Below, piece by piece: positions 1 to 64,000 of a stretch of 64,000 nucleotides of DNA. Position numbers and translations under genes: made by a program. The notes under the pieces were generated by a model, which was given only the letters and a program-made list of their open reading frames with translations, was not told the origin of the DNA and did no database searches. The DNA comes from a virus. Positions within the stretch are counted from its first letter, which is position 1, and the number at the start of each line of letters is the position of its first letter. The stretch covers positions 32,308 through 96,307 of IMG/VR virus record IMGVR_UViG_3300037294_000399; one strand, 5' to 3'.

Positions 1-40
1 GTTAAAGTGTTAAATGTAGGTGTGAATCCTACTTCTTCTA
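1..40 (+). tRNA. 3' part of a tRNA cut by the window edge
   Basis: T-arm-like GTAGG-TGTGAAT-CCTAC followed by an acceptor-like strand, just before the tRNA cluster. Confidence 0.45.
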
Positions 41-49
41 CTAATATAA

Positions 50-120
50 TGTCGTATAGTGTAATGGCAGCACGTCTGGTTTTGAGCCAGAAGATATAGG
101 TTCGACCCCTGTTATGACAA
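50..120 (+). tRNA. tRNA-Gln(TTG)
   Basis: acceptor TGTCGTA/TATGACA, anticodon arm TCTGG-TTTTGAG-CCAGA, GGTTCGAC T loop. Confidence 0.9.
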
Positions 121-125
121 CAAAA

Positions 126-200
126 CGAGATAACCCTTTTGAGTGGGGCGGTACTAAGAGTAATTAACTTAGTTTGTGGGTTCGAATTCTATTACCTCCA
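126..200 (+). pseudogene. degenerate tRNA-like remnant
   Basis: GTGGGTTCGAATTCTAT T-arm-like, CTAAG/CTTAG stem with 9-nt loop, acceptor pairing poor. Confidence 0.3.
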
Positions 201-251
201 CGATATGCTGTTAGATTTTAAGCTTTATTGGTAAAGGTAAAAAATTATTAT

Positions 252-334
<83 letters not shown>

Positions 335-396
335 CTGTGAAATAGGTGAGATTAAATAAATGGGTCTGAGGGAGTCCATTAAGGAACCCTCTCCAT

Positions 397-470
397 GCTC
401 TGTACGCACGAAAGGTGGTGCACTGGATTTGTAACCCAGAATAGAATCGGTTCGATTCCGATACAGAGCT
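397..470 (+). tRNA. tRNA-Thr(TGT)
   Basis: GCTCTGT/ACAGAGC acceptor, CTGGA-TTTGTAA-CCCAG arm, ATCGGTTCGATTCCGAT. Confidence 0.88.
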
Positions 471-518
471 CAATAAATAAGTATAATACGCATTGAAATA
501 TACGTATTATACCAAAAT

Positions 519-592
519 GCGGATATAGCTCAATTGATTAGAGCACTAGCCTTCCAAGCTGGGGGTTGTGGGTTTGAGTCCCACTATCCGCT
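519..592 (+). tRNA. tRNA-Gly(TCC)
   Basis: GCGGATA/TATCCGC acceptor, CTAGC-CTTCCAA-GCTGG arm. Confidence 0.92.
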
Positions 593-666
593 CTAGTTTA
601 AAAATCGTTGCATGTAGCGAAGATAGTCAAGCTAACTATCACCCAGTTAAGCGATTCTGGGTAAAT

Positions 667-730
667 GCGAGAGTAGCTCAGTGGTAGAGCATCTGGTTAC
701 CAACTAGAGGGTCGTTGGTTCGAACCCCAC
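667..730 (+). pseudogene. 3'-truncated tRNA-Gly with ACC anticodon
   Basis: GCGAGAGTAGCTCAGTGGTAGAGC D arm, TCTGG-TTACCAA-CTAGA arm, T loop present, 3' acceptor strand missing. Confidence 0.7.
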
Positions 731-794
731 AAATGTATATTACAATATACAAAAAGATATAAAAACAGTAAAATGTATATTATAATATACAAAA
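731..794. repeat. two copies of a palindromic AAATGTATATT-A(C/T)-AATATACAAAA unit
   Basis: direct repeat, each copy a TGTATATT/AATATACA hairpin. Confidence 0.75.
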
Positions 795-881
795 CAAAAT
801 GATTATGAAAACAACAAAATTGGTATAATAGAACATTATAAATACCTTCATTGGTTCAAATCCAATCGGGGGTACTAAAAA

Positions 882-953
882 TCCCTCGTAGCAAACTGGC
901 GTAGGCAATAGACTTTTAATCTATGGGGCTGGGTTCGACTCCCAGCGGGGGAA
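882..953 (+). tRNA. tRNA-Lys(TTT)
   Basis: TCCCTCG/CGGGGGA acceptor, ATAGA-CTTTTAA-TCTAT arm, CTGGGTTCGACTCCCAG. Confidence 0.9.
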
Positions 954-1094
954 CAATTAGTTGATAATCAAGTCACTAAACTATATTTTGCACAATAAAG
1001 TAGATTGGTTTATTGTGCAATTTTTGCTTTATTATAATACTATTTGGTCTGTATTTTTTATTAATATTTCATATATTTATAATAAAACAACAAT

Positions 1095-1417
1095 GTGAAA
1101 GACTTACTGAAAGTGTTACTTAGAGAGAACATATTAACTGAGATTGATTGGAATGAAAAATACAAAGATGTTTCTAAACAACCAACGAAAAAGGTAAAGT
1201 TGTGTTCATCAACGGTAAAAATGGCGCTAACGAATTAAAAAATCGTTTAGGTAAACTTTACAATGTTGAACCTTCTACTATATTAACTTATGATGAAATG
1301 TTAAGTATGCCAGAAGGTGAACCATTATCATATAATGTTATCGTAAATCCTAAAGGTGATGGCGATAGAGGAGCACAAAGAAATGATATTAAAACTAGTT
1401 TCTTATTGTTTCATTAA
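1095..1417 (+). pseudogene. frameshifted or internally deleted gene (starts MKDLLKVLLRENIL)
   Basis: GTG start after ATATTTAT motif, frame change near 1190 into ORF 1202-1417. Confidence 0.45.
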
Positions 1418-1429
1418 AAAAAAAATACT

Positions 1430-1995
1430 ATGGATATTAAAAAAAAAAATTGAGAAGTGCTTTATTAAAAGAAGGTAAACACAAAACACATAAAAATGAG
1501 TATGGTTGTCTAATGGTTTATTTAGATGTTACCAAAGAAGATTGGAATGAGTTACAGGACATGATTGATGATGATGACTTATATGTTGATAAAGAAGACC
1601 CAAGCTACGGTAGAGAGAATGAACCACATGCAACGGTTTTATTTGGTTTTCATGCAGACGTTAAAGATGTAGATATAGAAAAAGAGATTTATAAGGTTAA
1701 AACACCTAAAATTGGTTTTAAAGGTATATCAGCATTTAGCAATGAAAAGTTTGATGTGTTGAAGTTTGATGTTGATAGTGAAGATATGCATAAAATGAAT
1801 TCAAAATTTAAGCAATTCCCACACACAAATAATTTCCCAGATTACCACCCACATGTTACTATTGCGTATTTAAAACCAAAAACTGCTGATAAATACATAA
1901 AGAAAATGAAAGGTATGGAAGAAATGCCAATCAAACTAGATAAGTTGGTTTATTCAAAACCAGATGGTGATAAAAAAACCTACGAATTAAAATAA
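1430..1995 (+). CDS. 2H phosphoesterase, T4 gp57B/Acb1-like
   Basis: two HxT motifs (EPHATVLFG, HPHVTIAY); ATG at 1430 is out of frame through an A11 run, ORF track start TTG 1450. Confidence 0.8.
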
Positions 1996-2021
1996 AAAAG
2001 GGCCTTGAGCCCTTTTTTTTA
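1995..2021. terminator. bidirectional rho-independent terminator
   Basis: AAAAAAGGGC-CTTGA-GCCCTTTTTTTT between convergent genes. Confidence 0.85.
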
Positions 2022-2168
2022 TTACTTACCTTGTCCGTTATACTTTTTTAAGTAGCTTTTAGAACGTTTAAGTTTGGAGGATTTACATTTTGAATGTATA
2101 CTTGGTCTTTTTTTTCTGGTTTTTTGGTTTGCACCAGAAGATGTTGAAGTTTGTTTTGCTTTTGCCAT
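2022..2168 (-). CDS. 48-aa basic protein ending KKYNGQGK (absent from ORF track)
   Basis: MAKAKQTSTSSGANQKTRKKRPSIHSKCKSSKLKRSKSYLKKYNGQGK; upstream TATTTATTA motif and downstream terminator. Confidence 0.7.
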   Translation of the reverse strand: MAKAKQTSTSSGANQKTRKKRPSIHSKCKSSKLKRSKSYLKKYNGQGK

Positions 2169-2242
2169 AATAACTATTTTTTCTAATAAATACTTGCATT
2201 TTTTCTTTTATTTGTGTATATTTGTAAAAAAACATAAATTAT

Positions 2243-2518
2243 ATGAAAAACACTATTTATATCGATATCGATACGGAAAGAGAACAACCGATTCTTATTG
2301 GAAAAGGTCCAGAAACATCACCACCAGAAACTAGGGAAGAAGCTGGTAAAATGATAGTTGAAGACATTGCATGTGTATGTGATGCACTAATTAATTTGAT
2401 ACATGTAGCTGACCAAAATAGTTACGGTACCAAAGAAAGTTTAATTGAAAAAGTTAAAGGTCAGTTAAATGAGTACTTGTCAAATCCAACACCAAAAGAT
2501 AACGAAAAATCAGAGTAA
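2243..2518 (+). CDS. hypothetical protein
   Basis: ATG ORF after TTG..TATATTTG promoter. Confidence 0.7.
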   Translation: MKNTIYIDIDTEREQPILIGKGPETSPPETREEAGKMIVEDIACVCDALINLIHVADQNSYGTKESLIEKVKGQLNEYLSNPTPKDNEKSE

Positions 2519-2713
2519 TGATGGTTGGAAGAGATATTAATAACTGAAGACCAGAGAAAGAGAGCTAAAGAGCTTTACGAGTTCAATGTGTTGAACGGGT
2601 CAGTAACAGAAGGTAAAGGTAATGAAGTAGGTGCCTTGGGTGAAATTATTGTTTAAACATAGGTGAACTTGAAAATAAGTCTAAAAAGATTTGGAAGAAA
2701 CAAATTAATTTAG

Positions 2714-2721
2714 TACCTTTG
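2714..2721 (+). promoter_or_regulatory. Bacteroidota sigma-A -7 element TACCTTTG (representative of ~30 copies, e.g. 3876, 7606, 36458, 40296, 46313, 56213)
   Basis: TAnnTTTG with upstream TTTG/TTG at about -33, repeatedly upstream of + strand genes. Confidence 0.88.
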
Positions 2722-2731
2722 TTAAAAATAA

Positions 2732-3166
2732 TTGATTATGATTATAGACAAAACACAAAAAGATAAATTAACCGCTGTGCATTCGTTTACCGTTTTACCT
2801 CAAGACTTAAATTATGCAGATACTTTATTTGGGGGGAAAATAATGGCTGAGATGGATATTGCTGGTGTTAAAGTTGTAAGACGTGCTTTGTATGGTACAG
2901 GTGCTGAAGGTTCGGTTACCGCAAGTGTTGATAGAATAGATTTTAAAAAACCAGCTTTCTTGGGTGATTAAATCACCATGATTGCCGAAATTAAAACGTT
3001 AGGTAAATCCAGCATTCAAATAAAAATTAGTGTGTCTAGAGAAAGTATTCAAGGGTTTATTGAAGACATATGTGCGGCTAATTTTACTTTTGTTGCTATG
3101 AAAGATAAGAAATCTTATCCACATGGGTTAAATTTTGATAAATTAGAAATTAAGGATGATGAGTGA
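2732..3166 (+). pseudogene. acyl-CoA thioesterase (hotdog fold, YciA-like) with in-frame TAA at 2969-2971
   Basis: DLN..TLFGG..MD, VTASVD.IDFKKP motifs; both ORF pieces in the same frame. Confidence 0.8.
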
Positions 3167-3353
3167 ATCTAAAAAAAAAGCAAAGGAAAAAAGTGTTTTG
3201 GTAATTAAATCATGTGTTAATTGTAACCATATCAAATGTGCTAAATTATATTTAGATTTATATCTTTTAAGGTTCAATGACCTAGAATCATATAATGAGT
3301 TATTACTTATCTACGATAAAAAGAAACAAGTCTTAAATTGTGAAAAACTATAA
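3156..3353 (+). CDS. hypothetical protein
   Basis: overlapping start in operon. Confidence 0.55.
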   Translation: MMSESKKKAKEKSVLVIKSCVNCNHIKCAKLYLDLYLLRFNDLESYNELLLIYDKKKQVLNCEKL

Positions 3354-3627
3354 TATGGTTGAGTTAGGTGAATTTACTATAGAGGAAATAATAGAACACT
3401 TAGAGTGGGAAGCTGATAATATAACGTTACATGAATTTAAGAAATTAAAAGAAATAGTAAAAGATGTTGACGAAGTTTTTAGTGAAAAAACATTGGCCGA
3501 AAATTACTTGTACCAAAAAATATTATCTTTAGAATGTGCAATCGATAGATGGAAGTTGGATATCATATTAGAAAATTTACATAAACACACCTATAATGAA
3601 ATTTGTGAATTTTTTGAAAATAAATAA
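3340..3627 (+). CDS. hypothetical protein
   Basis: operon packing. Confidence 0.6.
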   Translation: MKNYNMVELGEFTIEEIIEHLEWEADNITLHEFKKLKEIVKDVDEVFSEKTLAENYLYQKILSLECAIDRWKLDIILENLHKHTYNEICEFFENK

Positions 3628-3644
3628 ATAAATAAATATAATAA

Positions 3645-3848
3645 GTGATTATGGATGTAACATTTAGAAAAGAAATACACGGTAAAGAACTTTACCTATA
3701 TAACGCTAAAGGTGAACTAATATTTAAGCGTTGGTTAAATCAAAATAGGTCAGTGGTTTTTGATGTGATGACCTATGATAAACACACCCTAGTTTCGATA
3801 ACAGATAAAATGTTGGAGGATGATAAAGGTAGTCAAAAAAGTACATAA
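3645..3848 (+). CDS. hypothetical protein
   Basis: operon packing. Confidence 0.6.
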   Translation: MIMDVTFRKEIHGKELYLYNAKGELIFKRWLNQNRSVVFDVMTYDKHTLVSITDKMLEDDKGSQKST

Positions 3849-3890
3849 AAAGTTGCATATTGTTAAATTAGTTAGTACCTTTGTTATATT

Positions 3891-4220
3891 ATGAGTGATG
3901 AAAGAAAAAAAGCTGATAAAAAACCAGTTCCTAAATTGGAACCCAAAAAAAGGGTTGCGCCAATTCCCGTTCCAAAGGTAGAACCTAAGAAACGAGCAGA
4001 GGTTAAACTTATAGCCAAGGAAATTCCTAAACCAATTATTCTAGAACCAACTGAAAAAGTTAAAAGGTCTGAAAATAAATATGTTAGAATATCTTTAGAT
4101 GCTAAACAAGAAGAAAGAAAAGAGTTTAGTGAAAAAATGCAAAGGGGCGAATTAAAATTAGCTTATTATGCGATAGATGGTGATAAAAGTTATCACTATT
4201 ATTTAGTAATGAAAAAATAA
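3891..4220 (+). CDS. hypothetical Pro/Lys-rich protein
   Basis: ATG just after TACCTTTG. Confidence 0.7.
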   Translation: MSDERKKADKKPVPKLEPKKRVAPIPVPKVEPKKRAEVKLIAKEIPKPIILEPTEKVKRSENKYVRISLDAKQEERKEFSEKMQRGELKLAYYAIDGDKSYHYYLVMKK

Positions 4221-4226
4221 ACGGAT

Positions 4227-4622
4227 ATGACTTTAAAAGAGCAAATCAATGCGGGTTTCATGACTGCATTTAAAGCAAAAGATATGGAAAGAAAAAACTT
4301 CTTAGGTCTTGTTAAAGGTGAAATCCAAAATGAAGAAGGAAGAGGTACAGTAACTACTGATGGAAGTGTTTTGATTATTCTTAGAAAATTAGAAAAATCT
4401 ATTAAACAAACAAACTCACCGCAGTCGTTAGTTGAATTGGAATATTTAAAACCTTATTTACCAAATCTTATGAGTGAAGACCAAATCAAAACAATTATTC
4501 AAGGTTATAAAGAATCTGGTTTAACTAATACTGGTCAAATTATGGGCCAATTTAACAAAGAACACAAAGGGTTAGCTGATAATAAATTAGTTTCTGAAAT
4601 TATTAAAGAATTGTTGCCTTAA
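4227..4622 (+). CDS. GatB/YqeY domain protein
   Basis: MTLKEQI..AFKAKD, E..YLKPYLP..MSE, GQIMG motifs. Confidence 0.85.
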   Translation: MTLKEQINAGFMTAFKAKDMERKNFLGLVKGEIQNEEGRGTVTTDGSVLIILRKLEKSIKQTNSPQSLVELEYLKPYLPNLMSEDQIKTIIQGYKESGLTNTGQIMGQFNKEHKGLADNKLVSEIIKELLP

Positions 4623-4996
4623 TGTGGGTTTTTCTTTACATATTATTAGTACATTGGGTTGCTGATTTCTTATTACAAACTAGACACATGGCAACTAGAA
4701 AAAGTGAAAGTAATTATTACCTTAATTTTCATGTTACGATTTATTCGTTTACGACTATTGTGTTATGGGTTTTATTTTTATTAACTATAGGTGTTCACGT
4801 TACTAAAATTAGTATATTATTATCATTTGGTGTAACCTTTGCAACACATTGGTTGACTGATTATGTTACCAGTAGACAAACAAGTAAATTTTATAAAGCT
4901 GAAAATTATAAGGGTTTTTTTGATATGATTGGTTTTGACCAATTAATCCATGTTTTAATATTATTTTTAACATACAATTACATCATATTAAATTAA
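4622..4996 (+). CDS. DUF3307-like membrane protein
   Basis: HWVADFLLQ, H..TD, DQLIH motifs. Confidence 0.8.
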   Translation: MWVFLYILLVHWVADFLLQTRHMATRKSESNYYLNFHVTIYSFTTIVLWVLFLLTIGVHVTKISILLSFGVTFATHWLTDYVTSRQTSKFYKAENYKGFFDMIGFDQLIHVLILFLTYNYIILN

Positions 4997-5036
4997 AATT
5001 ATGAATTAAGAACAAATCCATGCTAACTTAGATAAC

Positions 5037-5567
5037 ATGTTGGCAGACCATAAATCTAAAAAATTCCTTAATCATTTAGTTAGAGCTTACATGCCAGTAA
5101 CTAATATTGAAAAAGTTTGGGATACACCAACAGGTGATTTCAAATGTGTTTTAACGAGAGAACCATTGTTTTCTTTGCAAGATATATTAAAAGGTGTCCA
5201 AACTGAAGAATATAAAGTTGCTTTAATGAACAATCTTAAAACAATGTTTGATGAAAACGCTAAAACATCCAACCCAATCACTGAAGTAATTGGAGATAAA
5301 AAAATGGGTCTTACTGGTAAAGATACAACAACTTTTATGACAGTTGAGGCGTTTCAAAGTTTTTATGATTGGGTAATGACAAAAGTGTTAAGAGGCGATA
5401 AACACATCAATTGGTTGGTTAGGGGTATAAACCGAAACTTTTCTGATAACTCTACAAATAGCCCTGTTGTTCAAGTAAAAGAAACTAAAAGTAGTAAAGC
5501 AACCTATACATTAGGTGATGCTAGTGAAGCTTTATTAAAATTAAAAGAAAAATTAGAAAATAAATGA
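5037..5567 (+). CDS. hypothetical protein
   Basis: 176-aa ORF in operon. Confidence 0.7.
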   Translation: MLADHKSKKFLNHLVRAYMPVTNIEKVWDTPTGDFKCVLTREPLFSLQDILKGVQTEEYKVALMNNLKTMFDENAKTSNPITEVIGDKKMGLTGKDTTTFMTVEAFQSFYDWVMTKVLRGDKHINWLVRGINRNFSDNSTNSPVVQVKETKSSKATYTLGDASEALLKLKEKLENK

Positions 5568-6154
5568 GAATAAAATTAGATGACCAAAATATATGGTTTA
5601 CTTCAGATTGTCACTTTTGTCATACAAATGTGATTAAGTATGATAACCGTCCATTTAATGATGTCGAAGAAATGAATGAAAAGTTAATACTTAACTGGAA
5701 TTCAGTTGTTGGTGAAAAAGATGTAGTGTTTTATTTAGGTGACCTATCATTCGATAGGGGTGGTGGGAACACTGAAAGAATAGTAAATGAATTGAACGGA
5801 AAGATTCATTACATACTTGGGAATCACGATGACGAAAGAGATATACGTAAATTAAATCGTTTTGAAAGTATTAGTGATTATATCAACTTATCAGTTAATG
5901 ATTTGGATAACCCAAGAAAAAAACAAGGTATTGTTATGATGCACTACCCTATTTTATCGTGGGATAAAGCACACCATGGTGATTGGCATCTGCATGGTCA
6001 TTCCCATCAAAGTCTTGTTACTCAGAATCCAGAATACTACAAACGTAAAGTTTTAGATATGGGTTGTAATGGATGGGGTTATAAACCAGTTAGTTACAAT
6101 GAAATAAAAACAATAATGAACATAAAAGAAATAGAAAGAATTGACCATCATTAA
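5564..6154 (+). CDS. calcineurin-like metallophosphoesterase
   Basis: SDCHF.H, LGD, GNHD, HYP, HGHSH. Confidence 0.9.
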   Translation: MRIKLDDQNIWFTSDCHFCHTNVIKYDNRPFNDVEEMNEKLILNWNSVVGEKDVVFYLGDLSFDRGGGNTERIVNELNGKIHYILGNHDDERDIRKLNRFESISDYINLSVNDLDNPRKKQGIVMMHYPILSWDKAHHGDWHLHGHSHQSLVTQNPEYYKRKVLDMGCNGWGYKPVSYNEIKTIMNIKEIERIDHH

Positions 6155-6174
6155 TCAAATTTAAAAATAAAAAA

Positions 6175-7566
6175 ATGAGTGAAAATAAAAAAAAGAATAC
6201 TGAAGTGACAAATTCAAATAAAAATCGTGAAACTAGACTACCTAAAAATTTAGAGGATTTAGTTAGAGGTTTACCAACAATGGATGTTGAAACGATGAAT
6301 GAAGTTGCTATTGCAATAGCGTTAAGTGAGGATGAAACTTTCGAAAACCCAAATGATTCATTTTCAAATCAAACATATGATAGTGATGAAGAAGATGATG
6401 AACCGTACTTAACTAATTCATACACTGAAGAAGTTAGTTTTATTGAGTTTGCAATTATCAACGCTTATTTACATTCAGTGATGAAGGGTAAACAAAGTGG
6501 TATGGTTGTAAATAGTTACGGTACTAGTGATAATATTGGTAGAGTAGAGTTTGGGGGTAATTTTGAGGTTACAGGTTCTTACTGGTTCATTTGTAAATTA
6601 GAAGATGATGAGAATGATTATATCTTTCAAACAAAAATGTTTTTAGATGGTCGAAATGACTTAATCAATCAATTCCATTTAACTTCTAAAAAAGGTATTG
6701 AGTTCAATGATTTCGAAAAACTAATGAAGAAAATCAAAACCCTTGCGTTCAACGAGTCTGAATACAAAGGTAAATGTATCAAAGTTAAATTGAGAGAAGG
6801 TCGTTTCAAAGGTATTGAAATCATCGATATTAAAGCTGCCAGTAACGAACTTATCCTTAATGATGTTCAAATGAAATTCATAGAACACTTTATATCACGT
6901 GTGGCTAGAGGTGGTAATGCAAGATACTTACTTAATGGTGAACCAGGAACTGGAAAAACAGAATCGATTCGTGAGATTGCTAGAAAACTTATCCCTAACG
7001 TAACATTTGTTATACCAGACTTCGGTAACTCTGAAGACTTAACGTCAATCATGGAAGCATGTGAGATTTTTGAGAACGCTGTAATCATCATGGATGATAT
7101 TGACTTGTACTTAGGTTCAAGAGACAATGGTAGCTACACTCGTTTGTTAGGTCAATTCTTATCGTTCTTTGATGGGGTTAAGAAAAGAAAAATTAGTTTA
7201 TTGGCTTCTACCAATGACAAAGGTTTAGTTGATAAAGCGGCTGAAAGACCTGGACGTTTTAACTTCACGTTAGATTATAGTTTCTTAGATGACGAACAAA
7301 TAATCAAAGTATGTAACATTCACTTACCAGAGCAATGGAAGGTTCAAGAAGTATACGATGCACTTTCTGGTAAAATAAACGGTAAAAAAGTTAACATTAC
7401 AGGTGCTTTCATAGCAAACTTAGCTGATAACATCAAAGAGATGTCTGAGGATGATGCTGAATGGGGTATTGACGATACTGTTAGTTTAATTAAAGAATCA
7501 TACAAAGGGTTTTACTCAAGCCAAGTGGAAAAAGAGAAACAAACAATGGGTTTCCAAGTTAAATAA
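6175..7566 (+). CDS. AAA+ ATPase
   Basis: Walker A GEPGTGKT, Walker B IIMDDID, STN, RPGRF. Confidence 0.9.
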   Translation: MSENKKKNTEVTNSNKNRETRLPKNLEDLVRGLPTMDVETMNEVAIAIALSEDETFENPNDSFSNQTYDSDEEDDEPYLTNSYTEEVSFIEFAIINAYLHSVMKGKQSGMVVNSYGTSDNIGRVEFGGNFEVTGSYWFICKLEDDENDYIFQTKMFLDGRNDLINQFHLTSKKGIEFNDFEKLMKKIKTLAFNESEYKGKCIKVKLREGRFKGIEIIDIKAASNELILNDVQMKFIEHFISRVARGGNARYLLNGEPGTGKTESIREIARKLIPNVTFVIPDFGNSEDLTSIMEACEIFENAVIIMDDIDLYLGSRDNGSYTRLLGQFLSFFDGVKKRKISLLASTNDKGLVDKAAERPGRFNFTLDYSFLDDEQIIKVCNIHLPEQWKVQEVYDALSGKINGKKVNITGAFIANLADNIKEMSEDDAEWGIDDTVSLIKESYKGFYSSQVEKEKQTMGFQVK

Positions 7567-7635
7567 AAAACGTCTCGATAATTTGTTTTATCGAGATTTT
7601 TTTTGTACCTTTGTACTATCAAAACAAACTCAAAT

Positions 7636-7704
7636 ATGGATATTAGAAAAAACATAGAACCAACAGATTTTGAAGTTGGGGTCATAATAGGGCGATTTAT
7701 TTAA
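7636..7704 (+). pseudogene. orphan 5' end of nadM-nudix (MDIRKNIEPTDFEVGVIIGRFI*)
   Basis: matches EVGVVVGRFQ of 8563 gene; follows promoter at 7606. Confidence 0.85.
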
Positions 7705-7784
7705 TTTATTTCTTTTTGAAATAGGTTTTATTATAGGTTAGTTGATATTTATTATTAAATAACAATTAATAATTTTAAAATAAA

Positions 7785-8558
7785 ATGGAAAATAAACCCG
7801 TAGTGTATAAAATCACAAATTTGATTAACAATAAAAAATATGTTGGTAGTGCTAAATCATTTATTAAACGTAAAAAAGACCATTTAAATAGATTAAAAAA
7901 TAATAAACACCATTCTAAAAAGTTACAAAATTCTTTTAACAAATATGGTGAAGACGCTTTTGAATTTAATATTTTAGAAGTTGTAGAAGATATCAATCTA
8001 TTAATTCAAACCGAACAAAAATGGATTGATGAATTAAAACCAGAGTATAATATGACATTAATCGCTGGATTAAATAGTCATTTAGGTATGAAACGTTCAA
8101 ATGAAACTAAAAAGAAAATTAGTGATGCTTTGACTGGTAGAAAATTGAGTGATGAACATAAAGAAAAAGTTAGGCAAACGCTAACTGGTAAAAAATTTAG
8201 TGAAGAACGTAAAGAAAAACACAAAAAGGCTTTAAATGAGTCGACAAAATTTAAAGAAATGTTAAAATCAAAAGAAAGAAACGAAAAAATTAAACAAACT
8301 AGATTAAAAAACGGAGGGTACATCGTTACCTATGAAACAAAAAAATTAATAAGTGAAACGTTAAAAAAACAAAATCTACAATCAGCTATTAGTGTTGAAA
8401 TAGAAAAATATAGTTTAGATGGTGGTTTTATTGAATCTTATCCGAGTATGCTCAAAGCTGAAAACGATAATAACATAGGTAGAGGTTGTTTGTATTATAA
8501 TTTGGTTAAAAATAAAAAAGAAGAGTATAAAGGATTTATTTGGAAATTTAAAAATTAA
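7785..8558 (+). CDS. free-standing GIY-YIG homing endonuclease with NUMOD3-type repeats
   Basis: VYKITN..YVGSA..RKKDH, E..WI..LKPEYN, SNETKKKIS repeats. Confidence 0.9.
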   Translation: MENKPVVYKITNLINNKKYVGSAKSFIKRKKDHLNRLKNNKHHSKKLQNSFNKYGEDAFEFNILEVVEDINLLIQTEQKWIDELKPEYNMTLIAGLNSHLGMKRSNETKKKISDALTGRKLSDEHKEKVRQTLTGKKFSEERKEKHKKALNESTKFKEMLKSKERNEKIKQTRLKNGGYIVTYETKKLISETLKKQNLQSAISVEIEKYSLDGGFIESYPSMLKAENDNNIGRGCLYYNLVKNKKEEYKGFIWKFKN

Positions 8559-8562
8559 TTAT

Positions 8563-9567
8563 ATGGAAATTAAAAACTATAAAGAAGAAATAATTAAAAA
8601 TGCAGAAGTTGGTGTTGTTGTGGGGAGATTTCAAACAAACCGATTACATACAGGACATATTGACTTGATTAGCCACGTCCTATCAAATCATAAAAAAACT
8701 GTACTTATCCTAGGTGTGTCTAGAGTACAAAACACCAAGAAAAACCCTTTGGATTTTGCTAGTCGTAAAGCTATGATTCAAAAATTGTTTCCTAGTTTAA
8801 TGATTTTACCAGTAATGGACCAAAGATACGATGAGAAATGGAGTTCAGAAATTGATTCAGCTATTTCTATGCCGTTTGGTGAAAAGAAAACAGTTATCTA
8901 TGGTAGCCGTGATTCATTTATTCCTCATTACAAAGGTAAGTTTCAAGTTATTGAGTTAGAAGCTATTCCTTACCATAACGCCACAAACATTAGAGCAGAT
9001 ATTGCTAAAGAAACTATTGACTCTACTGATTTTAGGTCTGGTGTTATCTACTCAGCATTCAATCAAAGACCAGTTTCTTATCCAACAGTTGATATCTGTG
9101 CATACAACGATGATGGTGAGATTCTTATGGGTAGAAAACCTAACGAGAAGTATTGGAGATTCGTTGGTGGGTTTGTTGACCCGACAGATGAAAGCTATGA
9201 AAAAGCAGCTTTGAGAGAGTTTCATGAAGAAACTGGTGGTAATTGTGTTATCAGCGACTTAAAATATATCTTAAGTCACAGAGTAAAAGATTGGAGATAT
9301 GCCAAAGAAGAGTCTGGGATAATGACTACTTTATTCTTGGGGCGCAGAAATATGGGTTACGCAAAAGCTAGTGATGATATCGCAGATGTTAAATGGTTTC
9401 CAATTAGGGAGTTCAGCAACTTTGATACTGTTAGAACTAAAGTAATGCCAGAACACCGTGAAATGATGTTAGCTTTGGTTAACAAAGTGTACAGCGAAAA
9501 ACTTATACCAAATATTGGTGAAAGATTAGCTGAAAGAACTGATAATGTAACTTACATTGGTGAATAA
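8563..9567 (+). CDS. nadM: bifunctional NMN adenylyltransferase / ADP-ribose Nudix hydrolase (NadM-Nudix)
   Basis: VGRFQ..HTGH, KNPL, Nudix box GGFVD..E..A.RE..EETG. Confidence 0.9.
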   Translation: MEIKNYKEEIIKNAEVGVVVGRFQTNRLHTGHIDLISHVLSNHKKTVLILGVSRVQNTKKNPLDFASRKAMIQKLFPSLMILPVMDQRYDEKWSSEIDSAISMPFGEKKTVIYGSRDSFIPHYKGKFQVIELEAIPYHNATNIRADIAKETIDSTDFRSGVIYSAFNQRPVSYPTVDICAYNDDGEILMGRKPNEKYWRFVGGFVDPTDESYEKAALREFHEETGGNCVISDLKYILSHRVKDWRYAKEESGIMTTLFLGRRNMGYAKASDDIADVKWFPIREFSNFDTVRTKVMPEHREMMLALVNKVYSEKLIPNIGERLAERTDNVTYIGE

Positions 9568-9587
9568 TATTAAATAAAAATAAAAAT

Positions 9588-12111
9588 ATGGGTTTACAAA
9601 AAAAAGTAATTGAAAAATTAGAAACTGCAATAGAAAACAAAGATTGGGTGTCTATTGAAGATATTCAAAAGTATCTTAGCAAAGCATTAACAAAACCGAA
9701 CAACTTGATTTTGTGTTCAGATGCTTACAAATATTCACATCACAGATTCTATGGTGGTGAAATGACCAAGATGGTATCTTACTTGGAATCAAGAGGTGGT
9801 AAATTCTCTGAGACAGTATTCTACGGATTACAAATCTTCTTAAAACAATACTTAGAAGGTGTTGCCATTACGAAAGAAGAAGTTGATGAAGCATTTGACT
9901 ATTTAGGTACAAAGCACGGTGTGTTTGGCCGTGACGATGTATTCGATAGAACAAAATTCGATTATATTATCGAGATGTATGATGGTAAATTACCTATCAG
10001 CCTAAAAGCAGTTCCAGAAGGTTAACAAATGTAGCCATTCATACTAGTAATAGTATGTCTAAAGAAATCTAATTGCTGGGAACCCCTTAGAGCCTTTAAC
10101 ACTACAACGTAGATAGCAATATCAAGCGTGAATGTTTGAAAAGATAAAGGATTGGGAAATCAGCAGCGAAGTTTCTAAATTTAATTTCAATTAATTAGTG
10201 CGTTTTTAAAAGTTTATGATATTTATTAATAAACGCATTAATCATGAGAGAGTATAAAAAAGGGAAAGAATCACCATTGTTTAAAGATTTAACTGGTGAA
10301 AAGTTTGGTAAATTAACAGCTAAAAACTACATTTACGATGACACAAAGAAATATAAAAAACATATGTGGATTTGTGATTGTGATTGTGGTAATGAAGCTA
10401 AAGTTAGAACCAATGAATTAACAAAGGGTGAAAGAACACAGTGTAAACAATGTTCAATCAATGAAGTATCAAAAACTAGAACAAGACCAGATAATGGTGC
10501 ATTAATAACAAGAGTTATTAAACAGTATAAAGCTGGTGCTAAAAGAAGAGGTTATGAATTCTTATTAACAGATGAAAAACTAAAGGAATTAATTTTTTCA
10601 AATTGTTATTATTGTGGTGAAGAACCAAAAATAAATAAGGGTGAAGAACGTTATTTTAGAGGTGGTTTAGAGTTTAAAAGAAATGGAATTGATAGATTGA
10701 ATAATAAAATTGGTTATACAAATGAAAATGTTGTTACTTGTTGTGAAACATGTAATAGAGCTAAAATGTGTTTAGAGCATGATGATTTTTTAACCCTTAT
10801 TAATAAAATATACTTAAATTTAGAAAAACGTTCAACGACTATCCCACAAGGGAGTACAGAACAAGCTAATGGTTCTGGAAATGGTTTTGACCCTAGTAAA
10901 TAGGGTTTTGATATAGTCTAGTCTTTATCTAAAGATAAAGCAGTTCGTAAGAGAACGTATTCAACTGTTGCGAGTTGAGTAGAATGTAAACGTCAGTAGT
11001 TGGAACTAAAAATGTTTTGTTCGTTATCGAATCTTTAGATGAGAACTGCGCATGGTTAACCAATTTTTTAGAAACTATCTTGTTGCAAGTATGGTATCCA
11101 ATTACGGTTGCTACACTTTCAAGAGAAGTTCGTAAAATCGTAGATGCTAGTTTTCAAAAAAACACATCATATGATACTGGGTTAAGAGAGTTTCTGGTTG
11201 ATTACGTGTTGAATGACTTCGGTTTCCGTGGTGTATCGTCTGTACAATCAGCTGGTATTGGTGGGTCTGCTCACTTGGTAAACTTTAGAGGTTCTGATAC
11301 AATCATGGCATCTAAATACATCAGAGATTACTACAATACAGAAACAGTTTATGGGTTATCTATCCCAGCAACTGAACACTCTATCATGACACTTAAAGGT
11401 GAAGAAGGTGAATTGGAAATGATGAAACGAGTACTTACAACATTCCCTACTGGGTTAGTTGCGTGTGTATCTGATTCATACAATATCTTTCGTGCATGTT
11501 CTGAGTATTGGGGAACTGAATTGAGAGACTTAGTACTATCTCGCCCATCAGAACCAGGAAATCAACTAGTTATCCGTCCAGATTCTGGTGACGTGTTAAT
11601 GACATTGAAAGAAATTTTCACTATATTATTCGACAAATTCGGTTACACAGTAAACGATAAGGGTTATAAAGTGTTACCACCACAAGTTCGTGTGATTCAA
11701 GGTGATGGTGTTAATCTAGATTCAATTAAAGAAATCTACGCATTGTTAGAGGAAGAAAAAATATCACCAGAAAACTTAGCTTTAGGTATGGGTGGTAAAT
11801 TATTACAAGCAGTGGACCGAGACACATGTGCATTTGCTACCAAAGCTTGTACAGCCGTAGTTGACGGTGTTGAAGTTGAAGTACAGAAAAATCCTACCGA
11901 AATGGACGAGAATGGGAATTTAACAAAAAGTTTCAAAAAGTCTAAAAAGGGTAGATTGAAGTTGGTAAAAACTGATAACGGTTATATTACTTTAACTTCT
12001 AAAGATGAAGGATTCGAAGAAGCTAAGGATGAACTCGTAGAGGTTTTCCGCATGGGAGATATTCTTAAAGAGTGGTCTTTTGAGGAAATCCGTGAGAGAG
12101 CCAAAATTTAA
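9588..12111 (+). CDS. nadV: nicotinamide phosphoribosyltransferase, exons 9588-10022 and 10993-12111
   Basis: SDAYKYSH, AVPEG|SVVGTKNVLF after splicing, DFGFRG, PATEHS, VSDSY, IRPDSGD, IQGDG. Confidence 0.92.
10023..10992 (+). mobile_element. group I intron in NAMPT
   Basis: 5' exon ends in U pairing with GCCATTC (P1); P/Q AATTGCTGGGAA and AATCAGCAG; R/S TCAACGACTA and GATATAGTC; terminal G; splicing restores the frame. Confidence 0.9.
10244..10903 (+). CDS. intron-encoded HNH endonuclease
   Basis: DLTGEKFGKL, CDCDCG, CYYCG, GIDRLNN..GY...NVVTCCETCN..K. Confidence 0.88.
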   Translation: MREYKKGKESPLFKDLTGEKFGKLTAKNYIYDDTKKYKKHMWICDCDCGNEAKVRTNELTKGERTQCKQCSINEVSKTRTRPDNGALITRVIKQYKAGAKRRGYEFLLTDEKLKELIFSNCYYCGEEPKINKGEERYFRGGLEFKRNGIDRLNNKIGYTNENVVTCCETCNRAKMCLEHDDFLTLINKIYLNLEKRSTTIPQGSTEQANGSGNGFDPSK

Positions 12112-12126
12112 CTAATAAAAGCCATT

Positions 12127-13038
12127 CTATAGAATGGCTTTTATGTTTTTTAATATATCATCTTCATCATGTTTGATACTAATTAGGTTAATCTTTTTGA
12201 AACTACAATAATCAAGTTTTATCTTATCTTTCTTTTGTCGGTCCTTTAAACCCAATACACCACCCCATTGTTGTATAGTTTCAAAGTGTTGTCTACCTTG
12301 ATATTCAATACATGTATTATATTTTGGTAAATAGAAATCGAATGGTAATGGTCTTTTATCTCTACAATCTGGAAATCTGTGTTGTGGTGTAAATTCAATA
12401 TCATTTTCAAGTAACCATTCTAAAATTTTTTCTTCACCTTTGGATATTATACATAATGGACATCTAGTACCACTTTTATGGTTCGATGGTAATTGTTCAA
12501 AATCACCATGTTTAGAACAGATAATAGTAACCTTGGTCCTATTATCAACATAATTTACTTTAGAGTAATCATATTTGTTTCCGTGAACCAATTTAGCTTT
12601 TTTAATAAAAGTATCTGTATCGTCACTAAAATCGTTTGAAACCTTATCTAATGAACATTGTTTACAACCACTACCATTTAAATGATTAGTGGCTTTTTGT
12701 GTAAATTCACCATGCAACGGACATTCTATAGTAATACAATTTAATGCACCAATATAATTTATGTTACTATAATTGTAAAAAAAACCATGAATTTTTTCAG
12801 CTTTTTCAATAAATTTATTTCTAGTTGTTTTTGTGCTATTTCTACCACATGAATAGCATCCGTAACCCTTTAAGTGACCATTTGGTGTTTGTTCAAATTC
12901 TCCATGAATAGGACATATAATGATTACTTTAATATTTCTATTGGTATAGTTAACTTTAGTGTAATCATATTTATCACTATGTAGAATAGTTGCCTCAATA
13001 ACAAACTCAGCTGTTGTTTTACGTTTCTCAGCACCCAT
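12127..13038 (-). CDS. DUF723-type Cys/His-repeat endonuclease with C-terminal PD-(D/E)XK/Vsr-like domain
   Basis: three KYDYS..Y..IICP.HG.F.Q...H..G.GC repeats; SKGE, LPFDFYLP..IEYQG.QH. Confidence 0.85.
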   Translation of the reverse strand: MGAEKRKTTAEFVIEATILHSDKYDYTKVNYTNRNIKVIIICPIHGEFEQTPNGHLKGYGCYSCGRNSTKTTRNKFIEKAEKIHGFFYNYSNINYIGALNCITIECPLHGEFTQKATNHLNGSGCKQCSLDKVSNDFSDDTDTFIKKAKLVHGNKYDYSKVNYVDNRTKVTIICSKHGDFEQLPSNHKSGTRCPLCIISKGEEKILEWLLENDIEFTPQHRFPDCRDKRPLPFDFYLPKYNTCIEYQGRQHFETIQQWGGVLGLKDRQKKDKIKLDYCSFKKINLISIKHDEDDILKNIKAIL

Positions 13039-13190
13039 TATTTAAGAGAATTAAAATGTTGTTCTAATAACCAGTTAATTAATTTAGATTTATTGATTTT
13101 TTCATCAGACATTAATTCATAATTATCTTTTGAAATAGATAACGATATTTTTGTTTTTTTATCTTCTTGTGGTTTTATTTTTCTTCCCAT
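13038..13190 (-). CDS. 50-aa ribbon-helix-helix-like protein (absent from ORF track)
   Basis: MGRKIKPQEDKKTKISLSISKDNYELMSDEKINKSKLINWLLEQHFNSLK; TAATG overlap with nuclease start. Confidence 0.75.
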   Translation of the reverse strand: MGRKIKPQEDKKTKISLSISKDNYELMSDEKINKSKLINWLLEQHFNSLK

Positions 13191-13260
13191 GATATTTTAT
13201 TTAAGTATTTGTTATACTAATAAATATCTAGAAATAATATAAAAGTCATAAAATTATGAA

Positions 13261-13398
13261 TTATTTTAATTTTTTATCTTCATAGTGTTTGGTTAATAAC
13301 TCATCGATAAGTTTAGAACGATTATAATTACCCTCATCTATTTTTTTAATTAGGTTTTTATCTATGGCTACACCAATAATTTTATTTTCTTGTTTCAT
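13261..13398 (-). CDS. 45-aa ribbon-helix-helix-like protein (absent from ORF track)
   Basis: MKQENKIIGVAIDKNLIKKIDEGNYNRSKLIDELLTKHYEDKKLK; paralog at 40104-40232. Confidence 0.7.
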   Translation of the reverse strand: MKQENKIIGVAIDKNLIKKIDEGNYNRSKLIDELLTKHYEDKKLK

Positions 13399-13471
13399 AA
13401 TCTTTTTATATAAATATATGTTTTTTATTGATATTGTAAATTAAATGTTGTATCTTTGTAAAAAATATAAT

Positions 13472-13780
13472 ATGATAAAATTAAGTGATACACAAAACTT
13501 TGCAACCAAAGCATGTTATGCCATTGTAAATGGTGAAGAAAAGAACATAATCAAGTCACCAACTGAAATGGACGCTAACGGTAACATTACAAAATCATTT
13601 AAGAAATCAAAACAAGGTTTGCTTAAATTGGTTAAGAATGAAGATGGTACCTTTAGAACAGTAACTTCAATGGATACTGAGTTCAACAATGTTACAGACG
13701 AGTTGGTAGAAGTATTTAGAAACGGTATAATCACTAAAGAATGGACATTCGAAGAAGTGAGAGAACGAGCAAAACTTTAA
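13472..13780 (+). pseudogene. orphan second copy of the NAMPT C-terminus
   Basis: DTQNFATKAC...KEWTFEEVRERAKL aligns with DTCAFATKAC...KEWSFEEIRERAKI; own TATCTTTG promoter and ATG. Confidence 0.9.
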
Positions 13781-13782
13781 TT

Positions 13783-14277
13783 ATGGGAACAAAAAACGTT
13801 ACAATAACAGACGAGTTTGTGTTCTTTTGGAATGGGGTTTACAGTCAATGGCATCCATCAAAGTTTGTAATTGCTGGAATCACTTACACTAGTTGCGAAC
13901 AATACATGATGGCACAAAAAGCTTTATATTTCAAAGATATGGAAGTATATGAAACTATCATGGTTTCTAACAACCCAAAAGAACAAAAAGCTTTGGGTCG
14001 TAGTGTTAAAAATTTTGACACTAAGCGTTGGAATGAAGTATGTAGAGAATTTGTTTATCAAGGTAACTTGGCCAAGTTTACACAAAATTATAACTTTAAA
14101 TCGACACTATTAGCGACTGAAGATAAAGAAATTGTTGAAGCAAGTCCCTACGATAAAATATGGGGAATTGGAATGGGTATTGAGCACCGAAATATTGAAG
14201 ATAAGAGCAAATGGGAAGGTCTTAATTGGTTAGGTGAAGCTATTATGCGAGTAAGAGAAACTTTAAAACAAAAATAA
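13783..14277 (+). CDS. NADAR (YbiA/DUF1768) family protein
   Basis: SQWH, EQYMMAQKA..F.D, K.LGR.V.NFD, VEASPYDKIWGIG, GLNWLG..IM.VR. Confidence 0.92.
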   Translation: MGTKNVTITDEFVFFWNGVYSQWHPSKFVIAGITYTSCEQYMMAQKALYFKDMEVYETIMVSNNPKEQKALGRSVKNFDTKRWNEVCREFVYQGNLAKFTQNYNFKSTLLATEDKEIVEASPYDKIWGIGMGIEHRNIEDKSKWEGLNWLGEAIMRVRETLKQK

Positions 14278-14279
14278 AT

Positions 14280-14729
14280 ATGATAAAATACATTGATGGT
14301 GACTTAGTTAAAGATGCCGAATTATTTGATGTGGTTGCACACTGTTGTAACTGCTTCTGTAGTATGGGTGCTGGTATAGCCCCACAAATCAAAAATAAAT
14401 TTCCAGAAGCTTACGAGGTTGATTGTGAAACAATAAAAGGTGGTAAAAGTAAGTTAGGTACAATTACCTATACCGAAAACACGACACCTATAATTGTTAA
14501 TTTGTATGGTCAATATGACTATACTGTAAGACGAAATGGCCAAATGGATTTAGATTATGATGCTTTACGTTCTGCGTTAAGAGAAATGAAAAACCAATTT
14601 ACGGGGTTACTTTTTGGTATGCCACTTATTGGTTGTGGGCTTGCTGGGGGTGATTGGGATGTGATTGAGGCAATCATTGAAGAAGAACTAGAAGGTGAAA
14701 GAGTGATTGTGGTAAATTACGTTCCCTAA
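14280..14729 (+). CDS. macrodomain protein
   Basis: GDL, HCCNC..MGAGIA..I, NLYGQ, PLIGCGLAGGDW. Confidence 0.9.
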   Translation: MIKYIDGDLVKDAELFDVVAHCCNCFCSMGAGIAPQIKNKFPEAYEVDCETIKGGKSKLGTITYTENTTPIIVNLYGQYDYTVRRNGQMDLDYDALRSALREMKNQFTGLLFGMPLIGCGLAGGDWDVIEAIIEEELEGERVIVVNYVP

Positions 14730-14839
14730 TTTATTTCACTAAAACATTTGATTTATGTAAATTTTTTAGTACCTTTGTAATATAAAAGTAATGTTCTTAG
14801 ATATTAAAGATAAAATAATAAGTTTTTCGGACAAATAAT

Positions 14840-15283
14840 ATGAGTATAATAAAATCAATAAATGTAAATCATTTTGGGTATATGGTTTCTAAAAACTGGG
14901 ATAGAACTTTTTGGGCGTTTGATATCCATGGCACCATACTTAAACCTAATTACGAATATGGTAACACTCCAGATGAGTTTTACCCTATGGCAAAAGAAAC
15001 CTTGCAATTAATTAGCAAGTTGCCAGATGTTGTTATGTTTTTATATACATGTTCTCACCCACATGAAGTCAATGAGTATTTAGCTTTATTCAAAGCTAAC
15101 GATATTCTATTCAAGTATGTCAACGATAATCCAGAGGTGCCTACTCAACCAGATGGTTATGGGAACTACGATAAAAAACCTTATATGAATGTTTTGTTTG
15201 AAGACAAAGCTGGTTTTGACCCAATCACTGATTGGTCAGAGGTTTATGATTTATTAACTAAACACTATGGCGAGTTTAAATAA
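14840..15283 (+). CDS. HAD-superfamily protein
   Basis: FDIHGTI, YTCS, KPY..L.EDKAG. Confidence 0.7.
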   Translation: MSIIKSINVNHFGYMVSKNWDRTFWAFDIHGTILKPNYEYGNTPDEFYPMAKETLQLISKLPDVVMFLYTCSHPHEVNEYLALFKANDILFKYVNDNPEVPTQPDGYGNYDKKPYMNVLFEDKAGFDPITDWSEVYDLLTKHYGEFK

Positions 15284-15638
15284 CCCTTACAATTTATCTT
15301 TCGATGATAGTCGAAAAGATTATATAAAAATAAAAACGGTTAATGATGAAACTGTTTTGATGTCAGCAGATGATTTGAAAGCTATTATGGTTGATTACCT
15401 AAAGACAGAAATAGATTTTTTCGTTGATGGTATCACTGAACAAGATAAAATAAAATTCAAAGACCGTTTAGATTTTAAGCTAAAGCAAATCGAAAATGAT
15501 ATATTAAGACACATTGATGATAAGATAAATTGTATTACTGAAAAAATAATTTCAAATTGTACCACTAGAATCATTGAAGGTGAAGTTGACCGAAGAATTA
15601 ACGAAAAATTAAAAATTAAATACGATGTTAGAATTTAA
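15267..15638 (+). CDS. hypothetical protein
   Basis: operon packing. Confidence 0.6.
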   Translation: MASLNNPYNLSFDDSRKDYIKIKTVNDETVLMSADDLKAIMVDYLKTEIDFFVDGITEQDKIKFKDRLDFKLKQIENDILRHIDDKINCITEKIISNCTTRIIEGEVDRRINEKLKIKYDVRI

Positions 15639-15819
15639 AACCCCAATACCAGTAATTGTTGAAGAAGACAAAGAAGGTTATGCTATTTATGTCGCTAATG
15701 GTGGAACATTTGAAAACGATATCTGGTGTGTGGTTTTATGTGATGGTGGTATTGTTAGACATTATCTTAGTAACCAAATTAAAATTTATAAGAACTTAAC
15801 CTTTAAGATTACAAAATGA
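15625..15819 (+). CDS. hypothetical protein
   Basis: operon packing. Confidence 0.65.
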   Translation: MLEFKTPIPVIVEEDKEGYAIYVANGGTFENDIWCVVLCDGGIVRHYLSNQIKIYKNLTFKITK

Positions 15820-16118
15820 AAAAATTAATTATATTATTTGCGTTTTTTACGCTATTATTAATAACTGGATGTGCTGATGTTTCACAAATCCAATATATGA
15901 ATCCTAGTGAGCATGTATATGGCTTTTGGGGTGGTACATGGCATGGTATGATTACGATACCTTCATTTATCGGTAGTCTTATCTGGAATGATGTAGCTAT
16001 CTATGCTGTTAATAATAACGGTGGGTGGTATGATTTCGGTTTCATCGGTGGGTTTTATTTAATAGTTAAAGTTATCAAAACCATGATTCTTGGGGTTAAA
16101 TCGGCTGTTCAGAAGTAA
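15816..16118 (+). CDS. putative lipoprotein/membrane protein
   Basis: signal peptide with ITGC lipobox, GFWGG.WHG, NNGGWYDFGF. Confidence 0.7.
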   Translation: MKKLIILFAFFTLLLITGCADVSQIQYMNPSEHVYGFWGGTWHGMITIPSFIGSLIWNDVAIYAVNNNGGWYDFGFIGGFYLIVKVIKTMILGVKSAVQK

Positions 16119-16846
16119 TGAAAAAGAAAGTAGTTATATTTACAGGTGCTGGAATAAGCAAAGAATCTGGTGTTGATACATTCAGAGATTCGGTAGATGG
16201 CCTTTGGGAAAACCATAAGATTGAAGAAGTTTGTACTCTTGATGGTTGGAGAAAAGACCGTGAGAAAGTACTTAACTTTTACAATGACCGCAGAAGACAA
16301 ATGCCAAGTGTTGAACCTAACAATGCACATAAAGCATTGGCTAGGTTAGAAGAAGACTTTGATGTAACTATCGTTACACAAAATGTTGATGATTTGCACG
16401 AAAGAGGTGGGTCCACTAACATCATTCACTTGCATGGTGAGTTAACTAAAGCTAGGAGTTCTTATTTAACTGGTAATCTTTTAAAAGTTAAGTTAGATTC
16501 TATTGACATTGGTTATTCTGATATTAATATTGGTGATAAATGCGAGAAGTATGGTGCACAATTAAGACCACACATTGTATGGTTTGGTGAATATCCTTTT
16601 GATATAAATAAAGCTTATGATGCTTTTTTAACAGCTGATATTGTAATAATTGTTGGAACTAGTTTACAAATTGGTTATACCTTAAGTTTTTTTGATAACC
16701 TACCGAAAGGTTTTAACGTAATATACATTGACCCTAACCCTAGTCATGATTTAGACACACTTGATTTAAACATTGAGTACGTAGAGAAAAGTGCTGTTGA
16801 AGGGGTGACAGAAATTGTGGAAAGAATTATTAACGAACAAAATTAA
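16118..16846 (+). CDS. cobB: Sir2/CobB NAD-dependent deacylase
   Basis: FTGAGISKESG..TFR, TQNVDDLHERGG, HLHG, LRPHIVWFGE, VGTSL. Confidence 0.92.
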   Translation: MKKKVVIFTGAGISKESGVDTFRDSVDGLWENHKIEEVCTLDGWRKDREKVLNFYNDRRRQMPSVEPNNAHKALARLEEDFDVTIVTQNVDDLHERGGSTNIIHLHGELTKARSSYLTGNLLKVKLDSIDIGYSDINIGDKCEKYGAQLRPHIVWFGEYPFDINKAYDAFLTADIVIIVGTSLQIGYTLSFFDNLPKGFNVIYIDPNPSHDLDTLDLNIEYVEKSAVEGVTEIVERIINEQN

Positions 16847-16850
16847 ATAT

Positions 16851-17198
16851 ATGCATTATTTTTTAGATGGTACAATTAAACAAATTGGAGAGATACAGGA
16901 ATTTGGTAACTTTAAAAAGAGAGAATTTGTTGTAAAAACAGAAGAACAATACCCAGAGATTGTTAAGTTAGAATTTATTAATGAAAACGTTGAAACGTTA
17001 GAAAGATTTAGCCTTAATGAAGTAGTAACAGTTGCTTTTGTGGTTAAAGGAAACGAACATAACGGTAAATTTTATAACAATTTAAGGGCAATAGCTATTT
17101 GTGAGTATATGGATAATAGAGTTGAGAAAGAACAAGCGAAAGCTAAAAAAGAAAATAAAAGGGTTCAAGCATTATTGGACGCTAAGGTAAAAAATTAA
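16851..17198 (+). CDS. DUF3127-like OB-fold protein
   Basis: FKKREFVV.T.EQYP, V.V.F...G.E.NGKFYN.L.A. Confidence 0.8.
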   Translation: MHYFLDGTIKQIGEIQEFGNFKKREFVVKTEEQYPEIVKLEFINENVETLERFSLNEVVTVAFVVKGNEHNGKFYNNLRAIAICEYMDNRVEKEQAKAKKENKRVQALLDAKVKN

Positions 17199-17202
17199 TA
17201 AA

Positions 17203-17571
17203 ATGTCAGTACTAAAATTAGAACTAAAAAAAGAACACGTAACATTGTTATCAAAATTACGTTGGTCGATGAAAGATAACATTATTTCTGGTGTTAAACA
17301 TGATGGTGAAGAATATATGCCACCATTTAATGGTGATAGTCTTTACGAAGAGGTTGACCTTATATTGAATGGTATGCCAGCAGATTTTGACCCATTTACT
17401 ACAGAAGAACCTAGAGAATATTCAGAGGAACAAAAAGCCGAATGGGATAAATTATATTCTGAATTACCGATGGCTTTAGATATCATATTACACAACAATA
17501 GTTTTGAGTTGGGAACGTATAAAACAAAATTTCATGACCGAATGTGGAAAAAAATAAATAATATTTTGTAA
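17203..17571 (+). CDS. hypothetical protein
   Basis: ORF in operon. Confidence 0.7.
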   Translation: MSVLKLELKKEHVTLLSKLRWSMKDNIISGVKHDGEEYMPPFNGDSLYEEVDLILNGMPADFDPFTTEEPREYSEEQKAEWDKLYSELPMALDIILHNNSFELGTYKTKFHDRMWKKINNIL

Positions 17572-17611
17572 ATTAAATTAATGGTTGTGCCTTTGTTAAA
17601 AATATGCCAAT

Positions 17612-17815
17612 ATGATAGAATCAGTTGATTATTTTGGTGGTACAAGTGGTTTAAAAGAACAACAGAAGAAAGATAAAATAAAAAAAGATTACTGTGACAA
17701 TAATAAAATAAAGTTAATAATAATAAAATACAATGAAAAAACAGATAATTTATTAACTAAAATAAATAAAATAAATAAAATAAATAAAATTTTAAAAAAT
17801 AATGGTAAAAATTAA
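17612..17815 (+). pseudogene. C-terminal remnant of a DUF723/PD-(D/E)XK endonuclease
   Basis: FGG..GLKEQQKKDKIKKDYC..NKIKLIIIKY matches ends of 12127 and 19397 ORFs. Confidence 0.7.
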
Positions 17816-19415
17816 ATTTAAAGATTTAACTGAAATTGAAATTGAGAAATTTAGGTTAGAATATGTTAATAGGTTAGAAAATAATTTAACAGTTGAGAAA
17901 TTAGCAATTAAAATTAGTAATGACTTAGGGTTATCGGAAAGAACCGTTAGAAAATGGTTTAAAAAATTAAACTTCAAAGAAAAAGTTGAAATTGAACCAG
18001 AACAGTATGTAAAAGCCAAAACAAGAGTCCATGACGGGACTAAAAAACGTTTTATAATAAGTTGGGCCCAGAACAATACACCTGTTCATACTGGTTTGAT
18101 GAAAAACTTAGAAGCTTATGGTGAATTTATCGATGCTGATATCCATATCATAGCTGGTAGGTATAGAAACCCTACTAGTATGTGGACAAATCAACAAGAA
18201 GAATCAGAATTTTGGGTTTCAGAGGTATTACCATACTTAGACGCTAATAGACATGACATACATAAGTATGTGTCTATTATGTCAGATATTAAGATTCAAC
18301 CAACTGCTGTGAACCCAATGACTGGGTTACAAGCGTTGAGTGGTATTAATTCTTGTGTGTTTGGTAGTCCAAAGGTTCAATTAGAAATGATTCCAGTATT
18401 AGAAGGTAACAACCCTAAAATGATGACTACTACTGGTGCGGTAACTAAAAAGAATTATACTGATTCTAAAGCTGGTAAAACTGGTGACTTCCATCATACA
18501 TTTGGTTTTGTTATCGTTGAGATTAAAGATGATAATACTTTTTTCCTAAGACAGGTAACTGCTGATGACAAAACAGGTAACTTTACTGATTTATATTATC
18601 GAGTTGAAAAAGGTGAAGTAAGTGAAGTAACTAAATTTGCTGCGGCTATCTTAGGTGATATTCACTACGGACATCATGACCAAGAAGTTTTAGATACAAC
18701 GCTTAGTTTATTTGAACGAGTAAAACCACAGCACGTTATATTACATGACGTATTTGATGGTTCTTCAATTAGTCATCATGAGATGAAAGACCCTTTCATT
18801 CAATACGGTAAAGAAATATCTGGCACCAACGACTTAGGTAAAGAGGTTGATTTTATGTTGGAATCTTTAAAGTCGTTTGAAAAGTTTGATAATGTGGTTA
18901 TTGTTAGAAGTAATCATGATGATTTCTTAGACCGTTGGCTTAAGAATGAAGATTGGAAGAAACAACCAACATACAAAAATTCTAGGCTTTATATGAAAAT
19001 GTCTGATATGTTATTAGAACAATATGCTAATGACCCATACAACGTAAAAGGTGTAATCCCAAGTATCATCAATCAGAAGTTTCCTAAGTTTATCACACTA
19101 GGTCGAAGTGCTTCTTATCGAGTTAAAGATTGGGAACTGGGTCAACATGGTGATATTGGTTCAAATGGTAGTCGAGGTTCATTATTACAATTCAGAAAAT
19201 TAAACACTAAGATTGTTGTTGGACATTACCACTCGCCTGGTCGTAAGGACGGAGCGTTAGCCGTAGGTACATCAACAAAATTAAGGGTAGGTTATAACAG
19301 AGGTGCGAGTTCATGGTTACAATCACATGTTATCATCCACACAGATGGTCGAGCCCAACACATAAATTTTATGCTAGATAAAGACGGTAACTTGGGTTAT
19401 ACTACTTTTGAATAA
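17802..19415 (+). CDS. HTH + metallophosphoesterase, resembling phage T5 A1-like proteins
   Basis: N-terminal HTH (LGLSERTVRKW), AQNNT, GDIH, HDVFD, SNHD, HGD.G.NGSRGS, GHYHS. Confidence 0.65.
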   Translation: MVKIKFKDLTEIEIEKFRLEYVNRLENNLTVEKLAIKISNDLGLSERTVRKWFKKLNFKEKVEIEPEQYVKAKTRVHDGTKKRFIISWAQNNTPVHTGLMKNLEAYGEFIDADIHIIAGRYRNPTSMWTNQQEESEFWVSEVLPYLDANRHDIHKYVSIMSDIKIQPTAVNPMTGLQALSGINSCVFGSPKVQLEMIPVLEGNNPKMMTTTGAVTKKNYTDSKAGKTGDFHHTFGFVIVEIKDDNTFFLRQVTADDKTGNFTDLYYRVEKGEVSEVTKFAAAILGDIHYGHHDQEVLDTTLSLFERVKPQHVILHDVFDGSSISHHEMKDPFIQYGKEISGTNDLGKEVDFMLESLKSFEKFDNVVIVRSNHDDFLDRWLKNEDWKKQPTYKNSRLYMKMSDMLLEQYANDPYNVKGVIPSIINQKFPKFITLGRSASYRVKDWELGQHGDIGSNGSRGSLLQFRKLNTKIVVGHYHSPGRKDGALAVGTSTKLRVGYNRGASSWLQSHVIIHTDGRAQHINFMLDKDGNLGYTTFE

Positions 19416-19985
19416 GTTAATTTATCACCAACATTGTCATTATATTTAATAATAATAAGTGGAATATTGTTTAGTAAACAATATTCCCTTTTTATTTTAT
19501 CATTAATTTTCCTAGAATTAAACCCTTGAACCCCACCAAAATGTTCAACTACTTTATAATGTTGAATCCCGTTAAATTCAATACAAATATTAAAATCTGG
19601 TAAATAGAAATCAAAAGGTAATTTTAATTTATTTTTACAATTATTAAATTTATATTGTGGTAAATAATTGATATTAAATGACTCTAAAAAAAACTCTAAT
19701 TTTTTTTTCACCTAGTGATTCATTACAAGTTGGGCAACCATTACCATTCTTATGATTATTTGGTGTTTGGTTAAAAACCCCGTGTTTTAAACATTTTATA
19801 ATTATTTTTTTATGGGCTGAAACATAAATAACTTTAGAATAATCATATGTTTCACCATGTATTTTTTTAAAATCGTTAATTAATTTTAAGATTGTTGGTT
19901 TTTCTAACCCAGCACATTGTTTACAACCTTGGCCATTTTTATGGTTATTAATTGTTTGTGTGAAATTACCACTTTTTTTTATCAT
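19397..19985 (-). pseudogene. frameshifted, 5'-truncated DUF723/PD-(D/E)XK endonuclease
   Basis: two overlapping ORFs joined across an A-run; YDYSKV, C.KHG.F.Q, LPFDFYLP. Confidence 0.8.
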
Positions 19986-20024
19986 TTACTTGCATAATTT
20001 AAAATATAGTAGTACCTTTGTAAT

Positions 20025-20456
20025 ATGAAAAATACAATTGAAATCAACGTGGATTTTGACGGAACGTGTGTTACGCACGACTACCCAAGAGTTGGTCATG
20101 ATATAGGTGCGATTACTGTTTTAAAAAAATTAGTTGAGAATGGTCATAGACTTATTCTTTTTACTATGAGAAGTGATGGTAGCGGTTTTGAAAGACTTGA
20201 CGGTACTGTTGATAACCATGGTTTAAGCGATGCAATAAATTGGTTTAAAGAAAATGAAATACCTTTGTATGGTATTCAAACGAATCCAACTCAGTTGAAT
20301 TGGACGACATCACCTAAAAGCTATGCTCCGTTAATGATTGACGATAGTGCTTTAGGTTGCCCTTTGAAAATGGACCTTAGTGTTTCACCAAGACCATTTG
20401 TTGATTGGGTTAAAGTAGAAGAAATATTAACTGAAATGGGTTTAATAAATGTATAA
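20025..20456 (+). CDS. HAD-superfamily phosphatase
   Basis: VDFDGT, FTMR, K.YA..IDD. Confidence 0.8.
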   Translation: MKNTIEINVDFDGTCVTHDYPRVGHDIGAITVLKKLVENGHRLILFTMRSDGSGFERLDGTVDNHGLSDAINWFKENEIPLYGIQTNPTQLNWTTSPKSYAPLMIDDSALGCPLKMDLSVSPRPFVDWVKVEEILTEMGLINV

Positions 20457-20631
20457 AGTATCAATAGCACATTTAAAAGCTTTTAAAGAAGCGTTACAAG
20501 AATCAAATAGGTTACTTAAAATTACGTTAGAAACTTTTGATGACGATGTAATTAAACGGGCCATTTACTCTAACGATAAACAAATTAAAATAATTACTGA
20601 ACAATTCCACATAGATGAAACAAGAAATTAG
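20449..20631 (+). CDS. hypothetical protein
   Basis: overlaps both neighbours. Confidence 0.55.
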   Translation: MYKVSIAHLKAFKEALQESNRLLKITLETFDDDVIKRAIYSNDKQIKIITEQFHIDETRN

Positions 20632-20947
20632 CTTTGACGAATTTTTAGAAATCGAAAGCAAACTAGAAATTAAAGTTGGTCTAATCACAGAAGCGTCATC
20701 AATACCAAAAAGCTACGGTATTAAAATGATTGTTGATTTTGGTGATGGTGATATTAGAAGTGTTTTTACCAATTTAGGTAAAACATATAAACCAGAACAA
20801 TTTATTAACTTCACAACAAATTTTGTAACTAATTTAACGCCTTTTGAAATTAAAGGAGTTTTAAGTCAAGCAATGATTTTACCACCAAAGAATATTTCTG
20901 GTGGTGAAGAATTTGGCGAGTTATTAGTTGGTACTAAAATAATTTAA
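20615..20947 (+). CDS. tRNA-binding OB-fold protein (CsaA/Trbp111-like)
   Basis: ISFDEF..LEIKVG, VDFG, NL.P..I.GVLSQAMIL. Confidence 0.85.
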   Translation: MKQEISFDEFLEIESKLEIKVGLITEASSIPKSYGIKMIVDFGDGDIRSVFTNLGKTYKPEQFINFTTNFVTNLTPFEIKGVLSQAMILPPKNISGGEEFGELLVGTKII

Positions 20948-20948
20948 A

Positions 20949-21404
20949 ATGGCAAAAACAATAGCAGCGGGTCTTTTTATCGTAAGAAAAAATAAAAAGT
21001 TATTAGTAGCTCACCCAACAAATCACAAACCCGATTTTTGGAGTATTCCAAAAGGAAAAGTTGAGTTTAATGAAACATTCTTAGAAGGGGCTTTGCGTGA
21101 AACGTATGAAGAAACAAACCTAGAATTAACTGATTCTACCAATTTTGATATTTTTCCGATGTTAGGTGTTAATTACGGACATAAGAAAAAAATTCTTTAC
21201 CCATTTTTGTATTTGGAAAAAGAAGAATCGACATTTAATTGGGATGAACAAGAACTTAAATGTAATTCTAATGTTCCAGCTGAACGTGGTGGTTTTCCAG
21301 AAATGGACGATTATAAATGGGTTACTTTAGATGAAGCTAGAGGCTTATTGCATGAAACGCAAGTTGCCTGTATTGATAAAATTTTAGAAACAATAAATAA
21401 ATAA
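20949..21404 (+). CDS. Nudix hydrolase
   Basis: WSIPKG..E...A.RE..EET, FPEMD. Confidence 0.88.
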   Translation: MAKTIAAGLFIVRKNKKLLVAHPTNHKPDFWSIPKGKVEFNETFLEGALRETYEETNLELTDSTNFDIFPMLGVNYGHKKKILYPFLYLEKEESTFNWDEQELKCNSNVPAERGGFPEMDDYKWVTLDEARGLLHETQVACIDKILETINK

Positions 21405-21410
21405 ATAAAA

Positions 21411-21494
21411 AAAAATGGGTAAGGCGTTGCCATTAGGTGAGTCTGTGACCTCCGAAGCCCAACCCATCGGCTCTGCCGTGGGTTGGTAGTTCAC
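21411..21494 (+). mobile_element. orphan IS200/IS605 right end / TnpB omegaRNA-scaffold-like copy
   Basis: GAAGCCCAACCCATCGGCTCTGCCGTGGGTTGGTAGTTCAC aligns with the 3' end of the TnpB element (54869-54955, minus strand). Confidence 0.8.
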
Positions 21495-21504
21495 TTGGAC
21501 ATGT

Positions 21505-21837
21505 ATGCAGACTAACTCGAATCAAGCGACAGTAATTACTGGTATCAACTACGCATATGCTTATGATGGTTACGGTAGTGCAATGGTACCTAAACCTAAA
21601 AAAGGTATTTCTGCTTTTGCTAAAAACATCATTGATAAAATACATGATGATAGTGAAGACAGTGAAGACAGTAATATGGTAAGCGAAGAGAGAGTAATGC
21701 CTTCTAAACCAATAAGAGTTAAATCAGTTGATAGAATTAGCCATTCTGATATTAGTGAAAGCTTTTTACGAAGTGATTCATTCATTGAATCATATAGTGG
21801 TTCAGAAGGAATTTCAGAAGGCCCTTCACAAGGATAA
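21505..21837 (+). CDS. hypothetical Ser/Glu-rich protein
   Basis: ORF directly after IS-end remnant. Confidence 0.55.
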   Translation: MQTNSNQATVITGINYAYAYDGYGSAMVPKPKKGISAFAKNIIDKIHDDSEDSEDSNMVSEERVMPSKPIRVKSVDRISHSDISESFLRSDSFIESYSGSEGISEGPSQG

Positions 21838-21858
21838 AAACAAATAAATTTAAAGAGT

Positions 21859-22098
21859 ATGTATAACAAAATAAGACATATTGGTGATGGAAAATTCGAA
21901 GCAGTAATGCCAGACGGAGAAATCAAGTCTGTTGGTCCCAACATTAGTGGTATGATTCGTTATACATACTTTGAAGATTATACATTACCACCAATTGGTT
22001 GGTCAGTTACACGAGAAAAATTGTTGAACGATTACCAAGAAAAGGTAATACCAGATATTATTGCTGGTAAAATAACACCAAATACTATGAATGGTTAA
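21859..22098 (+). CDS. hypothetical protein
   Basis: operon packing. Confidence 0.65.
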   Translation: MYNKIRHIGDGKFEAVMPDGEIKSVGPNISGMIRYTYFEDYTLPPIGWSVTREKLLNDYQEKVIPDIIAGKITPNTMNG

Positions 22099-22305
22099 AT
22101 GTTAATAAGAAAAAAGGTAGATTTAGGGGAATATATCATCGACATAGAATACGATGACGTAACTGGTGCAATTGAAGTGACCGTATTAGACGAACTTGAA
22201 GGAGTAATTGAATCTATTACTATTAATAACACAGACGATTCTAGTGATGACGAAGATAATAATGATGATGTAGGTTTTAACGATTACACTATCAACTTGA
22301 ATTAA
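22099..22305 (+). CDS. hypothetical highly acidic protein
   Basis: D/E-rich 68 aa. Confidence 0.65.
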   Translation: MLIRKKVDLGEYIIDIEYDDVTGAIEVTVLDELEGVIESITINNTDDSSDDEDNNDDVGFNDYTINLN

Positions 22306-22313
22306 AATGTTTC

Positions 22314-22775
22314 ATGGAAAAATCAAAAGAAATACAAGCACCAAATGATTTGACATTCGCTAAAAACAATAAATGTATTTTTTTGGCTGGGTCAATCGAA
22401 ATGGGTAAAGCCGAGAATTGGCAAAAAAGAATAGTAGACGAGTTATCTGATAAAGGTTACACGTTTTTAAACCCAAGAAGAGATGACTGGGACAGCTCAT
22501 GGGAGCAAAAAATTGAGAATAAACAATTCAATGAACAAGTATCTTGGGAATTGAAAGCGTTAGAGATGGCAGACATCATTTTGATGTACTTTGACCCTAA
22601 CACGCAATCACCAATTTCATTGTTGGAATTGGGACTACACGCCAAAGATGGCAAACTAATCGTTTTATGTCCAGAAGGTTTCTGGAGAAAAGGCAACGTT
22701 GATATCGTATGTGAGAAATACGGGGTTAAACAGGTTGAATCGTTTGAAGAATTAATCAAAGCAATTAATGAGTAA
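22314..22775 (+). CDS. nucleoside 2-deoxyribosyltransferase-like protein
   Basis: IFLAGSI..WQ, NPRR, QV.WE..ALE.AD, SPISLLELG. Confidence 0.88.
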   Translation: MEKSKEIQAPNDLTFAKNNKCIFLAGSIEMGKAENWQKRIVDELSDKGYTFLNPRRDDWDSSWEQKIENKQFNEQVSWELKALEMADIILMYFDPNTQSPISLLELGLHAKDGKLIVLCPEGFWRKGNVDIVCEKYGVKQVESFEELIKAINE

Positions 22776-23262
22776 AAAAAGAAGAGAACATAAACTTAAT
22801 TCAGAGATAACAGCAAGTGAATTGCGTATTACTGATGAGGGAATAATGGCATTAGCTGATGCCATTAAATTAGCCAAATCAAAAGAACTTGATTTGGTTA
22901 TGATTAACGAAAAAGCGCAACCACCTGTTTGTCGTATAATGAATTATGAAAAGTTTATATACGAACAAAGTAAAAAACCTAAGAATAAAACACTTGACAT
23001 GAAAGAAATCAAACTAGGACCTAATACGTCTGAGAATGATTTGAACTACAGAATCAAACACATGGTTGAGTTTTTACAAAAAGGTCATAGGGTTAAAATT
23101 AGTCTTCAATTTAGGGGTCGACAAATGCAACATATTGACATTGGTCAAGAACAAATTCTTAAGATGATACTTGCTGTTGAACAATATGGTAGTCCAGAGG
23201 CTATGCCTAAGTTAGAAGGTAAAAAAATGTTCGCCACGATTAAACCAAAACCGTCTAAATAA
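22768..23262 (+). CDS. infC: translation initiation factor IF-3
   Basis: LN.EI, LDLV.I...A.PPVCRIMNY.KF.YEQ, KEIKL.P, FL.KG..VK, FRGR. Confidence 0.93.
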   Translation: MSKKRREHKLNSEITASELRITDEGIMALADAIKLAKSKELDLVMINEKAQPPVCRIMNYEKFIYEQSKKPKNKTLDMKEIKLGPNTSENDLNYRIKHMVEFLQKGHRVKISLQFRGRQMQHIDIGQEQILKMILAVEQYGSPEAMPKLEGKKMFATIKPKPSK

Positions 23263-23280
23263 CTTTTACTAGTCTTAGGG

Positions 23281-23397
23281 TTATATGTAATGTTGTATAT
23301 TAGTTTTTTTAATATCTCGATTAATTTTTTCTTTATTATTCTCACGCCAAAGTTTAGAACGTTCTCTAGCTAAAATTTTATTTTCTTCTGGTGTCAT
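23281..23397 (-). pseudogene. truncated N-terminus of an HNH-type gene similar to 27787-28431
   Basis: MTPEENKILARERSKLWRENNKEKI resembles MTLEEKKEAKRLYDMEYRKKNK. Confidence 0.5.
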
Positions 23398-23401
23398 ATC
23401 A

Positions 23402-23539
23402 TTACAAATTTTTAATTAGGTCCTCAATAAATTTAGATTTATTATTTGTTAATTTTTCTAATTTTAAATTAGTTTCATTAGATAAAGTAATACTAACTTT
23501 TACTTTTTTATCTTCTTTTGGTAATTTAGGTCGTGCCAT
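23402..23539 (-). CDS. 45-aa ribbon-helix-helix-like protein (absent from ORF track)
   Basis: MARPKLPKEDKKVKVSITLSNETNLKLEKLTNNKSKFIEDLIKNL; GATATTTATTA upstream. Confidence 0.75.
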   Translation of the reverse strand: MARPKLPKEDKKVKVSITLSNETNLKLEKLTNNKSKFIEDLIKNL

Positions 23540-23638
23540 ATTTTATTCTTTGTTAATAAATATCACGAAAAAATAAAAAAAGTAGCATTTAAACAAGATT
23601 TTTATTTACTTATAATAAAAATGAGTTAAAATTAACTC

Positions 23639-24094
23639 ATGGAAAAATTCATATACACTTACTTATCGGAAAATTATTATATACAAACTAGTGATGTTGG
23701 GAACCAAGGTATCTATCAAAGGTATGATGACTTAAGAATCCCAATTCCATTCAATGGTGATAGGCTTGTAAAAGATATCACAACCGTTTTTGGTGTTACT
23801 AAAGTTGAAGCCAAAGGTTACATAAGTGGATGGGCACAAGTTGTCGAACCTAATATTAATTTAGATTTTTATTGGAAAATTGCTGAAGTATTTGGTAACC
23901 TTGTGTTTCCAGTAATTCAAAACATTGCCGCAAGTACAATTTCACGAGATTTAATTAGCGTTCAATCAATGTCAGCACCAACGGGTGAGTTGTATTACAT
24001 AGATTATGTTTACTCAAACAAAAATATATTTGAAAAGGTTATTAAATTTTTACAAAATATTTATAAACGAATATTTGGAATATTCAAAAATTAA
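23639..24094 (+). CDS. hypothetical protein containing a gp23 major-capsid-like segment
   Basis: VFPVIQNIAASTISRDLISVQSMSAPTGELYYIDY. Confidence 0.7.
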   Translation: MEKFIYTYLSENYYIQTSDVGNQGIYQRYDDLRIPIPFNGDRLVKDITTVFGVTKVEAKGYISGWAQVVEPNINLDFYWKIAEVFGNLVFPVIQNIAASTISRDLISVQSMSAPTGELYYIDYVYSNKNIFEKVIKFLQNIYKRIFGIFKN

Positions 24095-24121
24095 GATTAC
24101 CTTTGTAAAAGAAAAAAAAGA

Positions 24122-24493
24122 ATGAAATTTGATATATTAAAAACAAGACGGGGGAAACTTTCAGAAAAACTAAATAATGAGATTCAAAAACCCAAACCAA
24201 ACATTGAAAATGTTTTAAGAATCATAGATGATTATGAAAAAAATAACTTGGAAACTATAGATAAATTAAAGAAAGAAAAGTTATTTGAAACAAAAAGAAT
24301 AAGTGGTGCGCTTAAACAAACAATAAATGCACATTCAAATATAACAAAAGAATTAATTGGGAGTGCAACTAAAAGAATAATGGGTGCGTTAAAATCAAAT
24401 GATTTAACTCAATCCCAAAAAATTTGTAAAAAAATTAGTAGTATTTATCATACTTTTATAAATATAATTATATTTATAATTAAACTAGAGTTT
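24122..24493 (+). CDS. hypothetical protein with replaced C-terminus (reads in frame into the downstream RHH gene, stop 24625)
   Basis: LIGSATKRI.GAL.SN repeated in 25430-25594. Confidence 0.65.
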
Positions 24494-24625
24494 ATGAAAA
24501 CAAATAAAGATAAAATATCTGTAACTATTTCAAATAAAAATAATGAGTTATTAAATAACTTATCTATTAATAAATCTAAATTAATAGATAAGTTATTAGA
24601 TAATTATTTCAAAAAGATTGATTAA
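24494..24625 (+). CDS. 43-aa ribbon-helix-helix-like protein
   Basis: MKTNKDKISVTISNKNNELLNNLSINKSKLIDKLLDNYFKKID with own ATATTTAT motif. Confidence 0.7.
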   Translation: MKTNKDKISVTISNKNNELLNNLSINKSKLIDKLLDNYFKKID

Positions 24626-24627
24626 TT

Positions 24628-25413
24628 ATGGGTTGTATTATTGAAAATATATCAATAGAAAATAACTATAACGTTATTTATGGTTTGTTAGAACCAAACA
24701 CACATGAGATTAAATATATTGGTAAAACAATTAATTTAAAAGAAAGAGTTAGGAAACATTTACAACCGTCAAAATTGGTTAAAAAGAATTATAAAAACAA
24801 TTGGTTAAATAAATTAATTAAAAATAACGAGAGACCAATTGTTGTTGTTCTAGAAAATTGTTCAAGTGAAGAAAACTTAAATGATGCAGAGATTAAATGG
24901 ATTTCTCACTACTTGGATATAGGTTGTAGTTTAACAAATGCAACTATAGGTGGTGATGGTGGTAAAATGTTACCCGAATCGATTACCAAAATGAAGATGA
25001 CCAAAAAAGAAAACCCTCAAACACCGTACTGGTTAAATAAAGTTTTTAGTGAAACACATCGAAATAATATATCGTGTGGGAAAAAAGGTTATACACCAAC
25101 AATTGAAACTCGTAATAAATTGTCAGAATCACACAAGGGTTTAAATATTTGGAGTAAGGGTAAACAATTAAGTTTAGAAATTAAAGAAAAAATGAGTATG
25201 AGTAAGTCTGGTAAACCAAAAAATTTAACTCCAGTTTATCAATTATCATTAAATAACGAAATAATAAAGGAATGGGGTAACCCATACGAAGCCGAGCAAT
25301 TTCTATCAATAAGTCGAGGAAAAATAAATTCTGTTTGTAATGGAAAAAGAAAAACGACTGGTGGTTTTAAATGGGTTTATATCAAAGACTATAAGGATGG
25401 CGATGAAAATTAA
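24628..25413 (+). CDS. free-standing GIY-YIG homing endonuclease (NUMOD3/NUMOD1-type tail)
   Basis: IYGL..YIGKT..RVRKH, E.KWI, LTN.T.GGDGG, C.GKRKT.GGFKW. Confidence 0.9.
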   Translation: MGCIIENISIENNYNVIYGLLEPNTHEIKYIGKTINLKERVRKHLQPSKLVKKNYKNNWLNKLIKNNERPIVVVLENCSSEENLNDAEIKWISHYLDIGCSLTNATIGGDGGKMLPESITKMKMTKKENPQTPYWLNKVFSETHRNNISCGKKGYTPTIETRNKLSESHKGLNIWSKGKQLSLEIKEKMSMSKSGKPKNLTPVYQLSLNNEIIKEWGNPYEAEQFLSISRGKINSVCNGKRKTTGGFKWVYIKDYKDGDEN

Positions 25414-25429
25414 AATAAAAAAAATAATA

Positions 25430-25594
25430 CCAATAACTTCAGTGTTGATTGGTTCAGCAACAAAAAGAATACATGGTGCTCTTTTAAGTAATGGTTCAAA
25501 ACATAATCACTATCTAAGGGTTCACAAAGCAACATTAATGCTAATAACAATGGTTTTAATAGTGGCAAGTGTATTTGTGGTATTAATAAAATAA
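25430..25594 (+). pseudogene. orphan original C-terminus of gene 24122, with TM helix
   Basis: PITSVLIGSATKRIHGALLSN vs NITKELIGSATKRIMGALKSN. Confidence 0.8.
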
Positions 25595-25607
25595 AGTTTT
25601 AAATTAA

Positions 25608-26450
25608 ATGACAAAATTAACAGCTATCTTTAAAGAAAATTGGGGTTCAATATTATTTTCATATTTCCTTTTTTCGATGCAATCCATTTTTATATTGATT
25701 TACCCAAAAGTTTTAGGTGAATCAATTGACCACTTGATAGCTAAAGATTATTCTTTTATGTTTTATCTGGTTTTAACTTTTTTTGGTATGATGATTTTTA
25801 ATTATTTTAGTAGAGTTTATGATACTATAGTTTTCTCTAGAATATATAGACGTTTTGCTTCTATTGAAACTAGTAAACAGTTTGATAATAATATTGAAAC
25901 AACTAAAATTAATGGTAGATTAACATTAATGTCTAGTATTGTTAACTTTTTTGAACGAGATATGGTTAGTATACTTAACGCTGCTTTTGGTCTAATTGGT
26001 TCAATTTATTTTATATCTTTAGTTGACGCAACATTAGTACCTTATTTAATTTTTAGTGGTGTATTAACGTTAATAATTAGTTATTATTTTTCACCAAAAA
26101 TAGCGTTAATAACTAAAGATTCGAATGATATATCTGAAGAACAAACTGACATCATCAACCAACGAAAAATATCATTAGTAAATAATTTGTTAAGAAGAAA
26201 ACAATCATTATCTGTTAAATTGTCTAATCTAGATGCTAAATTCTTTTTTCTTATTCAATTTATTGCTTATGGAACAGTGACAGCTCTATTAACATATTAT
26301 GTAGTATTCAATAATGTAAGTGTGGGTAGCGTATTCTCAACTTATAGGTATCTTTTTGACTTTGTGGTTTCTGTGTCGATACTACCACACATAATAATAT
26401 CATTTATTAACATTAAAGACGTAATTAAACGTTTAGAAACAGAAAATTAG
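25608..26450 (+). CDS. ABC-transporter six-TM-domain-like membrane protein
   Basis: about 6 TM segments, R.YDT.VFSRIY, V.FFE. Confidence 0.7.
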   Translation: MTKLTAIFKENWGSILFSYFLFSMQSIFILIYPKVLGESIDHLIAKDYSFMFYLVLTFFGMMIFNYFSRVYDTIVFSRIYRRFASIETSKQFDNNIETTKINGRLTLMSSIVNFFERDMVSILNAAFGLIGSIYFISLVDATLVPYLIFSGVLTLIISYYFSPKIALITKDSNDISEEQTDIINQRKISLVNNLLRRKQSLSVKLSNLDAKFFFLIQFIAYGTVTALLTYYVVFNNVSVGSVFSTYRYLFDFVVSVSILPHIIISFINIKDVIKRLETEN

Positions 26451-26454
26451 AATT

Positions 26455-26514
26455 ATGGAAAATATAAATAAATTATCGGTATTTGATTTTGATGGAACGT
26501 TGGTTGTAAAATAA
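26455..26514 (+). pseudogene. orphan 5' end of HAD gene (MENINKLSVFDFDGTLVVK*)
   Basis: matches RLAVFDFDGTLL of 27252. Confidence 0.85.
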
Positions 26515-26560
26515 ATTTGATTTTGAGAAATATTGTGATATTTATTAATAAAACAATATT

Positions 26561-27247
26561 ATGGAAAAAAAGATTTGTCAAATTTATAAAATAGTTTCGC
26601 CATCTGGTAGAATTTATATCGGTAAAACGAGTAATTTAAAATTAAGACTTGATTATTATAGACGTTTAAAATGTAAAAAACAACCATTAATATATTACTC
26701 ATTATTAAAATATGGTTTTAGCGGTCATAGTTTTGATGTTATATACGAAGGTGAACATTCGTTAAATGAAATAAATGAAATTGAAATCAATTATATAAAT
26801 GAATATAATTCTTTTCATGGTAATAATGAAAACGGAATGAATTTAACATTAGGTGGTGATGGTGGTTTTGGTGTTATTTATTCAGAGGAACGTAAACAAA
26901 AAATAAGAGAAGCAAATAAAAATAGAGTTTATAACCCACATTCAGAAGAAACAAAAAAATTAATTTCTGAAAATAGAAAAAAAACTGGTAAAACTTTAGC
27001 TCACCAGAAAGCTATTGATAACCTTAGAGGTAAAAAAATAATTAAATCTGAAGAATGGGTTAAAAATAATGCTGAAAGTATTAAAAAACCTATTTTACAA
27101 TACGATTTAAATAACAATTTTATTAAAGAATGGAAAAGTGCACAAGATGTTGAGAATGAACTTGGGTTGTCTAGAAAAAACATTAGTGCAAATTTAAGAA
27201 ATAAAACAAAACACGCTTATAAATACATTTGGAAATATAAAAACTAA
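26561..27247 (+). CDS. free-standing GIY-YIG homing endonuclease
   Basis: IYKIVSPSGRIYIGKT, E..YI, NLTLGGDGG, HSEETKK, NUMOD1-like end. Confidence 0.9.
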   Translation: MEKKICQIYKIVSPSGRIYIGKTSNLKLRLDYYRRLKCKKQPLIYYSLLKYGFSGHSFDVIYEGEHSLNEINEIEINYINEYNSFHGNNENGMNLTLGGDGGFGVIYSEERKQKIREANKNRVYNPHSEETKKLISENRKKTGKTLAHQKAIDNLRGKKIIKSEEWVKNNAESIKKPILQYDLNNNFIKEWKSAQDVENELGLSRKNISANLRNKTKHAYKYIWKYKN

Positions 27248-27251
27248 TATT

Positions 27252-27776
27252 ATGGAAAAAAAAATAACTAGACTAGCTGTTTTCGATTTTGACGGCACTT
27301 TATTAATGACACCTCTTCCAGAATTTGGTAAAAAAGAATACCAAGAAAAAACTGGAAAGGTTTGGCCTTTCCCTGGATGGTGGGGACAACCTTTGAGCTT
27401 AGATATGGATATCTTTGATATGCCAACGGTGCCAATGGTTACTTCAGCATATAAGAAAGAGAAAGTTAACGCAAACACATGTATGGTTATGTTGACTGGT
27501 CGAATAGTGAAGCTAGGTGACTTGGTAAAGAAAATCTTAGACGCAAAAGGGTTAATATTCGATGAGTACCATTTCAACAGAGGTGGTAGTACTGATGTTG
27601 CTAAAATAAAAACAATGGAATCATTGTTAGAAAAATATGCTAACGTAAATGAATTAGAAGCTTGGGATGACCGTAAGGAGCATATCCCAATATTTCAAGA
27701 ATTTGGTGATAAGTTGGTTAAAGCTGGTCGATTAACGAGTTTTAAAATTAATTTAGTTCCAGCACATAGACATTAA
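27252..27776 (+). CDS. HAD phosphatase, Swiss-army-knife RNA-repair-like
   Basis: FDFDGTL..TP, GWW, LTGR, WDDR..H. Confidence 0.8.
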   Translation: MEKKITRLAVFDFDGTLLMTPLPEFGKKEYQEKTGKVWPFPGWWGQPLSLDMDIFDMPTVPMVTSAYKKEKVNANTCMVMLTGRIVKLGDLVKKILDAKGLIFDEYHFNRGGSTDVAKIKTMESLLEKYANVNELEAWDDRKEHIPIFQEFGDKLVKAGRLTSFKINLVPAHRH

Positions 27777-27786
27777 TAAAAAGAGA

Positions 27787-28431
27787 TTAATATTGGTCTC
27801 TTTTTATATTTCTATTAGTATAACTACAAAGTGGTTGTAGATTGGTGTAGTGATTAAGTTTAATAACGTCTTCTTCACACATTGCTGAACTAAGTGGTAG
27901 TATATGGTCAATATCCCAAGCAGTATTAATTTCTTTGGGTACCCCATTCCAATTACCACGATTTTTCCAATTCATCCATTGTTCAAACTTAGATTCGATA
28001 TGGGTTTTAAATTCTTCATAAGAACACCCAAGTATTTCATACGACCTAGATTTTCTATAAAAACCTTTTTTCTTTAAACTTTGATTTATTGATGCGGAAA
28101 CACATCTCTTTAGTTTATAAAGAATATCAGTACTCATCATTTTCTTTACATAACCATATTTAGCTTTTTTATGTTTTTCTGGGTTTTCTAACCCCCATAA
28201 TTTCTTTTTTAAATTTAATTTTTCTTTATTTTTAATAGCATATTCTTTATCTTTTTTTTTCTTTTTTTCTTTATCTAATTTTTCGTATTTATTTTTATTA
28301 ATGATTAAACGTTCTTCATCACTTAAAGCATTATATCTAGCTTTTTGTTGTTTTGATATTCTTAATTTATTTTTTTTACGATATTCCATATCGTAAAGTC
28401 TTTTAGCTTCTTTTTTTTCTTCTAGTGTCAT
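27787..28431 (-). CDS. HNH endonuclease-like protein
   Basis: ILGCS..E...HIE.KF..WM.W.N.G, WDIDHI.PL, HYTNLQPL...N. Confidence 0.85.
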   Translation of the reverse strand: MTLEEKKEAKRLYDMEYRKKNKLRISKQQKARYNALSDEERLIINKNKYEKLDKEKKKKKDKEYAIKNKEKLNLKKKLWGLENPEKHKKAKYGYVKKMMSTDILYKLKRCVSASINQSLKKKGFYRKSRSYEILGCSYEEFKTHIESKFEQWMNWKNRGNWNGVPKEINTAWDIDHILPLSSAMCEEDVIKLNHYTNLQPLCSYTNRNIKRDQY

Positions 28432-28529
28432 AATTTATATTTATTATAAATATCCACATATTTTTAAAAAGACGATAGAATTGAACATTATTATTTGGAT
28501 ATATAAAAAATTAATAGTACCTTTGTAAT

Positions 28530-28838
28530 ATGAAAGAATATATTTTATGCGCAGCCAATCATTATGATGATGGTAAAGAGATGGTTCATGGACCAAAAAA
28601 CATTGAAAGTGGATTTGTAATTTGTGGTAGAAGACACCATAACTGTATTAGCATGTTTGCTGAAATGGTTGGGTTTCCATATGATGAAAACGCACATGCT
28701 TTGATGCGAACTGAAAGACAAGGGTTCTTAACCAATACTGATAGATTTGTTGAACGTGAAGAAGCGGCACAAATCGCTTTTGAGGCTGGGCAAATAACAC
28801 AACACAAAATAGTGTTGTTCTCTGAAGACTTATATTAA
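28530..28838 (+). CDS. conserved phage hypothetical protein
   Basis: ILCAA, G.RH, QGFLTN..RFV.REEA, LFSEDLY. Confidence 0.75.
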   Translation: MKEYILCAANHYDDGKEMVHGPKNIESGFVICGRRHHNCISMFAEMVGFPYDENAHALMRTERQGFLTNTDRFVEREEAAQIAFEAGQITQHKIVLFSEDLY

Positions 28839-29353
28839 TGATAGACAAAAAAATCATAGATAAACTAATTGAACGTGATGGAAAATACGATTTCATCAAA
28901 TTGGTTCAGTTTATGGTGGGTTCTGAATTTGTTTATAAAGATAGAAAACTTAGAGGACCTTTGGCCATTGCTACGCTTAATGGTGTATTGTTGGATATGT
29001 CGGTGATTAATAGATACCATGACAAGTTGGTTTACTTCATATTGCTTCACGAAACTGCACACATGAAACGTATTAGTAGAATGGGTAAAGACTTGATGTT
29101 AGCTAATTTATCAATAGAAGACTTTAATGAATTCACAGCACATATCTTTGAAGAAGAAATTTTTGCAGACAGATACGCATGTAGATTGTTCTACCACTTC
29201 AACAAGGAAATCTACCCATGGTATGAAACACAACAATTAAACCTAAAATATAAACAAGAACAGTATGGGCCAATGGCTAGAATGTATTACGGGAAAATAC
29301 AAAATAACGAAGAAAAGTACAATGAGATGATTAATGATTTCATTGTCGATTAA
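28838..29353 (+). CDS. putative zinc metallopeptidase-fold protein
   Basis: LLHETAH and EE..AD.YA. Confidence 0.65.
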   Translation: MIDKKIIDKLIERDGKYDFIKLVQFMVGSEFVYKDRKLRGPLAIATLNGVLLDMSVINRYHDKLVYFILLHETAHMKRISRMGKDLMLANLSIEDFNEFTAHIFEEEIFADRYACRLFYHFNKEIYPWYETQQLNLKYKQEQYGPMARMYYGKIQNNEEKYNEMINDFIVD

Positions 29354-29362
29354 TAAAAAAGA

Positions 29363-31345
29363 ATGATTAAAATAAACGATATATTAGAAGGAAGACTAAG
29401 CATGAACGCTAGTGGGTCCGCATATTTGGTGAGTGAGAATTTACCAAAAGACATTTATGTCCATAAAACCAACACTAACCATGCGTTGCATTTGGATAAG
29501 GTAAAGATTGAAGTAATGGCTGGTCAAGGTCGTACACTTGAGGGTAAAGTAATTGAGGTGGTTGAACGCTTTAGAACTGAGTTTGTTGGTGTAATCCAAA
29601 TAAACCCTAAATTTGCTTTCTTTGTTCCAGATAGCAACAAACTACCTATTGACTTTTTTATTCCATTAAACAAGACAATGGGTGCTACAGAAGGCCAAAA
29701 AGTAATTGCAAGTATAACTGAATGGAAAGAAGGTGCTAAAAACCCTAACGGTGAAGTTATAAGAATTATAGGTAATGCTGGTGAACACGAAACTGAGATA
29801 CATAGTATTTTAGAAGAATATGGTTTACCTTACGATTTTGAAACAGATGTAATCATGGAGGCCAATTTAATTTCCACAGAAATCACACAAGAAGAAATTG
29901 ATAAACGTAGAGATATGCGTGATATACTTACCTTCACAATTGACCCAGCTGACGCCAAAGACTTTGACGATGCGTTGAGTGTGGAATGGGTTGACGGTGA
30001 GTTGTATGTTGGTGTTCATATTGCCGATGTATCACATTACTTACGTCCAGATACCGAATTGGATAAAGAAGCTTTTGCCAGAGGTACAAGTGTTTACTTA
30101 GTTGATAGATGTGTCCCTATGCTTCCAGAGAACTTATCTAACGGTTTGTGTTCGTTAAGACCTAACGAAGATAAATTATGTTTTTCTGCTATTTTTAAGT
30201 TAGACCACAATGGTCATGTGTTAGAAGAATGGTTTGGTAGAACCGTAATTAATTCTGACCACAGATTTACCTACGAAGAAGCACAAGCTATCATTGAATT
30301 AGATAAGCTACCTAAAGACGATGTTGAGGGTAGAACCAAAATACTATTGGAAGACACTGGTTTAAGGTTATTAGGTTGGGACCCAGCTAGAAAACTAGCC
30401 GATGCTGTATTGGCGTTGAACAAGATAGCTAAAAAGATGCGTAAAGTTCGTTTGATAAAAGGTTCTTTATCATTTGATAAACAAGAGGTCAAATTCAAAT
30501 TGGATGAGAATAGTAAACCAACTGGGATTATATTCAAGGTTGCCAAAGACTCAAACAAACTTATTGAAGAATACATGTTGTTAGCGAATAAACACGTAGC
30601 TCAGTTCATCAACACGAAAGGTTTACCCAACGTGAATAGAGCACACGATAAACCTAACGAAGAAAAGTTAGCAGCGTTAAAAGACTTTATTGTTCAGTTT
30701 GGTTACGATATTAAAATCGATACACCAGAAGAAACTACAAAAACACTTAACAAATTGTTAACGGATGTGCGTGGTACTGCTGAAGAAGATATGGTTAATA
30801 ACTTAGTTGTTAGGACAATGCAAAAAGCAAACTATACGACAAAAAACATTGGTCACTATGGTTTAGGTTTTGCTAACTATTCACACTTTACTAGTCCAAT
30901 CAGACGTTACAGTGATATATTAGTTCATAGATTGTTAGCTTTGTATTTGGATGAGAACAAGAAAACAACACCTAAGTTAGAGAAGTTAGAAACTAGATGT
31001 ATTCATTTATCTGAAAGAGAAAAGAAAGCACAGAAAGCTGAACGTGACTCAATCAAATTCATGCAATGTATTTACATGAGTGAACACATAGGTAAAGTAT
31101 TTGAAGGTATCGTTACATCAGTTGCTGAGTATGGTGTTTTCGTTGAAATACTTGAGAACAAATGCGAAGGACTTATTAAGTTATCTGAAATTTCTGGTGA
31201 TACATATCAAGTTGATATGAGTAACTATTGTGTTAAAGGGTATAACACAGGTGATAAGATTCGTTTGGGTGATATGGTTCACGTTGTAGTTTCTAGTGTA
31301 GATATCGATAAAAAGAATATTAATTTAACAATGATTCGATTATAG
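29363..31345 (+). CDS. rnr: ribonuclease R
   Basis: FTIDP.DAKDFDDA, HIADVSHY, LIEEYMLLAN, HFTSPIRRY.D, S1 domain. Confidence 0.95.
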   Translation: MIKINDILEGRLSMNASGSAYLVSENLPKDIYVHKTNTNHALHLDKVKIEVMAGQGRTLEGKVIEVVERFRTEFVGVIQINPKFAFFVPDSNKLPIDFFIPLNKTMGATEGQKVIASITEWKEGAKNPNGEVIRIIGNAGEHETEIHSILEEYGLPYDFETDVIMEANLISTEITQEEIDKRRDMRDILTFTIDPADAKDFDDALSVEWVDGELYVGVHIADVSHYLRPDTELDKEAFARGTSVYLVDRCVPMLPENLSNGLCSLRPNEDKLCFSAIFKLDHNGHVLEEWFGRTVINSDHRFTYEEAQAIIELDKLPKDDVEGRTKILLEDTGLRLLGWDPARKLADAVLALNKIAKKMRKVRLIKGSLSFDKQEVKFKLDENSKPTGIIFKVAKDSNKLIEEYMLLANKHVAQFINTKGLPNVNRAHDKPNEEKLAALKDFIVQFGYDIKIDTPEETTKTLNKLLTDVRGTAEEDMVNNLVVRTMQKANYTTKNIGHYGLGFANYSHFTSPIRRYSDILVHRLLALYLDENKKTTPKLEKLETRCIHLSEREKKAQKAERDSIKFMQCIYMSEHIGKVFEGIVTSVAEYGVFVEILENKCEGLIKLSEISGDTYQVDMSNYCVKGYNTGDKIRLGDMVHVVVSSVDIDKKNINLTMIRL

Positions 31346-31393
31346 TATTGATTTACACCAAAAAAAAGATTACACTGGTAAAAAATTAATACC

Positions 31394-32203
31394 ATGACTG
31401 ACGAAAAATTAATTACAGATTTCCTAGAAAAAAACTACAGAGTAATTGCTAATGATACTTATTTTAAAGTAGCCGAGATAGATAGTTATAAACGTATAAC
31501 GCTGAGTGAATTTTTGGATACGTTTAAAACTATCTTTGGTGATTTTACAACACTTGATAATGAAACTAGTATTGAGCTATTTCAGAAATGGTTTAGCTTT
31601 CATAAGCGTATATTAACAAAAAAACTTACAGAGTATTTAGAGACATTAGATATGTCTGAGGGTAGTGTTAAACTACTTTTTAAAGCTGTTAATAGATTTA
31701 GTCATGGGAATGATAAAGATTTATATAATGGTGAGTTCATCGAGAACTATTTCAATGATTACTACAAAGAAACAGTGATTGACCCACAATTGAAAAAAAT
31801 ATTAAAAAGTTTTCATGTTGAAGCTGGTAGCCAAGCTTTAGTAGAAACAATCTCTGAGAAACTTACTTTTGAAACACCAAAAATTTATCAATATGCTTTG
31901 GACCATTTAAACGAGTGGTACGCCAATACTGTTATTGGTGATAAGATGAAAGACTTTTTAACTCAATTAGTTATCACTTTAGGTTCTAGAAATTGGGTAG
32001 TTACTTGGATTGGTCATGGACCTTTGAGTAGAGAAAAATTATTGAGTCAGTTCAAGAATGAGAACGAATATCACCATAAATTTATTGTTAAGATGTATGA
32101 CGAGTGGTATGAAACTGCTGTGATTGACGCATCTGAAAGAACACTAATGAGAAACAATTATGGGAACACTTTTCCGACTGTTAATATCCCATCAAATTTT
32201 TAA
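31394..32203 (+). CDS. hypothetical protein
   Basis: 269-aa ORF; N-terminus resembles 23639 and 41988. Confidence 0.75.
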   Translation: MTDEKLITDFLEKNYRVIANDTYFKVAEIDSYKRITLSEFLDTFKTIFGDFTTLDNETSIELFQKWFSFHKRILTKKLTEYLETLDMSEGSVKLLFKAVNRFSHGNDKDLYNGEFIENYFNDYYKETVIDPQLKKILKSFHVEAGSQALVETISEKLTFETPKIYQYALDHLNEWYANTVIGDKMKDFLTQLVITLGSRNWVVTWIGHGPLSREKLLSQFKNENEYHHKFIVKMYDEWYETAVIDASERTLMRNNYGNTFPTVNIPSNF

Positions 32204-32267
32204 ATTTTCATAAAAGCTTGGTTTATTGAATTTTATTTCGTACCTTTGTATAACAAATACGAAAAAT

Positions 32268-32600
32268 ATGAAAAATGTGAAAACAATTTTGATGTTAATA
32301 GTCCTAGGTTTTATCGTATTAACATCATTTACAAAAACTACAAAACATACTTTTGTCAAAGCGACATGGTATGACATGCATGGAAGAATAAGTGCTTCTG
32401 GTGTTAGTATGCACCGAGATTCAGCTACCTGTGCTTACAACTCTTTACCCTTGGGTACTAAATTATTAATAACCAACACTCAAAACAATAAACAAACCGT
32501 GTCGATTATTACTGATAGAATGGGTAATAAAAAACCAATGATAATTGATTTGAGTTACAAAGCTTTTGGTAATATTGCCAATCATAAGACAGGTGTTATA
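32268..32600 (+). CDS. rlpA: RlpA-like lytic transglycosylase domain protein interrupted near its C-terminus by a TnpB element
   Basis: ATWY..GR.SASG, T.A...LPLGT, I.DR, IDLS..AF; likely native tail VTIEEII* at 33981-34006. Confidence 0.75.
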
Positions 32601-32635
32601 AATGCTAAAATTCAAATTATCTATATATTTATTAA

Positions 32636-32786
32636 TGTGGATACAAAAATAAATAAAACAAACGAAATTCATTTAAGAATCACAGATTCTATTAAAACTG
32701 AATTGCAGCAATATTGTTTGGAAAACAATATTGGTATGTCTAAATTAATTACTAAACTGATTCTAAAAGAATTAGAAAATAAATAA
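32636..32786 (+). CDS. ribbon-helix-helix-like protein
   Basis: VDTKINKTNEIHLRITDSIKTELQQYCLENNIGMSKLITKLILKELENK, ATATTTAT upstream, TAATG overlap with tnpB. Confidence 0.65.
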
Positions 32787-33952
32787 TGATTAGAACCTCT
32801 AAACATATTATCTCAAATGCTAATCAAGGGAAGCTTGCTTCCCTTGACCAAGTATTTATTGATTATAAACATGATTTAGAAATATATATTAATTATATCA
32901 TAGAAGGTATATTACCCCTTAAACCTAATTTATCTAGCAAATTACTCCCTACAGAAGTAATAAAACATAGTAGATATAAACAAATAATTTATAAACAAGC
33001 ATCAGAAATTATAAGAAGTCAATTAGATAAATCAAAGAAAAAAAGATATTCATCATATAAAAAAATATATACATATATGATGAAGAATCATCCTGATTCT
33101 TCATTCTGTAAAACTAAATTTTCTGACCTATCATTAAATAATATATTAAAAACTAAATATTTCACTAAACCTAATCTAAATAATGTTAGTATTAATTTAG
33201 ATGAAAGATTTTTTAACATACAAAATGGGAACCATTTTGATAAGTTTGTTAATCTTAAATTACCTTATTTTAATGAAAAGGGCGCTCGTGCCCTACAAAT
33301 AAATATTCCATTTAATTATCATAAACATTCGTTATCATTTAAACATAATACGTTTAAATTAAGAAATAATATACAAATTAAGAAGGTAAAAAATAATTAT
33401 TATATTGCGTTAATTTGGGAAAAAGAGATTGATATTAAAACCAATGGCAAAGCCATTGGAATTGATATGGGTTATAAAAAATTAATTGTTACATCTGATA
33501 ATCAGTTTATTAATGGTGATTTAAGTGATATATATTCTAAAATAAGCAGATGTAAACAAGGTAGTAATGGATTTAAACGAAGTTTAAATCATAGAGATAA
33601 TGAAATAAATAGGTTATGTAATTTAATTAACATCGAAGATGTTAATAATATAATCATAGAAGATTTAGTATCAGTTAAAACTGGTAAAAAATATTTTACA
33701 AATAAAATACAAAGATGGTCTTATGTCAAGACCATTGATAAAATAAATAGAATATGTGAGGATAACGGTATTATGCTGGTGAAGGTTTCACCAGCATATA
33801 CCTCACAAACATGTTCTAGTTGTGGTGTTGTAGATAAGAAGTCTCGCCAAGGCGAGAACTTCAAATGTACAAGTTGTGAATATGAAATAGATGCTGATTA
33901 TAATGCAAGTATTAATATTTATGATAGAGGGATTTATAGTTTCTCTAACTAA
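32786..33952 (+). CDS. tnpB: TnpB RNA-guided nuclease
   Basis: RuvC GIDMG, IIIEDL, DAD.NA; Zn finger TSQTCSSCG..CTSC. Confidence 0.9.
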   Translation: MIRTSKHIISNANQGKLASLDQVFIDYKHDLEIYINYIIEGILPLKPNLSSKLLPTEVIKHSRYKQIIYKQASEIIRSQLDKSKKKRYSSYKKIYTYMMKNHPDSSFCKTKFSDLSLNNILKTKYFTKPNLNNVSINLDERFFNIQNGNHFDKFVNLKLPYFNEKGARALQINIPFNYHKHSLSFKHNTFKLRNNIQIKKVKNNYYIALIWEKEIDIKTNGKAIGIDMGYKKLIVTSDNQFINGDLSDIYSKISRCKQGSNGFKRSLNHRDNEINRLCNLINIEDVNNIIIEDLVSVKTGKKYFTNKIQRWSYVKTIDKINRICEDNGIMLVKVSPAYTSQTCSSCGVVDKKSRQGENFKCTSCEYEIDADYNASINIYDRGIYSFSN

Positions 33953-34068
33953 AAAAATTCATTATTTTTCATAATAATGGGTAACTATTGAAGAAATAAT
34001 ATATAAACTCATAATTTGGAGTTGTAATTTATTTGTAGTACCTTTGTATCAACTTTAAAATTATATGA

Positions 34069-35385
34069 ATGAAATTTTTAGACAAACTTAAAAACATTTT
34101 CTTGTATTTTGGAAAATACAAAACACATTCAGAAGGTGTGATTATCGCTTGTTATTACAACCCAAGAAACAATCCTTACAGATTAATTGCATTCAACAAA
34201 TTTTACAAATCAATCAAACACCTTAACCACAGGATAGTGGAATGTGTTATTGGTGATTCAGAAGCACAATTGCCTCAAACAGAATTTATCACTAGAGTTT
34301 CAACAAACACCACTTTATGGCATAAAGAATCGCTATTGAATGGTCTTATATCTAAATTACCTACAAATTTTAAATATGTTTTTTGGGTAGATGCAGATGT
34401 AATATTCACCAATAAAAATTGGATGGTTGATGCAGTAGCTGAATTACAACCATCTAAAAACAGAATGGTTCAGTTATTTGAATATTGTATTCATTTGGGC
34501 CAAGATGAAACTAAACCTAGTTTTGCTGTTGAATATGAACGTCCAGTTGTTGATGAACCAAAAAGAAGACACCCTAAAATGTGGAGAAGCTTCGGTGCTA
34601 ATTTTGCAACTACTAATTATTCAGATGATGAAAATTATGACCGTCATGGTCATGTTGGTTTTGCTTGGGGTGTAAGACGTAGTGTTGTGGATGCTATGCC
34701 ATTGTATGACAAAGCACTTATTGGTGGGGCCGACCATATTATGGCACATGCGGCTGCTGGTCATGTTAACCATAAATGTATCTGTAAGTCATTTACTGAT
34801 GATATCTATGCGATAAGTGTATGGTCAGAACAGTTTAGAAGAGTTGTTGGGCAAAGAATTGGTTATGTTAAAGGTGATTTGTATCACATTTGGCATGGTG
34901 ATGTTGCTAAACGCCAATATTTAAAACGTATACAAGACTTTACATCAACAGCAAAAGAAATCACTGAGAAGGATGAGAATGGTTTGTATGTTACTGACAA
35001 AGATGAATATGTAAAACAATATATGGAACACCGTGAGAACACTGGTGGTACTGAAACGCATGTTCAAGAACCTGTGGTTAAAAAAGTAGTTCATGTGATG
35101 AAGAAAAACAAATTACCTAAAAATAAACCAACCAAAAAACAAATTGAATCTAAGCGTATTGAGTTGAGAAACCAATACCCTAATAATGATGATTCATTCA
35201 TTGAATCAATGTTGATTGGTTATATGACTGACTCTACTTTGATTGGTGGTATGATGGGTGGAAACCTTATGGGTGCTGCTATCGGTGATATGTTAAATAC
35301 TACCGACCAAGTTTTTGATAGTGGTTTCGGTGGCGGTGCTGGTAGTTCATGGGAAGACGACAAAAACGCAGAAAACTTTTCATAA
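34069..35385 (+). CDS. glycosyltransferase-like protein
   Basis: WHKE.LLN, FWVDADV (DxD), GGAD, HIWHG. Confidence 0.7.
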   Translation: MKFLDKLKNIFLYFGKYKTHSEGVIIACYYNPRNNPYRLIAFNKFYKSIKHLNHRIVECVIGDSEAQLPQTEFITRVSTNTTLWHKESLLNGLISKLPTNFKYVFWVDADVIFTNKNWMVDAVAELQPSKNRMVQLFEYCIHLGQDETKPSFAVEYERPVVDEPKRRHPKMWRSFGANFATTNYSDDENYDRHGHVGFAWGVRRSVVDAMPLYDKALIGGADHIMAHAAAGHVNHKCICKSFTDDIYAISVWSEQFRRVVGQRIGYVKGDLYHIWHGDVAKRQYLKRIQDFTSTAKEITEKDENGLYVTDKDEYVKQYMEHRENTGGTETHVQEPVVKKVVHVMKKNKLPKNKPTKKQIESKRIELRNQYPNNDDSFIESMLIGYMTDSTLIGGMMGGNLMGAAIGDMLNTTDQVFDSGFGGGAGSSWEDDKNAENFS

Positions 35386-35534
35386 TGACTATTACTGCAC
35401 TGTCTGACACACATAACCAACACAACAATATTCCCAGCAAATATTTAGCTGGGGGTGTATTTTTGAACGCTAGCGTTTTGAATGCTAGATATGTAATGAG
35501 TAATTTACCACATGAAATTGAAATAACAAAATAA
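35384..35534 (+). pseudogene. metallophosphoesterase with large internal deletion
   Basis: N-terminal LSDTHNQH joined directly to C-terminal FLNASVLN..Y. Confidence 0.6.
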
Positions 35535-35535
35535 T

Positions 35536-35892
35536 ATGATTGATAGAATTAAAAAACACATTATTGATAGAATTAAAAAACACATTATTGAACGAGATGC
35601 TATTATAGTTGAATTAAAAACTATTATGGGTCATTGTGATGATAGCCCAATTAACTTGGATTTCATCGACAAAAAATGGTTGGTAAATGATGATGAACTC
35701 CATCTTCAAGTTGATGATGAAGATTTAGAAGATAACTATTATGGTTATGAGATTTCATCTATGGGAGCCAAAGGTGAAGATTTCTTCATGGGTGATAAAG
35801 ATGGTTACACCTATGTGATGGGACATACTGGTGATTGGGAACAAACGCAAGTGTTTATATTGACAACAAAAAACAAAGTTGAATATGAGTAA
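35536..35892 (+). CDS. hypothetical protein with duplicated IDRIKKHI
   Basis: 24-nt tandem duplication at 5' end. Confidence 0.7.
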   Translation: MIDRIKKHIIDRIKKHIIERDAIIVELKTIMGHCDDSPINLDFIDKKWLVNDDELHLQVDDEDLEDNYYGYEISSMGAKGEDFFMGDKDGYTYVMGHTGDWEQTQVFILTTKNKVEYE

Positions 35893-36174
35893 TAAAAAAC
35901 AACAGATGAAAAAGAAATATTAACCTGTGAGTGTCACTCAACCGACCATCAAGTTATAATTCTTTATAGTGAAGATGAATTAGATAATGGTAGCAAATAT
36001 CCAATGTGTTATTTCCGTATTCATTTAAACAAAAAACCATTTTGGTAAAGAGTTAAATACGGAATCAAATATATTTTTGGGTATAAATGCAACTATGGTG
36101 CATTTGATGAATTTATCTTTAACCCAAAAGATGCGAACAAATTACAAGAATTAGTAGATTACTTAAATAAATAA
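35885..36174 (+). pseudogene. disrupted hypothetical gene
   Basis: EILTCECHSTDHQ...KPFW*RVKYGIKYIFGYK with frameshift and TAA. Confidence 0.55.
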
Positions 36175-36176
36175 AT

Positions 36177-36404
36177 ATGACTAGTAGAGACTTCGCATTC
36201 TGGCTTCAAGGTTTCTTTGAAGTAGCTAACCCAATTACTATCGGTAGCAAAGAAACCGATATGATTAAAAAACACTTGAACCTTGTGTTTAAGCATGAGA
36301 TTGACCCAAGCATGGGTGGTCCAGAACATCAAGCTGAATTAAATGAAATTCATAAACCACAATTTCCTATGAGGGACAGTGATGGTTCAGTTTTAAGGTG
36401 TTAA
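36177..36404 (+). CDS. conserved phage hypothetical protein
   Basis: DFAFWLQGFFE..IKKHL.LVF. Confidence 0.75.
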   Translation: MTSRDFAFWLQGFFEVANPITIGSKETDMIKKHLNLVFKHEIDPSMGGPEHQAELNEIHKPQFPMRDSDGSVLRC

Positions 36405-36471
36405 ATAAAAAACAAAAAAAATGATACAAAATACTTGCATTTTTAAAAAAGAGTTAGTACCTTTGTATCAT

Positions 36472-36955
36472 ATTAATCACATATAGAAAGACAAACAAGT
36501 AATAAGTTAGTTACAATACTACAAGAGGTGTTATGTTTGTTAAGTAAGATAAGTTGTAAACTTAACTGTAGAAAGAATGTAAGTCTCATAAGGTAATTTG
36601 AGCAAAGTTTTATAAGGGTGTTAAGCTAGGCGGTGTATGAGGGTTTGGGCTCATATAACTTATACATTCTTGGTGATATGTGATTTATTAAAATATTTGT
36701 TCAAAGTCAACAAGTAGTGTTAACCACACTGATACCAGTAAGGTCTGGTGCGTGATATTAGGCTTAGCAGCTGAGATGTAATCAAAACTTATGAACTTGG
36801 TATGTTCAGACACTATAGTCAAACACAAATGGCGTTTGTTGATTAGAGGTAGCACTTAGTCGGCTAGACCGAAAATAGTAGGGAGTACGAGTTCCTAAAG
36901 AGGTGAAATATCCTCGTGCATGTACGCTACTCATCGTGTTGTGACGATGGCAAAT
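36472..36955 (+). ncRNA. large structured ncRNA candidate (~480 nt)
   Basis: ORF-free, after promoter 36458; stems AGAATGTA/TACATTCT, TATGAG/CTCATA, TACCAG/CTGGTG, GTAGC/GCTAC, TCGG/CCGA, GAGG/CCTC, CATCGT/ACGATG. Confidence 0.6.
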
Positions 36956-36958
36956 ATT

Positions 36959-37123
36959 AGACAAGTGGTGGAAAAACTGAGCTGGCTTCGTAGGGAGCGG
37001 TGGTTCTAGGAGAATCTTAAATCAGTAGACACAATAACGGCTGGAGGTGTGGGCAAATCTCATTAAATACCCAATCCGAGCGTGGCTAGCTTGGCGGTGC
37101 TGGTTCAAATCCAGTCTTGTCTA
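36959..37123 (+). ncRNA. expanded tRNA-like RNA (165 nt)
   Basis: AGACAAG/CTTGTCT acceptor, Leu-type D stem GTGGTGGAA...TAGACAC with large insert, T arm GCTGGTTCAAATCCAGT, no canonical anticodon arm. Confidence 0.7.
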
Positions 37124-37134
37124 CAAAAACCGTT

Positions 37135-37289
37135 CGGGAGGAAGAATGATTGGATTTTCTTTTGTTTAACGTGTTAGCTTAAAATTGGAGAGGTGTACAA
37201 CTCAAAGAGGAGGTTACTAACATTTAGAAAGAAAGTTATTCGCTGAGGGCATGACCTAGAGATTGCGGGTTCGAGTCCCGTTCTCCCCA
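37135..37289 (+). ncRNA. tRNA-Met(CAT)-like RNA with ~85-nt D-loop insertion
   Basis: CGGGAGG/TCTCCCC, GAAT/ATTC D stem enclosing a long hairpin, loop with CAT, GCGGGTTCGAGTCCCGT. Confidence 0.65.
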
Positions 37290-37391
37290 CAAAACCTATA
37301 ATGACACAATAGAATAGGTTGTGTACTGATAGAGATGCAGTTACGATTTTTTAATTGTAAATATCTTGACAACTAGGAAAGACTAGTGAAT

Positions 37392-37484
37392 TGGTTAGCT
37401 TGGATAGAAGGTCGGTTCGACTCCGAAGGAAGGTGTTGGCACGGGTAGCTCCCTGTAGAGAGGTTCGAGTCCTCTCCTAATCAC
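37392..37484 (+). ncRNA. tRNA-like RNA with two T-arms
   Basis: TGGTTAG/CTAATCA acceptor; TCGG-TTCGACT-CCGA and GAGAGG-TTCGAGT-CCTCTC. Confidence 0.65.
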
Positions 37485-37489
37485 AAATC

Positions 37490-37801
37490 AACAGCATCTT
37501 GGGGAGATTTGTATCTTATTTCCTCTTGACGAAAACCAATAACACGGGGTACGCTTTCAGTGTGAGGCAACTAGTCGGTAGAAACATGATGGTCTGGATT
37601 TGAACGAAACATCTCTTGTGGGGGTTTGGTTGGTGAGAAAGCTTAACGGCTTTGAAGGTACTTAACTGGCTAAGAACATCAAACAAGAGGAGCCAGAGAG
37701 TTTTACGTTGACGAGGTTTACAAAGGCAAAGCTTGTTTTCGGTGATGTGTGACAGAACCGATGGTAGAAGGGAAAACCTCTGACGACTAGGAAAGACTAG
37801 T
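37490..37801 (+). ncRNA. structured ncRNA candidate ending in TGACGACTAGGAAAGACTAGT
   Basis: ORF-free and GC-richer; same terminal motif at 37367-37387. Confidence 0.5.
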
Positions 37802-37806
37802 AATTT

Positions 37807-37904
37807 GCGAGAGTGGCGAAGTGGTAAACGCTAAGGTCTTTAGCCCGAAGTACAAGGGAACAACTAGGGACTGGGTGTCGGTGGTTCGAGTCCACCCTCT
37901 CGCA
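37807..37904 (+). ncRNA. tRNA-like RNA with elongated anticodon arm
   Basis: GCGAGAG/CTCTCGC, D arm GCGAAGTGGTAAACGC, GTCTTTAG/CTAGGGAC stem with 20-nt loop, GGTGGTTCGAGTCCACC. Confidence 0.75.
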
Positions 37905-38001
37905 CAAAATTGGGGAATAGCAACATGAAGGTCGGCAAACTTTCAGACGGTTATAATCCTTTCTATCACGTTTAGCTTTGCCGAGCGACATAGTGATAGT
38001 T

Positions 38002-38073
38002 GATTCATTAGTAGAGTGGGCACTATGGCGGGATTTTAGCCCGCAGACGCTGGTTCGAATCCAGTATGAGTTT
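38002..38073 (+). tRNA. atypical tRNA-Lys(TTT)-like
   Basis: GATTCAT/ATGAGTT, GCGGG-ATTTTAG-CCCGC, GCTGGTTCGAATCCAGT. Confidence 0.7.
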
Positions 38074-38183
38074 CTAGGTTATATTATTAAAGCGACATTG
38101 ATGTGAGTAATCATGTGAGGCACACATAAAACAGTACCAATGAAAACATTGTGGTGATAGACCACCATGTAGTATAACCACAT

Positions 38184-38282
38184 ATATCGTTAGTTCAATG
38201 GTAGAATACCGAAATGGGAACACATCGGAAGATGCAGTACCAATCGCTTGCGGTGACATAGGTTCGATTCCTATACGATGTA
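38184..38282 (+). ncRNA. tRNA-like RNA with 12-nt anticodon loop and long variable arm
   Basis: ATATCGT/ACGATGT, TAGTTCAATGGTAGAAT, CCGA/TCGG, ATAGGTTCGATTCCTAT. Confidence 0.7.
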
Positions 38283-38301
38283 CAACTAATTAATAAAAAT
38301 T

Positions 38302-38487
38302 ATGATTACTGAAATTGAGTATAAAAAAGCTTTGAAAATTGTTGCTGATTATCGAAAACAAATAAAAGACGCTAAACCTAAAGAATGTAAACACTACAAT
38401 ACAGATTGGAACGTTGAAGAGCAAAGATTTATTTGCCCAGATTGTGGAAATAAATGTTCTCACCCCTTATTAATCGGACTTTTTTAA
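38302..38487 (+). CDS. small Zn-ribbon protein
   Basis: CKH...CPDCG. Confidence 0.65.
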   Translation: MITEIEYKKALKIVADYRKQIKDAKPKECKHYNTDWNVEEQRFICPDCGNKCSHPLLIGLF

Positions 38488-38574
38488 TTTCACTAGTACT
38501 AAGGTACAAAATTCTTCTTTATCTTTGCTCTGCGAGGAACAAACGAAGGTGAATATTATACCGAAGTTTGTAAA

Positions 38575-38832
38575 ATGTGCCAGCGCTGGTCATTTTTACT
38601 TAAAATAAGATTTTGTAATAAAACTTTAATGCCTTATAAATTTGAAATATTACTAGAGACAACGCATTCACCTAATATAATTTTTAATACTGAAATTGAA
38701 AATAAACAAATTTTTAAACCATCAAAATATAAACCTTTAAATAAATTTAGTGGGTGGAATGAATGTTTTAACGTAAATATCGCAGAAAATTTGATAGAAC
38801 TAATAACGAAAAAAATAAAACATGGCAAATAA
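38575..38832 (+). pseudogene. C-terminal remnant of an endonuclease like 38929-39879
   Basis: MPYKFEIL..IFNTE..KYKP..KFSG.NECF vs MPYKYDII..VFNIE..KYTP..KFHGMGECY. Confidence 0.7.
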
Positions 38833-38932
38833 AAAAATTTGTACCAATAAGAAAGCATACTTTGAGTATTTCATTCTAGAGAAACACACTGCTGGTATCC
38901 AACTACAAGGTTCAGAAGTTAAAGAAAATTAA
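38822..38932 (+). pseudogene. orphan 5' end of smpB (MANKKICTNKKAYFEYFILEKHTAGIQLQGSEVKEN*)
   Basis: aligns to TNRKARFEYEIIETFVSGIVLVGSEVK of 40310. Confidence 0.9.
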
Positions 38933-39879
38933 TTTAATTGTTTATTACAATAGTTTAAAATTTCTGGTTTATCTTTTATATAATAACACTCACCCATACC
39001 ATGGAATTTTATAGTCGGGGTGTATTTAATTTTTTTAAAATACCTGTGTAACGCTTTTTCTATGTTAAACACTAATTCTGGTTCAGCTTCATGTGTTAAT
39101 ATTATATCATATTTATAAGGCATATGTTTATTACTAGGGTATCTTCCTTTTAAGTTGTTTATTGTTATACCTATTTTAATGAATTCTTCAGTATCATTAT
39201 AACATTTAATAATATATAACATTGGTTTAGCCTTTATGTTTTTAGATATAATATTTTTCCAACTTGATAGTGAAAAACTATGTGAATTATTAATTGCTTT
39301 TTTAGACACCGTTATATAACCACATTTACGGCAACCACAACCTTTTAAATGCATATTAGGTGTTTGTTCAAAGTCACCATGTATTGGACAAATAATTGTG
39401 ATATTAACTTTACTATTTAAATAAATAATTTTAGAATAATTATATTTATCGCTATGAACTTTTTCGGCTTTTAATATGAACTCATTATTTGATGTGGTTC
39501 TATCCTCATTAAAACACTTCCAACAACCAACACCACTAATATGAGAACTTGGTGTTTGTTCAAATTTATCATGTATTGGGCAAATTATTTTAATTTTTTC
39601 ATAACAATTTTTATAATCTACCAATGAATAATTAAATTTATTTTTATGAACTATATTACATTTATTAATAAATTCTTCATTAGTTAAACCTTTTCCAGAA
39701 CATTTAATACAACCATTACCTTTTAAATGGTTATGTACTAATTGTTCAAAAACACCATGTTCAGAACAAATTATTTTAACGTTAGTTCTTTTATTAATAT
39801 AGTTAACTTTTGAATAATCATATTTATCACCATGTATTAATTTAGCTTTTGAAATAAAATTTTCAGTTTTATTTTCCAT
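38929..39879 (-). CDS. DUF723-type repeat endonuclease with C-terminal GIY-YIG/T5orf172-like domain
   Basis: three KY.YS..IIC..H..FEQ...H..G.GC repeats; LYII..FIKIGIT..R..E..LH. Confidence 0.85.
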   Translation of the reverse strand: MENKTENFISKAKLIHGDKYDYSKVNYINKRTNVKIICSEHGVFEQLVHNHLKGNGCIKCSGKGLTNEEFINKCNIVHKNKFNYSLVDYKNCYEKIKIICPIHDKFEQTPSSHISGVGCWKCFNEDRTTSNNEFILKAEKVHSDKYNYSKIIYLNSKVNITIICPIHGDFEQTPNMHLKGCGCRKCGYITVSKKAINNSHSFSLSSWKNIISKNIKAKPMLYIIKCYNDTEEFIKIGITINNLKGRYPSNKHMPYKYDIILTHEAEPELVFNIEKALHRYFKKIKYTPTIKFHGMGECYYIKDKPEILNYCNKQLN

Positions 39880-40027
39880 TTTTTAAAGTGTTAAAATGTT
39901 CAATTAATAACCATTCGAAGAATTTACTCTTATTATTAATTACATCTAAATGAATTATTAATTCATTAGGAATCTGGATACTTATGGTTTGTTTTCTCTC
40001 TTTTGGTGATAATTTGTCTTTTTTCAT
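39869..40027 (-). CDS. 52-aa ribbon-helix-helix-like protein (absent from ORF track)
   Basis: MKKDKLSPKERKQTISIQIPNELIIHLDVINNKSKFFEWLLIEHFNTLKNGK; paralog of 13038-13190. Confidence 0.75.
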   Translation of the reverse strand: MKKDKLSPKERKQTISIQIPNELIIHLDVINNKSKFFEWLLIEHFNTLKNGK

Positions 40028-40103
40028 AATATTTTGTTTGTATACATATAAATATCATGAAACAATGAAAACGGTGAAAAAACCGTAAAATAATTAAATT
40101 ATT

Positions 40104-40232
40104 TTACTTTTTGTTAATATAATTTTTTAAAAGACTAACTAATAACTGAGTACGGTTATAATTACCTTCTTTTACTTTTTTAATTAACTCTGTTGGAAGG
40201 GTGATGTTGAGTTTAGTTGTATCTGTTTTCAT
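40104..40232 (-). CDS. 42-aa ribbon-helix-helix-like protein (absent from ORF track)
   Basis: MKTDTTKLNITLPTELIKKVKEGNYNRTQLLVSLLKNYINKK; paralog of 13261-13398. Confidence 0.7.
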   Translation of the reverse strand: MKTDTTKLNITLPTELIKKVKEGNYNRTQLLVSLLKNYINKK

Positions 40233-40309
40233 AAATATAAATATAGTTATAAAAATTAAATAAGTAAATAAATTGTATAATTAGAAATTATTTAGTACCT
40301 TTGTATATT

Positions 40310-40753
40310 ATGAAAGTTATTTTAACTAATCGCAAAGCGAGATTTGAGTATGAGATTATCGAAACTTTTGTATCGGGAATCGTCTTGGTTGGGTCTGAGG
40401 TAAAGAGTATCAAGGCTGGTAAGGTTTCTATTGTTGAGGCTTATTGTTTCATCTCCAATGGTGAGTTGTTTATCAAAGGCATGCACATTGCTGAACATAA
40501 AGAAGGTGGTAAACATAACAATCATTTGCCGCTAAGAGATAGAAAGCTTCTTATGAATAAAAAAGAAATCTTTAAGTTAGATAAAAGTTTATCACAAAAG
40601 GGCTTGACTATTGTACCTATTGAAGTTATAATATCGAACACTGGGTTCGTCAAGGTTAACATTGGTTTGGGTAAAGGTAAACACTTATACGATAAAAAAC
40701 AGTCCATCAAAGAAAAAGACTTAAAAAGAGATTTAGAAAGAAACACTGATTAA
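40310..40753 (+). CDS. smpB: SsrA-binding protein SmpB
   Basis: NRKARFEY, G.VL.GSEVKS, R.RKLL..KKE, GLTIVP, GKGK..YDK. Confidence 0.95.
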   Translation: MKVILTNRKARFEYEIIETFVSGIVLVGSEVKSIKAGKVSIVEAYCFISNGELFIKGMHIAEHKEGGKHNNHLPLRDRKLLMNKKEIFKLDKSLSQKGLTIVPIEVIISNTGFVKVNIGLGKGKHLYDKKQSIKEKDLKRDLERNTD

Positions 40754-40817
40754 TATTTTTTAAAACCAAATATATTCATTACCTTTACATAACATTAACT
40801 AAAAATATAAATTACTT

Positions 40818-41696
40818 ATGAAGCAATTAAAAATTTCACACAAACTTACAAACAGAGAAAATGAATCTTTCAAACAATACTTGAAAGAAATTGGAGAGGT
40901 TGCTATCTTTTCAACACCAGAAGAAGAATACGCTGTTGCTGAAAGAGCAAGTTTGGGTGACCAAAAAGCTATCGCTGAACTAATTGAACGAAACTTACGT
41001 TTTGTTGTTTCTGTGGCTAAACAATACGTTAGTGATGGTATTCCATTGGAAGACCTTGTAAATGAGGGTAATATTGGGTTGGTAATAGCTGCTGAGAAGT
41101 TTACACCAACTATGGGTTATAAATTCATTTCATACGCTGTATGGTGGATTAGAAAGATTATCTTAGAACACATCGCTAAGAATGGTAAGATGGTTCGTAT
41201 CCCAGCAAACAAGTTGAATAGCTTATCTAAGTTGAATAAAAAGATTGCTGAACTTGAACAAATAAAAGGTCGTAAAGTAGATGTTCAAGAAGTAATGGAA
41301 GAATTTGGTAACGAAATAAACGATGAAGATTTCATGTTCTTAGATGTATTAAGCACATATAATATGGATTCATTGGACCGTCAAGTTGGTAACGATGAGG
41401 GTGGTTCAGTGTTAGGTGAATTAATTGCTGATAATTCATTTAAAGCAACTGACCATCTATTGAATGATTCAAATATAACTAACGAAATCAATACAATTCT
41501 TGGTATTTTGTCTTTAAGAGATAGAGAAATTATGGAATGTTTATTTGGGTTAAATGGTAATAGTCCTATGACTCTCAATGAAGTTGGTGATAGAATGGGT
41601 ATAACTCGTGAAAGAGCACGTCAAGTTCGTGAAAAATCACTTAAATTATTAAGAATAAACCCTAGAGTTCTTTTAGCTTACAATGAACTTGGTTAA
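40818..41696 (+). CDS. RpoD/SigA-family sigma factor (Bacteroidota type, no region 1.1)
   Basis: NLRFVVSVAKQY, DLVNEGNIGL, KFISYAVWWIR, TL.EVG..GITRERARQ. Confidence 0.93.
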   Translation: MKQLKISHKLTNRENESFKQYLKEIGEVAIFSTPEEEYAVAERASLGDQKAIAELIERNLRFVVSVAKQYVSDGIPLEDLVNEGNIGLVIAAEKFTPTMGYKFISYAVWWIRKIILEHIAKNGKMVRIPANKLNSLSKLNKKIAELEQIKGRKVDVQEVMEEFGNEINDEDFMFLDVLSTYNMDSLDRQVGNDEGGSVLGELIADNSFKATDHLLNDSNITNEINTILGILSLRDREIMECLFGLNGNSPMTLNEVGDRMGITRERARQVREKSLKLLRINPRVLLAYNELG

Positions 41697-41988
41697 TACT
41701 GAAGAAGATATTTTTAATGTGATGCTTGTCAAAAAATATATTGACAAGCATTATGTTGTTTATAGAATTTATGCTGATAGAGCTAAAGAAAAACGTTTTC
41801 CTTTGGCACATGACTTTAGTATCAAAGAAATAGAATCAGATAAAAATACTGACCTTTGGGGTGTAGAGTTACGGTTACGTAAAATTTTTTGTGTTGATTT
41901 TAAAATAATAAACCAAGCATTTAAAGAAGTAGTTATGCTACAGATAGAGAAAGACTTTGAAAAACAAATTAAACTAAAATTTTTCTGA
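41683..41988 (+). CDS. hypothetical protein
   Basis: operon packing. Confidence 0.65.
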   Translation: MNLVNTEEDIFNVMLVKKYIDKHYVVYRIYADRAKEKRFPLAHDFSIKEIESDKNTDLWGVELRLRKIFCVDFKIINQAFKEVVMLQIEKDFEKQIKLKFF

Positions 41989-42302
41989 TGGAAAAAATTA
42001 TAATGAACTATCTAGATAAAAATTACAGGTTTTCTTTATCAACATTGTCATCATATAAGTTATACGATAAAATAAACAAAATCGACATTTCAATTACGTC
42101 AATTTGGGGTGATAGTGAAACTATATTTGGAATATCTAAAGAAACCTTTCTACCAATTTGGGATAAATGGGCTGATATTAAAATAACTGACTTAAATAAT
42201 AGAATAACCGATATACGATATAAACTATACGAGTTAAACGGTACTGATTTTGAGATAACATCAAAAGATATCAATATGATATTAAACATAGAAATGATAT
42301 AG
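41988..42302 (+). CDS. hypothetical protein
   Basis: MEKIIMNYLDKNY N-terminus shared with 23639 and 31394. Confidence 0.65.
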   Translation: MEKIIMNYLDKNYRFSLSTLSSYKLYDKINKIDISITSIWGDSETIFGISKETFLPIWDKWADIKITDLNNRITDIRYKLYELNGTDFEITSKDINMILNIEMI

Positions 42303-42359
42303 TTAAGTACACATTTGTGTACATAGACATATGTTTTATTGATTTTTATTAGTTTTAGA

Positions 42360-42370
42360 GATATTTATTA
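42360..42370 (+). promoter_or_regulatory. GATATTTATTA motif, putative phage late promoter (also near 1073, 7744, 10218, 24469, 26537, 32622; minus strand near 13220, 23555, 28445, 40048)
   Basis: recurs 10-40 nt upstream of nuclease/RHH genes and a few others, on the gene's own strand. Confidence 0.65.
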
Positions 42371-42385
42371 TAAAAGAATTGAGAT

Positions 42386-42769
42386 ATGAAAAAATCATTT
42401 ATAAAAGACATGCTTAGAGAATCTTTGTTTAGCAAAATAAAAGAAGCGAACAAAGAAGGTGGTGAAGAAGATACCGAAAAAGAAGGTGGTGATGGTCAAT
42501 TCAGTGAGTTGAACCAAGACGAAAAGAAAAAAGTTCAAACGCTAACAAAAAAAATTAAAAACGCAACGCAAGGTGCTGGTAAACTTTTAAAGTTATCTCA
42601 AGTAATGGATGCTGCGGGTGTGGGTAGTGCGGACAACGCAACCGACAGGTCAGCAATTGGTAAAGCAGTGTCTGGTAAGCCAGATGCCGATGGTAAGGTC
42701 AGACACTTGTCAGTAAAACAAGCGAACTCCATGGGTAAAGTTGTAGACAACCCAGTAGCTTTTAAATAA
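42386..42769 (+). CDS. hypothetical protein with MKKSFIKDMLRES leader
   Basis: own promoter motif and terminator. Confidence 0.75.
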   Translation: MKKSFIKDMLRESLFSKIKEANKEGGEEDTEKEGGDGQFSELNQDEKKKVQTLTKKIKNATQGAGKLLKLSQVMDAAGVGSADNATDRSAIGKAVSGKPDADGKVRHLSVKQANSMGKVVDNPVAFK

Positions 42770-42778
42770 TAAACACTG

Positions 42779-42804
42779 ACCCAGAACTAGTTCTGGGTTT
42801 TTTT
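42779..42804 (+). terminator. rho-independent terminator
   Basis: ACCCAGAAC-TA-GTTCTGGGT + T run. Confidence 0.85.
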
Positions 42805-43155
42805 ATATCCATACTTTTTTAATATCCAAATTATTTAACATTTATTTAGTTGACGGTGATTATCACCGCAGCCGACACCAACACGTAAACCCGAACACTC
42901 TATTGAGTATCAGGTCGCATGGCTCTTTATAATGTAGTTGGTAAGACCACAGGTTTTGTGAAAGTTCTACAAAGGTAATACAAATAATTTAATCATCCAA
43001 ACAAATACTAAAAAAAAATAATTCCAGGAAATTCATAAAAATATTTGGTGGATTAAAATATTATATGTACCTTTGCATTATAATAATTAACACAAACCAA
43101 AAATGGAGAAATTAAAGATAGAGCAATAATATAAATAATATAAATAATATAAGTT

Positions 43156-43785
43156 ATGGCAAAGACAATTGAAAAAATAGCAGATTTAGAGTACAATGAA
43201 TTGGTTACTCTAGGTATTATCGAACAAAACAATGATTTAAGAGAAATCTTCACAGATGAAATTAAAGCACCGTTTACTATGTTGTATTCTCTGCAAAAAG
43301 AGGGTAAGTTAAATGAAGAAACCAAAGAATTGTTGGTTGGGTTGTTTGAAAACCTTATTCTTACAAGTAAAGATTTAATCAATAAGTATCAACGTTTAAT
43401 GCAGTCACCACCAACACCACAAACTGAACCTATTGAGGTCGCAGAGGTGATTGAAGTTGAAGAAGTAGTTGAGCAAGTTGTGGAACCTATCAAGGTCATT
43501 GTCAAGGACAAAGTGTCCGAGAAGAAAGAAGCTTTGATTCCTAGAAGATATGGTAAAGAAAAGATTACCAAGGACATTGAAGCACAAGGTGGTGTTGCAT
43601 CACCAGTTCAACGTGCTATGTTAAAGGGTAACACACTGAAGAATATCTATGTTAACCTTAATAATCGTCTTATTAAAGATTATTTTACAAAAAATGATAC
43701 TTTAAACAACGAAGACTATCGAAAAATAACATCTGCAATCAAAATAATTGAACAGGTTATTAACCCAATAATAAAAAAAAGTTAA
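43156..43785 (+). CDS. hypothetical protein with replaced C-terminus
   Basis: LKNIYVNL...ED.RKI.SAI duplicated at 43998-44159. Confidence 0.75.
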   Translation: MAKTIEKIADLEYNELVTLGIIEQNNDLREIFTDEIKAPFTMLYSLQKEGKLNEETKELLVGLFENLILTSKDLINKYQRLMQSPPTPQTEPIEVAEVIEVEEVVEQVVEPIKVIVKDKVSEKKEALIPRRYGKEKITKDIEAQGGVASPVQRAMLKGNTLKNIYVNLNNRLIKDYFTKNDTLNNEDYRKITSAIKIIEQVINPIIKKS

Positions 43786-43789
43786 GAAA

Positions 43790-43930
43790 TGATTTTATTT
43801 TTTTTAATTAATCTGTTATGATAACTACACATAGGTTGTGTGTTAGAAAAATGAAATAGTTTATATAACATATTTTCTGTTTTAGCTGATGATAATGGAA
43901 CTATATGGTCAATATCCCATGTCTTATTTA
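43790..43930 (-). pseudogene. HNH endonuclease C-terminal remnant
   Basis: WDIDHIVPLSSAKTENMLYKLFHFSNTQPMCSYHNR matches the 27787-28431 C-terminus. Confidence 0.75.
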
Positions 43931-43997
43931 ATTGATATATATGTACCTTTGTATTAATTAAGTATTTAATCAGATTAATATTGTACTGATTAAATAT

Positions 43998-44159
43998 TTG
44001 AAGAACATCTATGTCAATTTGTCCACTAGAGGTATCAAGGATATGGTTGGCGGTACTGACTCTTTGTCTGACGAAGATTGTCGTAAGATTGTATCAGCGA
44101 TTACAACATTTGAAAGACAAATGGGTGATATTGTAAAAACAAAAGCAAAAAAGAAGTAA
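43998..44159 (+). pseudogene. orphan original C-terminus of gene 43156
   Basis: LKNIYVNLSTRGIKDMVGGTDSLSDEDCRKIVSAITTFERQMGDIVKTKAKKK*. Confidence 0.85.
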
Positions 44160-44516
44160 TATGAAATACATTAAAACAAGAAATTTTTTATTCGGAACAT
44201 CATTTGGTTTATGCCTTGCATGTTTGGATGAACCTAATTACATATATCCACTAATAATTGGTGGGTTAGCATTTGTATCATTTTTAATCAATTTAAAAGA
44301 AAAATAGTATGTAAGTATTTTTAGCACTAGCGGGATTGGGTGTAGCATTTGTCGGATTATCAATATTGTTTAATGGGTTTCCAAGTATCAATATTACAAG
44401 GCATTACCACACAAAAGAAAAAAAAAAGTCAAAAAAAGATGGTAATTAATTTGGTAGTATAGAAAATTATACATACCTTTGTAATCTAAATAATAAAAAC
44501 TTAAAAATTTAAACGT

Positions 44517-45101
44517 ATGACAAACACTAATGGTGAAAACAAGTTTGACAACCAATTCCTAATTAAATTAGGGCTGATTGGTTTAGGTATTATCTTTATC
44601 GTAGTATTCTTCTCTAACTTTGTATCGTTCTCTAATACGGAGATTGATTTGAGAAACACATTTGACCAAAAGATTGAGGAAAGAACTTCATTCTATGATA
44701 AAATGTACAAAGTAATTGCACAGAAAACACAGATTGCAGTCAAGAATGATGAATCATTCAGACAAAACATTAACATTATTATGGAAGGTCGTAAAGATGC
44801 ACCACAAGTGTTTATGAAATGGATAACAGAATCTAACCCTAATTCAAATTATAGCGAAGTTAGTGCATTATATAAAGATTTATCTAGGTCAGTTGAAGCA
44901 CAGCGTGAAGGTTTCTTTAATGAAGAAAAGGTTATTCAAGATGTTGTAAAACAACACAAGAACCATATACAAAAATTCCCTAATAGCTTCTATAATGTTT
45001 TTATGGGTAGACAAGCGTTGGTTTACAAACCGATTACATCTACACGTACAGATGAAGTTATGAGAACTGGCAAAGACGATAACATTAGTTTAGAACTATA
45101 A
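44517..45101 (+). CDS. LemA-like membrane-anchored protein
   Basis: N-terminal TM, helical body, FP..F motif near C-terminus. Confidence 0.6.
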   Translation: MTNTNGENKFDNQFLIKLGLIGLGIIFIVVFFSNFVSFSNTEIDLRNTFDQKIEERTSFYDKMYKVIAQKTQIAVKNDESFRQNINIIMEGRKDAPQVFMKWITESNPNSNYSEVSALYKDLSRSVEAQREGFFNEEKVIQDVVKQHKNHIQKFPNSFYNVFMGRQALVYKPITSTRTDEVMRTGKDDNISLEL

Positions 45102-46255
45102 TGATTTGGTACGCACTATTAATACCCATCTTAGCTGTAATAGTTGGATGGGTATTATTTAAAAAAGAAATTGTTTGGTGGGAGTTATTCATACCAACTG
45201 CGGGTTCAATCCTTTTCATATTGATTTCGTACTATTCAATGAAAAGCTATACGTTAAGTGATACCGAATACAATGGGTTCATCGTAACAGAAGCTAGATA
45301 CTACGAAGCTTACGAAACTTGGGTCAAGAGAACGTGTAGTAGAACCTATACAACTGGTAGTGGTAAAACTAGAACAACGTACACAGTGTATTATGATTGT
45401 TCATATTGTGATTACACATCGGAAAGATACACAATTATAGATACAAAAGGTAACGAGATTGATATTAGTCTAGCCAAGTACAAATCGTTGATGAAGCAAT
45501 GGCACGGTAAACCTAAATTTGTTGAGCTTAATCGAGATATAGATTATAGAGGTAGTTGTGGTAAAGATGGTGATATGTACTTCTTCGCATGGGATAAACA
45601 GACACATACGTCTGAAACAACAACCTATGAGAAATCGTTTACAAATATATTAAAAAGTAATCACTCTGCGTTTAACTACCCAGACATTACCGAAGAAGAA
45701 GCAAAAAAAGCTAGTCTATACGAGTACCCAGAAATTAATGGTTACAATTATCAAACATCAGTATTAGGGTTAGAGAATACCAAAATAAAAAATAAATGGG
45801 GGTTTACTAAAACGCTAGACCATATAAACGGTGCTTATGGTAGTCAGTATAAAGTAAAGGTATTTACACTATTCTTTAAGAGCAAAGACATAAACACAGC
45901 ATTCTTGCAAGAAGCATATTGGGATGGTGGAAACCAGAACGAGATAGTTGTTTGTATTGGTGTTGATAAGAATGGTAAGTTTGAATGGGTCAAACCATTT
46001 TCATGGTGTGATAATAAAAGGGTGTTGATTGATATTCGTGAAGAATTGATGTCAGCTAAAAACCCAGATAGTAAATTATTCCACAAGACATACTATAATG
46101 CAATTAGAACACATTGGAAATATAAATCGTTTGAAGACTTTAATTATCTGTCATTTGAACCGACTAGTGGTCAATTGATATTTGTTTACTTATTAACGCT
46201 AATCATCTCTGTAGCAACGGTTTGGTGGTGTGTAACGAATAATGAAAAAGAATAA
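45101..46255 (+). CDS. membrane protein, partner of LemA-like gene
   Basis: N- and C-terminal TM helices, W.GGN.NE.VV.IG. Confidence 0.7.
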   Translation: MIWYALLIPILAVIVGWVLFKKEIVWWELFIPTAGSILFILISYYSMKSYTLSDTEYNGFIVTEARYYEAYETWVKRTCSRTYTTGSGKTRTTYTVYYDCSYCDYTSERYTIIDTKGNEIDISLAKYKSLMKQWHGKPKFVELNRDIDYRGSCGKDGDMYFFAWDKQTHTSETTTYEKSFTNILKSNHSAFNYPDITEEEAKKASLYEYPEINGYNYQTSVLGLENTKIKNKWGFTKTLDHINGAYGSQYKVKVFTLFFKSKDINTAFLQEAYWDGGNQNEIVVCIGVDKNGKFEWVKPFSWCDNKRVLIDIREELMSAKNPDSKLFHKTYYNAIRTHWKYKSFEDFNYLSFEPTSGQLIFVYLLTLIISVATVWWCVTNNEKE

Positions 46256-46348
46256 ATGTAAAATAATTTAAAAATAATGGCACTATCGTTTGGTAGTGTC
46301 ATTTTTTATTTCTACCTTTGTCATGTAATAATTAAAAAACCAAAAGTC

Positions 46349-46753
46349 ATGTCAAAAAAAGTAGCAAAATTAGTAAGAGTATCTTTAGTAACAAGAGTAA
46401 TTGTTGATGTAGATGCGACAGAACAAGAAATCATGGAACTTGCCGTACCAAAACTATCTGAAAACCTCATGGATGCACCATTTGAGAACTTGGAAGAAGT
46501 CGTTGATGATACCGAGTGTCCTTATGAGGGAGAATACCTAGACCTATATGGTAGTATTTCTGATAAACTTTGGAAAGTTTATGAGAAGAACATCATGAAA
46601 GTTTCAGTTGATGGGGTTAACTACCACGACAACGATTGTCGTATTGAACAAACTGACGACCACAATGTCAATATCCGTATTGCTAAAGAAGAGCTTTGGA
46701 GAATCGTACCATTCTTCACTTCATTGGAAACCAATGAAGTTGTAATCGACTAA
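46349..46753 (+). CDS. hypothetical protein
   Basis: ATG after promoter 46313. Confidence 0.7.
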   Translation: MSKKVAKLVRVSLVTRVIVDVDATEQEIMELAVPKLSENLMDAPFENLEEVVDDTECPYEGEYLDLYGSISDKLWKVYEKNIMKVSVDGVNYHDNDCRIEQTDDHNVNIRIAKEELWRIVPFFTSLETNEVVID

Positions 46754-46843
46754 AAAATATTTTGAAAAAACCTGGTCAAAAATTTGCAAGTGTCCAGGAA
46801 ATTACTTACCTTTGTATCATATTAATAATTAAAATATAAAAAC

Positions 46844-47086
46844 ATGAAAATAAACAAAAAATTATTTACAGTTAATGAAGTTTGTTCAACATTATCTAAA
46901 GACCAAACAATTAGTTTTTTATCAATATTAATTGAAGCTAGAAATGAATTAGTAGCTAGTTTAGAGTTAGTTGACTCAAACCCTAAAAATGACGATGCGA
47001 AATTAGATTTAGTAAATAATATCGAAACTCAATTAGTTATCGTTAATAAAAACATTAACATATTTAATGATGTATTATCATTATAA
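46844..47086 (+). CDS. hypothetical protein, paralog of 48364
   Basis: INKKLFT.NEV.STL...DAKLDLV..IE.QLV..NKNI shared. Confidence 0.75.
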   Translation: MKINKKLFTVNEVCSTLSKDQTISFLSILIEARNELVASLELVDSNPKNDDAKLDLVNNIETQLVIVNKNINIFNDVLSL

Positions 47087-47189
47087 GAAGTTGCTGTTGC
47101 AAATTAATTAAAAAATATGGGAAAAGATTTGGTTATTTCATTTCTTTTCCCTACCTTTGTATCGTATTAATAATTAAAACCAAAAAGCC

Positions 47190-47582
47190 ATGTCAGTACA
47201 AGAATTTAAAATTAAGAAAGAAGGTAACTATTTTGTAGCTTACGACACCGTAGATAAAAAACGTTCATACGGTAAAATCAATATCAAGAAAGGAAACTTT
47301 TTTGGTGACACACGTTGCATGATTGCATTACACAACCATTTGGATGGGTACAACCAAGAAAACACCAATACAATCAAAGTAATTGAGTACGCAGATTATT
47401 CAAGTGATGAAAATCTTTTCTACCAACACAAGGGTGATGTTGTTTGCCTACATGACGACTTGAAAGAAGGGTCTAGTGAGTTAGGTTGGTTCAAGGTATG
47501 GTTTGATGCAGAAATGGAAGACAGAGAGTACATTACGGTCAATGATACAGTTATTTATCTGGATTCAATTGATGAATTATAA
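47190..47582 (+). CDS. hypothetical protein
   Basis: own promoter. Confidence 0.7.
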   Translation: MSVQEFKIKKEGNYFVAYDTVDKKRSYGKINIKKGNFFGDTRCMIALHNHLDGYNQENTNTIKVIEYADYSSDENLFYQHKGDVVCLHDDLKEGSSELGWFKVWFDAEMEDREYITVNDTVIYLDSIDEL

Positions 47583-47599
47583 ACTAAAAAATAAAAAGT

Positions 47600-48274
47600 A
47601 TGGTAAGTAATTTTTTCCCAAAAAATATTTTCAGAGGCAAGAATGCTGATGGAAGTAAATTTACAGTTAAAGAATACGATTTTGAAACTATTGCTCATTT
47701 AGATTTTGCTAGAGGGTTTTTAATGTTATTCAGCGGTGCAATCATAGGTGTGTTTTTAGCGCCATTATTGTTTGTATTATCTGTTTTATCCTTTGATGGG
47801 TTTTCAAAGATAAAGTTTTGGGTGGTAATGTTAATCAGTGGTTATGTGTTATTTGATTTTACACATGGTTGGTTGATGTTAAGGTTGTTAGACTTCTTTT
47901 TTGAGGAACCATCTTTAAATGTTCTATTTGCTATCAATACTGGTGTGTTTGTAAGTTGTATAGTAATGATATTGGTTGGTAGTTTACTATATAGATGGAT
48001 AATAGATATTAACAACACTGTTGGTTCTCGTTGGTTATTTTATGTGATTGTTGTTTGTGTTATGTTTTTTATTGGGTATAATATTGGTAAAAGTAATATA
48101 AAAAATGATGTTGGTTGGGTTAGAGAAATCCTGGGGTTTAATGAAAAGACACCTTCAGAAATTGAACATGAAAGAGTTGGAAACATGACCGACCAACAAA
48201 TTGAAGACGAAGCTCAAAAAAGATATGAAGACCAGTTAAGGAAAGAAGGAAAAGACCCCGCAAATTACAGGTAA
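47600..48274 (+). CDS. multi-pass membrane protein
   Basis: 4-5 hydrophobic segments. Confidence 0.75.
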   Translation: MVSNFFPKNIFRGKNADGSKFTVKEYDFETIAHLDFARGFLMLFSGAIIGVFLAPLLFVLSVLSFDGFSKIKFWVVMLISGYVLFDFTHGWLMLRLLDFFFEEPSLNVLFAINTGVFVSCIVMILVGSLLYRWIIDINNTVGSRWLFYVIVVCVMFFIGYNIGKSNIKNDVGWVREILGFNEKTPSEIEHERVGNMTDQQIEDEAQKRYEDQLRKEGKDPANYR

Positions 48275-48363
48275 TCAATTAGATGTAAAAAAGTTTTGAA
48301 TAGACTTTTTTTTATGGAAAAAAATCCGTACCTTTGTAGTCTAATTAATAAACAATAGAAATT

Positions 48364-48672
48364 ATGAATATTCAAATCAACAAAAAATTATTCACATTGA
48401 ACGAAGTATATTCAACGTTAAACCATAGTACTACAAGTGCTTTCTTGAATGAGTTATTCAAAGTACGTACTGAATTACTAGGTGAATTAGATACTACTGA
48501 CCTTATTGTTGATAGTGATGCTAAATTAGATTTAGTTGAACATATTGAATTACAATTGGTTTACATCAACAAAAACATTAGAACCTTTGAAGATGCTTTA
48601 TTATGTTACGAAACCAAAATATATGAGGTAGGAAACATATTAGGTGAAAACACAAAAATCTGGTTAAATTAA
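48364..48672 (+). CDS. hypothetical protein, paralog of 46844
   Basis: sequence similarity; own promoter. Confidence 0.75.
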   Translation: MNIQINKKLFTLNEVYSTLNHSTTSAFLNELFKVRTELLGELDTTDLIVDSDAKLDLVEHIELQLVYINKNIRTFEDALLCYETKIYEVGNILGENTKIWLN

Positions 48673-48751
48673 AAATAAACCAGGAATTATTTGGTAGTTT
48701 AAAATATTATACTTACCTTTGTACCATCATTAACGTTAAAACCAATTTAAG

Positions 48752-49255
48752 ATGAAAAAATTAACTTCAATCGTTGACTGCAAAAACAAAATATTAACTC
48801 TTATGTTCCAAAATGAGAAACACGTAATTGACCTTAGAGAGGGTGACTTACATGATAACTGGAATGCTTTCACTGACAAGAATAGTGAGGTTTGGGATGT
48901 TAATTTCACATGGGAAGACACTACTGGTGAAAAACCATATCTTTCAATCTATCCAGTTCTTCAAAACGAAGACGGTACGTTTCCAGAAAACTCAACTCAA
49001 TGGGATGAAGACATTTCTTTCAAGGTAAAAAAGATTGGTACTCGTGATGAGTATTTTAGAGAAGTAAGATTTGGTTATAGATTTGATTCTTCTTTACCTT
49101 TAAAGTTTGAGGTATTTGATTCAAAAGGTGTTGTTATACTTAAAACTAAAAGTGGTAACAAAGCAAGTGATGAAGCTTATTATCGATTATTACAATTCAA
49201 TGACCAATGTGTTATTGTTGCAACTGATTCCAATGGTGCAACAAGAAAACTTTAA
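48752..49255 (+). CDS. hypothetical protein
   Basis: own promoter. Confidence 0.7.
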   Translation: MKKLTSIVDCKNKILTLMFQNEKHVIDLREGDLHDNWNAFTDKNSEVWDVNFTWEDTTGEKPYLSIYPVLQNEDGTFPENSTQWDEDISFKVKKIGTRDEYFREVRFGYRFDSSLPLKFEVFDSKGVVILKTKSGNKASDEAYYRLLQFNDQCVIVATDSNGATRKL

Positions 49256-49351
49256 ATTATACACTGTAATATTATGATTAAAACAATCGTTTTAATGTTG
49301 TTTATCATTTATTAGCATTAGTACGAATTATTAAACTATAAATAAATCAAG

Positions 49352-49540
49352 ATGATAAAATTAGAACAAAAAGAAAACGAAAAAAGACAAGAGTATTTAG
49401 TTAGATTGGCAATAGCATACATTATTGAGCATACGGGATATGTTGGTGTAGATGATTATTTATTTTATGATGATGCTGAATGTGATGGTTATTGCCTTGC
49501 CGAAGATTTACGGATTGAATTTGACATTGACGAAGATTAG
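49352..49540 (+). CDS. hypothetical protein
   Basis: ATG ORF. Confidence 0.6.
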   Translation: MIKLEQKENEKRQEYLVRLAIAYIIEHTGYVGVDDYLFYDDAECDGYCLAEDLRIEFDIDED

Positions 49541-49948
49541 TATTAATGCTAACGGTTTGTATAAAAAATGTAGGGGTGCTAGATACTATGTTATATAAAA
49601 AAGACTACGTTGAAGACGTTGATTTTGTGAAAGTAACTGAACGTGGCACTTTAAAAAATTGTTTTCCAATATTGAGTAGAAATGAAGATTTTGTTGAACT
49701 TGTGTATGATTTATACGAAGTGATACCGTAGTATTGTACATAACTACTGGATATACGAACTTTTAATTGTATAATATATGAAACTAATTAATAAACTTTA
49801 AAAATATAACAGATGAAAAGTTAAAACTTAATGCTATAGCTATAAAAGAAGAATTTATTTTAGAAATAATAGAAGATTGTCCATTTTAAATTTGGTAGAT
49901 TAAAATATTTTTCCTACCTTTGTAGTCTAATCAATTAAAAATATTATT

Positions 49949-50299
49949 ATGTCAAGATTATCACCAAAAGAATTAGCTGATGCGATAACTGATTTCGTTA
50001 ACTCTAGCAACAAAGAGAAGAATAAAGAGTTTGTCGAAATCTTCTCGTGGCAACACAGAACACTACAACAATCAGCCTTTGGTTTGATGTTGCAGACTAT
50101 CGAACACATGGCATCTGATGAGTACCATACAGACGCTAGAAACGAAGATAGCAAGAAAGTGGCACAAACGCTTATATCTGGTTTTAAAGTGGCTAAAACG
50201 GCTCAATACATTGCCGAGGGAACTTCAGAAGAAAGAGCAAAAGAATACATGGAATTGGATGGCTTCGATAAACCAAGTAGATATTTAGGATGCAAATGA
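49949..50299 (+). CDS. hypothetical protein
   Basis: own promoter; HRTLQQS motif. Confidence 0.7.
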   Translation: MSRLSPKELADAITDFVNSSNKEKNKEFVEIFSWQHRTLQQSAFGLMLQTIEHMASDEYHTDARNEDSKKVAQTLISGFKVAKTAQYIAEGTSEERAKEYMELDGFDKPSRYLGCK

Positions 50300-50378
50300 A
50301 ATGGTGTTCCATTTTGTGTTGGTTAGCTACACTACCATTTATTTTTATAGTTATAAATAATTTTAATACCTTTGCCGT

Positions 50379-50606
50379 ATGAAAACAAAAATAGTAAATA
50401 TCGCCCTTAAAAACGATTTAAAAAAAATCCTTGAAACCCCTACTAAATTTGGTGAGGTTAGCAAAGGTGATGTGAGTGGTTTTTCAATTGAACTTGAAGA
50501 AAAAGACCCACAATCTTTTAGTAGCTACACCTATTATGACTATGAAAAACTACGTGATGCTGACTTTGATGAATTACAAACACTATTAAAGTCAAAAGAT
50601 GTCTAA
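50379..50606 (+). CDS. hypothetical protein
   Basis: ATG just after TACCTTTG. Confidence 0.65.
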   Translation: MKTKIVNIALKNDLKKILETPTKFGEVSKGDVSGFSIELEEKDPQSFSSYTYYDYEKLRDADFDELQTLLKSKDV

Positions 50607-50943
50607 AGTAAAAAGAACATTCCACGTATTTGATGAAGGACTTCACGAATACAGTATTACTGACAAACCCACTAAAAATGGTAGAGTAATATCATTGTTT
50701 CATTCAAATGGTGAGCAATGGACTAGTCATACTCGTGGTGAGTTTATCGTGAAAATAACTGTTACTGGTAACGGTGTTAAGTTTAGTAACAAGATTAACA
50801 AAATGGGTTATGATATTCTACATTCAATGCGTTTGTTGATTAACTACGAACGAGAAACTGACACCAATGGTTACAACAAAATTAAATCACAGGTTTACGA
50901 AACCACACAGGATAGTGTGAATAACCAAAACTTTGAGATATGA
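50599..50943 (+). CDS. hypothetical protein
   Basis: operon packing. Confidence 0.65.
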   Translation: MSKVKRTFHVFDEGLHEYSITDKPTKNGRVISLFHSNGEQWTSHTRGEFIVKITVTGNGVKFSNKINKMGYDILHSMRLLINYERETDTNGYNKIKSQVYETTQDSVNNQNFEI

Positions 50944-51212
50944 GTTCATTAGATAAATACAAGGAATACTTGTTGGAAGAAGAAAAGAGGAAAAAAGCTG
51001 AATTAGATTTGAAAATTTCAAAAGCAAAGTTTTTTTATTTGCTGTTTGAGTTCTGCATATCAGTTGTTGGTTTTTTTATCATTGGTTACCATACCAACCG
51101 TTGGGTGTGCTTAGGATTGTTCCTAGTTTTATGGGGTAACAATATGGGTGTGATAAGAAATATTTTATCACCAAAGAGTAATTCTGCTCGAAAAATTTGG
51201 AAAAGACAATAG
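50940..51212 (+). CDS. membrane protein
   Basis: two TM segments. Confidence 0.6.
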   Translation: MSSLDKYKEYLLEEEKRKKAELDLKISKAKFFYLLFEFCISVVGFFIIGYHTNRWVCLGLFLVLWGNNMGVIRNILSPKSNSARKIWKRQ

Positions 51213-51255
51213 TTTTATTTACCTTTGTAGTATAAATATTAAAAAAAAAAATAAA

Positions 51256-51564
51256 ATGGAAAGTTTATTAGTATTGATTGGTGTGATTGGTTTAACATTA
51301 GGTATCTTATGTTACAACGCATTTGTCTGGGGTTTTATCGCACACACATTGTATGGTTGGTTTATCTTATCGGCATTTGCTGATGCACCACATTTCACAG
51401 TGTTGCAGTTTGTAGGTTTTTCGTTGTTTTTAACAGCAATAAAACCTAGTTTAGGTGTATCGATTAAGAGTGAATATCAAGACAACGGCAAAATGTGGGG
51501 TAAGTTATTACTCACACCATGGTTAGTATTGTTATTTGCGTGGTTTATTAACTTGTTTTTTTAA
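51256..51564 (+). CDS. membrane protein
   Basis: hydrophobic; own promoter. Confidence 0.7.
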   Translation: MESLLVLIGVIGLTLGILCYNAFVWGFIAHTLYGWFILSAFADAPHFTVLQFVGFSLFLTAIKPSLGVSIKSEYQDNGKMWGKLLLTPWLVLLFAWFINLFF

Positions 51565-51637
51565 TATTACTGAAAATAAATTAAAAATAATGACATTATC
51601 TTTTGGTAGTGTCATTTTTATTTTATACCTTTGTACC

Positions 51638-52078
51638 ATGAGTAGAATAGAACACATAGTTAACATTAAAACGGCTACCGTAGAATCTACAGCTGATGTT
51701 ATATTTGTAAATGGTGAAGCCTTTACCTACAAGAACACTGGATTGACCAGACGTGTGTTTGTTAATAAAGACAAAACACTTATTGTCAAAGTACCTATCA
51801 ACAAATATGACCAAAAACACAATGATAATGAAGCGGAACATTGGAATGAATGTACAGAAGACGAACGTAGTCAATTAGCTGAAACAAAACGCTTATACAA
51901 TGGTTATATTCTTCAAGAGTTCTTACAAACACTAGATGATGATACGACACCAGAATGGTTAGGTCGTTCTTTGACTATGAGTGAAATTTCATTTGCTAGT
52001 TCATGTAGAAGCGATGTAGGGTTTGACACCAATGGTGTGTTGAAGTGTTACGATTATGATGAATTTAAACAATACTAG
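51638..52078 (+). CDS. protein-kinase-like fold protein (minimal)
   Basis: G.TR.VF, IVKVP, N..E, ILQE, VG....KCYDY. Confidence 0.5.
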   Translation: MSRIEHIVNIKTATVESTADVIFVNGEAFTYKNTGLTRRVFVNKDKTLIVKVPINKYDQKHNDNEAEHWNECTEDERSQLAETKRLYNGYILQEFLQTLDDDTTPEWLGRSLTMSEISFASSCRSDVGFDTNGVLKCYDYDEFKQY

Positions 52079-52080
52079 AT

Positions 52081-52596
52081 ATGGCAAAAGATTTTGTTAG
52101 ACAATCAATTATTACCAACGTAGGAAACTTTGTTAAAAATATTTCAAATTTAGAACTATATGATTTGGTTAACTTTGTTTGTTATGTACCGAACATAGCA
52201 CCAACACAAAATATTGAAAATGAAACACAACGTAAATTTGTTGACGAGATTTTGGGTACAAATGATTGGGAATTGTACATAAATGATTTGATTAAAAAAC
52301 CATATTTTTTAAGTAGTTCTGGTAGTTTTAGAAGTAACCTAGACCTAATTGAAAAAATATTACATTCAGAAGTATTTTTTAGATTTCAAGAAACTATAAA
52401 ATCAAAGGTAGTTGAAAAACCATTATTTACCAAAGGTGAGAAACAAACGTTGACAGATATACTTGATGAACACAAAGTAATGCTTGAATATCAGTTGGAA
52501 GATGAGAAATCTATTATAGAATCTTGTGGTGATGATAGTGAAGAATTAATAAAGTTAAAGAAAAAACACTTAAAATTTATCAAAAAGTTTGCATAG
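52081..52596 (+). CDS. hypothetical protein
   Basis: operon packing. Confidence 0.65.
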   Translation: MAKDFVRQSIITNVGNFVKNISNLELYDLVNFVCYVPNIAPTQNIENETQRKFVDEILGTNDWELYINDLIKKPYFLSSSGSFRSNLDLIEKILHSEVFFRFQETIKSKVVEKPLFTKGEKQTLTDILDEHKVMLEYQLEDEKSIIESCGDDSEELIKLKKKHLKFIKKFA

Positions 52597-52640
52597 TTCA
52601 AATATTATCATTACTTTTGTCTTAACAAAATAAAAATCCT

Positions 52641-53105
52641 ATGAATATATTTGTCCTTGACAACAACCCAAAAAAATGTGCTAAATACCACGTGGACAAA
52701 CACGTTGTTAAAATGGTCTTGGAGGTCAGCCAATTACTTTGCGGTGTTCATTGGGTTTTAGGTGGTGAAGCACCATACAAACTATCACACAAGAATCACC
52801 CATGTGCCATTTGGTCACGTGAGTGTATTGAGAATTACATTTGGCTATGTGACTTAGGTCTTGAACTATGTACTGAATACACATACCGTTACGAGAAACG
52901 TCACAAGTCACAGGAAATCATCGAGTGGTGCCTACTGAACCAACCAGACTTGCGTGACAATGGTGATATTACCGAGTTCGCTTTGGCTATGCCAGATGAA
53001 TGCAAGGTTGGTAGTGTAGTTGATTCATACAGAGAATATTACATGGCAGAAAAACGTAGTCTAGGAGTTTGGAAGAACAGAGAAATACCAGAATGGTTTA
53101 AATAA
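52641..53105 (+). CDS. pyrimidine-dimer DNA glycosylase (DenV-related) family protein
   Basis: MNIFVLD..P...A.YH.DKHVVKM..E..QLL, H.NHPC.IW, EY..RY.K.H, AMPD, YR.YY. Confidence 0.8.
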   Translation: MNIFVLDNNPKKCAKYHVDKHVVKMVLEVSQLLCGVHWVLGGEAPYKLSHKNHPCAIWSRECIENYIWLCDLGLELCTEYTYRYEKRHKSQEIIEWCLLNQPDLRDNGDITEFALAMPDECKVGSVVDSYREYYMAEKRSLGVWKNREIPEWFK

Positions 53106-53116
53106 AATTATAAAGT

Positions 53117-53476
53117 ATGAGTGTTTGTAAGAAAATATGTAACGAATGTCCGTTCAGTAACAAATCATTAAATGGTTGGTTAGGTAGTTATTCTATCGAA
53201 GATGTAATTAACTTCCAAAGAACTGAAACATCTTTCCCTTGTCACAAAATGATGAGTGAGAATAATATGAACCAAACACAAGCGGATAAGGCTATCAAGA
53301 ATGGTACTATGAAACTTTGTAGAGGTTACGTTGAATCTATGATTAAATCTTGTAAAAGTCCTTTTGGTAATAAGTTACTGGTACAAGCAATTGCCGAAGT
53401 AAAAGCAGAAGGATTGTCAGAGGATTCCATGGCAATATGGGATTTCAAAAAACATCACGAAAAACTTGCACAGTAG
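53117..53476 (+). CDS. Cys/His-rich hypothetical protein
   Basis: C.ECPF, FPCHK, LCRG; similar motif set in 58517. Confidence 0.7.
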   Translation: MSVCKKICNECPFSNKSLNGWLGSYSIEDVINFQRTETSFPCHKMMSENNMNQTQADKAIKNGTMKLCRGYVESMIKSCKSPFGNKLLVQAIAEVKAEGLSEDSMAIWDFKKHHEKLAQ

Positions 53477-53524
53477 AAAATAATTTCATACCTTTGTAAA
53501 CGAAATATAAATAAAAGATTTATT

Positions 53525-53719
53525 ATGACAGCATTAGAAATTATATTAATCATTATTATTTGGGTAATCCTAGGGTTATTCATTTGCCACAAACGAAATT
53601 GGTATGTTGAAGAAGGTACTGATGCTAACTTTGCATGTGTATTTGCTTTAGCTTTAGCACCATTCAATTTTACATTAACTTTCTTTAAGGTTTATCTTAT
53701 TGATAAATGGAAAAACTAA
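53525..53719 (+). CDS. small membrane protein
   Basis: own promoter, two TM. Confidence 0.6.
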   Translation: MTALEIILIIIIWVILGLFICHKRNWYVEEGTDANFACVFALALAPFNFTLTFFKVYLIDKWKN

Positions 53720-54054
53720 AAACAAATAAATTATGAAAAATTACTTTATAAATGTAGCAATATACTACATCTTACTATCTCTAGTGATAGCGTTTATATG
53801 GGTTTTAACTGGCATTACTGGGTTTATAGTTTTACGTATCGTATTGGCTTTAGGTTTAGCTTACTACAACCCTTTGACTGACAAATGGTCATAGTACTAA
53901 CTATATTAGGTGTAATTTTATTCTTCGGAATAGTAAGAGTTATCTTAAGTCCTAGACAAGGATTTTGGGGTAACTTATTCGCTATATGGTGGTTAGACCT
54001 ATTGGTTGGTGTAGTTGAGAATATGTTTGAAAACTTAGACGATTTTACAGACTA

Positions 54055-54303
54055 ATGCAAAAGTATAGAATAGTAACGCAATCAAGACATGACTTCACCA
54101 AAATGACTTGGCACATACAACGCAAAGGTTTTTGGGGTTGGAGAATGGTTAAGTCTAGTGATAATGGTGATTACAATATATTATCATTTGGGTCTTATGT
54201 TGAAGCCGAACATCACATGAAAAAAAATTATTTTGGTGACGGTCACTTGTATCAACCAAAACCAAATGAATATTATTATACACAAGCAACTTATTATATG
54301 TAA
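54055..54303 (+). CDS. hypothetical protein
   Basis: KYRI..IQRKGFWGW. Confidence 0.65.
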   Translation: MQKYRIVTQSRHDFTKMTWHIQRKGFWGWRMVKSSDNGDYNILSFGSYVEAEHHMKKNYFGDGHLYQPKPNEYYYTQATYYM

Positions 54304-54512
54304 ATTATGACAAAAAAACCTTACAACAACAAAGAAATTAGAGAGTAAAGATTACATCAAAAAACAAGTGAGAGCTTGGGTTGAAAGTGAACTAGAACTT
54401 TTGGGTCGAGAAGAAGAAATTAAAAGAGGTGAAATAATTTAAAAATAATTGGTAAAAATTTGGATATATCATTTATTATCTTTACCTTTGTATCATAATT
54501 AAAAATCAAACT

Positions 54513-54833
54513 ATGCAACGCAATAATGAAATCCCGTTTTTTAGTTTTTTCGGTAAAAAAACAAAATCTAGTAAAAATGTTAAAGTTGGTGATATTGGTA
54601 TTTACCACGATATTTTAACTTACTACAACCAAAATGACACTGGTGATGCTGTTAAGCACAATGTGTTTACCAAAGTCAAAGTTCTTGAAGTTTACCAAGA
54701 CTTGGTTGAAGTTGAAGTGTTACACATAGAGATTTCGGAATCAGTTAACCCATGCGTTTCTGAATTGTCGAAAATAAATCTTTCGAGATATGTTAACCCT
54801 AAGAATATTAAATGGCAAATCAGAGAAAATTAA
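54513..54833 (+). CDS. hypothetical protein
   Basis: own promoter. Confidence 0.65.
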   Translation: MQRNNEIPFFSFFGKKTKSSKNVKVGDIGIYHDILTYYNQNDTGDAVKHNVFTKVKVLEVYQDLVEVEVLHIEISESVNPCVSELSKINLSRYVNPKNIKWQIREN

Positions 54834-54868
54834 TAATAAGAAGCTTTTTAGCCTCTTTTTTTGCATAT

Positions 54869-56197
54869 GTGAACTACCCACCCACGCCAGAGGCGATGGG
54901 ATGGGCTTCAAGGGTTAACGCTCCAACTAATGTTGGCAACTTACCTTGATTTTTAAGAGTATGTTCCGTACTCAAGATATTTTTTAAAGCAAAAGATTTT
55001 ATGTTACAAGCGGCATTTACATCACGGTCTAATACAGAATTACATCCTTTACAAGTCCATTCACGGTCTTTTAATTGTAGTTCTTTGTTTATACCACCAC
55101 AGTTACCACAAGTTTTTGATGATGGTGCAAAACGTCCTATTCTTAGGATATTTTTACCATACCAATCAGCTTTGTATTCCAACATAGTTACAAAAGTTGA
55201 CCAACTTACATCATTAATGGCTTGTGCTAAATTGTGGTTCTTAACCATATTTTTTACCGCTAAAGTTTCAAGTGCAATAGTTTGGTTCTCACTAATTAAT
55301 TTACTTGATAGTTTATGTAAAAAATCTTTGCGTTTGTTTACTACCTTTTCATGTAGTTTAGCAAGTTTCTTTTTAGTACGCTTACCTTTGTTCTTTGAAT
55401 ATTTTCGTTGTACATATTTTAATTTATCCTGTGCTTTACGTAAGTATTTATGGTTTTCAATTTCAAGTCCATTGGAAGTAACCAAAAAAGACTTAATTCC
55501 TAAGTCCACCCCAATAGCAGTTTCTTCTTTTATTGCTACTTTTTGTGGAATAATCTCATTAGTATCAACTAATATAGAAGCAAAATATTTACCTGTTGGA
55601 GTAACACTAATAGTTGCACTCTTTATAGTTCCATTAATTGGTCTGTGTAAAACAATTTCAATACCATCTTTAAATTTTGGGATTATCAAAAAGTTGTTTT
55701 CTAAAAGAACATTTTGTGGTACGGCAAAAGATTGTCTGCCTTTATGTTTTGATTTGAATTTAGGGAAACCAGCACCTTTGAAAAATTTCTTAAAAGCAAT
55801 ATCCATATTTTGGATGGACTGTTGTAAGGATTGGCTATTTACTTCTTTCAGCCACCCACATTCTTTTTTAAGTTCAGGGAGTTGTTTGATTAAATCGAAA
55901 GGTGAAAAATTGTGTTTGGAGCCTAAATATGCGGAGTTCTTTGTTTCTAAAGCTAAATTATACACGAATCTGCTACCACCAATATGCTTGGCAATCAACT
56001 CTTTTTGTGAGTTGGTCGGATACAATCTATATTTAAAACCTTTAAGCATATATTATTAAATAGTCTAAATTTTTGTAAAAGTACAATATTTTTTGACAAA
56101 AACGAAAATTTGTTTAAATTTAAAAAACGTAAGTGGAAAAAGGTGTCGCTTACATCCCATCCACGCAAAAGCGATGAATGGGTTTTACGCTCCTTAT
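54869..56197 (-). mobile_element. IS200/IS605-family TnpB-only element inserted inside a promoter
   Basis: right end ...TAGTTCAC, related hairpins at both ends; removal restores TTTGCATAT-ATAAAAAATTAATTG-TACCTTTG. Confidence 0.8.
54874..56049 (-). CDS. tnpB: TnpB RNA-guided nuclease
   Basis: FKYRLYPT HTH, GVDLGIK, IALETL, PSSKTCGNCG, DRDVNAA.NI. Confidence 0.95.
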   Translation of the reverse strand: MLKGFKYRLYPTNSQKELIAKHIGGSRFVYNLALETKNSAYLGSKHNFSPFDLIKQLPELKKECGWLKEVNSQSLQQSIQNMDIAFKKFFKGAGFPKFKSKHKGRQSFAVPQNVLLENNFLIIPKFKDGIEIVLHRPINGTIKSATISVTPTGKYFASILVDTNEIIPQKVAIKEETAIGVDLGIKSFLVTSNGLEIENHKYLRKAQDKLKYVQRKYSKNKGKRTKKKLAKLHEKVVNKRKDFLHKLSSKLISENQTIALETLAVKNMVKNHNLAQAINDVSWSTFVTMLEYKADWYGKNILRIGRFAPSSKTCGNCGGINKELQLKDREWTCKGCNSVLDRDVNAACNIKSFALKNILSTEHTLKNQGKLPTLVGALTLEAHPIASGVGG

Positions 56198-56224
56198 ATA
56201 AAAAATTAATTGTACCTTTGTACT

Positions 56225-56701
56225 ATGAAAGGAATTTTAGACAAATACGATAAAGTAGATAGCGGTTGGATAGTACGTTATAAAGTCAATAGAGATAACC
56301 TTATCGTTTACCAACATGTGATGTTGCACCCAAATCAAACGAACTATGCTGAAATAGATAAAGAAGTCGAGTTCCGCTTTCTAAGTTGTCCTAACTTAGA
56401 TAATGGTGGTGAGTTGGAAGACATGGCTATTATTGATACTGGTGAAGCTAAAAGTATTAGTGAGATAATGGAAAAGTTTAAGGGTAAAACAATGTTCCCA
56501 CAAGCGTTAAAAAGAGCAGAAGAATCTTTAAGAGGTGTTGTATTACCACATGTTAAAAACAACTCTAAAATGTATCACGAAAATGAATTGGGAAAGATTC
56601 TTTTCGATTTTATGATGTTTGACCGTCAAGAAGGAGATACGAGAGGTTCTGTTATCAAAAGGTTTTTATCTGAACTTAAAAATAAAAATAATGAGAAGTA
56701 A
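56225..56701 (+). CDS. hypothetical protein
   Basis: ATG just after TACCTTTG. Confidence 0.65.
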   Translation: MKGILDKYDKVDSGWIVRYKVNRDNLIVYQHVMLHPNQTNYAEIDKEVEFRFLSCPNLDNGGELEDMAIIDTGEAKSISEIMEKFKGKTMFPQALKRAEESLRGVVLPHVKNNSKMYHENELGKILFDFMMFDRQEGDTRGSVIKRFLSELKNKNNEK

Positions 56702-56836
56702 AACAGCACAACGTATTTTATCCGAAACATCAGAAGAAGTGAAAGATAAAGTTAGACTTGAAGGTTATAAACGAGCAAAGAAAATTTGTTGGTTGAAGCG
56801 TTGGTTCCCATTTACTAAAAATTTATTACCAAAAAT

Positions 56837-57247
56837 ATGTTAGAGCTATTATTATTGGACGATGAAGTCCAAAAGAAAACCAAAACTCTTATCGAGTATG
56901 CAGATAACCATGTGGTGTCTTATGATAAAATGGTTGAACTACAACAAAAAGTAGACAGTGAAGAAGCAATCGATGATGCTATCGGGAATAACCCAAACCA
57001 TTCAATTGAATTACCCATGGGGTATCGTGTAGCCTATTCAATAGAAACACACCCTATTGGTGAGTGCAGACATATTTCTGTTTCAGTAAATAATGAAGAA
57101 CCAGAAATTGATAATTTACGTTTTATTCTTGACTTATTCGGTTTTAAATCAAACTTGGAAGATGGTAAATGTTATGCGTATGTGGAAAGCTACACAGTAG
57201 ATGATGTACAATATTCTGCAATAAATGTTATTGAACCTACCTATTAA
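56837..57247 (+). CDS. hypothetical protein
   Basis: YSIE.HP.G.CRHISVSV. Confidence 0.7.
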   Translation: MLELLLLDDEVQKKTKTLIEYADNHVVSYDKMVELQQKVDSEEAIDDAIGNNPNHSIELPMGYRVAYSIETHPIGECRHISVSVNNEEPEIDNLRFILDLFGFKSNLEDGKCYAYVESYTVDDVQYSAINVIEPTY

Positions 57248-57540
57248 TGGTAAAACATGAAACAACCTATTATGAGGATTTCACCATTAAAACTTTTACT
57301 GAATACTCTAATGGGTCAATCACATCTTTTGAAAACTACGATAAAAAAGGCAAATTAATTTATCGTGTTGTAGGTGATTTAGCTGAACAATGGGAATATA
57401 GTAGAGGTAAATTAAGACGATATTCAAACTCAAAGCGTTACTGGATAAGGTATTCATATAAAAAAGGTATGGTACACGTAATAGAAAACGGTGAAACAGG
57501 TATAAGAACTTATGGATACATAGAAAATATAATTTATTAA
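57247..57540 (+). CDS. hypothetical protein
   Basis: operon packing. Confidence 0.6.
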   Translation: MVKHETTYYEDFTIKTFTEYSNGSITSFENYDKKGKLIYRVVGDLAEQWEYSRGKLRRYSNSKRYWIRYSYKKGMVHVIENGETGIRTYGYIENIIY

Positions 57541-57597
57541 AAAATATTTGGATATGTCATTTTTTATCCATACCTTTGTAATCTAATAATCAAAAAC

Positions 57598-57981
57598 ATG
57601 GAAAACGTATTATTCTTACACCAGAAAAACATTCAAAAAATTTCATTGGATTCTCGTCCATCTGAAGAACTAGGTTTTGACTATGATACACATGAAGACT
57701 ACACCGAATTGGGTGAAACCTTATTTTCAGATGCGGGTCTGGTTAACATAGAAAACCTAATCAACAAGTTAACAGAAATGCGTTCGCATGGTGCAACACA
57801 CGTTGCTTGTGACTGGCATTGTGACCACCAAGAATTGGACTTGTATGGTGTTGAATACCGTTTGGCAACGCAAGACGATATCGATGCGTACCACAACAAG
57901 AACAAAAAACAAGTAGAAGATAAAAAACAACGTGAAATTCAGTTGTTGGAAGATAAACTAAAACGCTTGAAAGGTGAGTGA
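57598..57981 (+). CDS. hypothetical protein
   Basis: own promoter. Confidence 0.7.
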   Translation: MENVLFLHQKNIQKISLDSRPSEELGFDYDTHEDYTELGETLFSDAGLVNIENLINKLTEMRSHGATHVACDWHCDHQELDLYGVEYRLATQDDIDAYHNKNKKQVEDKKQREIQLLEDKLKRLKGE

Positions 57982-58279
57982 AGATAGAAACGAATACTTA
58001 GAAAGTGATGGGTTGTATTGGGAATCTGAAAGCCATGAATGGTTTCATGACAAAATATCTACCCAATATGCTAGAAAGAAATCCGAACTATGGGGTTCTG
58101 GAACGCAAAATGATGCACTTGATGTAGCTTGTTTTGTTGTTAGGGATAAAAAAACTGGTGACTACGATAGAGTAATGATGGATTCAAAAACAAGTCAACC
58201 TATCTATGACACAAAATCCTTGGAACAAATGGGTTTTGAAATTGATAAAATGAAAGTACTTAAACGATTTAAAACATAA
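57974..58279 (+). CDS. hypothetical protein
   Basis: operon packing. Confidence 0.65.
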   Translation: MSEDRNEYLESDGLYWESESHEWFHDKISTQYARKKSELWGSGTQNDALDVACFVVRDKKTGDYDRVMMDSKTSQPIYDTKSLEQMGFEIDKMKVLKRFKT

Positions 58280-58281
58280 CT

Positions 58282-58533
58282 ATGAACGAAGACTTAGATT
58301 TACGCTGTAACTTCATTAGCGTTGACCACAAAATAGCAAGAAACTCTTATGGTGACTTTTTTAAGGTTGGTGAACTTGTTGGTCATGAAGAGTTGAATAA
58401 TGAAACTGCTACAATCATGTCCTTTGAATTGGACGAAGAATCTAACGAAGTGAAAGCATGGACTGACAAAGGTTGGTCACATATCGACTTCATCTGCAAA
58501 CTAGAAGAAGAAAAACATGGCGAAACCTTGTAA
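58282..58533 (+). CDS. hypothetical protein
   Basis: operon packing. Confidence 0.65.
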   Translation: MNEDLDLRCNFISVDHKIARNSYGDFFKVGELVGHEELNNETATIMSFELDEESNEVKAWTDKGWSHIDFICKLEEEKHGETL

Positions 58534-58714
58534 AGAATGTCCATGGGTTATTAGAAACCATTTTAACGACAGAATCATTGAACATTCTAAGAACCATAAC
58601 AAACCACACAATTGCCATATGATACCACCAGAAAAAAGAGGTATGCTTTGGGATTGTAAAGAAGAAACTAAATGTGTTGGAAGGCACCTATACGAAAAAG
58701 AAAATGAGCAGTAA
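58517..58714 (+). CDS. small Cys/His-rich protein
   Basis: PCKECPW, HNCH, CVG. Confidence 0.65.
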   Translation: MAKPCKECPWVIRNHFNDRIIEHSKNHNKPHNCHMIPPEKRGMLWDCKEETKCVGRHLYEKENEQ

Positions 58715-59075
58715 ACAAACATATTTCAGAGTATGCCACAAAGATACACTACAAGGTCTTTGGTACGCATTCAATGGTGAGTTTACTGGACTTATCCATA
58801 ATCAGTTTAGCTTTTGTGCTAACACAAATTTAGCTATGGATTTTGATGAAGAAATCGTAGGTTGGTTATCAGCAGTTGAAACGCTAGAAAACTTGTTTTT
58901 TTGGTTTACCGAAAAAGACATTAAAGCATTGCAAAAGCATGGTTGGTTTATCCACGAGTTTGAGGCAGAAGACGTTAAGTTCTATGAGAGGTTCCAACAC
59001 ACCGTAATCAAACAAGATACATCAAAAGTGGTAAAGGTTCACGAACTTATGCTAAACGGTCAAACACGTGAGTAA
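58704..59075 (+). CDS. conserved phage hypothetical protein
   Basis: YFRV...QGLWY..G.F, WLSA. Confidence 0.7.
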   Translation: MSSKQTYFRVCHKDTLQGLWYAFNGEFTGLIHNQFSFCANTNLAMDFDEEIVGWLSAVETLENLFFWFTEKDIKALQKHGWFIHEFEAEDVKFYERFQHTVIKQDTSKVVKVHELMLNGQTRE

Positions 59076-59685
59076 GACGAGAATACTGGAATCATCGAGA
59101 TAAACCAACAGATTTTATTAATTTAGTTGATATTGAATACAATTACCCAAACAACAAATACACATTTGACTTCTCAAAGATAACACAGGAAGAACAAAAT
59201 GCGTTATGGGAAATAATCGACCATGTAAGAAAGATGAGGACTGAATGGGTGCAAACAAAACCTTATGATTTAACCAGAGGTGATGAAGTTACTACCAGTT
59301 GGAAGTATGAATATATTATCTTTGAATTGGTTAGACTATATAAAACATTTGATTGGAAAAAGAATATTATGATTTATTATGGGTATTAATTTGTTTATTA
59401 CTGATTAATTTCATACCTTTACACCATTATAAAACTAAACTATGAAAACATTCGGATTATTTATGTTATTGTTCCTATTCATTACAATAGGACTTTCTCT
59501 GTTGCTACCTAAAGAATGGTCAGCACCAGAAATACTTTTACAAAGCACATTACTTGCGTATATCGTGCAACAGTATCGTACAAAAGAAATTGACGATGAA
59601 TAATGGTTAGACACGAAGTAACAAATCACGAAAATTATAACAGATAAAATTTGCATATAATAAATATTATATGTACCTTTGTACC

Positions 59686-60327
59686 ATGGAAGCAGAAAAA
59701 GACATATTCGACCAATGGAAAGATAAAAGAGATTCTAAACCTTGGATAATTAGAAAATTAAGGTTTATACCCATGTGGTGGCGACATGATGGCAGATTCA
59801 TGGGCAAAGAGTTCGTTAGAGGCGTTAAAAAACTTATCTATTGGTTTCCTATCATATGGAAAGATAGAGATTGGGATAGCCACTATATCTTCGAAATACT
59901 AAAACATAAACTATCAGCACAAGCCAAATATATTGGGGATAGAGATATTCATACCAGAGCAAAACAAGATGCAAGTACAATGAGGCTTTGTGTTCGTTTA
60001 ATGAAACTTGTACAAGATGAGTTTTATTCAAGTGAGTATTCTGATTATCATAAAACAAAACATTGGTTCGAACCTGTACCAGACAACGATAAACTATCAC
60101 GTTGGGAAACTAGGATATTGGAAGAAAACTTTGACGACTACTTTAAAAAATATCCTAGGATATACAAACAAGTAATAAATGGAAAAGGTATCTTCACCCT
60201 TGATGGTGAAAATCAAATTGAAATAAAACAAAAAATTGCAATGAATATTGGATATATAAACCATGAACGTGCAAGAAAACTGTTGTTTAATATAATGGAA
60301 AACAATATTGAAGGTTGGTGGGACTAA
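59686..60327 (+). CDS. conserved phage hypothetical protein
   Basis: WFPIIWKDRDWD..Y, ends GWWD. Confidence 0.75.
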   Translation: MEAEKDIFDQWKDKRDSKPWIIRKLRFIPMWWRHDGRFMGKEFVRGVKKLIYWFPIIWKDRDWDSHYIFEILKHKLSAQAKYIGDRDIHTRAKQDASTMRLCVRLMKLVQDEFYSSEYSDYHKTKHWFEPVPDNDKLSRWETRILEENFDDYFKKYPRIYKQVINGKGIFTLDGENQIEIKQKIAMNIGYINHERARKLLFNIMENNIEGWWD

Positions 60328-60371
60328 AACAAATAAGTTATGAAAAACATACACGTAATAACAACGGAAAA

Positions 60372-61523
60372 ATGAAAGAAGAATTAACAAAACAAGAAGA
60401 GGCGTTAACATTGGTAGTAAGAGACAAATGGATAAATAAAGCCTACAATGATTGCTCAATGGGTATTGACAAATCAAAATTTGAAACAGGTATAAGTTGG
60501 TTATATAATAACCTTGTTAGTTTACCTAACCCACAAGTTATCTATTGTGATTCGATAATTGATGCTATTATTAAAATAACTATGTTTAAGGATTTTAATA
60601 TGGATGTATCAGAATACCCAACTATTTTTGAAAAATATAAAAATAGTAAATTAAAATCCGATTTTTTAAAAAAAATGGATGAAAACAAAGAATTGAAAAG
60701 TTCATACATTGGGTGGTCAAATTTTGGTTGGATTTCGTTTTATGATTATTTCACACAGATTGGTGTGTTAAATGATGAAAAGTTCAATATGTACCAATCA
60801 TTAATTGAGTCAAATGTTTTTGAAACGTTTGAATTTGAAAATGTTGTTTTCGCTGTACAACCACCTAAATACATTCTTTCTGAAAATTTATTGCCTCACA
60901 ACACAGAGGATTTTGCGATTGAATTTAATGATGGTACTGGTTGCTATTTTATCAATGGTTTAAATGTTGATGCTGATTTATTTTTAAAGTTGAAAAATAG
61001 AAAGTATACATTTAGTGATTTTATTAAGGAAGAGAACGAAGAAACCAAGTCAATGATTTTACTTTACATTGAAAGTAGAGATGGCACAGAAGCTGTTTTT
61101 GACTTCATGCGAGATAATCTAAAACAGGTTGATTCATTTATGAATGATACTAAAAATGAATATTTGGAAGGCACAACTAGGTCTAACAGAATTGGTGTTT
61201 ACACACTATTTAAGGGTCAAATAAATGACGTAAATATTGCATATGTAAGGTGTTATTGCCCATCAACAGATAGAATGTTTTTTTTAGGTGTTGAGCCAAG
61301 TTATGACTCCGCTAAAGATGCTATCGCTAGTTTGTACAGAGTACCTACTATTTTAAAAAATAATATTGTTAGTATTAGTAGACAAGGTGAGAAATTTTCA
61401 ACTATATTTGATGATGATATTACCTATAAATTAGAAAATGGTGAATTTAGTAATGATGAACTTCAACGTTACTCTAGTTTATCGGGTAACGATTACTTCA
61501 AATTAATGACTTATGAATTTTAA
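60372..61523 (+). CDS. DUF6745-like protein
   Basis: ELT..QE......DKW, P.VIYCDS, GW.SFYDYF, H....AI.F.DG...Y.ING, V.C.CPST.R.FFL.V.P. Confidence 0.65.
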   Translation: MKEELTKQEEALTLVVRDKWINKAYNDCSMGIDKSKFETGISWLYNNLVSLPNPQVIYCDSIIDAIIKITMFKDFNMDVSEYPTIFEKYKNSKLKSDFLKKMDENKELKSSYIGWSNFGWISFYDYFTQIGVLNDEKFNMYQSLIESNVFETFEFENVVFAVQPPKYILSENLLPHNTEDFAIEFNDGTGCYFINGLNVDADLFLKLKNRKYTFSDFIKEENEETKSMILLYIESRDGTEAVFDFMRDNLKQVDSFMNDTKNEYLEGTTRSNRIGVYTLFKGQINDVNIAYVRCYCPSTDRMFFLGVEPSYDSAKDAIASLYRVPTILKNNIVSISRQGEKFSTIFDDDITYKLENGEFSNDELQRYSSLSGNDYFKLMTYEF

Positions 61524-61812
61524 TATAGGTAAATCAATAAAAGATAAAGTAAGGAATTCAGTAAGTGATTCAGTAAATGGTTCAGTAAGGAATTCAGTAA
61601 GGAATTCAGTAAGTGATTCAGTAAAGAAGTCAGTATTTAAATCAGTAAGTAATTCAGTATGGGATTCAGTAATTGATTCAGTATGGGGTTCAGTAAGGAA
61701 GTCAGTATTTAAATCAGTAAGTGATTCAGTAAGGAAGTCAGTAAGGAAGTCAGTAAGTGATTCAGTATGGGATTCAGTAAGTGATTCAGTAAGTGATTCA
61801 GTAAAATTTTAA
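61513..61812 (+). CDS. tetrapeptide (xxSV)-repeat protein 1
   Basis: GKSIKDK leader + about 21 12-nt units. Confidence 0.65.
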   Translation: MNFNIGKSIKDKVRNSVSDSVNGSVRNSVRNSVSDSVKKSVFKSVSNSVWDSVIDSVWGSVRKSVFKSVSDSVRKSVRKSVSDSVWDSVSDSVSDSVKF

Positions 61813-61836
61813 ACAATGATACTAGGTAAATAAACA

Positions 61837-62046
61837 ATGAAACTAGGTAAATCAATAAAAGATAAAGTAAGTGATTCAGTAATTGATTCAGTATGGGATT
61901 CAGTAATTGATTCAGTAAGTGATTCAGTAAGGAAGTCAGTAAGTGATTCAGTAAGGAAGTCAGTAAGTGATTCAGTATGGGATTCAGTAATTGATTCAGT
62001 AAGTGATTCAGTAAGGAAGTCAGTAAGTGATTCAGTAAAATTTTAA
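61837..62046 (+). CDS. tetrapeptide-repeat protein 2
   Basis: MKLGKSIKDKV(SDSV..)n KF. Confidence 0.65.
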   Translation: MKLGKSIKDKVSDSVIDSVWDSVIDSVSDSVRKSVSDSVRKSVSDSVWDSVIDSVSDSVRKSVSDSVKF

Positions 62047-62055
62047 ACAATAAAT

Positions 62056-62301
62056 ATGAGTAGTATGGAAAAATTAAATGTGGGTGTAAATGTAGCACCA
62101 AGTAGTACAAGTGGTCACTTCATCAAAAACGCTAAAAAAGTAGTAGATATTGATGCAGTAAATGAAACGTTCTTAGTTGAGGGTGAGTCTGTTTTAACAA
62201 CAGAAAATCACACAACTTTAGAACAAAAGAAAAGTTGTTTAATCACAACACAAGTTGTTTACAATCCTTTGAAAGCGGTTTACGAAAAGTCAAAAGATTA
62301 A
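62056..62301 (+). CDS. small beta-rich protein resembling usual DUF6745 neighbours
   Basis: SGH, L...NH.TL, Q.VYNP, terminal D. Confidence 0.65.
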   Translation: MSSMEKLNVGVNVAPSSTSGHFIKNAKKVVDIDAVNETFLVEGESVLTTENHTTLEQKKSCLITTQVVYNPLKAVYEKSKD

Positions 62302-62310
62302 TTAAATTAG

Positions 62311-62349
62311 GTGCAGAGGGAAAAATAATAACCTTCTGCACTTTTTTAT
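62311..62349 (+). terminator. rho-independent terminator
   Basis: GTGCAGAGGG...CCTTCTGCAC + T run. Confidence 0.7.
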
Positions 62350-62356
62350 TAAAACA

Positions 62357-62536
62357 ATGATACTAGGTAAGTCAATAAAAGGTAAAGTAAGGGGTTCAGT
62401 AAGTGATTCAGTAAGTAATAAAGTACTTGATAAAGTACTTGATTCAGTAAGTGGTTCAGTATGGTATTCAGTATGGAATTCAGTATGGAATTCAGTAACG
62501 GATTTAATGCCAAAAATAAACAATGATACTAGGTAA
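62357..62536 (+). CDS. tetrapeptide-repeat protein 3 (absent from ORF track)
   Basis: MILGKSIKGKVRGSVSDSVSNKVLDKVLDSVSGSVWYSVWNSVWNSVTDLMPKINNDTR. Confidence 0.6.
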   Translation: MILGKSIKGKVRGSVSDSVSNKVLDKVLDSVSGSVWYSVWNSVWNSVTDLMPKINNDTR

Positions 62537-62681
62537 ATCAATAAAAGATAAATTAAGGAATTCAGTATATAATTCAGTACGTGATTCAGTATATAATTCA
62601 GTACGTGATTCAGTATGGTATTCAGTAAGTGATTCAGTAAGGAAGTCAGTAAGTAATTCAATACCAAAGATAAAACGATAA
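62523..62681 (+). CDS. tetrapeptide-repeat protein 4 (absent from ORF track)
   Basis: MILGKSIKDKLRNSVYNSVRDSVYNSVRDSVWYSVSDSVRKSVSNSIPKIKR. Confidence 0.6.
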   Translation: MILGKSIKDKLRNSVYNSVRDSVYNSVRDSVWYSVSDSVRKSVSNSIPKIKR

Positions 62682-62685
62682 AACA

Positions 62686-62886
62686 ATGAAACTAGGTGAG
62701 TCAATAAAAGATAAATTAAGGAATTCAGTATGTGTTTCAGTAAGTGGTTCAGTAAGTGATTCAGTAAGGAATTCAGTATGGTATTCAGTAAGTGATTCAG
62801 TAAGGAAGTCAGTAAGTAATTCAGTAAGTAATTCAGTAAGTGATTCAGTAAGTGATTCAGTACCAAATATAACACAACAATCCTAA
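62686..62886 (+). CDS. tetrapeptide-repeat protein 5
   Basis: MKLGESIKDKL(RNSV..)n. Confidence 0.6.
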   Translation: MKLGESIKDKLRNSVCVSVSGSVSDSVRNSVWYSVSDSVRKSVSNSVSNSVSDSVSDSVPNITQQS

Positions 62887-64000
62887 TACCTCCCTCTTCA
62901 ACGAAAAAATAATTGTGGTAATAGATTTGCATATGTAAAAGATAATATGTACCTTTGTAGTAATTAATAACAATACTAGAAACACATTTGTGTACATACA
63001 AAAAAAACCAAATAATACAATGAAAGAAATAAAATATAAAATAGAAAAACAACTCGTGCTGAAACATGATGTCATTCTAGGAAGTACATAAGAATTACAA
63101 GACGTTCTAGTTGAGGTAAGCGATAATCTAGATGGTGAAAAAGCAATGAACAATGAAGTAAGTGTAGTTATTCCCATAGAGAAAACCAAACCCATATAGT
63201 GATGTAATGACACAAGAAACCATAGAACAAAACTTGGGTTCTAACAATGTAAATTCTTATGGTTTTCCCCCTACAACAATAAATGCTCATACAATAAGCG
63301 GTGGACAAATCATAGTAGAGAAAATACGAAAAGAAAGATAAATAATGAAGTAGATAAAAATACCACCATGTGTCGATAAATAATGAAGTAGATAATCCAT
63401 ATGTACACAAAAGTGTACACGGTTCCACCGTGTCCCAAAGGGACATTCTACAACTACTTTATATACAGACTTATACAAAAAACCATGTACTTTTGTACCT
63501 GTGCCGAACACGTAAATTAAATAGGGTGTTTTTAACAAGAAAGTGGAAATTTGTGGTAAAATGTGGTAAAAAGGTTTGATTTCATAGCTAAAAAATAGAA
63601 AATGGTTTTTTCATGGGCAATATGGTATAAATTAATAATAAAAAATAATACAAAATAATGCTGAAAAGTTTTATACTGTTCAAACACTCTCGACAAATTT
63701 TCGCCTGAAATTTTTGGACATAGGTATTCCATGACGCAAAAGCGAAAAATTTTTGGCAAACAAATTTAGCCCAAAGTTACGATAAACTTGGACAAAACGC
63801 TACTGTTCTCCCATGTAGATACAATGGGCAGTAAAGCCTTAACACGTTCACTATATGTGAGGTGTCGAATATGGTACAAAGGTATTAAAAACTTTTTTAA
63901 TAAACAAGCGAAATAAATTTGGATATTAAATATTTTTGTTGTATCTTCGCAAACTTTTTTCAATGGTATAATGATTTAACTACAAAGGTACAAAATGATT

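Follow-up and report, generated by a model that had tools for sequence, protein, structure and literature searches.

Probable end-replacement homing-endonuclease cassettes at six genes of a large uncultured phage

Six genes within about 37 kb of a large uncultured phage have a nuclease gene, or the relic of one, lodged between two copies of the gene end: a 'new' one in frame with the gene and an 'orphan' that has been displaced. We read these loci as free-standing homing-endonuclease cassettes of an 'end-replacement' type, with a probability of roughly 0.85. The mobile unit combines the nuclease gene with a full, diverged duplicate of one end, 5' or 3', of the gene beside it. Homing elements are commonly described as sparing the host gene by splicing or by an intergenic position, and the use of a substitute end has so far been known from a single nuclear gene of yeast and a few genes of fungal mitochondria. 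End-replacement homing, known in yeast and fungal mitochondria, is apparently undescribed in phages; new here are the phage setting, the involvement of 5' as well as 3' ends, and the several nuclease families.

Duplicated gene ends that enclose nuclease genes

The window (the whole stretch of DNA analysed) comprises 64,000 nt of the metagenomic contig IMG/VR IMGVR_UViG_3300037294_000399, positions 32,308-96,307, with the loci at 7636-44159 of the window. The initial annotation had described a nuclease gene between two diverged copies of one gene terminus at six loci (nadM, NAMPT, gene 24122, the HAD gene, smpB and gene 43156), and all six pairs are present, with 50-70% nucleotide identity between new and orphan ends. 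An unguided tblastx self-scan of the contig recovered five of the six, missing only the nadM pair, which is too short, and a seventh duplicated end enclosing a nuclease gene or relic lies upstream of the window. The replaced end is the 5' end in three cases (nadM, HAD, smpB) and the 3' end in the others (NAMPT, gene 24122, gene 43156). The conserved junction motifs first noted (GRF, DT..FATKAC, LIGSATKR, DFDGTL, GSEVK and LKNIYVNL, respectively) were likewise found as described.

The comparisons include a sister contig, G001, which was assembled separately, is 90-99% identical to the window, lacks cassettes 1-3 and carries cassettes 4-6. Loci 1-3 are occupied in this contig only. More distant relatives are free of these six cassettes; two of them, L004 (RHH+HNH) and L007 (T5orf172-type), have nucleases beside the same genes. 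A DNA search of the phage collection returned no close relative of the contig. The features are listed below, with orphans given as native and new ends as foreign where trees (NAMPT), identity (smpB, gene 43156) or contiguity in G001 (nadM, gene 24122) indicate this.

Locus 1, nadM
7636-7704, plus strand: orphan, native 5' end of nadM; 22 codons (MDIRKNIEPTDFEVGVIIGRFI) with the stop right after GRF; in G001 it runs straight into the nadM body
7785-8558, plus strand: GIY-YIG homing endonuclease gene (NUMOD3; Pfam GIY-YIG E 2.5e-10; PHROG 314 'homing endonuclease' E 1.4e-36)
8563-9567, plus strand: nadM-type NMN adenylyltransferase/Nudix gene, beginning 4 nt past the stop of the nuclease gene; new 5' end in codons 1-23 (8563-8631; MEIKNYKEEIIKNAEVGVVVGRF)

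Locus 2, NAMPT
11017-12111, plus strand: second exon of NAMPT, with the foreign new 3' end at 11818-12111 (97 codons)
12127-13038, minus strand: homing endonuclease combining DUF723 zinc-finger repeats with a catalytic domain that is Vsr/I-Bth0305I-like (EDxHD-type); invariant D48, E59, H65 and D85
13038-13190 and 13261-13398, minus strand: two small RHH-like ORFs upstream of the nuclease, with weak Pfam signals, paralogous to the locus 5 pair
13472-13780, plus strand: orphan, native 3' end of NAMPT, which, as in empty alleles, overlaps the next gene at its start (13741)

Locus 3, gene 24122
24122-24625, plus strand: gene 24122, with body to about 24349, new 3' end with a TM helix at 24350-24496, and in-frame readthrough into an RHH segment at 24497-24625
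24628-25413, plus strand: GIY-YIG homing endonuclease gene (NUMOD3); G001 and L041-L044 lack it
25430-25594, plus strand: orphan, native 3' end of gene 24122; in G001 the corresponding end adjoins the body directly

Locus 4, HAD gene
26455-26514, plus strand: orphan copy of the HAD gene 5' end, with 19 codons and a stop that follows DFDGTLVVK
26561-27247, plus strand: GIY-YIG homing endonuclease gene (NUMOD1/3), 99.9% identical in G001 and 100% in L039
27252-27776, plus strand: HAD (HAD_SAK_1) gene, new 5' end at about 27252-27311

Locus 5, smpB
38575-38832, plus strand: relic of an older T5orf172 nuclease gene just upstream of smpB, 40% identical to the C-terminus of the 38929 nuclease and 53% to L007
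38822-38932, plus strand: orphan, native 5' end of smpB, stop after GSEVKEN
38929-39879, minus strand: homing endonuclease that combines DUF723-like zinc-finger repeats with a T5orf172 domain; the G001 copy matches at 951/951 nt
39869-40027 and 40104-40232, minus strand: two small RHH-like ORFs, paralogous to the locus 2 pair
40301-40753, plus strand: smpB, new 5' end at 40301-40405; likely true start ATG at 40310

Locus 6, gene 43156
43156-43785, plus strand: gene 43156, new 3' end at 43630-43785
43800-43955, minus strand: HNH homing endonuclease relic (last 52 codons), 60% identical to an intact HNH in L004
43998-44159, plus strand: orphan, native 3' end of gene 43156, closer than the new end to the nearer relatives

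An open reading frame between loci 3 and 4 (25608-26450), considered as a nuclease, was rejected, being an ABC_membrane_3 membrane protein. The same phage also has a spliced route: a putative group I intron with an HNH ORF lies in mid-NAMPT (10026 to about 11010), where the exons abut exactly at AVPEG|..VVGTKNVLF by comparison with uninterrupted relatives, and the region scores 27.9 bits against RF00028 (E 7.5e-5), below the gathering score of 50.

Nuclease families

By sequence and predicted fold, the nucleases fall into homing-endonuclease families, with three GIY-YIG enzymes, a Vsr/I-Bth0305I-like one, a T5orf172 one and the relic of an HNH gene. The Vsr-like assignment comes from the modelled C-terminal domain of the 12127 protein (pLDDT 90), whose best matches are the I-Bth0305I catalytic domain and Vsr, at a Foldseek probability of 1.0 and a weak E-value (5e-3); by sequence this domain found no match in the PDB. 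The families had been called unrelated at the outset. Several families are indeed represented, and it is the claim that all are unrelated that falls, since T5orf172 counts as a subfamily of GIY-YIG (PMC10448857) and the 12127 and 38929 enzymes, both 'DUF723-type', have their DNA-binding repeats in common, while their catalytic domains differ. One or two small RHH-like genes accompany three of the cassettes, for which a regulatory role may be envisaged. Sigma-70-type promoter scans of the cassettes, in this AT-rich DNA, did no better than on shuffled sequence.

The nadM GIY-YIG gene has no near relatives in viral or metagenome contigs, its best proteins being 25-48% identical, so that no donor was found for it. 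For the NAMPT-locus nuclease, identity to the best 80 relatives does not exceed 51%. The same layout with the same nuclease family occurs in the unrelated contigs L131 and L132/L133; in 64 of 76 testable members of the Vsr-like family in other contigs, flank duplication was undetected, which points either to a layout that is an occasional state or to fast decay of orphans.

Transfer of cassette and gene end as one unit

At two loci the window and G001 share the element more recently than its flanks. The smpB tract (38909-40401) has a single mismatch in 1493 nt (1492/1493 identical), holds the nuclease, the RHH genes, the spacer and the new N-end, and is bounded on both sides at the GSEVK codons, in flanks of 86-93% identity (orphan 86.5%, smpB body 93.1%, sigma 89.1%; Fisher p 1e-42). 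At locus 6 the tract 43320-44005 has 3 mismatches in 686 nt, compared with 90.1% identity in the orphan (p 5e-6). These near-identical islands in diverged flanks indicate that the cassette transfers as a unit, gene end included.

The smpB island also bears on ordinary phage mosaicism, by which the ends would have been swapped through homologous or illegitimate recombination in co-infection, with the nuclease genes as non-cutting passengers at the boundaries. Such an account draws on the role of homing endonuclease genes (HEGs) as markers of genetic-exchange boundaries in phages (PMC10448857), on the many Vsr-like relatives that lack a flank duplication, and on the cleavage of these genes being a prediction. 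We nevertheless consider it improbable: the smpB island stops exactly at the duplicated motif on both sides, a nuclease gene or relic lies between the two copies at all six duplicated ends and at the seventh beyond the window, and plain recombination, which swaps an end, would not each time leave an orphan beside a nuclease.

Empty alleles and the origin of the two ends

Presence/absence polymorphism occurs at the exact sites. At nadM, NAMPT and gene 24122, G001 lacks the nuclease and joins an orphan-type end to the gene body, as the initial annotation had predicted for relatives without a cassette, with sharp breakpoints at GRF, DT..FATKAC and LIGSATKR. The nadM nuclease gene is also missing from L037 and the NAMPT nuclease from L011. 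At the other three loci the distant relatives, which lack these cassettes, could have carried both copies; instead, L001-L008, L041-L044 and L050-L053 have single-copy ends at smpB, HAD and gene 43156. The HAD homologue directly follows that of gene 24122 in L042-L044, with an HNH gene between the two in L041, and all four have a single 5' end.

The assignment of native and foreign ends is clearest at NAMPT, where the new end and the orphan are 65% identical in amino acids and 61% in nucleotides (96 codons). The gene body is 96.7% identical in amino acids to L011 and the orphan 95.9% to L011/L012, whereas the new end is only 65% identical to L011. In separate trees, body (99/96) and orphan (100/99) group with this sister phage and the new end groups with another lineage, L020 (99/96). 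At 78% identity L020 is also the best candidate donor for any new end; no close one was found. For smpB, the orphan N-end is 62-81% and the new N-end 53-62% identical to those of relatives. For gene 43156, the orphan is 78% identical to L003/L050 (both one G003 gene), where the new end reaches 52%, and 70% identical to L002/L051 (both one G002 gene), where the new end reaches 46%. The end of gene 24122 in G001 is 81.6% identical in amino acids to the window orphan; LIGSATKRIxGAL is common to orphan and new end. The nadM ends are too short for a native-versus-foreign assignment by identity alone, and contiguity in G001 is what points to the orphan as native; the HAD ends, at about 19 codons, are too short to tell the native copy from the foreign one.

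These comparisons leave very little room for local tandem duplication of each end, followed by divergence in place and later insertion of a nuclease between the copies. The two copies do lie close together on the same strand, as such duplication would predict, but the NAMPT new end is sister to L020 and its orphan sister to L011 with almost no divergence, G001 has no duplication at three loci, and copies of 50-70% nucleotide identity have diverged far more than the window has from G001 (4-10%). Equally remote is an assembly chimera of co-existing strains, a natural concern for a metagenomic contig with three loci occupied here only; such an artefact is unlikely because G001, from a separate assembly, also has three of the loci occupied and L039 also has the HAD cassette, and chimeric joins would not be expected to yield whole in-frame genes, nucleases between homologous ends and motif-exact breakpoints.

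Old cassettes decay, as the relics at smpB and gene 43156 illustrate; L007 has a full-length nuclease at the position of the T5orf172 relic.

Proposed mechanism

The empty alleles, the NAMPT trees and the identity islands at smpB and gene 43156 support the earlier proposal of splicing-free homing by gene-end replacement. Under end-replacement homing, the nuclease would cut the target gene of a cassette-free genome at or near the conserved motif, and the occupied genome would serve as the repair template, with the gene body and the donor's orphan end as homology arms. All sequence between the two arms would be copied into the recipient, whose own end, beyond the break, would be displaced to become the new orphan. 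The foreign end, which differs at most wobble positions, would complete the gene in frame, and the allele would presumably be uncut thereafter. The invaded genes remain complete, SmpB and NAMPT with full-length Pfam/NCBIfam matches. The founding allele would come about through one-sided homologous repair combined with an illegitimate join, the donor having its nuclease gene merely beside the gene. The arrangement in L004, where intact RHH+HNH genes directly follow a single-copy gene 43156 homologue that has no orphan, appears to be such a donor-type state.

The initial annotation had also called the new terminus recoded. The ends are diverged, as it said, but there is no evidence of deliberate recoding, for divergence is just as high throughout the new ends; synonymous changes in the motifs at the junctions, considered as a sign of it, are expected of any 50-70% identical homologue and were rejected as such.

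Frequency in large phages

Six cassettes in about 37 kb, with several nuclease families, both gene ends, three empty sister sites and a 1.5-kb island, suggest that this mode may be frequent in large phages. NAMPT/nadV seems to be targeted repeatedly. We find it marginally probable that end-replacement homing is a common and general third mode in these phages beside introns and inteins, using several unrelated families and both gene ends, with the orphan as second arm and with start signals and RHH regulators supplied by the cassette, and that it is a main route to inter-lineage chimeric genes. If frequent, it would account for orphaned pieces of genes and for sharp mosaic breakpoints within conserved phage genes, and would make six predicted nuclease-target pairs available. 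It would also warn annotators and phylogeneticists that gene ends beside HEGs may differ in history from the gene body.

Comparison with known systems

Gene-end replacement in fungal mitochondria, the precedent invoked at the outset, is well founded, and yeast WHO elements provide a second published one. The mode has been called considerably rarer than splicing or an intergenic position (bioRxiv 10.64898/2026.08.13.744650). The WHO, mitochondrial mORF and T4 illegitimate-homing models match the layout of the cassettes, which supports the end-replacement reading. No phage description of this layout was found in the literature searched, which took in few subscription journals.

In the WHO elements at yeast FBA1 (Coughlan et al., 2020, PMC7282813; Osborne, Monnin & Wolfe, 2026, bioRxiv 10.64898/2026.08.13.744650), as here, a homing endonuclease gene adjoins the host gene, integration swaps the host gene end for an allelic variant, and the displaced fragment stays downstream as a second homology arm, so that splicing is unneeded. 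Relics of older invasions accumulate there, like the T5orf172 relic at smpB. WHO resistance stems from sequence differences in the new end, and for Who6 both cleavage and allele specificity have been demonstrated, whereas for the phage cassettes both are predictions. WHO elements differ in using intein-related LAGLIDADG nucleases in a eukaryotic nuclear genome, at one target gene and with 3' halves only; the phage cassettes employ GIY-YIG, T5orf172, Vsr/EDxHD-like and HNH enzymes at six target genes, have RHH-like genes in three cases, and include three 5'-end cases, in which translation start signals must also be provided or passed on by the cassette.

The mORF gene hybrids of fungal mitochondria, in Allomyces macrogynus atp6 (Paquin et al., 1994) and Glomus atp6, atp9, cox2 and nad3 (Beaudet et al., 2013, PMC3630166), likewise have a foreign inserted C-terminus, then an endonuclease ORF, then the native C*-terminus downstream. 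Their native copy is nearly identical to that of a sister species, while the inserted copy, at about 64-81% identity, falls elsewhere in trees, the same pattern as at NAMPT. They are confined to organelle genomes, LAGLIDADG or GIY-YIG enzymes and C-termini, often with in-frame fusion to the host gene; the phage cassettes add N-terminal cases, minus-strand nucleases with small regulator-like genes of their own, and direct evidence that the unit has passed between two diverged genomes.

Among phages, the free-standing homing endonucleases of intronless homing, such as the T4 Seg and Mob proteins (reviewed in PMC2988022), and the T5orf172/CapR-type HEGs of ICP1-like phages (PMC10448857) come from the same nuclease families, with modular zinc-finger DNA-binding repeats, and also sit beside conserved genes, with flank co-conversion and presence/absence polymorphism among close relatives. 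Unlike the cassettes, the described cases lie between genes or divide the gene so that it yields two polypeptides (Aeh1 nrdA-mobE, T4 gene 39/60), and a duplicated diverged end that keeps the invaded gene whole was not reported in the texts searched on them. One-sided illegitimate homing has been described in T4 (Parker, 1999, as cited in PMC2988022). Group I introns and inteins, finally, also invade conserved gene sites without destroying function, but their product is restored by RNA or protein splicing, of which the six cassettes have no need.

Duplicated gene ends beside nuclease genes

The window forms the final 64 kb (G+C ~30%) of a 96.3-kb viral contig and carries tRNA genes, NAD-salvage genes, SmpB and a sigma-70-type factor. 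Given that its IMG/VR relatives measure 200-370 kb, the contig is a piece of a large phage. At six loci (nadM, NAMPT, gene 24122, the HAD gene, smpB and gene 43156) the initial annotation had described a nuclease between two strongly diverged copies of one gene end, and translation bore out all six pairs, in the positions reported. The layout is the same throughout: a complete gene with one version of its end (the new end), a nuclease gene or relic after or before it, and then a truncated second version (the orphan). The duplicated stretch covers 19-97 codons, and the copies share 38-65% protein identity and 50-70% DNA identity. The conserved motifs proposed as orphan limits also hold, the orphan starting at its motif where a 3' end is duplicated (NAMPT, gene 24122, gene 43156) and stopping there where it is a 5' end (nadM, HAD, smpB). 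Five of the six pairs were also recovered blind, by tblastx of the contig against itself. A seventh cassette lies upstream of the window (contig G000, 12842-14163), where a minus-strand HNH gene separates two 52-codon gene-end versions that are 52% identical. That the nucleases are passengers at ordinary recombination boundaries is unlikely, since all seven duplicated ends have a nuclease gene or relic and the tract ends are exact to the motif.

Nuclease and RHH-like genes of the cassettes (window positions unless noted)
7785-8558, GIY-YIG nuclease with NUMOD modules (nadM locus)
12127-13038, minus strand, DUF723-type zinc-finger repeats and a C-terminal domain without a Pfam name (NAMPT locus)
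13038-13398, two tandem RHH-like ORFs directly upstream of the Vsr-like nuclease (NAMPT locus)
24497-24625, one RHH segment upstream of the GIY-YIG gene, fused in frame to the gene 24122 new end
24628-25413, GIY-YIG nuclease with NUMOD modules (gene 24122 locus)
26561-27247, GIY-YIG nuclease with NUMOD modules (HAD locus)
38929-39879, minus strand, DUF723-type zinc-finger repeats and T5orf172 domain (smpB locus)
39869-40232, two tandem RHH-like ORFs directly upstream of the T5orf172 nuclease (smpB locus)
L004 11496-11657 (another viral contig), one RHH-like ORF upstream of an HNH gene

In the C-terminal domain of the NAMPT nuclease, D, E, H and D are invariant among 41 aligned homologues, and its AlphaFold model (pLDDT 90) most resembles Vsr and the catalytic domain of I-Bth0305I, a homing endonuclease, with weak Foldseek E-values. 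The HNH remnant noted at gene 43156 is real: 43800-43955 (minus strand) encodes an HNH enzyme's final 52 residues, which are 60% identical to an intact gene in L004. The RHH-like pairs of the NAMPT and smpB cassettes are paralogous, Pfam support for RHH being weak except for the gene 24122 segment; these proteins may be nuclease regulators. Between the chimeric NAMPT stop and the convergent nuclease stop lies a hairpin with a 13-bp stem followed by a T run (12115-12144), likely a cassette-carried two-way terminator.

Three cassettes replace 5' ends. At nadM and HAD only 4 nt separate the nuclease stop from the restart of the gene; expression of the nuclease would then rely on the signals upstream of the target gene, via the orphan, and the target would be coupled to the nuclease gene. 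The smpB cassette has its nuclease gene oriented divergently from smpB, and it must supply the smpB start signals.

Empty alleles and the native copy

The empty alleles predicted for these loci, with an orphan-type end joined to the gene body, were found at nadM, NAMPT and gene 24122 in G001, a sister contig of the window (69.5 kb, a separate IMG/VR record, 88-99% identical block by block) that is without these three cassettes. In three-way alignments G001 tracks the window's gene body to the motif; past it, G001 matches the orphan of the window rather than the new end. HAD, smpB and gene 43156 are occupied in both contigs, and more distant relatives (L041-L044, L001-L008, L050-L053) have a single end copy there, with no cassette between two copies. 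The three loci that are occupied in separately assembled contigs too contradict an assembly chimera; at the others the in-frame architecture speaks against one.

In L042-L044 the HAD gene directly follows the gene 24122 homologue, which is the ancestral order. In the window an ABC_membrane_3-type membrane protein gene (25608-26450) lies between them; only its last 26 codons are left in G001, and distant relatives lack it, gene 24122 and HAD being adjacent there.

Sequence comparison points to the orphan as the native copy. The NAMPT body and orphan are 96.7% and 95.9% identical to L011/L012, the new end 65%. Maximum-likelihood trees give L011 as the sister of both the body (99/96) and the orphan (100/99); the sister of the new end is L020 (99/96), placed on a different branch of the body tree. 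These trees contradict a local duplication of the end followed by divergence in place. Against relatives' N-ends the smpB orphan is 62-81% identical and the new end 53-62%; for gene 43156 the values against nearer relatives are 70-78% and 46-52%, the new end being the closer match only in the most distant ones. The HAD ends are too short for a native or foreign call.

Transfer of cassette and gene end as one unit

The strongest new result is a near-identical island at smpB. Between window and G001, 38909-40401 has one mismatch in 1493 nt, compared with identities of 86.5% in the orphan, 93.1% in the smpB body and 89.1% in the sigma gene around it (Fisher p 1e-42). The tract contains the T5orf172 nuclease, both RHH-like ORFs, a spacer and the new smpB N-end; it starts inside the orphan's GSEVK codons and ends at those of the new copy, and beyond the latter the body sequence is specific to each genome. 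A near-identical tract in diverged flanks indicates that one or both of the lineages acquired the cassette, gene end included, once they had separated, and on entry the recipient's own smpB end was turned into the orphan. Most differences between the two orphans are synonymous, which is what N-ends that were functional until recently should show. The pattern recurs at gene 43156, with three mismatches over 43320-44005, a tract that takes in a 310-nt co-conversion tract in the gene body, and then an orphan that is 90% identical; HAD has a 2.1-kb tract of 99.6% identity.

Empty smpB alleles share the junction GGT TCA GAA GTT AAA TCT ATT, of which the orphan retains the left half only, and the new copy reads GGG TCT GAG GTA AAG. 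These differences would fit the loss of a target site, but the whole new end is just as diverged, so nuclease cleavage at the junctions and immunity of occupied alleles are still inferences.

Cassette life cycle and other homing elements

Several stages of a cassette life cycle can be seen in the window. The cassettes are intact at every locus except gene 43156, where the nuclease is down to 52 codons and the chimeric gene and orphan are kept, as in G001. Directly upstream of the smpB orphan is an older plus-strand T5orf172 relic; a full-length nuclease occupies this place in L007. L004 shows a donor-type state, with an RHH+HNH pair intact directly after its gene 43156 homologue and no orphan.

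Of about ten homing endonuclease genes or relics in the window, six use end replacement. At 19397-19985 a DUF723-type nuclease survives as a frameshifted relic, which is more deleted in G001. An intact HNH gene (27787-28431) is a plain intergenic insert without orphan; it and gene 28530 are absent from distant relatives. NAMPT has a second interruption, a likely group I intron (10026-11010) with an HNH/EndoVII-like ORF (10244-10903). The exons abut exactly across it relative to uninterrupted relatives, and Rfam RF00028 scores 27.9 bits, below gathering score. L010 shares this insert; in L011/L012 a different insert lies 26 codons further on.

Among 76 testable loci of Vsr-like nuclease relatives in other viral contigs, flank duplication is clear in about four independent cases. 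Two are on contigs unrelated to the window: in L131 (116-2478) the final 22 codons of a 478-aa gene, for which a family search gave no identity, are repeated and the nuclease ORF reads into the second copy, and in L132/L133 (L132 2299-4012) 56 codons of a small gene's end recur on the nuclease's far side.

Other features of the contig

SmpB is encoded full-length (40301-40753), yet neither ARAGORN nor Rfam found a tmRNA in the 96-kb contig. Upstream of smpB an ORF-poor stretch of 1.9 kb (35893-37806; G+C 37%, 96% conserved in G001) matched no Rfam family. It is followed by two tRNA-like genes of ~99 nt each (37807-37905 and 38184-38282), which may contain introns; ARAGORN assigns one a four-base anticodon (gccc). 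Two regions 1.4 kb apart (46766-47192 and 48355-48754) code for similar peptides (47-63% identity); no nuclease separates them, and they are probably tandem paralogues, not an orphan pair.

Comparison with known systems

Phage end-replacement cassettes are well supported by this comparative evidence. End replacement of this kind is already known from yeast and fungal mitochondria; in the literature searched, which for phage homing endonuclease papers means by keyword, we found no phage description of the layout. Replacement of 5' ends and accompanying RHH-like ORFs distinguish the phage cassettes, neither being described for WHO or mORF elements. One-sided homologous repair plus an illegitimate join can give rise to the first occupied allele, as shown for T4 intron homing (Parker et al. 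1999, cited in PMC2988022). Mitochondrial mORF gene hybrids combine a native C*-terminus like that of the sister species with an inserted foreign C-terminus (PMC3630166), the same pattern of native orphan and foreign new end. In yeast WHO elements the displaced end fragment, lying next to the nuclease gene, acts as second homology arm, and homing swaps the host gene end for a cleavage-resistant allelic variant (PMC7282813; bioRxiv 10.64898/2026.08.13.744650). The phage facts fit this published mechanism: the displaced end beside the nuclease would likewise serve as second homology arm, and homing would replace the target gene end with an allelic variant that resists cleavage.

Follow-up and report, generated by a model that had tools for sequence, protein, structure and literature searches.

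A 64,000-nt stretch of DNA from an uncultured giant phage (IMG/VR record IMGVR_UViG_3300037294_000399; hereafter the window) contains two minus-strand cassettes with the same gene order: two small genes of predicted ribbon-helix-helix (RHH) type, RHH-A and RHH-B, followed by a gene for a Zn-repeat (DUF723/DUF4379) nuclease. We propose that these cassettes are probably free-standing homing-endonuclease elements equipped with a two-RHH leader, whose A and B proteins would be repressors of the Arc/Mnt/CopG type. The original prediction had placed both gene sets on the minus strand in this order, and the open reading frames were found as described (12127-13470 and 38929-40300). It had also described the small genes as kin between cassettes, as shorter than 60 aa and, for B, as overlapping the nuclease start. 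All of this was confirmed: A1 and A2 share 44% identity (E 8e-11), B1 and B2 share 44% identity (E 8e-9), all four small genes lie under that length, and the overlap between the B stop and the nuclease ATG is 1 nt in the first cassette and 11 nt in the second.

Cassette anatomy and insertion sites

Table 1. Features of the RHH-nuclease cassettes and of their surroundings (window coordinates)
Feature	Position	Strand	Description
Foreign, recoded NAMPT 3' end	11812-12111	+	Completes functional gene 11017-12111
Hairpin	12115-12144		Terminator scan; 13-bp stem, palindromic, with A-run and T-run; lies where the NAMPT and nuclease genes converge
Nuclease 1	12127-13038	-	303 aa
RHH-B1	13038-13190	-	50 aa; basic N-terminal arm; AF2 model; fold-search lists full of RHH proteins; B clade
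A-B spacer 1	13191-13260	-	Short hairpin and ACTTTT run after the A stop, then conserved GATATTTAT block at 13220-13228
RHH-A1	13261-13398	-	45 aa; EGNYNRSKLI motif; A clade; dN/dS
Leader end 1, A1 promoter-like site	13399-13484	-	TTTACA 13440-13435, 16-nt spacer, TATATT 13418-13413; TATATTTAT at 13410-13418
Outward box 1	13451-13458	+	TATCTTTG
Orphaned native NAMPT 3' end	13485-13780	+	Likeness to the intact G001 NAMPT resumes at ~13485
Decayed cassette	23281-23539	-	RHH gene 23402-23539; GATATTTAT at 23556
Third family member	24494-25413	+	RHH-B-like ORF 24494-24625; ATATTTAT at 24470
Orphaned native smpB 5' end	38822-38932	+	36 codons; Pfam SmpB 1.5e-9
Nuclease 2	38929-39879	-	316 aa
RHH-B2	39869-40027	-	52 aa
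A-B spacer 2	40028-40103	-	Hairpin 40071-40086 and T-run; GATATTTAT at 40048-40056
RHH-A2	40104-40232	-	42 aa
Leader end 2, A2 promoter-like site	40233-40309	-	TTTACT 40268-40263, 17-nt spacer, TATATT 40245-40240
Outward box 2	40296-40303	+	TACCTTTG, just before the smpB ATG at 40310
Probably foreign smpB 5' end	40310-40410	+	In-frame fusion to the native remainder; gene 40310-40753

The two nucleases have three Zn-repeat units in common (42% identity, E 2e-47) and differ at the C-terminus, where two catalytic types had been predicted and were indeed found. Nuclease 1 (phrog_559, 3e-77) is composed of three DUF723/DUF4379 units (Pfam DUF723, 27.7 bits) and a Vsr-like/EDxHD PD-(D/E)XK catalytic domain at residues ~197-303. 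Its AF2 model (pLDDT 88.9) showed a C-terminus of alpha-beta-beta-beta-alpha-beta topology, and the best Foldseek matches of this part were the catalytic domain of I-Bth0305I (3r3p) and Vsr (1vsr), each with a probability of 1.00. The TM score on 3r3p, whose family includes proven homing enzymes, was 0.68, and residues E202, D234, E245, H251 and D271 were invariant. Only the fold search found these relatives, a phmmer search of the C-terminus against PDB sequences giving no match. Nuclease 2 (phrog_681, 2.8e-57) consists of three Zn-repeat units followed by a T5orf172 (GIY-YIG-related) domain, which scored 28.2 bits, above the Pfam cut-off, and it also matched MUG113.

The insertion of cassette 1 could be delimited using G001, a close relative (87-94% DNA identity) in which NAMPT is uninterrupted and directly followed by the NADAR gene. 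Identity to G001 drops from ~97% to ~60% at ~11812, and is again 91.7% over 13485-14300, where the translated orphan NAMPT end is nearly identical to the C-terminus of G001. The NAMPT C-terminus that arrived with the cassette is 64% identical to this orphan copy. By comparison with G001, the NAMPT 3' end now in use arrived with cassette 1 from a foreign source and the native 3' end was orphaned, so that the window bears, and G001 lacks, an insert of 1.67 kb (~11812-13484). The inserted DNA is thus wider than the 12127-13470 originally assigned to the cassette, and it includes the whole leader end (13399-13484). The hairpin between the NAMPT and nuclease genes is likely a bidirectional terminator. 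With Rfam, 9900-13900 yielded neither an intron nor a match to any other RNA family.

At smpB the same displacement probably occurred at the 5' end of the gene, a foreign end having entered and the native one having been orphaned. The orphan N-terminus is identical to the SmpB proteins of eight relatives at 20-25 of 31 positions, whereas the N-terminus now in use matches them at 16-20 of 30. A search for a close relative free of cassette 2 returned only more distant SmpB genes without a cassette. The two sites have opposite geometries, the replaced 3' end of NAMPT lying on the nuclease side and the replaced 5' end of smpB on the leader side.

Two further copies of the family were found in the window. 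In the third one, an RHH-B-like ORF (RHH_3, 9e-4) directly precedes a classical GIY-YIG/NUMOD3 homing endonuclease gene (24628-25413), and the copy is in frame with a replaced C-terminus of gene 24122, the old end of which lies at ~25430-25594. In the decayed cassette, the RHH gene is followed by a 38-aa stub resembling the N-terminus of HNH-type enzymes. This copy has lost its nuclease and kept its RHH gene, a state compatible with the RHH genes being useful cargo (see below) or with the opposite.

Small proteins of predicted RHH type and the transferable leader

The small ORFs belong to a family with 343 cluster representatives at E<=1e-3, and their median dN/dS values are 0.17 (A) and 0.22 (B); these figures (clusters and a dN/dS of ~0.2) indicate that they are real genes. 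None of the four small proteins has a family in PHROGs, and a scan for the NKSKLINW pattern in genome contigs of 185,579 species found no relative. Searches with B1 and P0010 (tblastn) of 50,697 GenBank phage records gave nothing beyond one match at E=3; this match, in huge phage LR756501, is followed 46 nt later by a match to a Zn-repeat nuclease.

Profile and fold matches point weakly but consistently to A and B being of the RHH DNA-binding type, as had been predicted. The window proteins scored below the curated Pfam cut-offs (CcdA, 16.1 versus 22.4 bits; RHH_3, 19.6 versus 21.6), and among 87 family members the CcdA N-terminal domain was matched by 36, RHH_3 by 16 and RHH_1 by five, with a best E of 4e-5. 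In a profile search of the PDB, E values of 0.6-0.8 were obtained for CcdA and CopG. The AF2 model of B1 (pLDDT 85) has the layout of a strand-helix-helix unit of ~45 residues, with an extended segment at residues ~11-20 and helices at 21-29 and 34-49, the strand itself not being formed in this monomer model. The top Foldseek rows for it were CopG (E>1), TacA, AtaR and Arc. An exhaustive fold search covered 48,161 chains, and nearly all of its ~28 best rows were RHH proteins, led by omega repressor (Z 3.6, rmsd 3.1, 41 aligned) and including CopA, the PutA RHH, ORF56, NikR, ParG, TacA, DinJ, RelB and Arc; the low Z-scores follow from the tiny size of the domain, with 40 aligned residues. Prediction of a two-copy B1 complex from an 87-row alignment scored 0.38 against a mark of 0.42, a value given no weight in either direction. 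Lengths across the small-protein family are mostly 41-58 aa, and proteins of 42-58 aa have space for the RHH domain alone.

The genomic context of the family was established in IMG/VR loci, and the predicted linkage to nucleases in other genomes turned out to be very strong: in 75 of 79 other viral loci an ORF of 190-510 aa starts between -40 and +6 nt from the RHH-B stop. The 52 distinct downstream ORFs included 22 of EndoVII/HNH type, 9-11 Zn-repeat proteins, eight GIY-YIG proteins and one LAGLIDADG protein. A second RHH gene lies upstream of B in 57 of the 79 loci, and all 39 distinct first-position (A) proteins fall in one clade (97/68), separate from the B clade. Two RHH paralogs, one of them presumably co-transcribed ahead of the payload, are thus indicated by the two clades, the fixed order, the B overlap, the hairpin and T-run after A, and the second promoter block.

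Mobility of the family, also part of the original prediction, is supported by the relative without cassette 1 and by the shuffling of leaders and nucleases among phage contigs. Loci L096 and L097 have in common a 452-bp segment (94% identity) that begins 74 nt ahead of A and ends 12 nt beyond B, and their nucleases and flanks are unrelated; L100 and L106 share an equal span at 88% identity. These comparisons indicate that a leader of ~450 bp is swapped as one unit among phage contigs. The leader is carried by just four of the 80 closest relatives of nuclease 1, so enzymes of this type do not need it.

Conserved sequence blocks are present in the leaders. The shared leader motif claimed earlier was borne out for GATATTTAT, which occurs eight times in the window versus 2.15 expected, a count reached in none of 100 shuffles. 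The A-B spacer of cassette 1 is presumed to hold the promoter of a B-nuclease operon, and the position of the A2 promoter-like site implies that the predicted mRNA is leaderless or nearly so. The A genes are followed by short hairpins of low stability (-1 to -9 kcal/mol), which resemble terminators by position and T-run only. The two predicted outward, host-type promoter boxes are present on the plus strand, at 13451 and 40296, and this Bacteroidota-type box (CAAAnnTA) recurs in other cassettes, being found in 21 of 53 versus 5.1 expected. A repeat search in both leaders revealed only AT-rich noise beyond one 21-nt similarity, that between the two promoter blocks of cassette 2.

Two candidate operators were discarded. 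An 8-bp dyad (ATTAGTAT/ATACTAAT), drawn by hand in the interval from the promoter block to the start of B, is perfect in L111, L114, L119 and L122; as a general operator or hairpin it was dropped, since clade-wide 61% of its cells were paired versus 59% in shuffles. RNAalifold on 18 B leaders gave no consensus structure. ATATTTAT was rejected as an RHH operator because RHH-less nuclease genes carry it too: the ATATTTAT(N0-6)ATAAA block also lies upstream of such genes in the phage genome, and it is for that reason taken as a promoter-type signal and not as proof of RHH binding.

Proposed control circuit and other explanations

We consider that the RHH proteins are most likely Arc/CopG-type repressors of the cassette's own promoters, and that the leader probably keeps the nuclease in check. 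In the proposed mechanism, a cassette would insert antiparallel into a phage gene, carrying a recoded copy of the gene end that it displaces; because that end is carried in, the target gene would stay whole and the resulting allele would presumably no longer be cut. A would be expressed from its own promoter, ahead of a hairpin and T-run, and B from a second promoter block and in translational coupling with the nuclease, while the outward host-type box would restart transcription of downstream phage genes. By binding to the leader, A and B would limit nuclease synthesis to a short, low pulse, comparable to the control exerted by the C proteins of restriction systems, by Arc in P22 immI and by Arc in IS605. 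Such control of its own would allow a dangerous nuclease gene to move between phages.

A bolder version of this proposal, which we hold only tentatively and think rather unlikely to be right in full, is that the A/B leader is a self-contained, transferable control-and-insulation unit with a two-repressor pulse circuit, and that the RHH proteins may work in trans on every resident nuclease cassette. Action in trans is suggested by the start block with ATATTTAT, shared by nearly all nuclease cassettes of this phage, those without RHH genes included. If true, it would amount to a genome-wide brake on resident homing nucleases, or to "immunity" against incoming ones in co-infection.

The RHH proteins could alternatively be beneficial cargo, that is, free-standing antitoxin mimics or host-directed regulators that aid the phage, for instance against toxin-antitoxin defence of the host, and with which the nuclease hitch-hikes, or the reverse. 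Related large phages of Bacteroidota are rich in antitoxin-like genes, and the leader moves as a unit of its own, as cargo might. We nonetheless judge this improbable, given that the family members overlap or abut a nuclease-sized ORF in nearly all viral loci, more tightly than independent cargo would, and that they are bare RHH domains without a toxin-neutralizing part.

Just as improbable, in our estimate, is that the RHH proteins act chiefly on the outward promoter and on neighboring phage genes, and not on the nuclease, easing the transcription conflict of an antiparallel insertion. This would suit the 11-nt distance between the outward TAnnTTTG box and the -35-like hexamer of the A promoter, the enrichment of the box in other cassettes, and the fact that 39 of 54 cassettes are antiparallel to both neighbors. 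However, the box occurs in ~40% of cassettes only, same-strand cassettes such as 24494-25413 have RHH genes too, and B is coupled to the nuclease and not to the flank.

The original prediction had left open whether the small proteins were repressors or nuclease antidotes. As antidotes, B (or A) would bind and neutralize the nuclease protein like a type II antitoxin, the pair forming an addiction module. The weak CcdA matches and the position of a small upstream gene overlapping a "toxic" one, as in type II toxin-antitoxin operons, could be read in this way. The CcdA matches, however, extend over positions 1-38 of the 71-position profile only, its N-terminal RHH DNA-binding part, and the proteins end ~5-10 residues past helix 2 (residue 49/50 in the B1 model), which leaves no toxin-binding tail; no toxin-binding region was found beyond the RHH domain in the 42-52 aa of the window proteins. 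Instead of a cognate toxin of a single conserved family, the downstream genes encode HNH/EndoVII-like, Zn-repeat EDxHD or T5orf172, GIY-YIG and LAGLIDADG enzymes, and near-identical leaders precede nucleases of unrelated folds, all of which one small binder could hardly inhibit. The antidote option is accordingly very unlikely.

Least credible is a role as homing helpers that bind target or donor DNA to help select the cleavage site, promote strand invasion or protect the recoded allele: although proteins of predicted DNA-binding type occur in every copy and A and B diverge between cassettes with different targets, the nucleases already have multi-unit DNA-binding arrays, and leaders that are nearly identical accompany unrelated nucleases at unrelated sites of insertion, so that the RHH sequence does not track the target.

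Relation to known systems

Homing endonuclease genes are thought to curb their own harm via autorepression by the nuclease, RNA hairpins and borrowed promoters. If our proposal is true, a dedicated regulator module, exchanged between unrelated families of nucleases, would add a portable solution to this list, which may help to explain the pile-up of homing endonuclease genes in large environmental phages. The cassettes also show that central components of a mobile element can be encoded by ORFs of less than 60 aa, which routine length cut-offs overlook and PHROGs does not contain. The module is directly testable, since it is compact (~450 bp, two ~45-aa proteins) and its empty- and filled-site alleles are defined.

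In immI of phage P22, the homologous RHH repressors Arc and Mnt control the ant operon; arc is the first gene of the repressed operon, and mnt is divergent from it in a separate transcription unit. The cassettes resemble this system in having two RHH paralogs, B being like Arc (first gene of the operon) and A like Mnt (separate unit), and differ from it in that A and B are in tandem and the payload is a nuclease, not an antirepressor. Replacement of gene ends by mobile endonuclease elements is known from the hybrid atp6 of Allomyces, and intronless homing from the Seg/Mob genes of T-even phages. As in Allomyces atp6, the insert supplies a foreign gene terminus and the old one is left as a stub; here, however, the setting is a phage and there are two opposite geometries.

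Regulation of T4-type homing endonucleases includes autorepression of I-TevI at its own promoter, late promoters, RBS hairpins and embedded promoters for downstream genes (PMC2988022). The cassettes would share with these the limitation of nuclease output at its own promoter, and they likewise have promoters for downstream genes that travel along and sites in or near conserved genes; in T4 the repressor is the nuclease itself or an RNA hairpin, whereas here there are separate, dedicated genes of DNA-binding type within the cassette. Arc, an RHH protein of ~50 aa, represses promoters of the IS605 family, and arc genes have been noted adjoining homing endonuclease genes (bioRxiv 10.64898/2026.09.24.754181). 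An RHH protein encoded by a selfish element and repressing its own promoters would be common to both cases, but IS605 elements are bacterial transposons with TnpA/TnpB, and ours are phage homing cassettes with a distinct family lacking a PHROG match.

On the nuclease side, T5orf172 homing endonucleases with arrays of CapR/DUF723/DUF4397 Zn fingers and domain swapping have been described (Barth et al., 2023, PMC10448857). Nuclease 2 is built like the members of that group, with repeated Zn domains and a T5orf172 domain, and nuclease 1 joins the Zn array of the group to an I-Bth0305I/Vsr-like (EDxHD, PDB 3r3p) domain. No RHH leader has been described for T5orf172 or EDxHD enzymes.

In moraphages, a CcdA/HicB-like "antitoxin" gene paired with PacI-like putative homing endonucleases was reported in one paragraph (Arch Virol 2025, PMC12619734), the authors raising regulation of the nuclease and, as an alternative, aid to the phage against host toxin-antitoxin defence. 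The likeness is in a small RHH-type gene adjoining multi-copy homing endonuclease genes in large aquatic Bacteroidota phages and, because the pairing has thus been mentioned in print, the gain over existing knowledge is moderate. In contrast to the single nuclease type, without anatomy, of that report, the cassettes have two RHH paralogs in a fixed order, a discrete leader of ~450 bp that has passed between nucleases of at least four classes, an outward promoter box, a terminator, replaced gene ends and an empty-site relative.

Nuclease cassettes and their insertion sites

The window is the terminal part (64 kb) of an IMG/VR virus record (96.3 kb; estimated completeness 27%), and its source is therefore a large phage, densely populated with nuclease genes. 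Almost all genes of the window lie on the plus strand, which carries 87 copies of the Bacteroidota-type -7 box TAnnTTTG (approximately 43 expected). Analysis of two minus-strand cassettes, at the NAMPT and smpB sites (cassettes 1 and 2), showed that the nuclease cassette is mobile and has a ribbon-helix-helix (RHH) leader that is both conserved and exchangeable. Re-examination of the ORFs confirmed the predicted layout, in which two small genes, RHH-A and RHH-B (A and B), precede a nuclease gene; the B stop and the nuclease ATG overlap (1 nt, cassette 1; 11 nt, cassette 2). Nucleases 1 and 2 have three Zn-repeat units in common (E 2e-47) and do not share their catalytic ends. The C-terminus of nuclease 1 was modeled (pLDDT 88.9) with an alpha-beta-beta-beta-alpha-beta core, whose top structural matches were the catalytic domain of homing endonuclease I-Bth0305I and Vsr (each with probability 1.00), and nuclease 2 gave a T5orf172 match exceeding the Pfam cut-off; the original prediction of PD-(D/E)XK-like versus GIY-YIG-like ends was therefore right. 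Three additional Zn-repeat/EDxHD nuclease copies were located: one broken by a TAG codon, one fragment, and one intact (305 aa), the last with a GATATTTAT block and without RHH genes.

G001, a relative (87–94% identity) lacking cassette 1, has an intact NAMPT gene immediately followed by a NADAR gene. Identity to G001 drops at ~11812 and returns at ~13485, indicating therefore an insertion of 1.67 kb, and the G001 NAMPT C-terminus matches an orphan copy in the window, not the end currently in use. The insert comprises, in order, a recoded NAMPT 3' end, a probable terminator, the nuclease gene, B, A, and a promoter region with an outward TATCTTTG box. A second break is present in NAMPT: NAMPT_N stops at 10025 (...KAVPEG, then stop), the catalytic part restarts near 11020, and an HNH/EndoVII-type ORF with its own ATATTTATTAATAAA block lies in between. 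No group I or II intron was found there using Rfam; the two NAMPT parts may be joined by splicing or may form an enzyme of two pieces. A partly homologous insert is present in G001 NAMPT, 100 nt further downstream.

The insertion geometry at smpB mirrors that at NAMPT. A 36-codon upstream orphan is identical at 20–25 of 31 positions to SmpB of eight relatives, as against 16–20 of 30 for the current N-terminus, which is closer to more distant SmpBs. Just 5' of this cassette lie two over-long (~99 nt) tRNA-like genes; for the first of them ARAGORN gives an anticodon of four bases (gccc). The outward box, as the reverse complement CAAAnnTA, was found 53–90 nt ahead of the first RHH gene in 21 of 53 distinct cassettes (5.1 expected). 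Of 54 cassettes, 39 run antiparallel to the genes on either side, an orientation that fits a need to restart transcription of phage genes.

Coordinates of cassette genes and related features
Feature	Sequence	Position	Strand
Nuclease 1	window	12127-13038	-
B1	window	13038-13190	-
A1	window	13261-13398	-
Probable bidirectional terminator, 13-bp stem, inside cassette 1 insert	window	12115-12144	
NAMPT orphan copy	window	13485-13780	
Second NAMPT interruption	window	9588-11100	
HNH/EndoVII-type ORF	window	10244-10903	
Nuclease 2	window	38929-39879	-
B2	window	39869-40027	-
A2	window	40104-40232	-
tRNA-like gene, first	window	37807-37905	
tRNA-like gene, second	window	38184-38282	
Zn-repeat/EDxHD copy, broken by TAG	window	19397-19985	-
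Zn-repeat/EDxHD copy, fragment	window	17594-17764	+
Zn-repeat/EDxHD copy, intact, beyond window	genome	29334-30251	-
RHH-family gene and the classical GIY-YIG/NUMOD3 enzyme it precedes	window	24494-25413	
Decayed RHH-family copy	window	23281-23539	
Region of gene 24122 and its former end	window	24122-25594	
RHH ORF reached by gene 24122	window	24494-24625	
Former C-terminus of gene 24122	window	~25430-25594	
Two A-B-nuclease cassettes	L025 (IMGVR_UViG_3300014208_001391)	87-1472; 3845-4428	
Divergent RHH gene and RHH-nuclease operon	L049	2575-4293	

Small RHH genes and their leader

Identity is 44% both between A1 and A2 and between B1 and B2, and A and B are paralogs of one another. From 1.84 billion proteins, a profile built from six sequences retrieved 343 cluster representatives (E<=1e-3); almost all of these measure 41–70 aa and have a common K-I-S-I-T-I ... 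N-K-S-K-L-I-x-x-L-L pattern. Pairwise dN/dS was 0.17 for A (21 pairs) and 0.22 for B (82 pairs), and below 0.5 in every pair. Family members matched the N-terminal RHH part of CcdA (36/87), RHH_3 (16/87), and RHH_1 (5/87). The AF2 model of B1 shows two helices after an extended stretch, and in a fold search of 48,161 PDB chains the top rows were nearly all RHH proteins (omega repressor, CopA, PutA, NikR, ParG, TacA, and Arc), with low Z-scores (<=3.6), as expected for ~40 residues. We regard the predicted RHH fold as well supported, though short of proof.

Two IMG/VR loci, L096 and L097, with unrelated nucleases (Zn-repeat versus HNH-type) and unrelated flanks, have 452 bp in common (94% identical), a stretch that begins 74 nt ahead of A and ends 12 nt beyond the B stop; L100 and L106 share the leader in the same way (88%). 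The leader is thus one unit. Its elements across loci are a putative sigma-70-like site with TATATTTA so near the A start that the A mRNA would be leaderless or nearly so, a short hairpin with an ACTTTT run 3' of A, and an xTATTTAT block ahead of B. In the window, GATATTTAT is enriched (8 observed, 2.15 expected). A longer version, ATATTTAT(N0-6)ATAAA, has 14 copies across the genome (2.7 expected), 10 of them 6–11 nt 5' of ORFs that are mostly nuclease or RHH genes. Since these include nucleases devoid of RHH genes, it is a start signal of the cassettes and not in itself an RHH operator. Over the whole record it lies at the starts of most nuclease cassettes (GIY-YIG, HNH-type, Zn-repeat, and RHH) and 5' of three function-unassigned genes (genome 17261(-) and 18767(+), window 42361(+)), ordinary phage genes having TAnnTTTG instead. 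It looks like a separate promoter class for selfish genes.

Linkage of RHH genes to nucleases

Scanning IMG/VR with the family alignment yielded 79 loci, 75 of which contain an ORF of 190–510 aa whose start falls between -40 and +6 nt relative to the RHH stop, so the linkage proposed earlier extends to other genomes. The 52 distinct downstream ORFs include phrog_1035 (endonuclease VII/HNH-type; 22), Zn-repeat (9–11), GIY-YIG (8), DUF7487 (3), and LAGLIDADG (1) proteins. The association does not run both ways: among the 80 closest nuclease 1 relatives, only 4 carry the leader. A second family member was located in tandem, 27–99 nt upstream, at 57 loci. All 39 distinct first-position proteins formed one clade, with all second-position and solitary proteins on the other side of the tree, a topology arguing that A and B are ancient paralogs held in fixed order.

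Other arrangements were also observed. Gene 24122 reads through in frame, via a hydrophobic tail, into an RHH ORF; P0047, a 166-aa homologue from elsewhere, has the same fusion, and the former C-terminus of the gene was recognized downstream (55% identity over 40 aa). This RHH protein may be produced as a fusion, separately, or in both forms. Locus L025 carries two complete cassettes separated by 2.4 kb, each of them antiparallel to the intervening genes.

Proposed regulation and comparison with known systems

We consider it fairly probable that A and B act as Arc/CopG-type repressors of the cassette promoters, in which case B would give feedback on the operon of which it is the first gene. 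An operator was searched for in the cassette leaders, and none could be defined. The original prediction also offered the small proteins as antidotes to the nuclease; this is unlikely, because they are bare RHH domains and one leader type serves nucleases of unrelated folds.

T4-type homing genes are controlled by autorepression through the nuclease, by late promoters, and by hairpins at the RBS (PMC2988022). An RHH protein, "Arc", has been described as a repressor of IS605 promoters and noted next to homing endonucleases (bioRxiv 10.64898/2026.09.24.754181), and CcdA/HicB-like genes of large Bacteroidota phages (moraphages) have been associated with putative homing endonucleases, with regulation proposed (PMC12619734). 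New here are the two-paralog structure, the sharp leader borders, the statistics on the outward promoter, and the comparison with an empty site. In L049, and also in L162, L164, and L167, the second RHH gene and the RHH-nuclease operon are divergent, not in tandem, an arrangement that more closely resembles mnt/arc of P22.

Follow-up and report, generated by a model that had tools for sequence, protein, structure and literature searches.

An ORF-free block of six tRNA-framed genes with rebuilt decoding halves beside smpB in a phage genome

The stretch of DNA analyzed here (the window, 64,000 nt of IMG/VR virus record IMGVR_UViG_3300037294_000399) contains an ORF-free block of 1.8 kb (36434-38282). 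It holds six co-oriented tRNA-shaped genes, named A to F, all on the + strand and spanning 36959-38282 (Table 1). It is free of ORFs under genetic code 11, and no hidden ORF longer than about 110 aa was found with TAG read as Q or with TGA read as W (code 4). The block is headed by a promoter-like site of the Bacteroidota type. We take this site to resemble the Bacteroides -33/-7 consensus, and the same motif heads the arrays of the related contigs L003 and L016. As originally predicted, the block lies upstream of smpB, which is found 0.5-2 kb downstream, as an orphan 5' fragment and as an intact phage gene with a T5orf172-type endonuclease gene between them. Array and smpB adjoin in five genomes; no array was present within 6 kb of smpB in six other phage loci encoding this protein.

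Table 1. Features of the block and its downstream neighbors, in window coordinates.
Feature	Position	Strand	Basis or remark
Promoter-like site, Bacteroidota type	36434..36467	+	TTG, 19 nt, TAccTTTG; read from sequence
Leader RNA domain, ~265 nt, abuts A	36694..36956	+	RNAalifold, 4 sequences
Element A	36959..37123	+	31 pairs, 100% paired, 6 compensatory (4 in T stem)
Element B, tRNA(CAU)-like	37135..37289	+	38 pairs, 95% paired, 4 compensatory
Hairpin in D loop of B	37155..37235	+	81 nt, after GG
Hairpin ACTAG-GAAAGA-CTAGT	37372..37387	+	5 nt upstream of C
Element C	37392..37485	+	T-arm scan; tRNA frame with two T-arm hairpins
Second T-arm-like hairpin of C	37411..37427	+	in place of D and anticodon arms
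Non-coding C-D spacer	37486..37785	+	conserved only in close relative L012
Second GAAAGA-loop hairpin	37786..37801	+	5 nt upstream of D
Element D	37807..37904	+	Rfam tRNA
D-E spacer	37905..38001	+	~98% identical across both clades; folding z -2.5
Element E	38002..38074	+	Rfam tRNA; near-canonical Lys(UUU); 1 compensatory pair
E-F spacer	38075..38183	+	hairpins kept by compensatory change; folding z -2.6
Element F	38184..38282	+	Rfam tRNA; 26 pairs, 6 compensatory, all in frame
Orphan smpB 5' fragment	38822..38932	+	ORF list
T5orf172-type endonuclease gene	38929..39879	-	Pfam PF10544
Intact phage smpB	40301..40753	+	Pfam PF01668, E 7e-53

The same units are carried by four related phage contigs. 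Alignments were built from the window and contigs L012, L003 and L016, in which the window and L012 form one clade and L003 and L016 the other. The comparison covers four homologous arrays in two clades and a more distant one in phage L007, where a separate set of oversized tRNA-shaped genes occupies the same neighborhood. With so few arrays, compensatory changes are low in number, and part of them is due to common descent. Unit content and order differ between the clades. In five genomes, both the promoter and the location of the block are retained. Searches for further relatives with flanking proteins and profiles returned only the same genomes, the whole block had no blastn match among GenBank phages, and the conserved inner modules of D and F were absent from 185,579 bacterial and archaeal genomes.

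All six units share a tRNA frame in which the acceptor stem is paired, the T arm is canonical and the D loop contains GG. All six were found at the originally predicted positions, which bears out their description as tRNA mimics with intact acceptor and T arms. The 7-bp acceptor and the 5-bp T stem with its T loop were present in each unit and kept by compensatory change, with two exceptions for the acceptor: position 1:72 is unpaired in B, and C of the window clade has six pairs and a mismatch. Across the homologs, the proposed pairs were intact in 95-100% of cases, compared with 27-62% when the partners were slid. The discriminator is A in every unit but E (U73), and the units encode no CCA. 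The decoding half is replaced in A, C and D, expanded in B, interrupted in F and fast-changing in E; an anticodon stem of 5 bp closing a 7-nt loop, with U33 and a purine at position 37, was found only in the window copy of E.

Recognition by standard models, suggested together with the original prediction, held for D, E and F and failed for A, B and C. With the Rfam tRNA model RF00005 (gathering threshold 29 bits), D scored 41.8 bits, E 50.9 (boundaries 38002-38073) and F 45.6, all above threshold, and the alignments placed a 42-nt insert in D and 39 nt in place of 11 in F. A, B and C had no RF00005 match even at E<=1 and were also missed by ARAGORN at default settings; an acceptor/T-arm scan recovered A, and inspection of the alignments confirmed B and C. 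At a lowered threshold, ARAGORN forced A and C into tRNA models and the T arm of B into a permuted-tmRNA call (37200-37694). We rejected this call: in L003, covariation links the 3' acceptor strand to the nearby 5' strand (37136-37141) and not to 37501, the tag is implausible, and the supposed coding piece is missing from L003. The Rfam tmRNA model RF00023 gave no match at E<=1 in 35500-39500, with none of the units reaching the model, and Rfam introns and Rfam Y RNA gave no matches in the block. The alanine identity pair G3.U70 is not conserved in any unit. Pair 3:70 is A-U in A and G-C or U-A in B; F has G3.U70 only in L003, and C only in the non-conserved U1-A72 register of the window copy (G-C in L012, A-U in L003 and L016).

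Element A combines a 7-bp acceptor, in which C4-G69 becomes U-A in L003 and L016, with a T arm and no D stem; an 11-nt linker, UGGUGGAAAAA, leads into a long helix of 8 bp around ~100 nt. The interior forms two hairpins and a possible H-type pseudoknot, each stem of which is supported by one changed pair. It also contains the short frame GCG GUG GUU CUA GGA GAA UCU UAA, in which L003 has a single synonymous change. This layout resembles the tRNA-like domain of tmRNA. Element B was predicted to be Met-like with a hairpin of ~85 nt in the D loop, and a CAU anticodon arm and an 81-nt D-loop hairpin were indeed found. Its anticodon loop carries G33, or is 8 nt long in L003 and L016, and the mismatch at 1:72 (CxC or AxC) recurs in 4/4 sequences. 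The two T arms claimed for C were likewise confirmed. The acceptor and both T-like stems of C show compensatory change between the clades, and its inner T arm matches that of the phage tRNA-Ala over 13-16 nt. The GAAAGA loop of the hairpins preceding C and D also precedes units in L003 and L007, on different stems.

Element D has the top half of a leucine-type tRNA with a 3-bp D stem, and its anticodon arm is replaced by a stem and a 20-nt loop. The loop is as predicted; the stem is 9 bp long, including three G.U pairs, rather than 8 bp. D is 100% identical in L012 and 96-97% identical in L003 and L016, at ~70-81% identity for flanking coding DNA. Recent recombination, rather than selection, could be the source of the high identity in D and in the D-E spacer. 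Element E was expected to be an atypical Lys-like tRNA at 38002 and is a near-canonical Lys(UUU) tRNA with G1.U72 in addition to U73. In the four close genomes, its anticodon reads UUU, UUG, UGG and UUG, and G33 occurs in 3/4. Variable columns are concentrated in the anticodon loop (4/7, compared with 8/66 elsewhere, p=0.012).

Element F has the anticodon GGG, or GAG in L012 on the same frame. The predicted stem (CCGA/UCGG, 12-nt loop) is broken in L003 and not conserved. The conserved fold is instead a six-position stem with an AxG mismatch, found in 4/4 sequences, around 33 nt that include CAUC-GNRA-GAUG. No fixed differences between the clades were found in the anticodon-side module (0/45), compared with 15/54 in the frame (p=4e-5). 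The motifs GGGAACA and AGUAC are common to D and F, and we judge this compatible with chance. The word GGAAAGAC has two matches in the window, which for a bare word is not above chance.

The leader and two of the spacers are also structured. The leader has 78 predicted pairs, nine with compensatory changes (RNAalifold, 4 sequences), and no Rfam match. In the hairpin CAATG-AAAA-CATTG of the E-F spacer, all five pairs are changed compensatorily in L003 (TTAGC-GAAAG-GCTAA). The place of the C-D spacer is taken in L003 and L016 by other tRNA-framed units.

The original prediction argued from base-paired inserts that the units are not simply decaying. This argument fell, since the folding energies equal those of dinucleotide shuffles (z ~0 for the inserts of A, B, C and F, -1.0 for that of D); for D as a whole unit, z was -2.3. 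The conclusion itself is upheld on other grounds, namely the compensatory changes in the frame and the tightly constrained sequences of the D and F modules: decay is disfavored by conservation and not by pairing energy. No copies of the inserts occur elsewhere in the 96-kb contig, so the inserts are unique and not repeated mobile elements, and searches of the same contig for antisense targets gave nothing beyond shuffles at 11-13-mers. No standard tRNA of the window phage or of the sister phage G005 resembles any of the frames as a parent isoacceptor. G005 carries the array alongside standard tRNAs for all 20 amino acids, a CCA-adding-type enzyme, and a full-length tmRNA match with G3.U70 ~100 kb from smpB (44.4 bits, just below the cut-off of 47). 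The units are therefore extra in this phage, and its SmpB probably has a partner of its own.

Our preferred reading, which we give about even credence, is that the block is an operon for non-coding RNAs in a jumbo phage of Bacteroidota and yields processed, non-decoding, tRNA-framed stable RNAs with the cargo as their working part. Judging from the sequence, the block is probably transcribed as a single precursor, and this precursor is probably cut by host tRNA-processing enzymes. Cutting is predicted because the features by which RNase P, RNase Z and the CCA-adding enzyme recognize their substrates are retained in each unit: the acceptor helix (7 bp) stacks on the T stem (5 bp), the T loop reads UUCRANY, GG occupies the D-loop position and, outside E, the discriminator is A. 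The products, presumably tailed with CCA, would be stable L-shaped RNAs. They are predicted to lack a decoding role because of the way in which the anticodon half is replaced, expanded or interrupted in A to D and F and is non-canonical and fast-changing in E. The tRNA frame would then provide a stable scaffold that can be processed, and the work would fall to the conserved module in the lower half. Most likely this module would bind a tRNA-handling protein, possibly a tRNA-directed defense nuclease or a toxin; the RNA would then be its decoy or trap. A decoy for tRNA-targeting nucleases would fit the presence of G33 in the loops of B and E and the rapid change in the anticodon loop of E. A more specific version, which we regard as tentative and rather unlikely, is an RNA-based anti-defense island, in which CCA-tailed, tRNA-framed RNAs with rebuilt anticodon halves are uncleavable traps and the switching anticodon of E tracks the tRNA species attacked in each host. 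This version draws on the G33 loops (B, E) and the invariant modules (D, F).

Alternatively, F in particular, and possibly B among the other units, might be genuine decoding tRNAs whose small introns are excised by proteins in a way not yet described, a reading that we consider possible but unlikely. The 28-nt insert of F (38220-38247) lies exactly at the canonical intron position 37/38, and its removal would leave the loop AUGGGAU with U33 and A37 in a near-normal tRNA; B keeps a CAU anticodon arm, and conserved inserts have been reported in megaphage tRNAs (Devoto et al., PMC6784885). However, the inserts measure 23-100 nt, whereas the catalytic core of group I introns exceeds 200 nt, and no Rfam intron matched. 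F, read by hand, has no 3-4-3 bulge-helix-bulge motif, and neither RtcB (PF01139) nor splicing endonuclease (PF01974) was found in ~725 kb of five related contigs from incomplete genomes. The F module is more conserved than its would-be exons, the AxG mismatch sits in the anticodon stem of every sequence, either GGG or GAG is read on one frame, and no intron-less F allele was present in IMG/VR. Whichever segment is taken out, A, C and D do not gain a canonical anticodon arm. The units could also be mainly RNase P/Z cutting marks that release functional leader and spacer RNAs, comparable to mitochondrial tRNA punctuation or MALAT1-mascRNA. This idea from the original prediction is plausible to the extent that the leader, with its compensatory pairs, and the D-E and E-F spacers, which fold better than shuffles, are conserved and structured. 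As the main account it appears doubtful to us, since an acceptor/T minihelix would suffice for cutting, and the invariant 45-nt module of F, the near-invariant D and the interior of A would be left unexplained. Such cutting is compatible with the preferred reading and not exclusive of it.

The suggestion that SmpB is bound by the units was weakened. A tmRNA-like role for A, and perhaps for other units, as partner of the phage SmpB encoded downstream would accord with the adjoining smpB in five genomes and with the anatomy of A: no D stem, a GG-containing linker, a long helix for the anticodon arm, hairpins, a possible pseudoknot and a short frame. Nevertheless, we consider this improbable, given that the A-U at 3:70 of A lacks the universal alanine identity, the tmRNA model did not match, the permuted call of ARAGORN is contradicted by covariation, the tmRNA match in G005 lies elsewhere, and six smpB loci have no such unit nearby. 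Decaying tRNA pseudogenes, or functionless scars left in a tRNA region by recombination or homing endonucleases, could account for the near-identity of a C T arm to that of tRNA-Ala, for the variable content and order of the units and for insert folding no better than chance. They would hardly be expected to keep every frame helix 95-100% paired through compensatory changes, F and D far more conserved than neighboring genes, and the promoter and position of the block in five genomes, and we regard this origin as very improbable.

Since 2019, oversized tRNA-shaped genes of huge phages have been known as carriers of "enigmatic introns" with no function assigned. The present locus offers a compact, comparable set, with six architectures in one putative operon, and its homologs allow selection on the frame to be separated from selection on the cargo. 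By their sequence, A-F extend the "intron-bearing" tRNAs reported in megaphages and probably read no codons. The locus suggests that at least some such genes are not interrupted tRNAs. The units may be natural versions of the laboratory "tRNA scaffold" for stable RNAs. If the cargo binds host tRNA-directed defense enzymes, they would represent a new class of RNA counter-defense; if the inserts are spliced, they would point to a tRNA-splicing route unknown in bacteria.

Among known RNAs, the tRNA-like domain of tmRNA (RF00023) shares with A the missing D stem, the long helix for the anticodon arm, the T arm, the acceptor and a nearby smpB; A differs in having no G3.U70, a length of 165 nt rather than ~360 nt, no recognizable tag frame and no model match. 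YrlA, a bacterial Y RNA-like non-coding RNA, mimics the tRNA elbow, as A-F do. In YrlA, the RNA ends are located on the anticodon side, in the Ro-binding stem, whereas here the ends form the acceptor stem and Rfam Y RNA was not matched. Phage T4 encodes RNAC and RNAD, small stable RNAs from its tRNA region with unknown roles (PMC3014915), and, by description alone, these are likewise non-tRNA small RNAs co-encoded with phage tRNAs. In van den Berg et al. (2023, PMC10264068), phage tRNAs with altered anticodon loops are reported to escape anticodon nucleases and to remain decoders. As in those tRNAs, changes in E and in the loops of B cluster in the anticodon loop while the body is conserved; here, U33 is changed to G33 and the anticodon identity itself switches. 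The closest likeness by description is to the Lak megaphages of Prevotella, whose tRNAs carry "enigmatic", highly conserved introns (Devoto et al. 2019, PMC6784885). Both concern oversized tRNA-shaped genes of huge Bacteroidota phages, with inserts that are conserved across genomes and unclassified by Rfam, some of them containing tRNA-like hairpins. In Lak, the genes occur singly at scattered places and have been interpreted as named isoacceptors with introns, whereas here six units form one putative ORF-free operon adjoining smpB. They include types not described in Lak (no D stem with a long helix, D-loop expansion, double T arm) and, unlike Lak, provide direct evidence that the insert is more strongly constrained than the frame.

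The original prediction had placed six tRNA-shaped RNAs (A to F) upstream of smpB, and a T-arm scan combined with hand reading recovered all of them at these positions. They lie on an IMG/VR viral contig of 96 kb (~30% G+C) that CheckV rates as 27% complete, so the genome size would be roughly 350 kb; the window covers bases 32308-96307 of this contig. The region 36434-38290 has ~44% G+C and contains no ORFs, also when TAG or TGA is taken as a sense codon. It starts with a promoter-like site, which we take to fit the Bacteroidota -33/-7 consensus. A four-codon mini-ORF (MFVK, 36534-36548) with a Shine-Dalgarno-like AGAGG lies between this site and the leader domain (36694-36956); leader peptides of the phage's other tRNA clusters are far longer. 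On the 3' side, two small ORFs are followed by an orphan smpB fragment, an endonuclease gene, intact smpB and a sigma-70 family gene. A short ORF at 35349-35534 is what remains of a metallophosphoesterase gene; the complete gene is present in the related phage L016 (L016:3854-4510). Three further oversized tRNA-shaped genes are located upstream of the window among clusters of standard tRNAs; a D arm of leucine type occurs in one, and one insert holds its own T-arm-like hairpin.

Positions of the tRNA-shaped units and associated features (no prefix, window coordinates; G000, contig holding the window; L003, second-clade relative; L007, distant phage; G005, sister phage, with L022 a part of it)
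Feature	Position	Strand	Description
Promoter-like site	36434-36467		TTG-N19-TAccTTTG; same motif at head of relatives' homologous blocks
A	36959-37123	+	7-bp acceptor, 11-nt GG-containing linker, no D stem, 8-bp helix around ~100 nt, 4-nt link, T arm, acceptor strand
B	37135-37289	+	tRNA(CAU)-like; 81-nt hairpin inserted after D-loop GG; 1:72 unpaired
C	37392-37485	+	second T-arm-like hairpin
D	37807-37904	+	leucine-type D arm; 9-bp stem with 20-nt loop
E	38002-38074	+	near-canonical tRNA
F	38184-38282	+	45 nt in place of 17
GAAAGA-loop hairpins	37372-37387, 37786-37801; L003:4465-4484, 4757-4776; L007:2451-2472, 2663-2683
Orphan smpB fragment	38822-38932		5' part of gene
T5orf172-type endonuclease gene		opposite	between smpB fragment and intact smpB
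Intact smpB	40301-40753		Pfam E 7e-53
Oversized tRNA-shaped genes	G000:C1:20480-20607, 21497-21621, 22292-22410		128, 125 and 119 nt
tmRNA-model match	L022:1501-1860 = G005:C1:222294-222653	-	~100 kb from smpB; missed by ARAGORN

Of the six units, ARAGORN with default settings called two: D, which it could not classify and gave an anticodon of four bases, and E, assigned to Lys(UUU). The Rfam tRNA model matched D (41.8 bits), E (50.9) and F (45.6) above threshold, with 42 nt and 39 nt scored as insertions; A, B and C gave no match to it even at E<=1. All six units retain an acceptor/T minihelix, a T loop and the GG of the D loop, the discriminator is A except in E (U73), and CCA is not encoded in the unit genes.

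Homologues were searched via SmpB, DNA patterns and a flanking protein. The same array was found in three other records, i.e. the close relative L012 (93-96% identity to the window array) and a second clade of L003 and L016 (75-97%), and the distant phage L007 has its own array of different oversized tRNA-shaped genes. No such units were found within 6 kb of smpB in six further phage loci, and there were no matches in GenBank phages or 185,579 cellular genomes. Unit order and content vary between the clades: in L003, C precedes A, and an unrelated 300-nt spacer in the window corresponds to a 203-nt tRNA-framed RNA (L003:4160-4362; weak tmRNA-model match, 10.7 bits) and a tRNA-like gene whose 'anticodon' loop has 4 nt (L003:4596-4669). 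Only L016 has a 107-aa ORF between A and B (L016:9712-10035).

Alignment of the array with those of L012, L003 and L016 indicates that the tRNA frames are clearly maintained. For A, all 31 proposed pairs are present in each sequence and six are compensatory, of which four lie in the T stem (such counts are small here, with two clades); sliding the partners gave 36-52% pairing, a control that is not a probability. B (38 pairs, 95% paired) has four compensatory pairs, F (26 pairs, 95%) six, all within the acceptor, D and T stems, and E one. C, scored by hand, has compensatory changes in its acceptor stem and its two T-like stems; the pairing register differs by one base between the clades. The original prediction had argued against simple decay, and frame maintenance with compensatory change bears this out; its argument from base-paired inserts fails, because insert folding energies match those of shuffles (z about 0; D insert, -1.0). 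Better folding than in shuffles was found for the D-E and E-F spacers (z -2.5 and -2.6) and for whole D (z -2.3).

Constraint on the inserts differs among the units. No fixed differences between the clades occur in the 45-nt anticodon-side module of F, vs 15 in the 54 nt of its frame (p=4e-5), and the D sequence recurs unchanged in L012 and with 96-97% identity in the L003/L016 clade. Identity is ~98% in the 97-nt D-E spacer, vs 70-81% for neighbouring coding DNA. The reverse applies to E, in which variable columns concentrate in the anticodon loop (4/7, vs 8/66 elsewhere; p=0.012), and in A and B the rate of change is similar for insert and frame. Directly 5' of A, the leader (~265 nt), which has no Rfam family, has a fold that is conserved; of its 78 predicted pairs, nine are compensatory. 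Several tRNA-framed units are preceded, 3-5 nt upstream, by a hairpin with a constant GAAAGA loop, varying complementary stems and a preceding TGAC, which might be a signal for processing or for the binding of a protein.

The units probably do not decode, judging from their anticodon regions. Removal of any segment leaves A, C and D with no canonical anticodon arm, and ARAGORN intron models for them have odd intron positions and leave mismatched stems. The near-universal U33 of tRNA anticodon loops is replaced by G33 in B and in three of the four copies of E. The B loop is GGCAUGA, GGCAUAA or the 8-nt GGUCAUAA, and the E loop in the four close genomes is AUUUUAG, CGUUGAG, CGUGGAG and CGUUGAG. 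CGUUGAG, the unusual G33 loop of E in L012 and L016, is also found in a tRNA-Gln-like gene of a standard cluster (G000:C1:19719-19793). The sister phage G005 (64% complete) has a standard tRNA set covering all 20 amino acids and a CTA suppressor besides the array, so the units are extra; none of them resembles a standard tRNA of either phage. The CTA tRNA of the sister phage (L030:10100-10173, minus strand) is of the amber-suppressor type, and part of the sister phage genome may use TAG as a sense codon. F could be an exception, a decoding tRNA with a removable intron, as its 28-nt insert lies exactly between positions 37 and 38 and removal yields AUGGGAU (anticodon GGG; GAG in L012). However, its module shows stronger conservation than the exons, all four sequences carry an AxG mismatch in the anticodon stem, and a bulge-helix-bulge is absent. 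Moreover, neither RtcB nor a splicing endonuclease was found in ~725 kb of related contigs, nor an intron-less F allele in IMG/VR.

The layout of A is that of the tmRNA tRNA-like domain, and array and smpB are syntenic in five genomes, as expected if A or another unit partnered SmpB as a tmRNA-like RNA. This reading is weakened by A3-U70 in A (G3.U70 is conserved in none of the six units), by the lack of any tmRNA-model match among the units, and by a separate tmRNA-model match in G005. The latter is full-length (360 nt, GGGGCAU/AUGCUCC, with G3.U70) and scores 44.4 bits vs the Rfam cut-off of 47. A 'permuted tmRNA' called by ARAGORN at a lowered threshold is contradicted by covariation. On these grounds SmpB probably has its usual partner, tmRNA, which in the window phage is presumably encoded in the missing part of the contig as well.

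The acceptor/T minihelix, T loop, D-loop GG and discriminator A are features read by RNase P, RNase Z and the CCA-adding enzyme. Since these are kept, CCA is unencoded and G005 encodes a CCA-adding-type enzyme, we hypothesize that the block is transcribed as a precursor and cut into stable L-shaped RNAs, possibly together with RNAs from the leader and the spacers. The tRNA frame would then serve as a scaffold and the lower half as the working part, most likely as ligand of a tRNA-handling protein. A role as decoy or trap for tRNA-directed defence nucleases would fit the G33 loops and the switching anticodon of E.

The kind of RNA to which the units belong is already known. The closest published case is the intron-bearing tRNAs of Lak megaphages, whose introns were described as 'enigmatic' and highly conserved (PMC6784885). 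An older parallel, likewise unexplained, is provided by RNAC and RNAD of T4 (PMC3014915), and a 2023 survey listed tRNA-like candidates in viruses and left them unresolved (PMC10690425). The novel aspects are the operon layout next to smpB, the variety of architectures, and the distinction between constraint on the frame and on the cargo.

What the first reader, a model, noticed from the sequence alone, without database searches (positions are those of the whole stretch)
60372..62886. DUF6745-like locus with five separate variable tetrapeptide-repeat mini-genes
Seen: five short ORFs with a shared leader (G[K/E]SIK[D/G]K) followed by about 9-21 xxSV units. TCAGTA is nearly invariant while the other two codons come from a small alphabet (SD, RK, RN, WD, ID, WY, YN, FK). 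All arrays stay in frame, and an abortive leader MILGK* sits at 61816. From recall (unverified), DUF6745 proteins often carry such repeats internally and sit next to a small His-containing partner like 62056; here the large gene lacks the repeats and they are split into standalone genes. Inference: a combinatorial, recombination-diversified set of interchangeable subunits or decoys, or a donor reservoir for a specificity module.
Basis: partly seen in the sequence, partly recalled or inferred. Interest (0 to 1): 0.75.

Follow-up and report, generated by a model that had tools for sequence, protein, structure and literature searches.

The report
Detached repeat mini-genes beside phage DUF6745
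An uncultured salt-lake phage carries five tiny tandem genes, each a free-standing, fast-changing copy of a four-amino-acid repeat (x-x-Ser-Val) that related phages build into one unstudied protein (DUF6745); a sister phage has about 40 of them, but what they do is still unknown.

Summary

Most relatives of the large protein carry an internal period-4 tract (xxSV, xxNV, xxQV, xSQL) between their N and C domains. One well-supported group lacks the tract. 20 of its 22 loci carry 1-40 capped xxSV mini-genes, against none of about 67 tract-bearing loci. The partner follows the large gene in 40 of 40 viral loci.

A sister phage whose large gene is 99.3% identical in DNA has about 40 mini-genes instead of 5. 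Four contigs of one metagenome diverge exactly inside the first mini-gene.

Translation is supported by fixed N and C caps, stereotyped ATGA overlaps, absence of in-frame stops (0 seen, 12 expected) and frozen silent sites next to variable coding sites. No RNA or protein data exist.

Function is inferred only. I read the mini-genes as a library of recognition helices or decoys working with DUF6745 and its partner in phage-host conflict. Tweety gp54 is an analogue, not a relative. No fold match gave a function.

Short-read assemblies break inside the arrays, so exact unit order is unverified. This scan reported the same phenomenon before on other DNA.

The parts
60372..61523 (+). Large gene, 383 aa: a repeat-less member of the DUF6745 family. 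It has an N domain of about 75 aa, a fixed two-helix linker where relatives carry the tetrapeptide tract, and a C domain of about 265 aa.
   Evidence: There are 438 homologues at E<=0.001, many carrying PF20530. The direct Pfam hit is only 12 bits against a cut-off of 27. 4 of 11 clade members match PF20530. The AF2 model has pLDDT 85.9, and its top BFVD match is the DUF6745 protein of Microcystis phage LMM01, E 5e-13.
61513..61812 (+). Mini-gene 1, 99 aa. Its N-cap is MNFNIGKSIKDKV, followed by about 21 xxSV units and the tail KF. It overlaps the last 11 nt of the large gene in another frame.
61816..61833 (+). Abortive leader MILGK-stop. The same element sits at the same place in the sister phage.
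61837..62046 (+). Mini-gene 2, 69 aa: N-cap MKLGKSIKDKV and tail KF. It is a recent paralogue of mini-gene 1.
62056..62301 (+). Partner gene, 81 aa. It is a small all-beta protein with a C-terminal helix and invariant residues A14, S17, G20, H21, H52, L55, Q66, V68 and P71.
   Evidence: tblastn finds it downstream of the large gene in 40 of 40 viral loci. Alignment A2. AF2 pLDDT 89.8. Only 53 clusters at 50% identity among 1.84 billion proteins, nearly all about 80 aa.
62309..62350 (+). Terminator-like hairpin (12-bp stem, 11-nt loop) followed by a U run. It separates the large gene, minis 1-2 and the partner from minis 3-5.
   Evidence: The MFE is -18.3 kcal/mol, z -5.4, with 0 of 200 shuffles as good. 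It is identical in the sister phage. A different hairpin plus T run sits at the same place in L057.
62357..62536 (+). Mini-gene 3, 59 aa: N-cap MILGKSIKGKV, with a tail that runs into the next leader.
62523..62681 (+). Mini-gene 4, 52 aa: N-cap MILGKSIKDKL and C-cap IPKIKR. It overlaps mini-gene 3 by 14 nt.
62686..62886 (+). Mini-gene 5, 66 aa: N-cap MKLGESIKDKL and C-cap VPNITQQS. It shares a multi-unit block with mini-gene 4.

Best explanation
The five mini-ORFs are real, translated genes. Each is a free-standing copy of the hypervariable period-4 tract that most DUF6745-family phage proteins carry between their N and C domains. Each copy has a short conserved N-cap (M-x-L-G-K-S-I-K-D-K-V) and a C-cap (I/V-P-K/N-I-K-x). 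In this phage lineage the tract was removed from the large protein, a fixed two-helix linker took its place, and the tract lives on as a tandem, translationally coupled gene family.

The family expands, contracts and reshuffles by duplication of 12-nt units and of whole genes, far faster than the flanking genes change. Ser-Val is held fixed, while the two other residues sample a small alphabet rich in S, R, W, Y, G, D, N and K. These steps are shown by the evidence.

The following is inferred. Each mini-protein is a long helix with one fixed stripe and one variable face. The set forms a library of alternative recognition or decoy surfaces that works together with the DUF6745 core and its 81-aa partner, probably through the conserved caps. 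Its likely role is in phage-host conflict, possibly counter-defence. Because free copies can stand in for the internal tract, the tract is more than a passive spacer.
For: Complementary distribution:
- Among complete large genes in IMG/VR loci, 17 tract-bearing ones have no mini-genes, while 6 of 12 tract-less ones have them.
- In metagenome loci, 14 of 16 members of the window's tract-less group have xxSV mini-genes, and about 50 tract-bearing loci have none.
- On a tree of the C domain, the window's group (18 rows, 13 with minis) is one side of a branch with 99% SH-aLRT support. A second case with xxQV minis (L032) lies inside the tract-bearing part.

Same residue alphabet:
- Internal tracts such as P0090 and P0071 use the same alphabet as the minis (SD, RD, RN, WN, WG, SG before SV).
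- Across the family the tract differs in DNA (xxNV, xxQV, xSEL, xSQL, xSSL) but keeps the same period and chemistry. This points to a protein-level role.

Coding signals:
- 93-100% of the periodic DNA lies inside cap-initiated ORFs.
- Gene spacings are stereotyped at -4 (ATGA), +4, +7 and -14 nt.
- 365 units of the sister phage contain 0 in-frame stops, against 12.3 +/- 3.1 expected from column shuffles (minimum 3 in 2000).
- Leader variants are mostly synonymous (TCA to TCG, AAA to AAG, CTA to TTA).
- Silent positions of Ser, Val, Asp, Asn and Gly are nearly frozen, while first and second codon positions of x1 and x2 vary.

Rate of change:
- Between the window and the sister phage, the large gene is identical at 1144 of 1152 nt and the partner at 245 of 246. 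The sister phage has about 40 mini-genes with different content, against 5 here.
- Four contigs of one metagenome are identical for 2948 nt and then diverge inside the first mini-gene.

Other support:
- Non-repeat small ORFs with the same N-cap and tail sit at the same places in L015, L016, L064 and L066.
- The ESM Atlas places mini-gene 5 next to all-viral clusters of 59-78 aa, and its structural neighbours are long single helices.
Against: - There is no RNA, ribosome or peptide evidence. No RNA run was listed as a holder.
- Minis 3-5 lie behind a strong terminator-like hairpin, so how well they are expressed is open.
- One minus-strand frame shares third codon positions with the + frame and is also open through the arrays, so the synonymous-change argument alone does not fix the strand.
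- Zero stops in the window's own 64 units is not significant on its own (0.9 expected).
- No docking or complex model was made here, and no fold match gives either conserved protein a function.
- The counter-defence role rests only on analogy with the unrelated Tweety gp54.
- Six tract-less loci in three other lineages have no mini-genes within 8 kb, so mini-genes are not always needed.
- The exact array structure in short-read assemblies is uncertain.
Confidence: 0.55

Rival explanations
1. RiPP-like reading. The mini-ORFs are precursor peptides (short leader, repeat core, follower) that are modified or cut by the DUF6745 protein and its partner. The tract-bearing relatives would be enzyme-substrate fusions.
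For: There are many tandem genes with conserved caps and a hypervariable core next to two conserved proteins that have invariant Cys, His, Ser, Arg and Glu residues: C294, C296, R301 and R337-E340 in the large protein, and H21 and H52 in the partner. The fused and split forms alternate.
Against: No RiPP enzyme, protease or transporter family is found in the large protein, the partner or the neighbours. The N-cap is only about 10 aa long. In fused forms the tract sits between two folded domains, not at an end. No fold match supports an enzyme.
Confidence: 0.1
2. The mini-ORFs are tolerated junk: slippage-prone remnants of a tract that spread by unequal recombination, with no function of their own.
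For: Copy number varies from 1 to about 40 between close relatives. There is an abortive leader and a truncated copy. Minis 3-5 lie behind a terminator. Silent sites are frozen, which fits recent copying.
Against: The ORFs stay intact with their caps in lineages whose large proteins are only 52-70% identical. In-frame stops are depleted. ATGA coupling is stereotyped. The distribution is strictly complementary with the internal tract. Up to 7 kb is kept in a phage genome.
Confidence: 0.12
3. The function lies in the DNA or RNA: the 12-nt units act as binding sites (iteron-like) or as an RNA sponge, and the ORFs are incidental.
For: The core TCAGTA is nearly invariant even at silent sites. Several frames on both strands are open.
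Against: Relatives keep the protein period and chemistry with quite different DNA units. Inside tract-bearing genes the units are certainly translated. Start codons, caps and stops are conserved.
Confidence: 0.05
4. Donor cassettes: the mini-genes are a silent reservoir that is copied by gene conversion or a retroelement into an expressed specificity gene.
For: The copies are tandem and diverse, with shared flanks.
Against: No recipient tract exists in the large gene or elsewhere in the 96-kb contig. No reverse transcriptase is present. Each copy has its own start, stop and coupling.
Confidence: 0.03

Closest known systems
DUF6745 (Pfam PF20530) phage proteins with an internal tetrapeptide tract, e.g. 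P0090, P0071, P0049 and P0056, and the DUF6745 protein of Microcystis phage LMM01
   Same: The N and C domains are homologous (44-62% identity over the C domain). The same 80-aa partner follows the gene. The repeat has the same period-4 pattern and the same variable alphabet. The LMM01 protein is the top structural match in BFVD.
   Different: Here the large protein has no tract. The tract copies are separate capped genes, present in 5 to about 40 copies. The family itself has no known function, and no paper in the searched library mentions it.
Mycobacteriophage Tweety gp54 (with Che8 gp57 and PMC gp51): tetrapeptide-repeat protein whose repeat number tunes escape from the Phrann gp29/gp30 defence (PMC2884959, PMC9262239)
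   Same: Both use a 12-nt unit with two fixed and two variable residues. Silent positions are invariant while first and second codon positions vary. Copy number differs between close phages. W, G, S and Y are among the variable residues (one search compared).
   Different: The proteins are not homologous: there is no Pfam hit, hhalign probability against the large-protein profile is 0.1%, and gp55 is unrelated to the partner. The Tweety repeat is AAxx and sits inside one protein. The proposed Tweety mechanism, spacing of two end domains, cannot apply to free mini-proteins.
Multi-copy hypervariable precursor families with a conserved leader, such as prochlorosins (my own knowledge; not checked in the library)
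   Same: Many paralogous short genes have a conserved leader and a variable core, and lie beside conserved larger genes.
   Different: No lanthipeptide or other RiPP enzyme family was detected. The leader is very short, the core is a strict period-4 repeat, and the setting is a phage.

Membership tests
DUF6745 (PF20530) | Match to the Pfam model above its gathering score | tested here: not met
   The window protein scores 12 bits (E 0.13) against a cut-off of 27.
DUF6745 (PF20530) | Full-length homology to proteins that carry the domain | tested here: met
   Homologues at 55-60% identity over 100% of the length carry PF20530. 4 of 11 members of the window's group match it, best E 3.9e-6.
DUF6745 (PF20530) | Same predicted fold as a named DUF6745 protein | tested here: met
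   The top BFVD hit is the DUF6745 protein of Microcystis phage LMM01: E 5.3e-13, TM 0.49, 368 columns.
DUF6745 + partner module | An 80-aa partner with invariant GH...NH residues immediately downstream | tested here: met
   Found in 40 of 40 viral loci. Here minis 1-2 are inserted between the two genes.
Tweety gp54-type tunable repeat proteins | Homology of the flanking domains | tested here: not met
   Pfam gives nothing and hhalign probability is 0.1%. gp55 against the partner also gives 0.1%.
Tweety gp54-type tunable repeat proteins | 12-nt unit with two fixed and two variable residues, and frozen silent sites | tested here: met
   One search compared with the description in PMC2884959.
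Tweety gp54-type tunable repeat proteins | Repeat number tunes counter-defence | not testable with these tools
   This needs plating on defence-carrying hosts.
Diversity-generating retroelement | A reverse transcriptase and a template/variable repeat pair | tested here: not met
   There is no RVT_1 match in the 96-kb contig, which is about 27% complete. The variable sites are not adenine-specific.
RiPP precursor cluster | A recognisable modifying enzyme, protease or exporter next to the precursors | tested here: inconclusive
   No such family appears in Pfam, NCBIfam or PHROGs for the neighbours. The two conserved proteins have no known fold.

The most novel reading that the evidence does not exclude
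Phages of this group carry a germline-encoded repertoire of exchangeable recognition helices. One DUF6745 core with its partner can be armed in trans by any of up to about 40 hypervariable mini-proteins that plug in through conserved caps. That would give a combinatorial, fast-evolving targeting system, a phage counterpart of an innate receptor repertoire, used against variable host defence or surface factors.
Probability: 0.2. Interest if true: 0.9.

Novelty: new variant of a known kind. Interest (0 to 1): 0.68.

Why it matters
DUF6745 proteins with hypervariable tetrapeptide tracts are common in uncultured phages, yet no paper in the searched library mentions them. The split form seen here is informative in three ways:

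- It shows that the tract is a module with a role of its own, not merely a spacer.
- It shows that phages keep and diversify dozens of copies of that module.
- The strict either-or distribution ties the mini-proteins to the DUF6745 core and its partner.

This turns an anonymous family into a testable three-part system of core, partner and a library of about 60-aa peptides. It would also extend the idea of 'tunable' repeat proteins, known only from mycobacteriophage Tweety, to a much larger and unrelated group of phages.

Tried and rejected
Tools and searches that gave nothing:
- tblastn of the large protein against 50,697 cultured-phage records found no match. The only DNA matches were to the upstream gene in Flavobacterium immuto phages, plus low-complexity hits in ClfA SD repeats.
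- Fold searches gave nothing significant. For the large protein, Foldseek PDB had no hit at E<=0.001 and VIA-align's best was Z 4.8. For the partner, Foldseek had no hit, VIA-align's best was Z 4.2 to LptA, and ESM Atlas TM scores to Lpt-type beta proteins were 0.5-0.56. I treat all of these as noise.
- A profile search of solved structures found nothing.
- Pfam, PHROGs, NCBIfam and PADLOC hits of the mini-proteins are compositional and lie below all cut-offs.
- A word-based search with mini-gene 4 found no scored relative.
- The genome collection scan gave only four MAG contigs.
- No RNA holder was listed.
- The literature searches for DUF6745, PF20530 and 'tetrapeptide repeat + phage + hypervariable' found no paper.

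Readings considered and rejected:
- Minus-strand gene. The minus frames are open but have no conserved start, they switch frame at each junction, and the + frame is the one used inside tract-bearing relatives.
- DGR.
- Donor cassettes.
- Assembly artefact as the origin of the locus.

Limits on the read data:
- The read-depth figures are not copy numbers and were not used as such.
- Parts without cover in run X1 after 63027 prove nothing.
Full report
**Setting.** The window is the last 64 kb of a 96,307-b IMG/VR viral contig that CheckV rates about 27% complete. It has about 30% G+C and almost all of its genes lie on the + strand. It carries tRNAs and accessory genes: NAPRTase, NUDIX, an RNase II/R-type RNB protein, a TnpB-like protein and an AAA ATPase. 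The gene just upstream of the finding (59671-60327) is 72% identical in DNA to a hypothetical gene of Flavobacterium phage immuto. The runs that hold the locus are salt-lake metagenomes and one outdoor metagenome. I therefore take it to be an uncultured, probably Bacteroidota-infecting, large phage.

**Observation.**
- The 383-aa large ORF is at 60372-61523.
- The five mini-ORFs are at 61513-61812, 61837-62046, 62357-62536, 62523-62681 and 62686-62886.
- The abortive MILGK-stop is at 61816.
- The 81-aa non-repeat ORF is at 62056-62301.
- The repeat unit is 12 nt. My parser took 76 four-codon units, eight of which are cap quartets. TCA stands at position 3 in 68 of them and GTA at position 4 in 67. 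The other two codons give 23 dipeptides.
- The triple-unit pattern occurs 50 times in the contig, only in this locus and only on this strand.

**The large protein.** It scores below the Pfam threshold for DUF6745 (12 bits against 27). It has 438 homologues at E<=0.001, and many of those at 55-60% identity carry PF20530. Four of 11 members of its own group match the model. Its AF2 model (pLDDT 85.9) has the DUF6745 protein of Microcystis phage LMM01 as its best match in BFVD (E 5e-13). I file it as a divergent DUF6745-family member. No solved structure resembles it.

**Two architectures.** Homologues that align over only about 70% of the query are longer, at 430-600 aa. They carry an array of 15-70 tetrapeptides between the N domain and the C domain. 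The array is xxSV in P0071 and P0090, and xxNV in P0049, P0056 and P0060. More distant members carry xxQV, xSEL, xSQL or xSSL arrays. The window protein and about 50 clusters of 383-386 aa have a conserved non-repeat stretch at that place instead, which the model folds into two helices.

**The partner.** tblastn with the 81-aa ORF finds a homologue just downstream of the large gene in 40 of 40 IMG/VR loci. The alignment has nine invariant residues, including two His. The model is a small beta protein with a C-terminal helix (pLDDT 89.8). It has no significant solved-structure match. The family is small, with 53 clusters at 50% identity among 1.84 billion proteins, and nearly all of these are about 80 aa.

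**Mini-genes go with loss of the tract.**
- In the IMG/VR loci, none of the 17 complete tract-bearing large genes has a mini-gene within 8 kb. Six of the 12 complete tract-less genes do (window, L013, L014, L015, L016, L032).
- In 80 metagenome loci, 14 of the 16 members of the window's tract-less group have xxSV mini-genes. About 50 tract-bearing loci have none.
- The two exceptions have short flanks. One of them, L066, has small non-repeat ORFs with the same N-cap and tail. L064, which lies in the same group on the tree but carries only Gly-rich minis, has such ORFs too.
- On a C-domain tree the window's group (18 rows) is one side of a branch with 99% SH-aLRT support. L032, whose minis are of the xxQV type, lies deep inside the tract-bearing part. 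This gives at least two origins.
- The root is unknown, so the direction of change for the window's group is not shown. For L032, its nesting suggests a change from internal tract to detached copies.

**Are they translated?** The evidence in favour is as follows.
- Every array begins with ATG and a conserved cap and ends in a conserved tail and a stop.
- 93-100% of the periodic DNA lies inside such ORFs in five loci.
- Neighbouring genes are spaced at -4 (ATGA), +4, +7 or -14 nt.
- Caps are conserved within a lineage and differ between lineages. The window and its sister phage have MxLGKSIKDKV ... IPKIKE; L056-L059 have MILGKPV ... KATNIEL; L062-L068 have MKLGNSVKNKV ... RPTRNIRx; L070 has MxIGNSVKDS ... 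SITNENR.
- Leader variants are mostly synonymous.
- 365 units of the sister phage, taken without regard to ORF calls, contain no in-frame stop, against 12.3 +/- 3.1 expected.
- Inside tract-bearing relatives the same frame is certainly read.

There are also limits.
- One minus frame shares third codon positions with the + frame and is open too.
- The window's own 64 units are too few for the stop test.
- There is no expression evidence.
- Minis 3-5 lie behind a strong hairpin plus U run (62309-62350; z -5.4). It is identical in the sister phage. A different hairpin at the same place follows the partner in L057.

**How fast the arrays change.**
- The sister phage (IMGVR_UViG_3300023242_000006) is identical at 1144 of 1152 nt of the large gene and 245 of 246 nt of the partner, against 595 of 657 nt for the upstream gene.
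- Even so, its first mini-gene has about 10 units of different content instead of 21, and its second is cut short. Behind the terminator it has about 37 further mini-genes running to the contig end, where the window has three.
- Four contigs of one metagenome are identical for 2948-2951 nt and then diverge inside the first mini-gene. Two of them run together up to 4739.
- Within the window, minis 1 and 2 share units and the KF tail, and minis 4 and 5 share a multi-unit block. This points to recent gene duplication.
- In the unit, nt 1-5 have entropies of 0.6-1.6 bits and nt 7-12 of 0-0.9 bits. Asp is always GAT, Gly always GGT, and Ser at x1 almost always AGT. Diversity therefore sits at coding positions while silent positions are frozen. 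The same pattern was described for Tweety gp54 (PMC2884959).
- No reverse transcriptase is present.

**Reliability of the assembly.** Contigs of four public runs hold the locus. Run X1 matches the window exactly up to 61681 and then only in pieces of 65-349 nt. All runs break in the arrays and show alternative joints. Contigs of X2 and X3 bridge from the last mini-gene into the unique sequence behind it (62797-63300). The locus and its unit types are therefore real, but the unit order and number within each array are not verified.

**Mechanism.**
- Shown: a three-part locus of core, partner and capped tract copies; the either-or relation between internal tract and free copies; and extreme turnover of the copies.
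- Inferred: because free copies replace the internal tract, the tract acts as a surface rather than as a mere ruler. The fixed Ser-Val stripe and the caps would serve folding or docking. The variable face, rich in W, R, Y, S, G, D and N, would serve recognition. Those residues are, to my knowledge, typical of binding hot spots.
- I favour a library of recognition or decoy helices that acts with DUF6745 and its partner in phage-host conflict. My confidence is about 0.55 for the whole statement and about 0.3 for counter-defence specifically.
- Tweety gp54 is the only studied protein of similar build (PMC9262239). It is unrelated in sequence.

**Rivals.** The rivals are RiPP-like precursors, tolerated junk, a DNA- or RNA-level role, and donor cassettes. 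They are weighed in their own sections.

**Earlier notes.** This scan has reported the same phenomenon on other DNA, with 98 notes in at least 68 genomes. I used those notes as leads only. The docking models they mention were not reproduced here, because both of my folding jobs went to the two conserved proteins.

Noticed in passing
window 61518-61524: The large gene ends in TTT TAA, and mini-gene 1 is in the +1 frame. A +1 slip of tRNA-Phe on T-TTT at the stop would fuse the large protein to the repeat. Relatives place their mini-genes elsewhere, so this is probably ordinary coupling.
   Followed up: partly
L064:2342-6308: A relative whose large protein is 57% identical carries 16 tandem mini-genes of another kind upstream: MEVISNG followed by (x-Gly)n, 31-109 aa each. 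This is a second family of hypervariable mini-proteins in the same neighbourhood.
   Followed up: no
L066:3911-4102, L064:9515-9884, L015:6632-6937: These are small non-repeat or decayed-repeat ORFs. They keep the mini-gene N-cap (M-x-[LIV]-G-[KN]), and some also keep the tail. They sit at the places where relatives have arrays.
   Followed up: partly
window 62887-64000: The last 1.1 kb of the contig has no ORF above about 90 aa on either strand. Contigs of two runs confirm that it is joined to the last mini-gene. Its nature is unknown.
   Followed up: partly
window 32786-33952: A 388-aa ORF carries a Cas12f1-like TNB domain (TnpB-like) inside the phage genome.
   Followed up: no
window 29363-31345: A 660-aa RNase II/R-type protein (OB, CSD2, RNB and S1 domains) is encoded by the phage.
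   Followed up: no
window 37807-37905: ARAGORN calls a 99-nt tRNA-like gene with a four-base anticodon (gccc), next to a tRNA-Lys.
   Followed up: no
window 8563-12111: NUDIX and NAPRTase genes lie close together, which suggests a phage NAD salvage set.
   Followed up: no
window 60372-62301 compared with L013:8001-9682: The large gene and the partner are 99.3-99.6% identical in DNA between the two phages, while the upstream gene is about 90% identical. The module is either under stronger constraint or was exchanged recently.
   Followed up: partly
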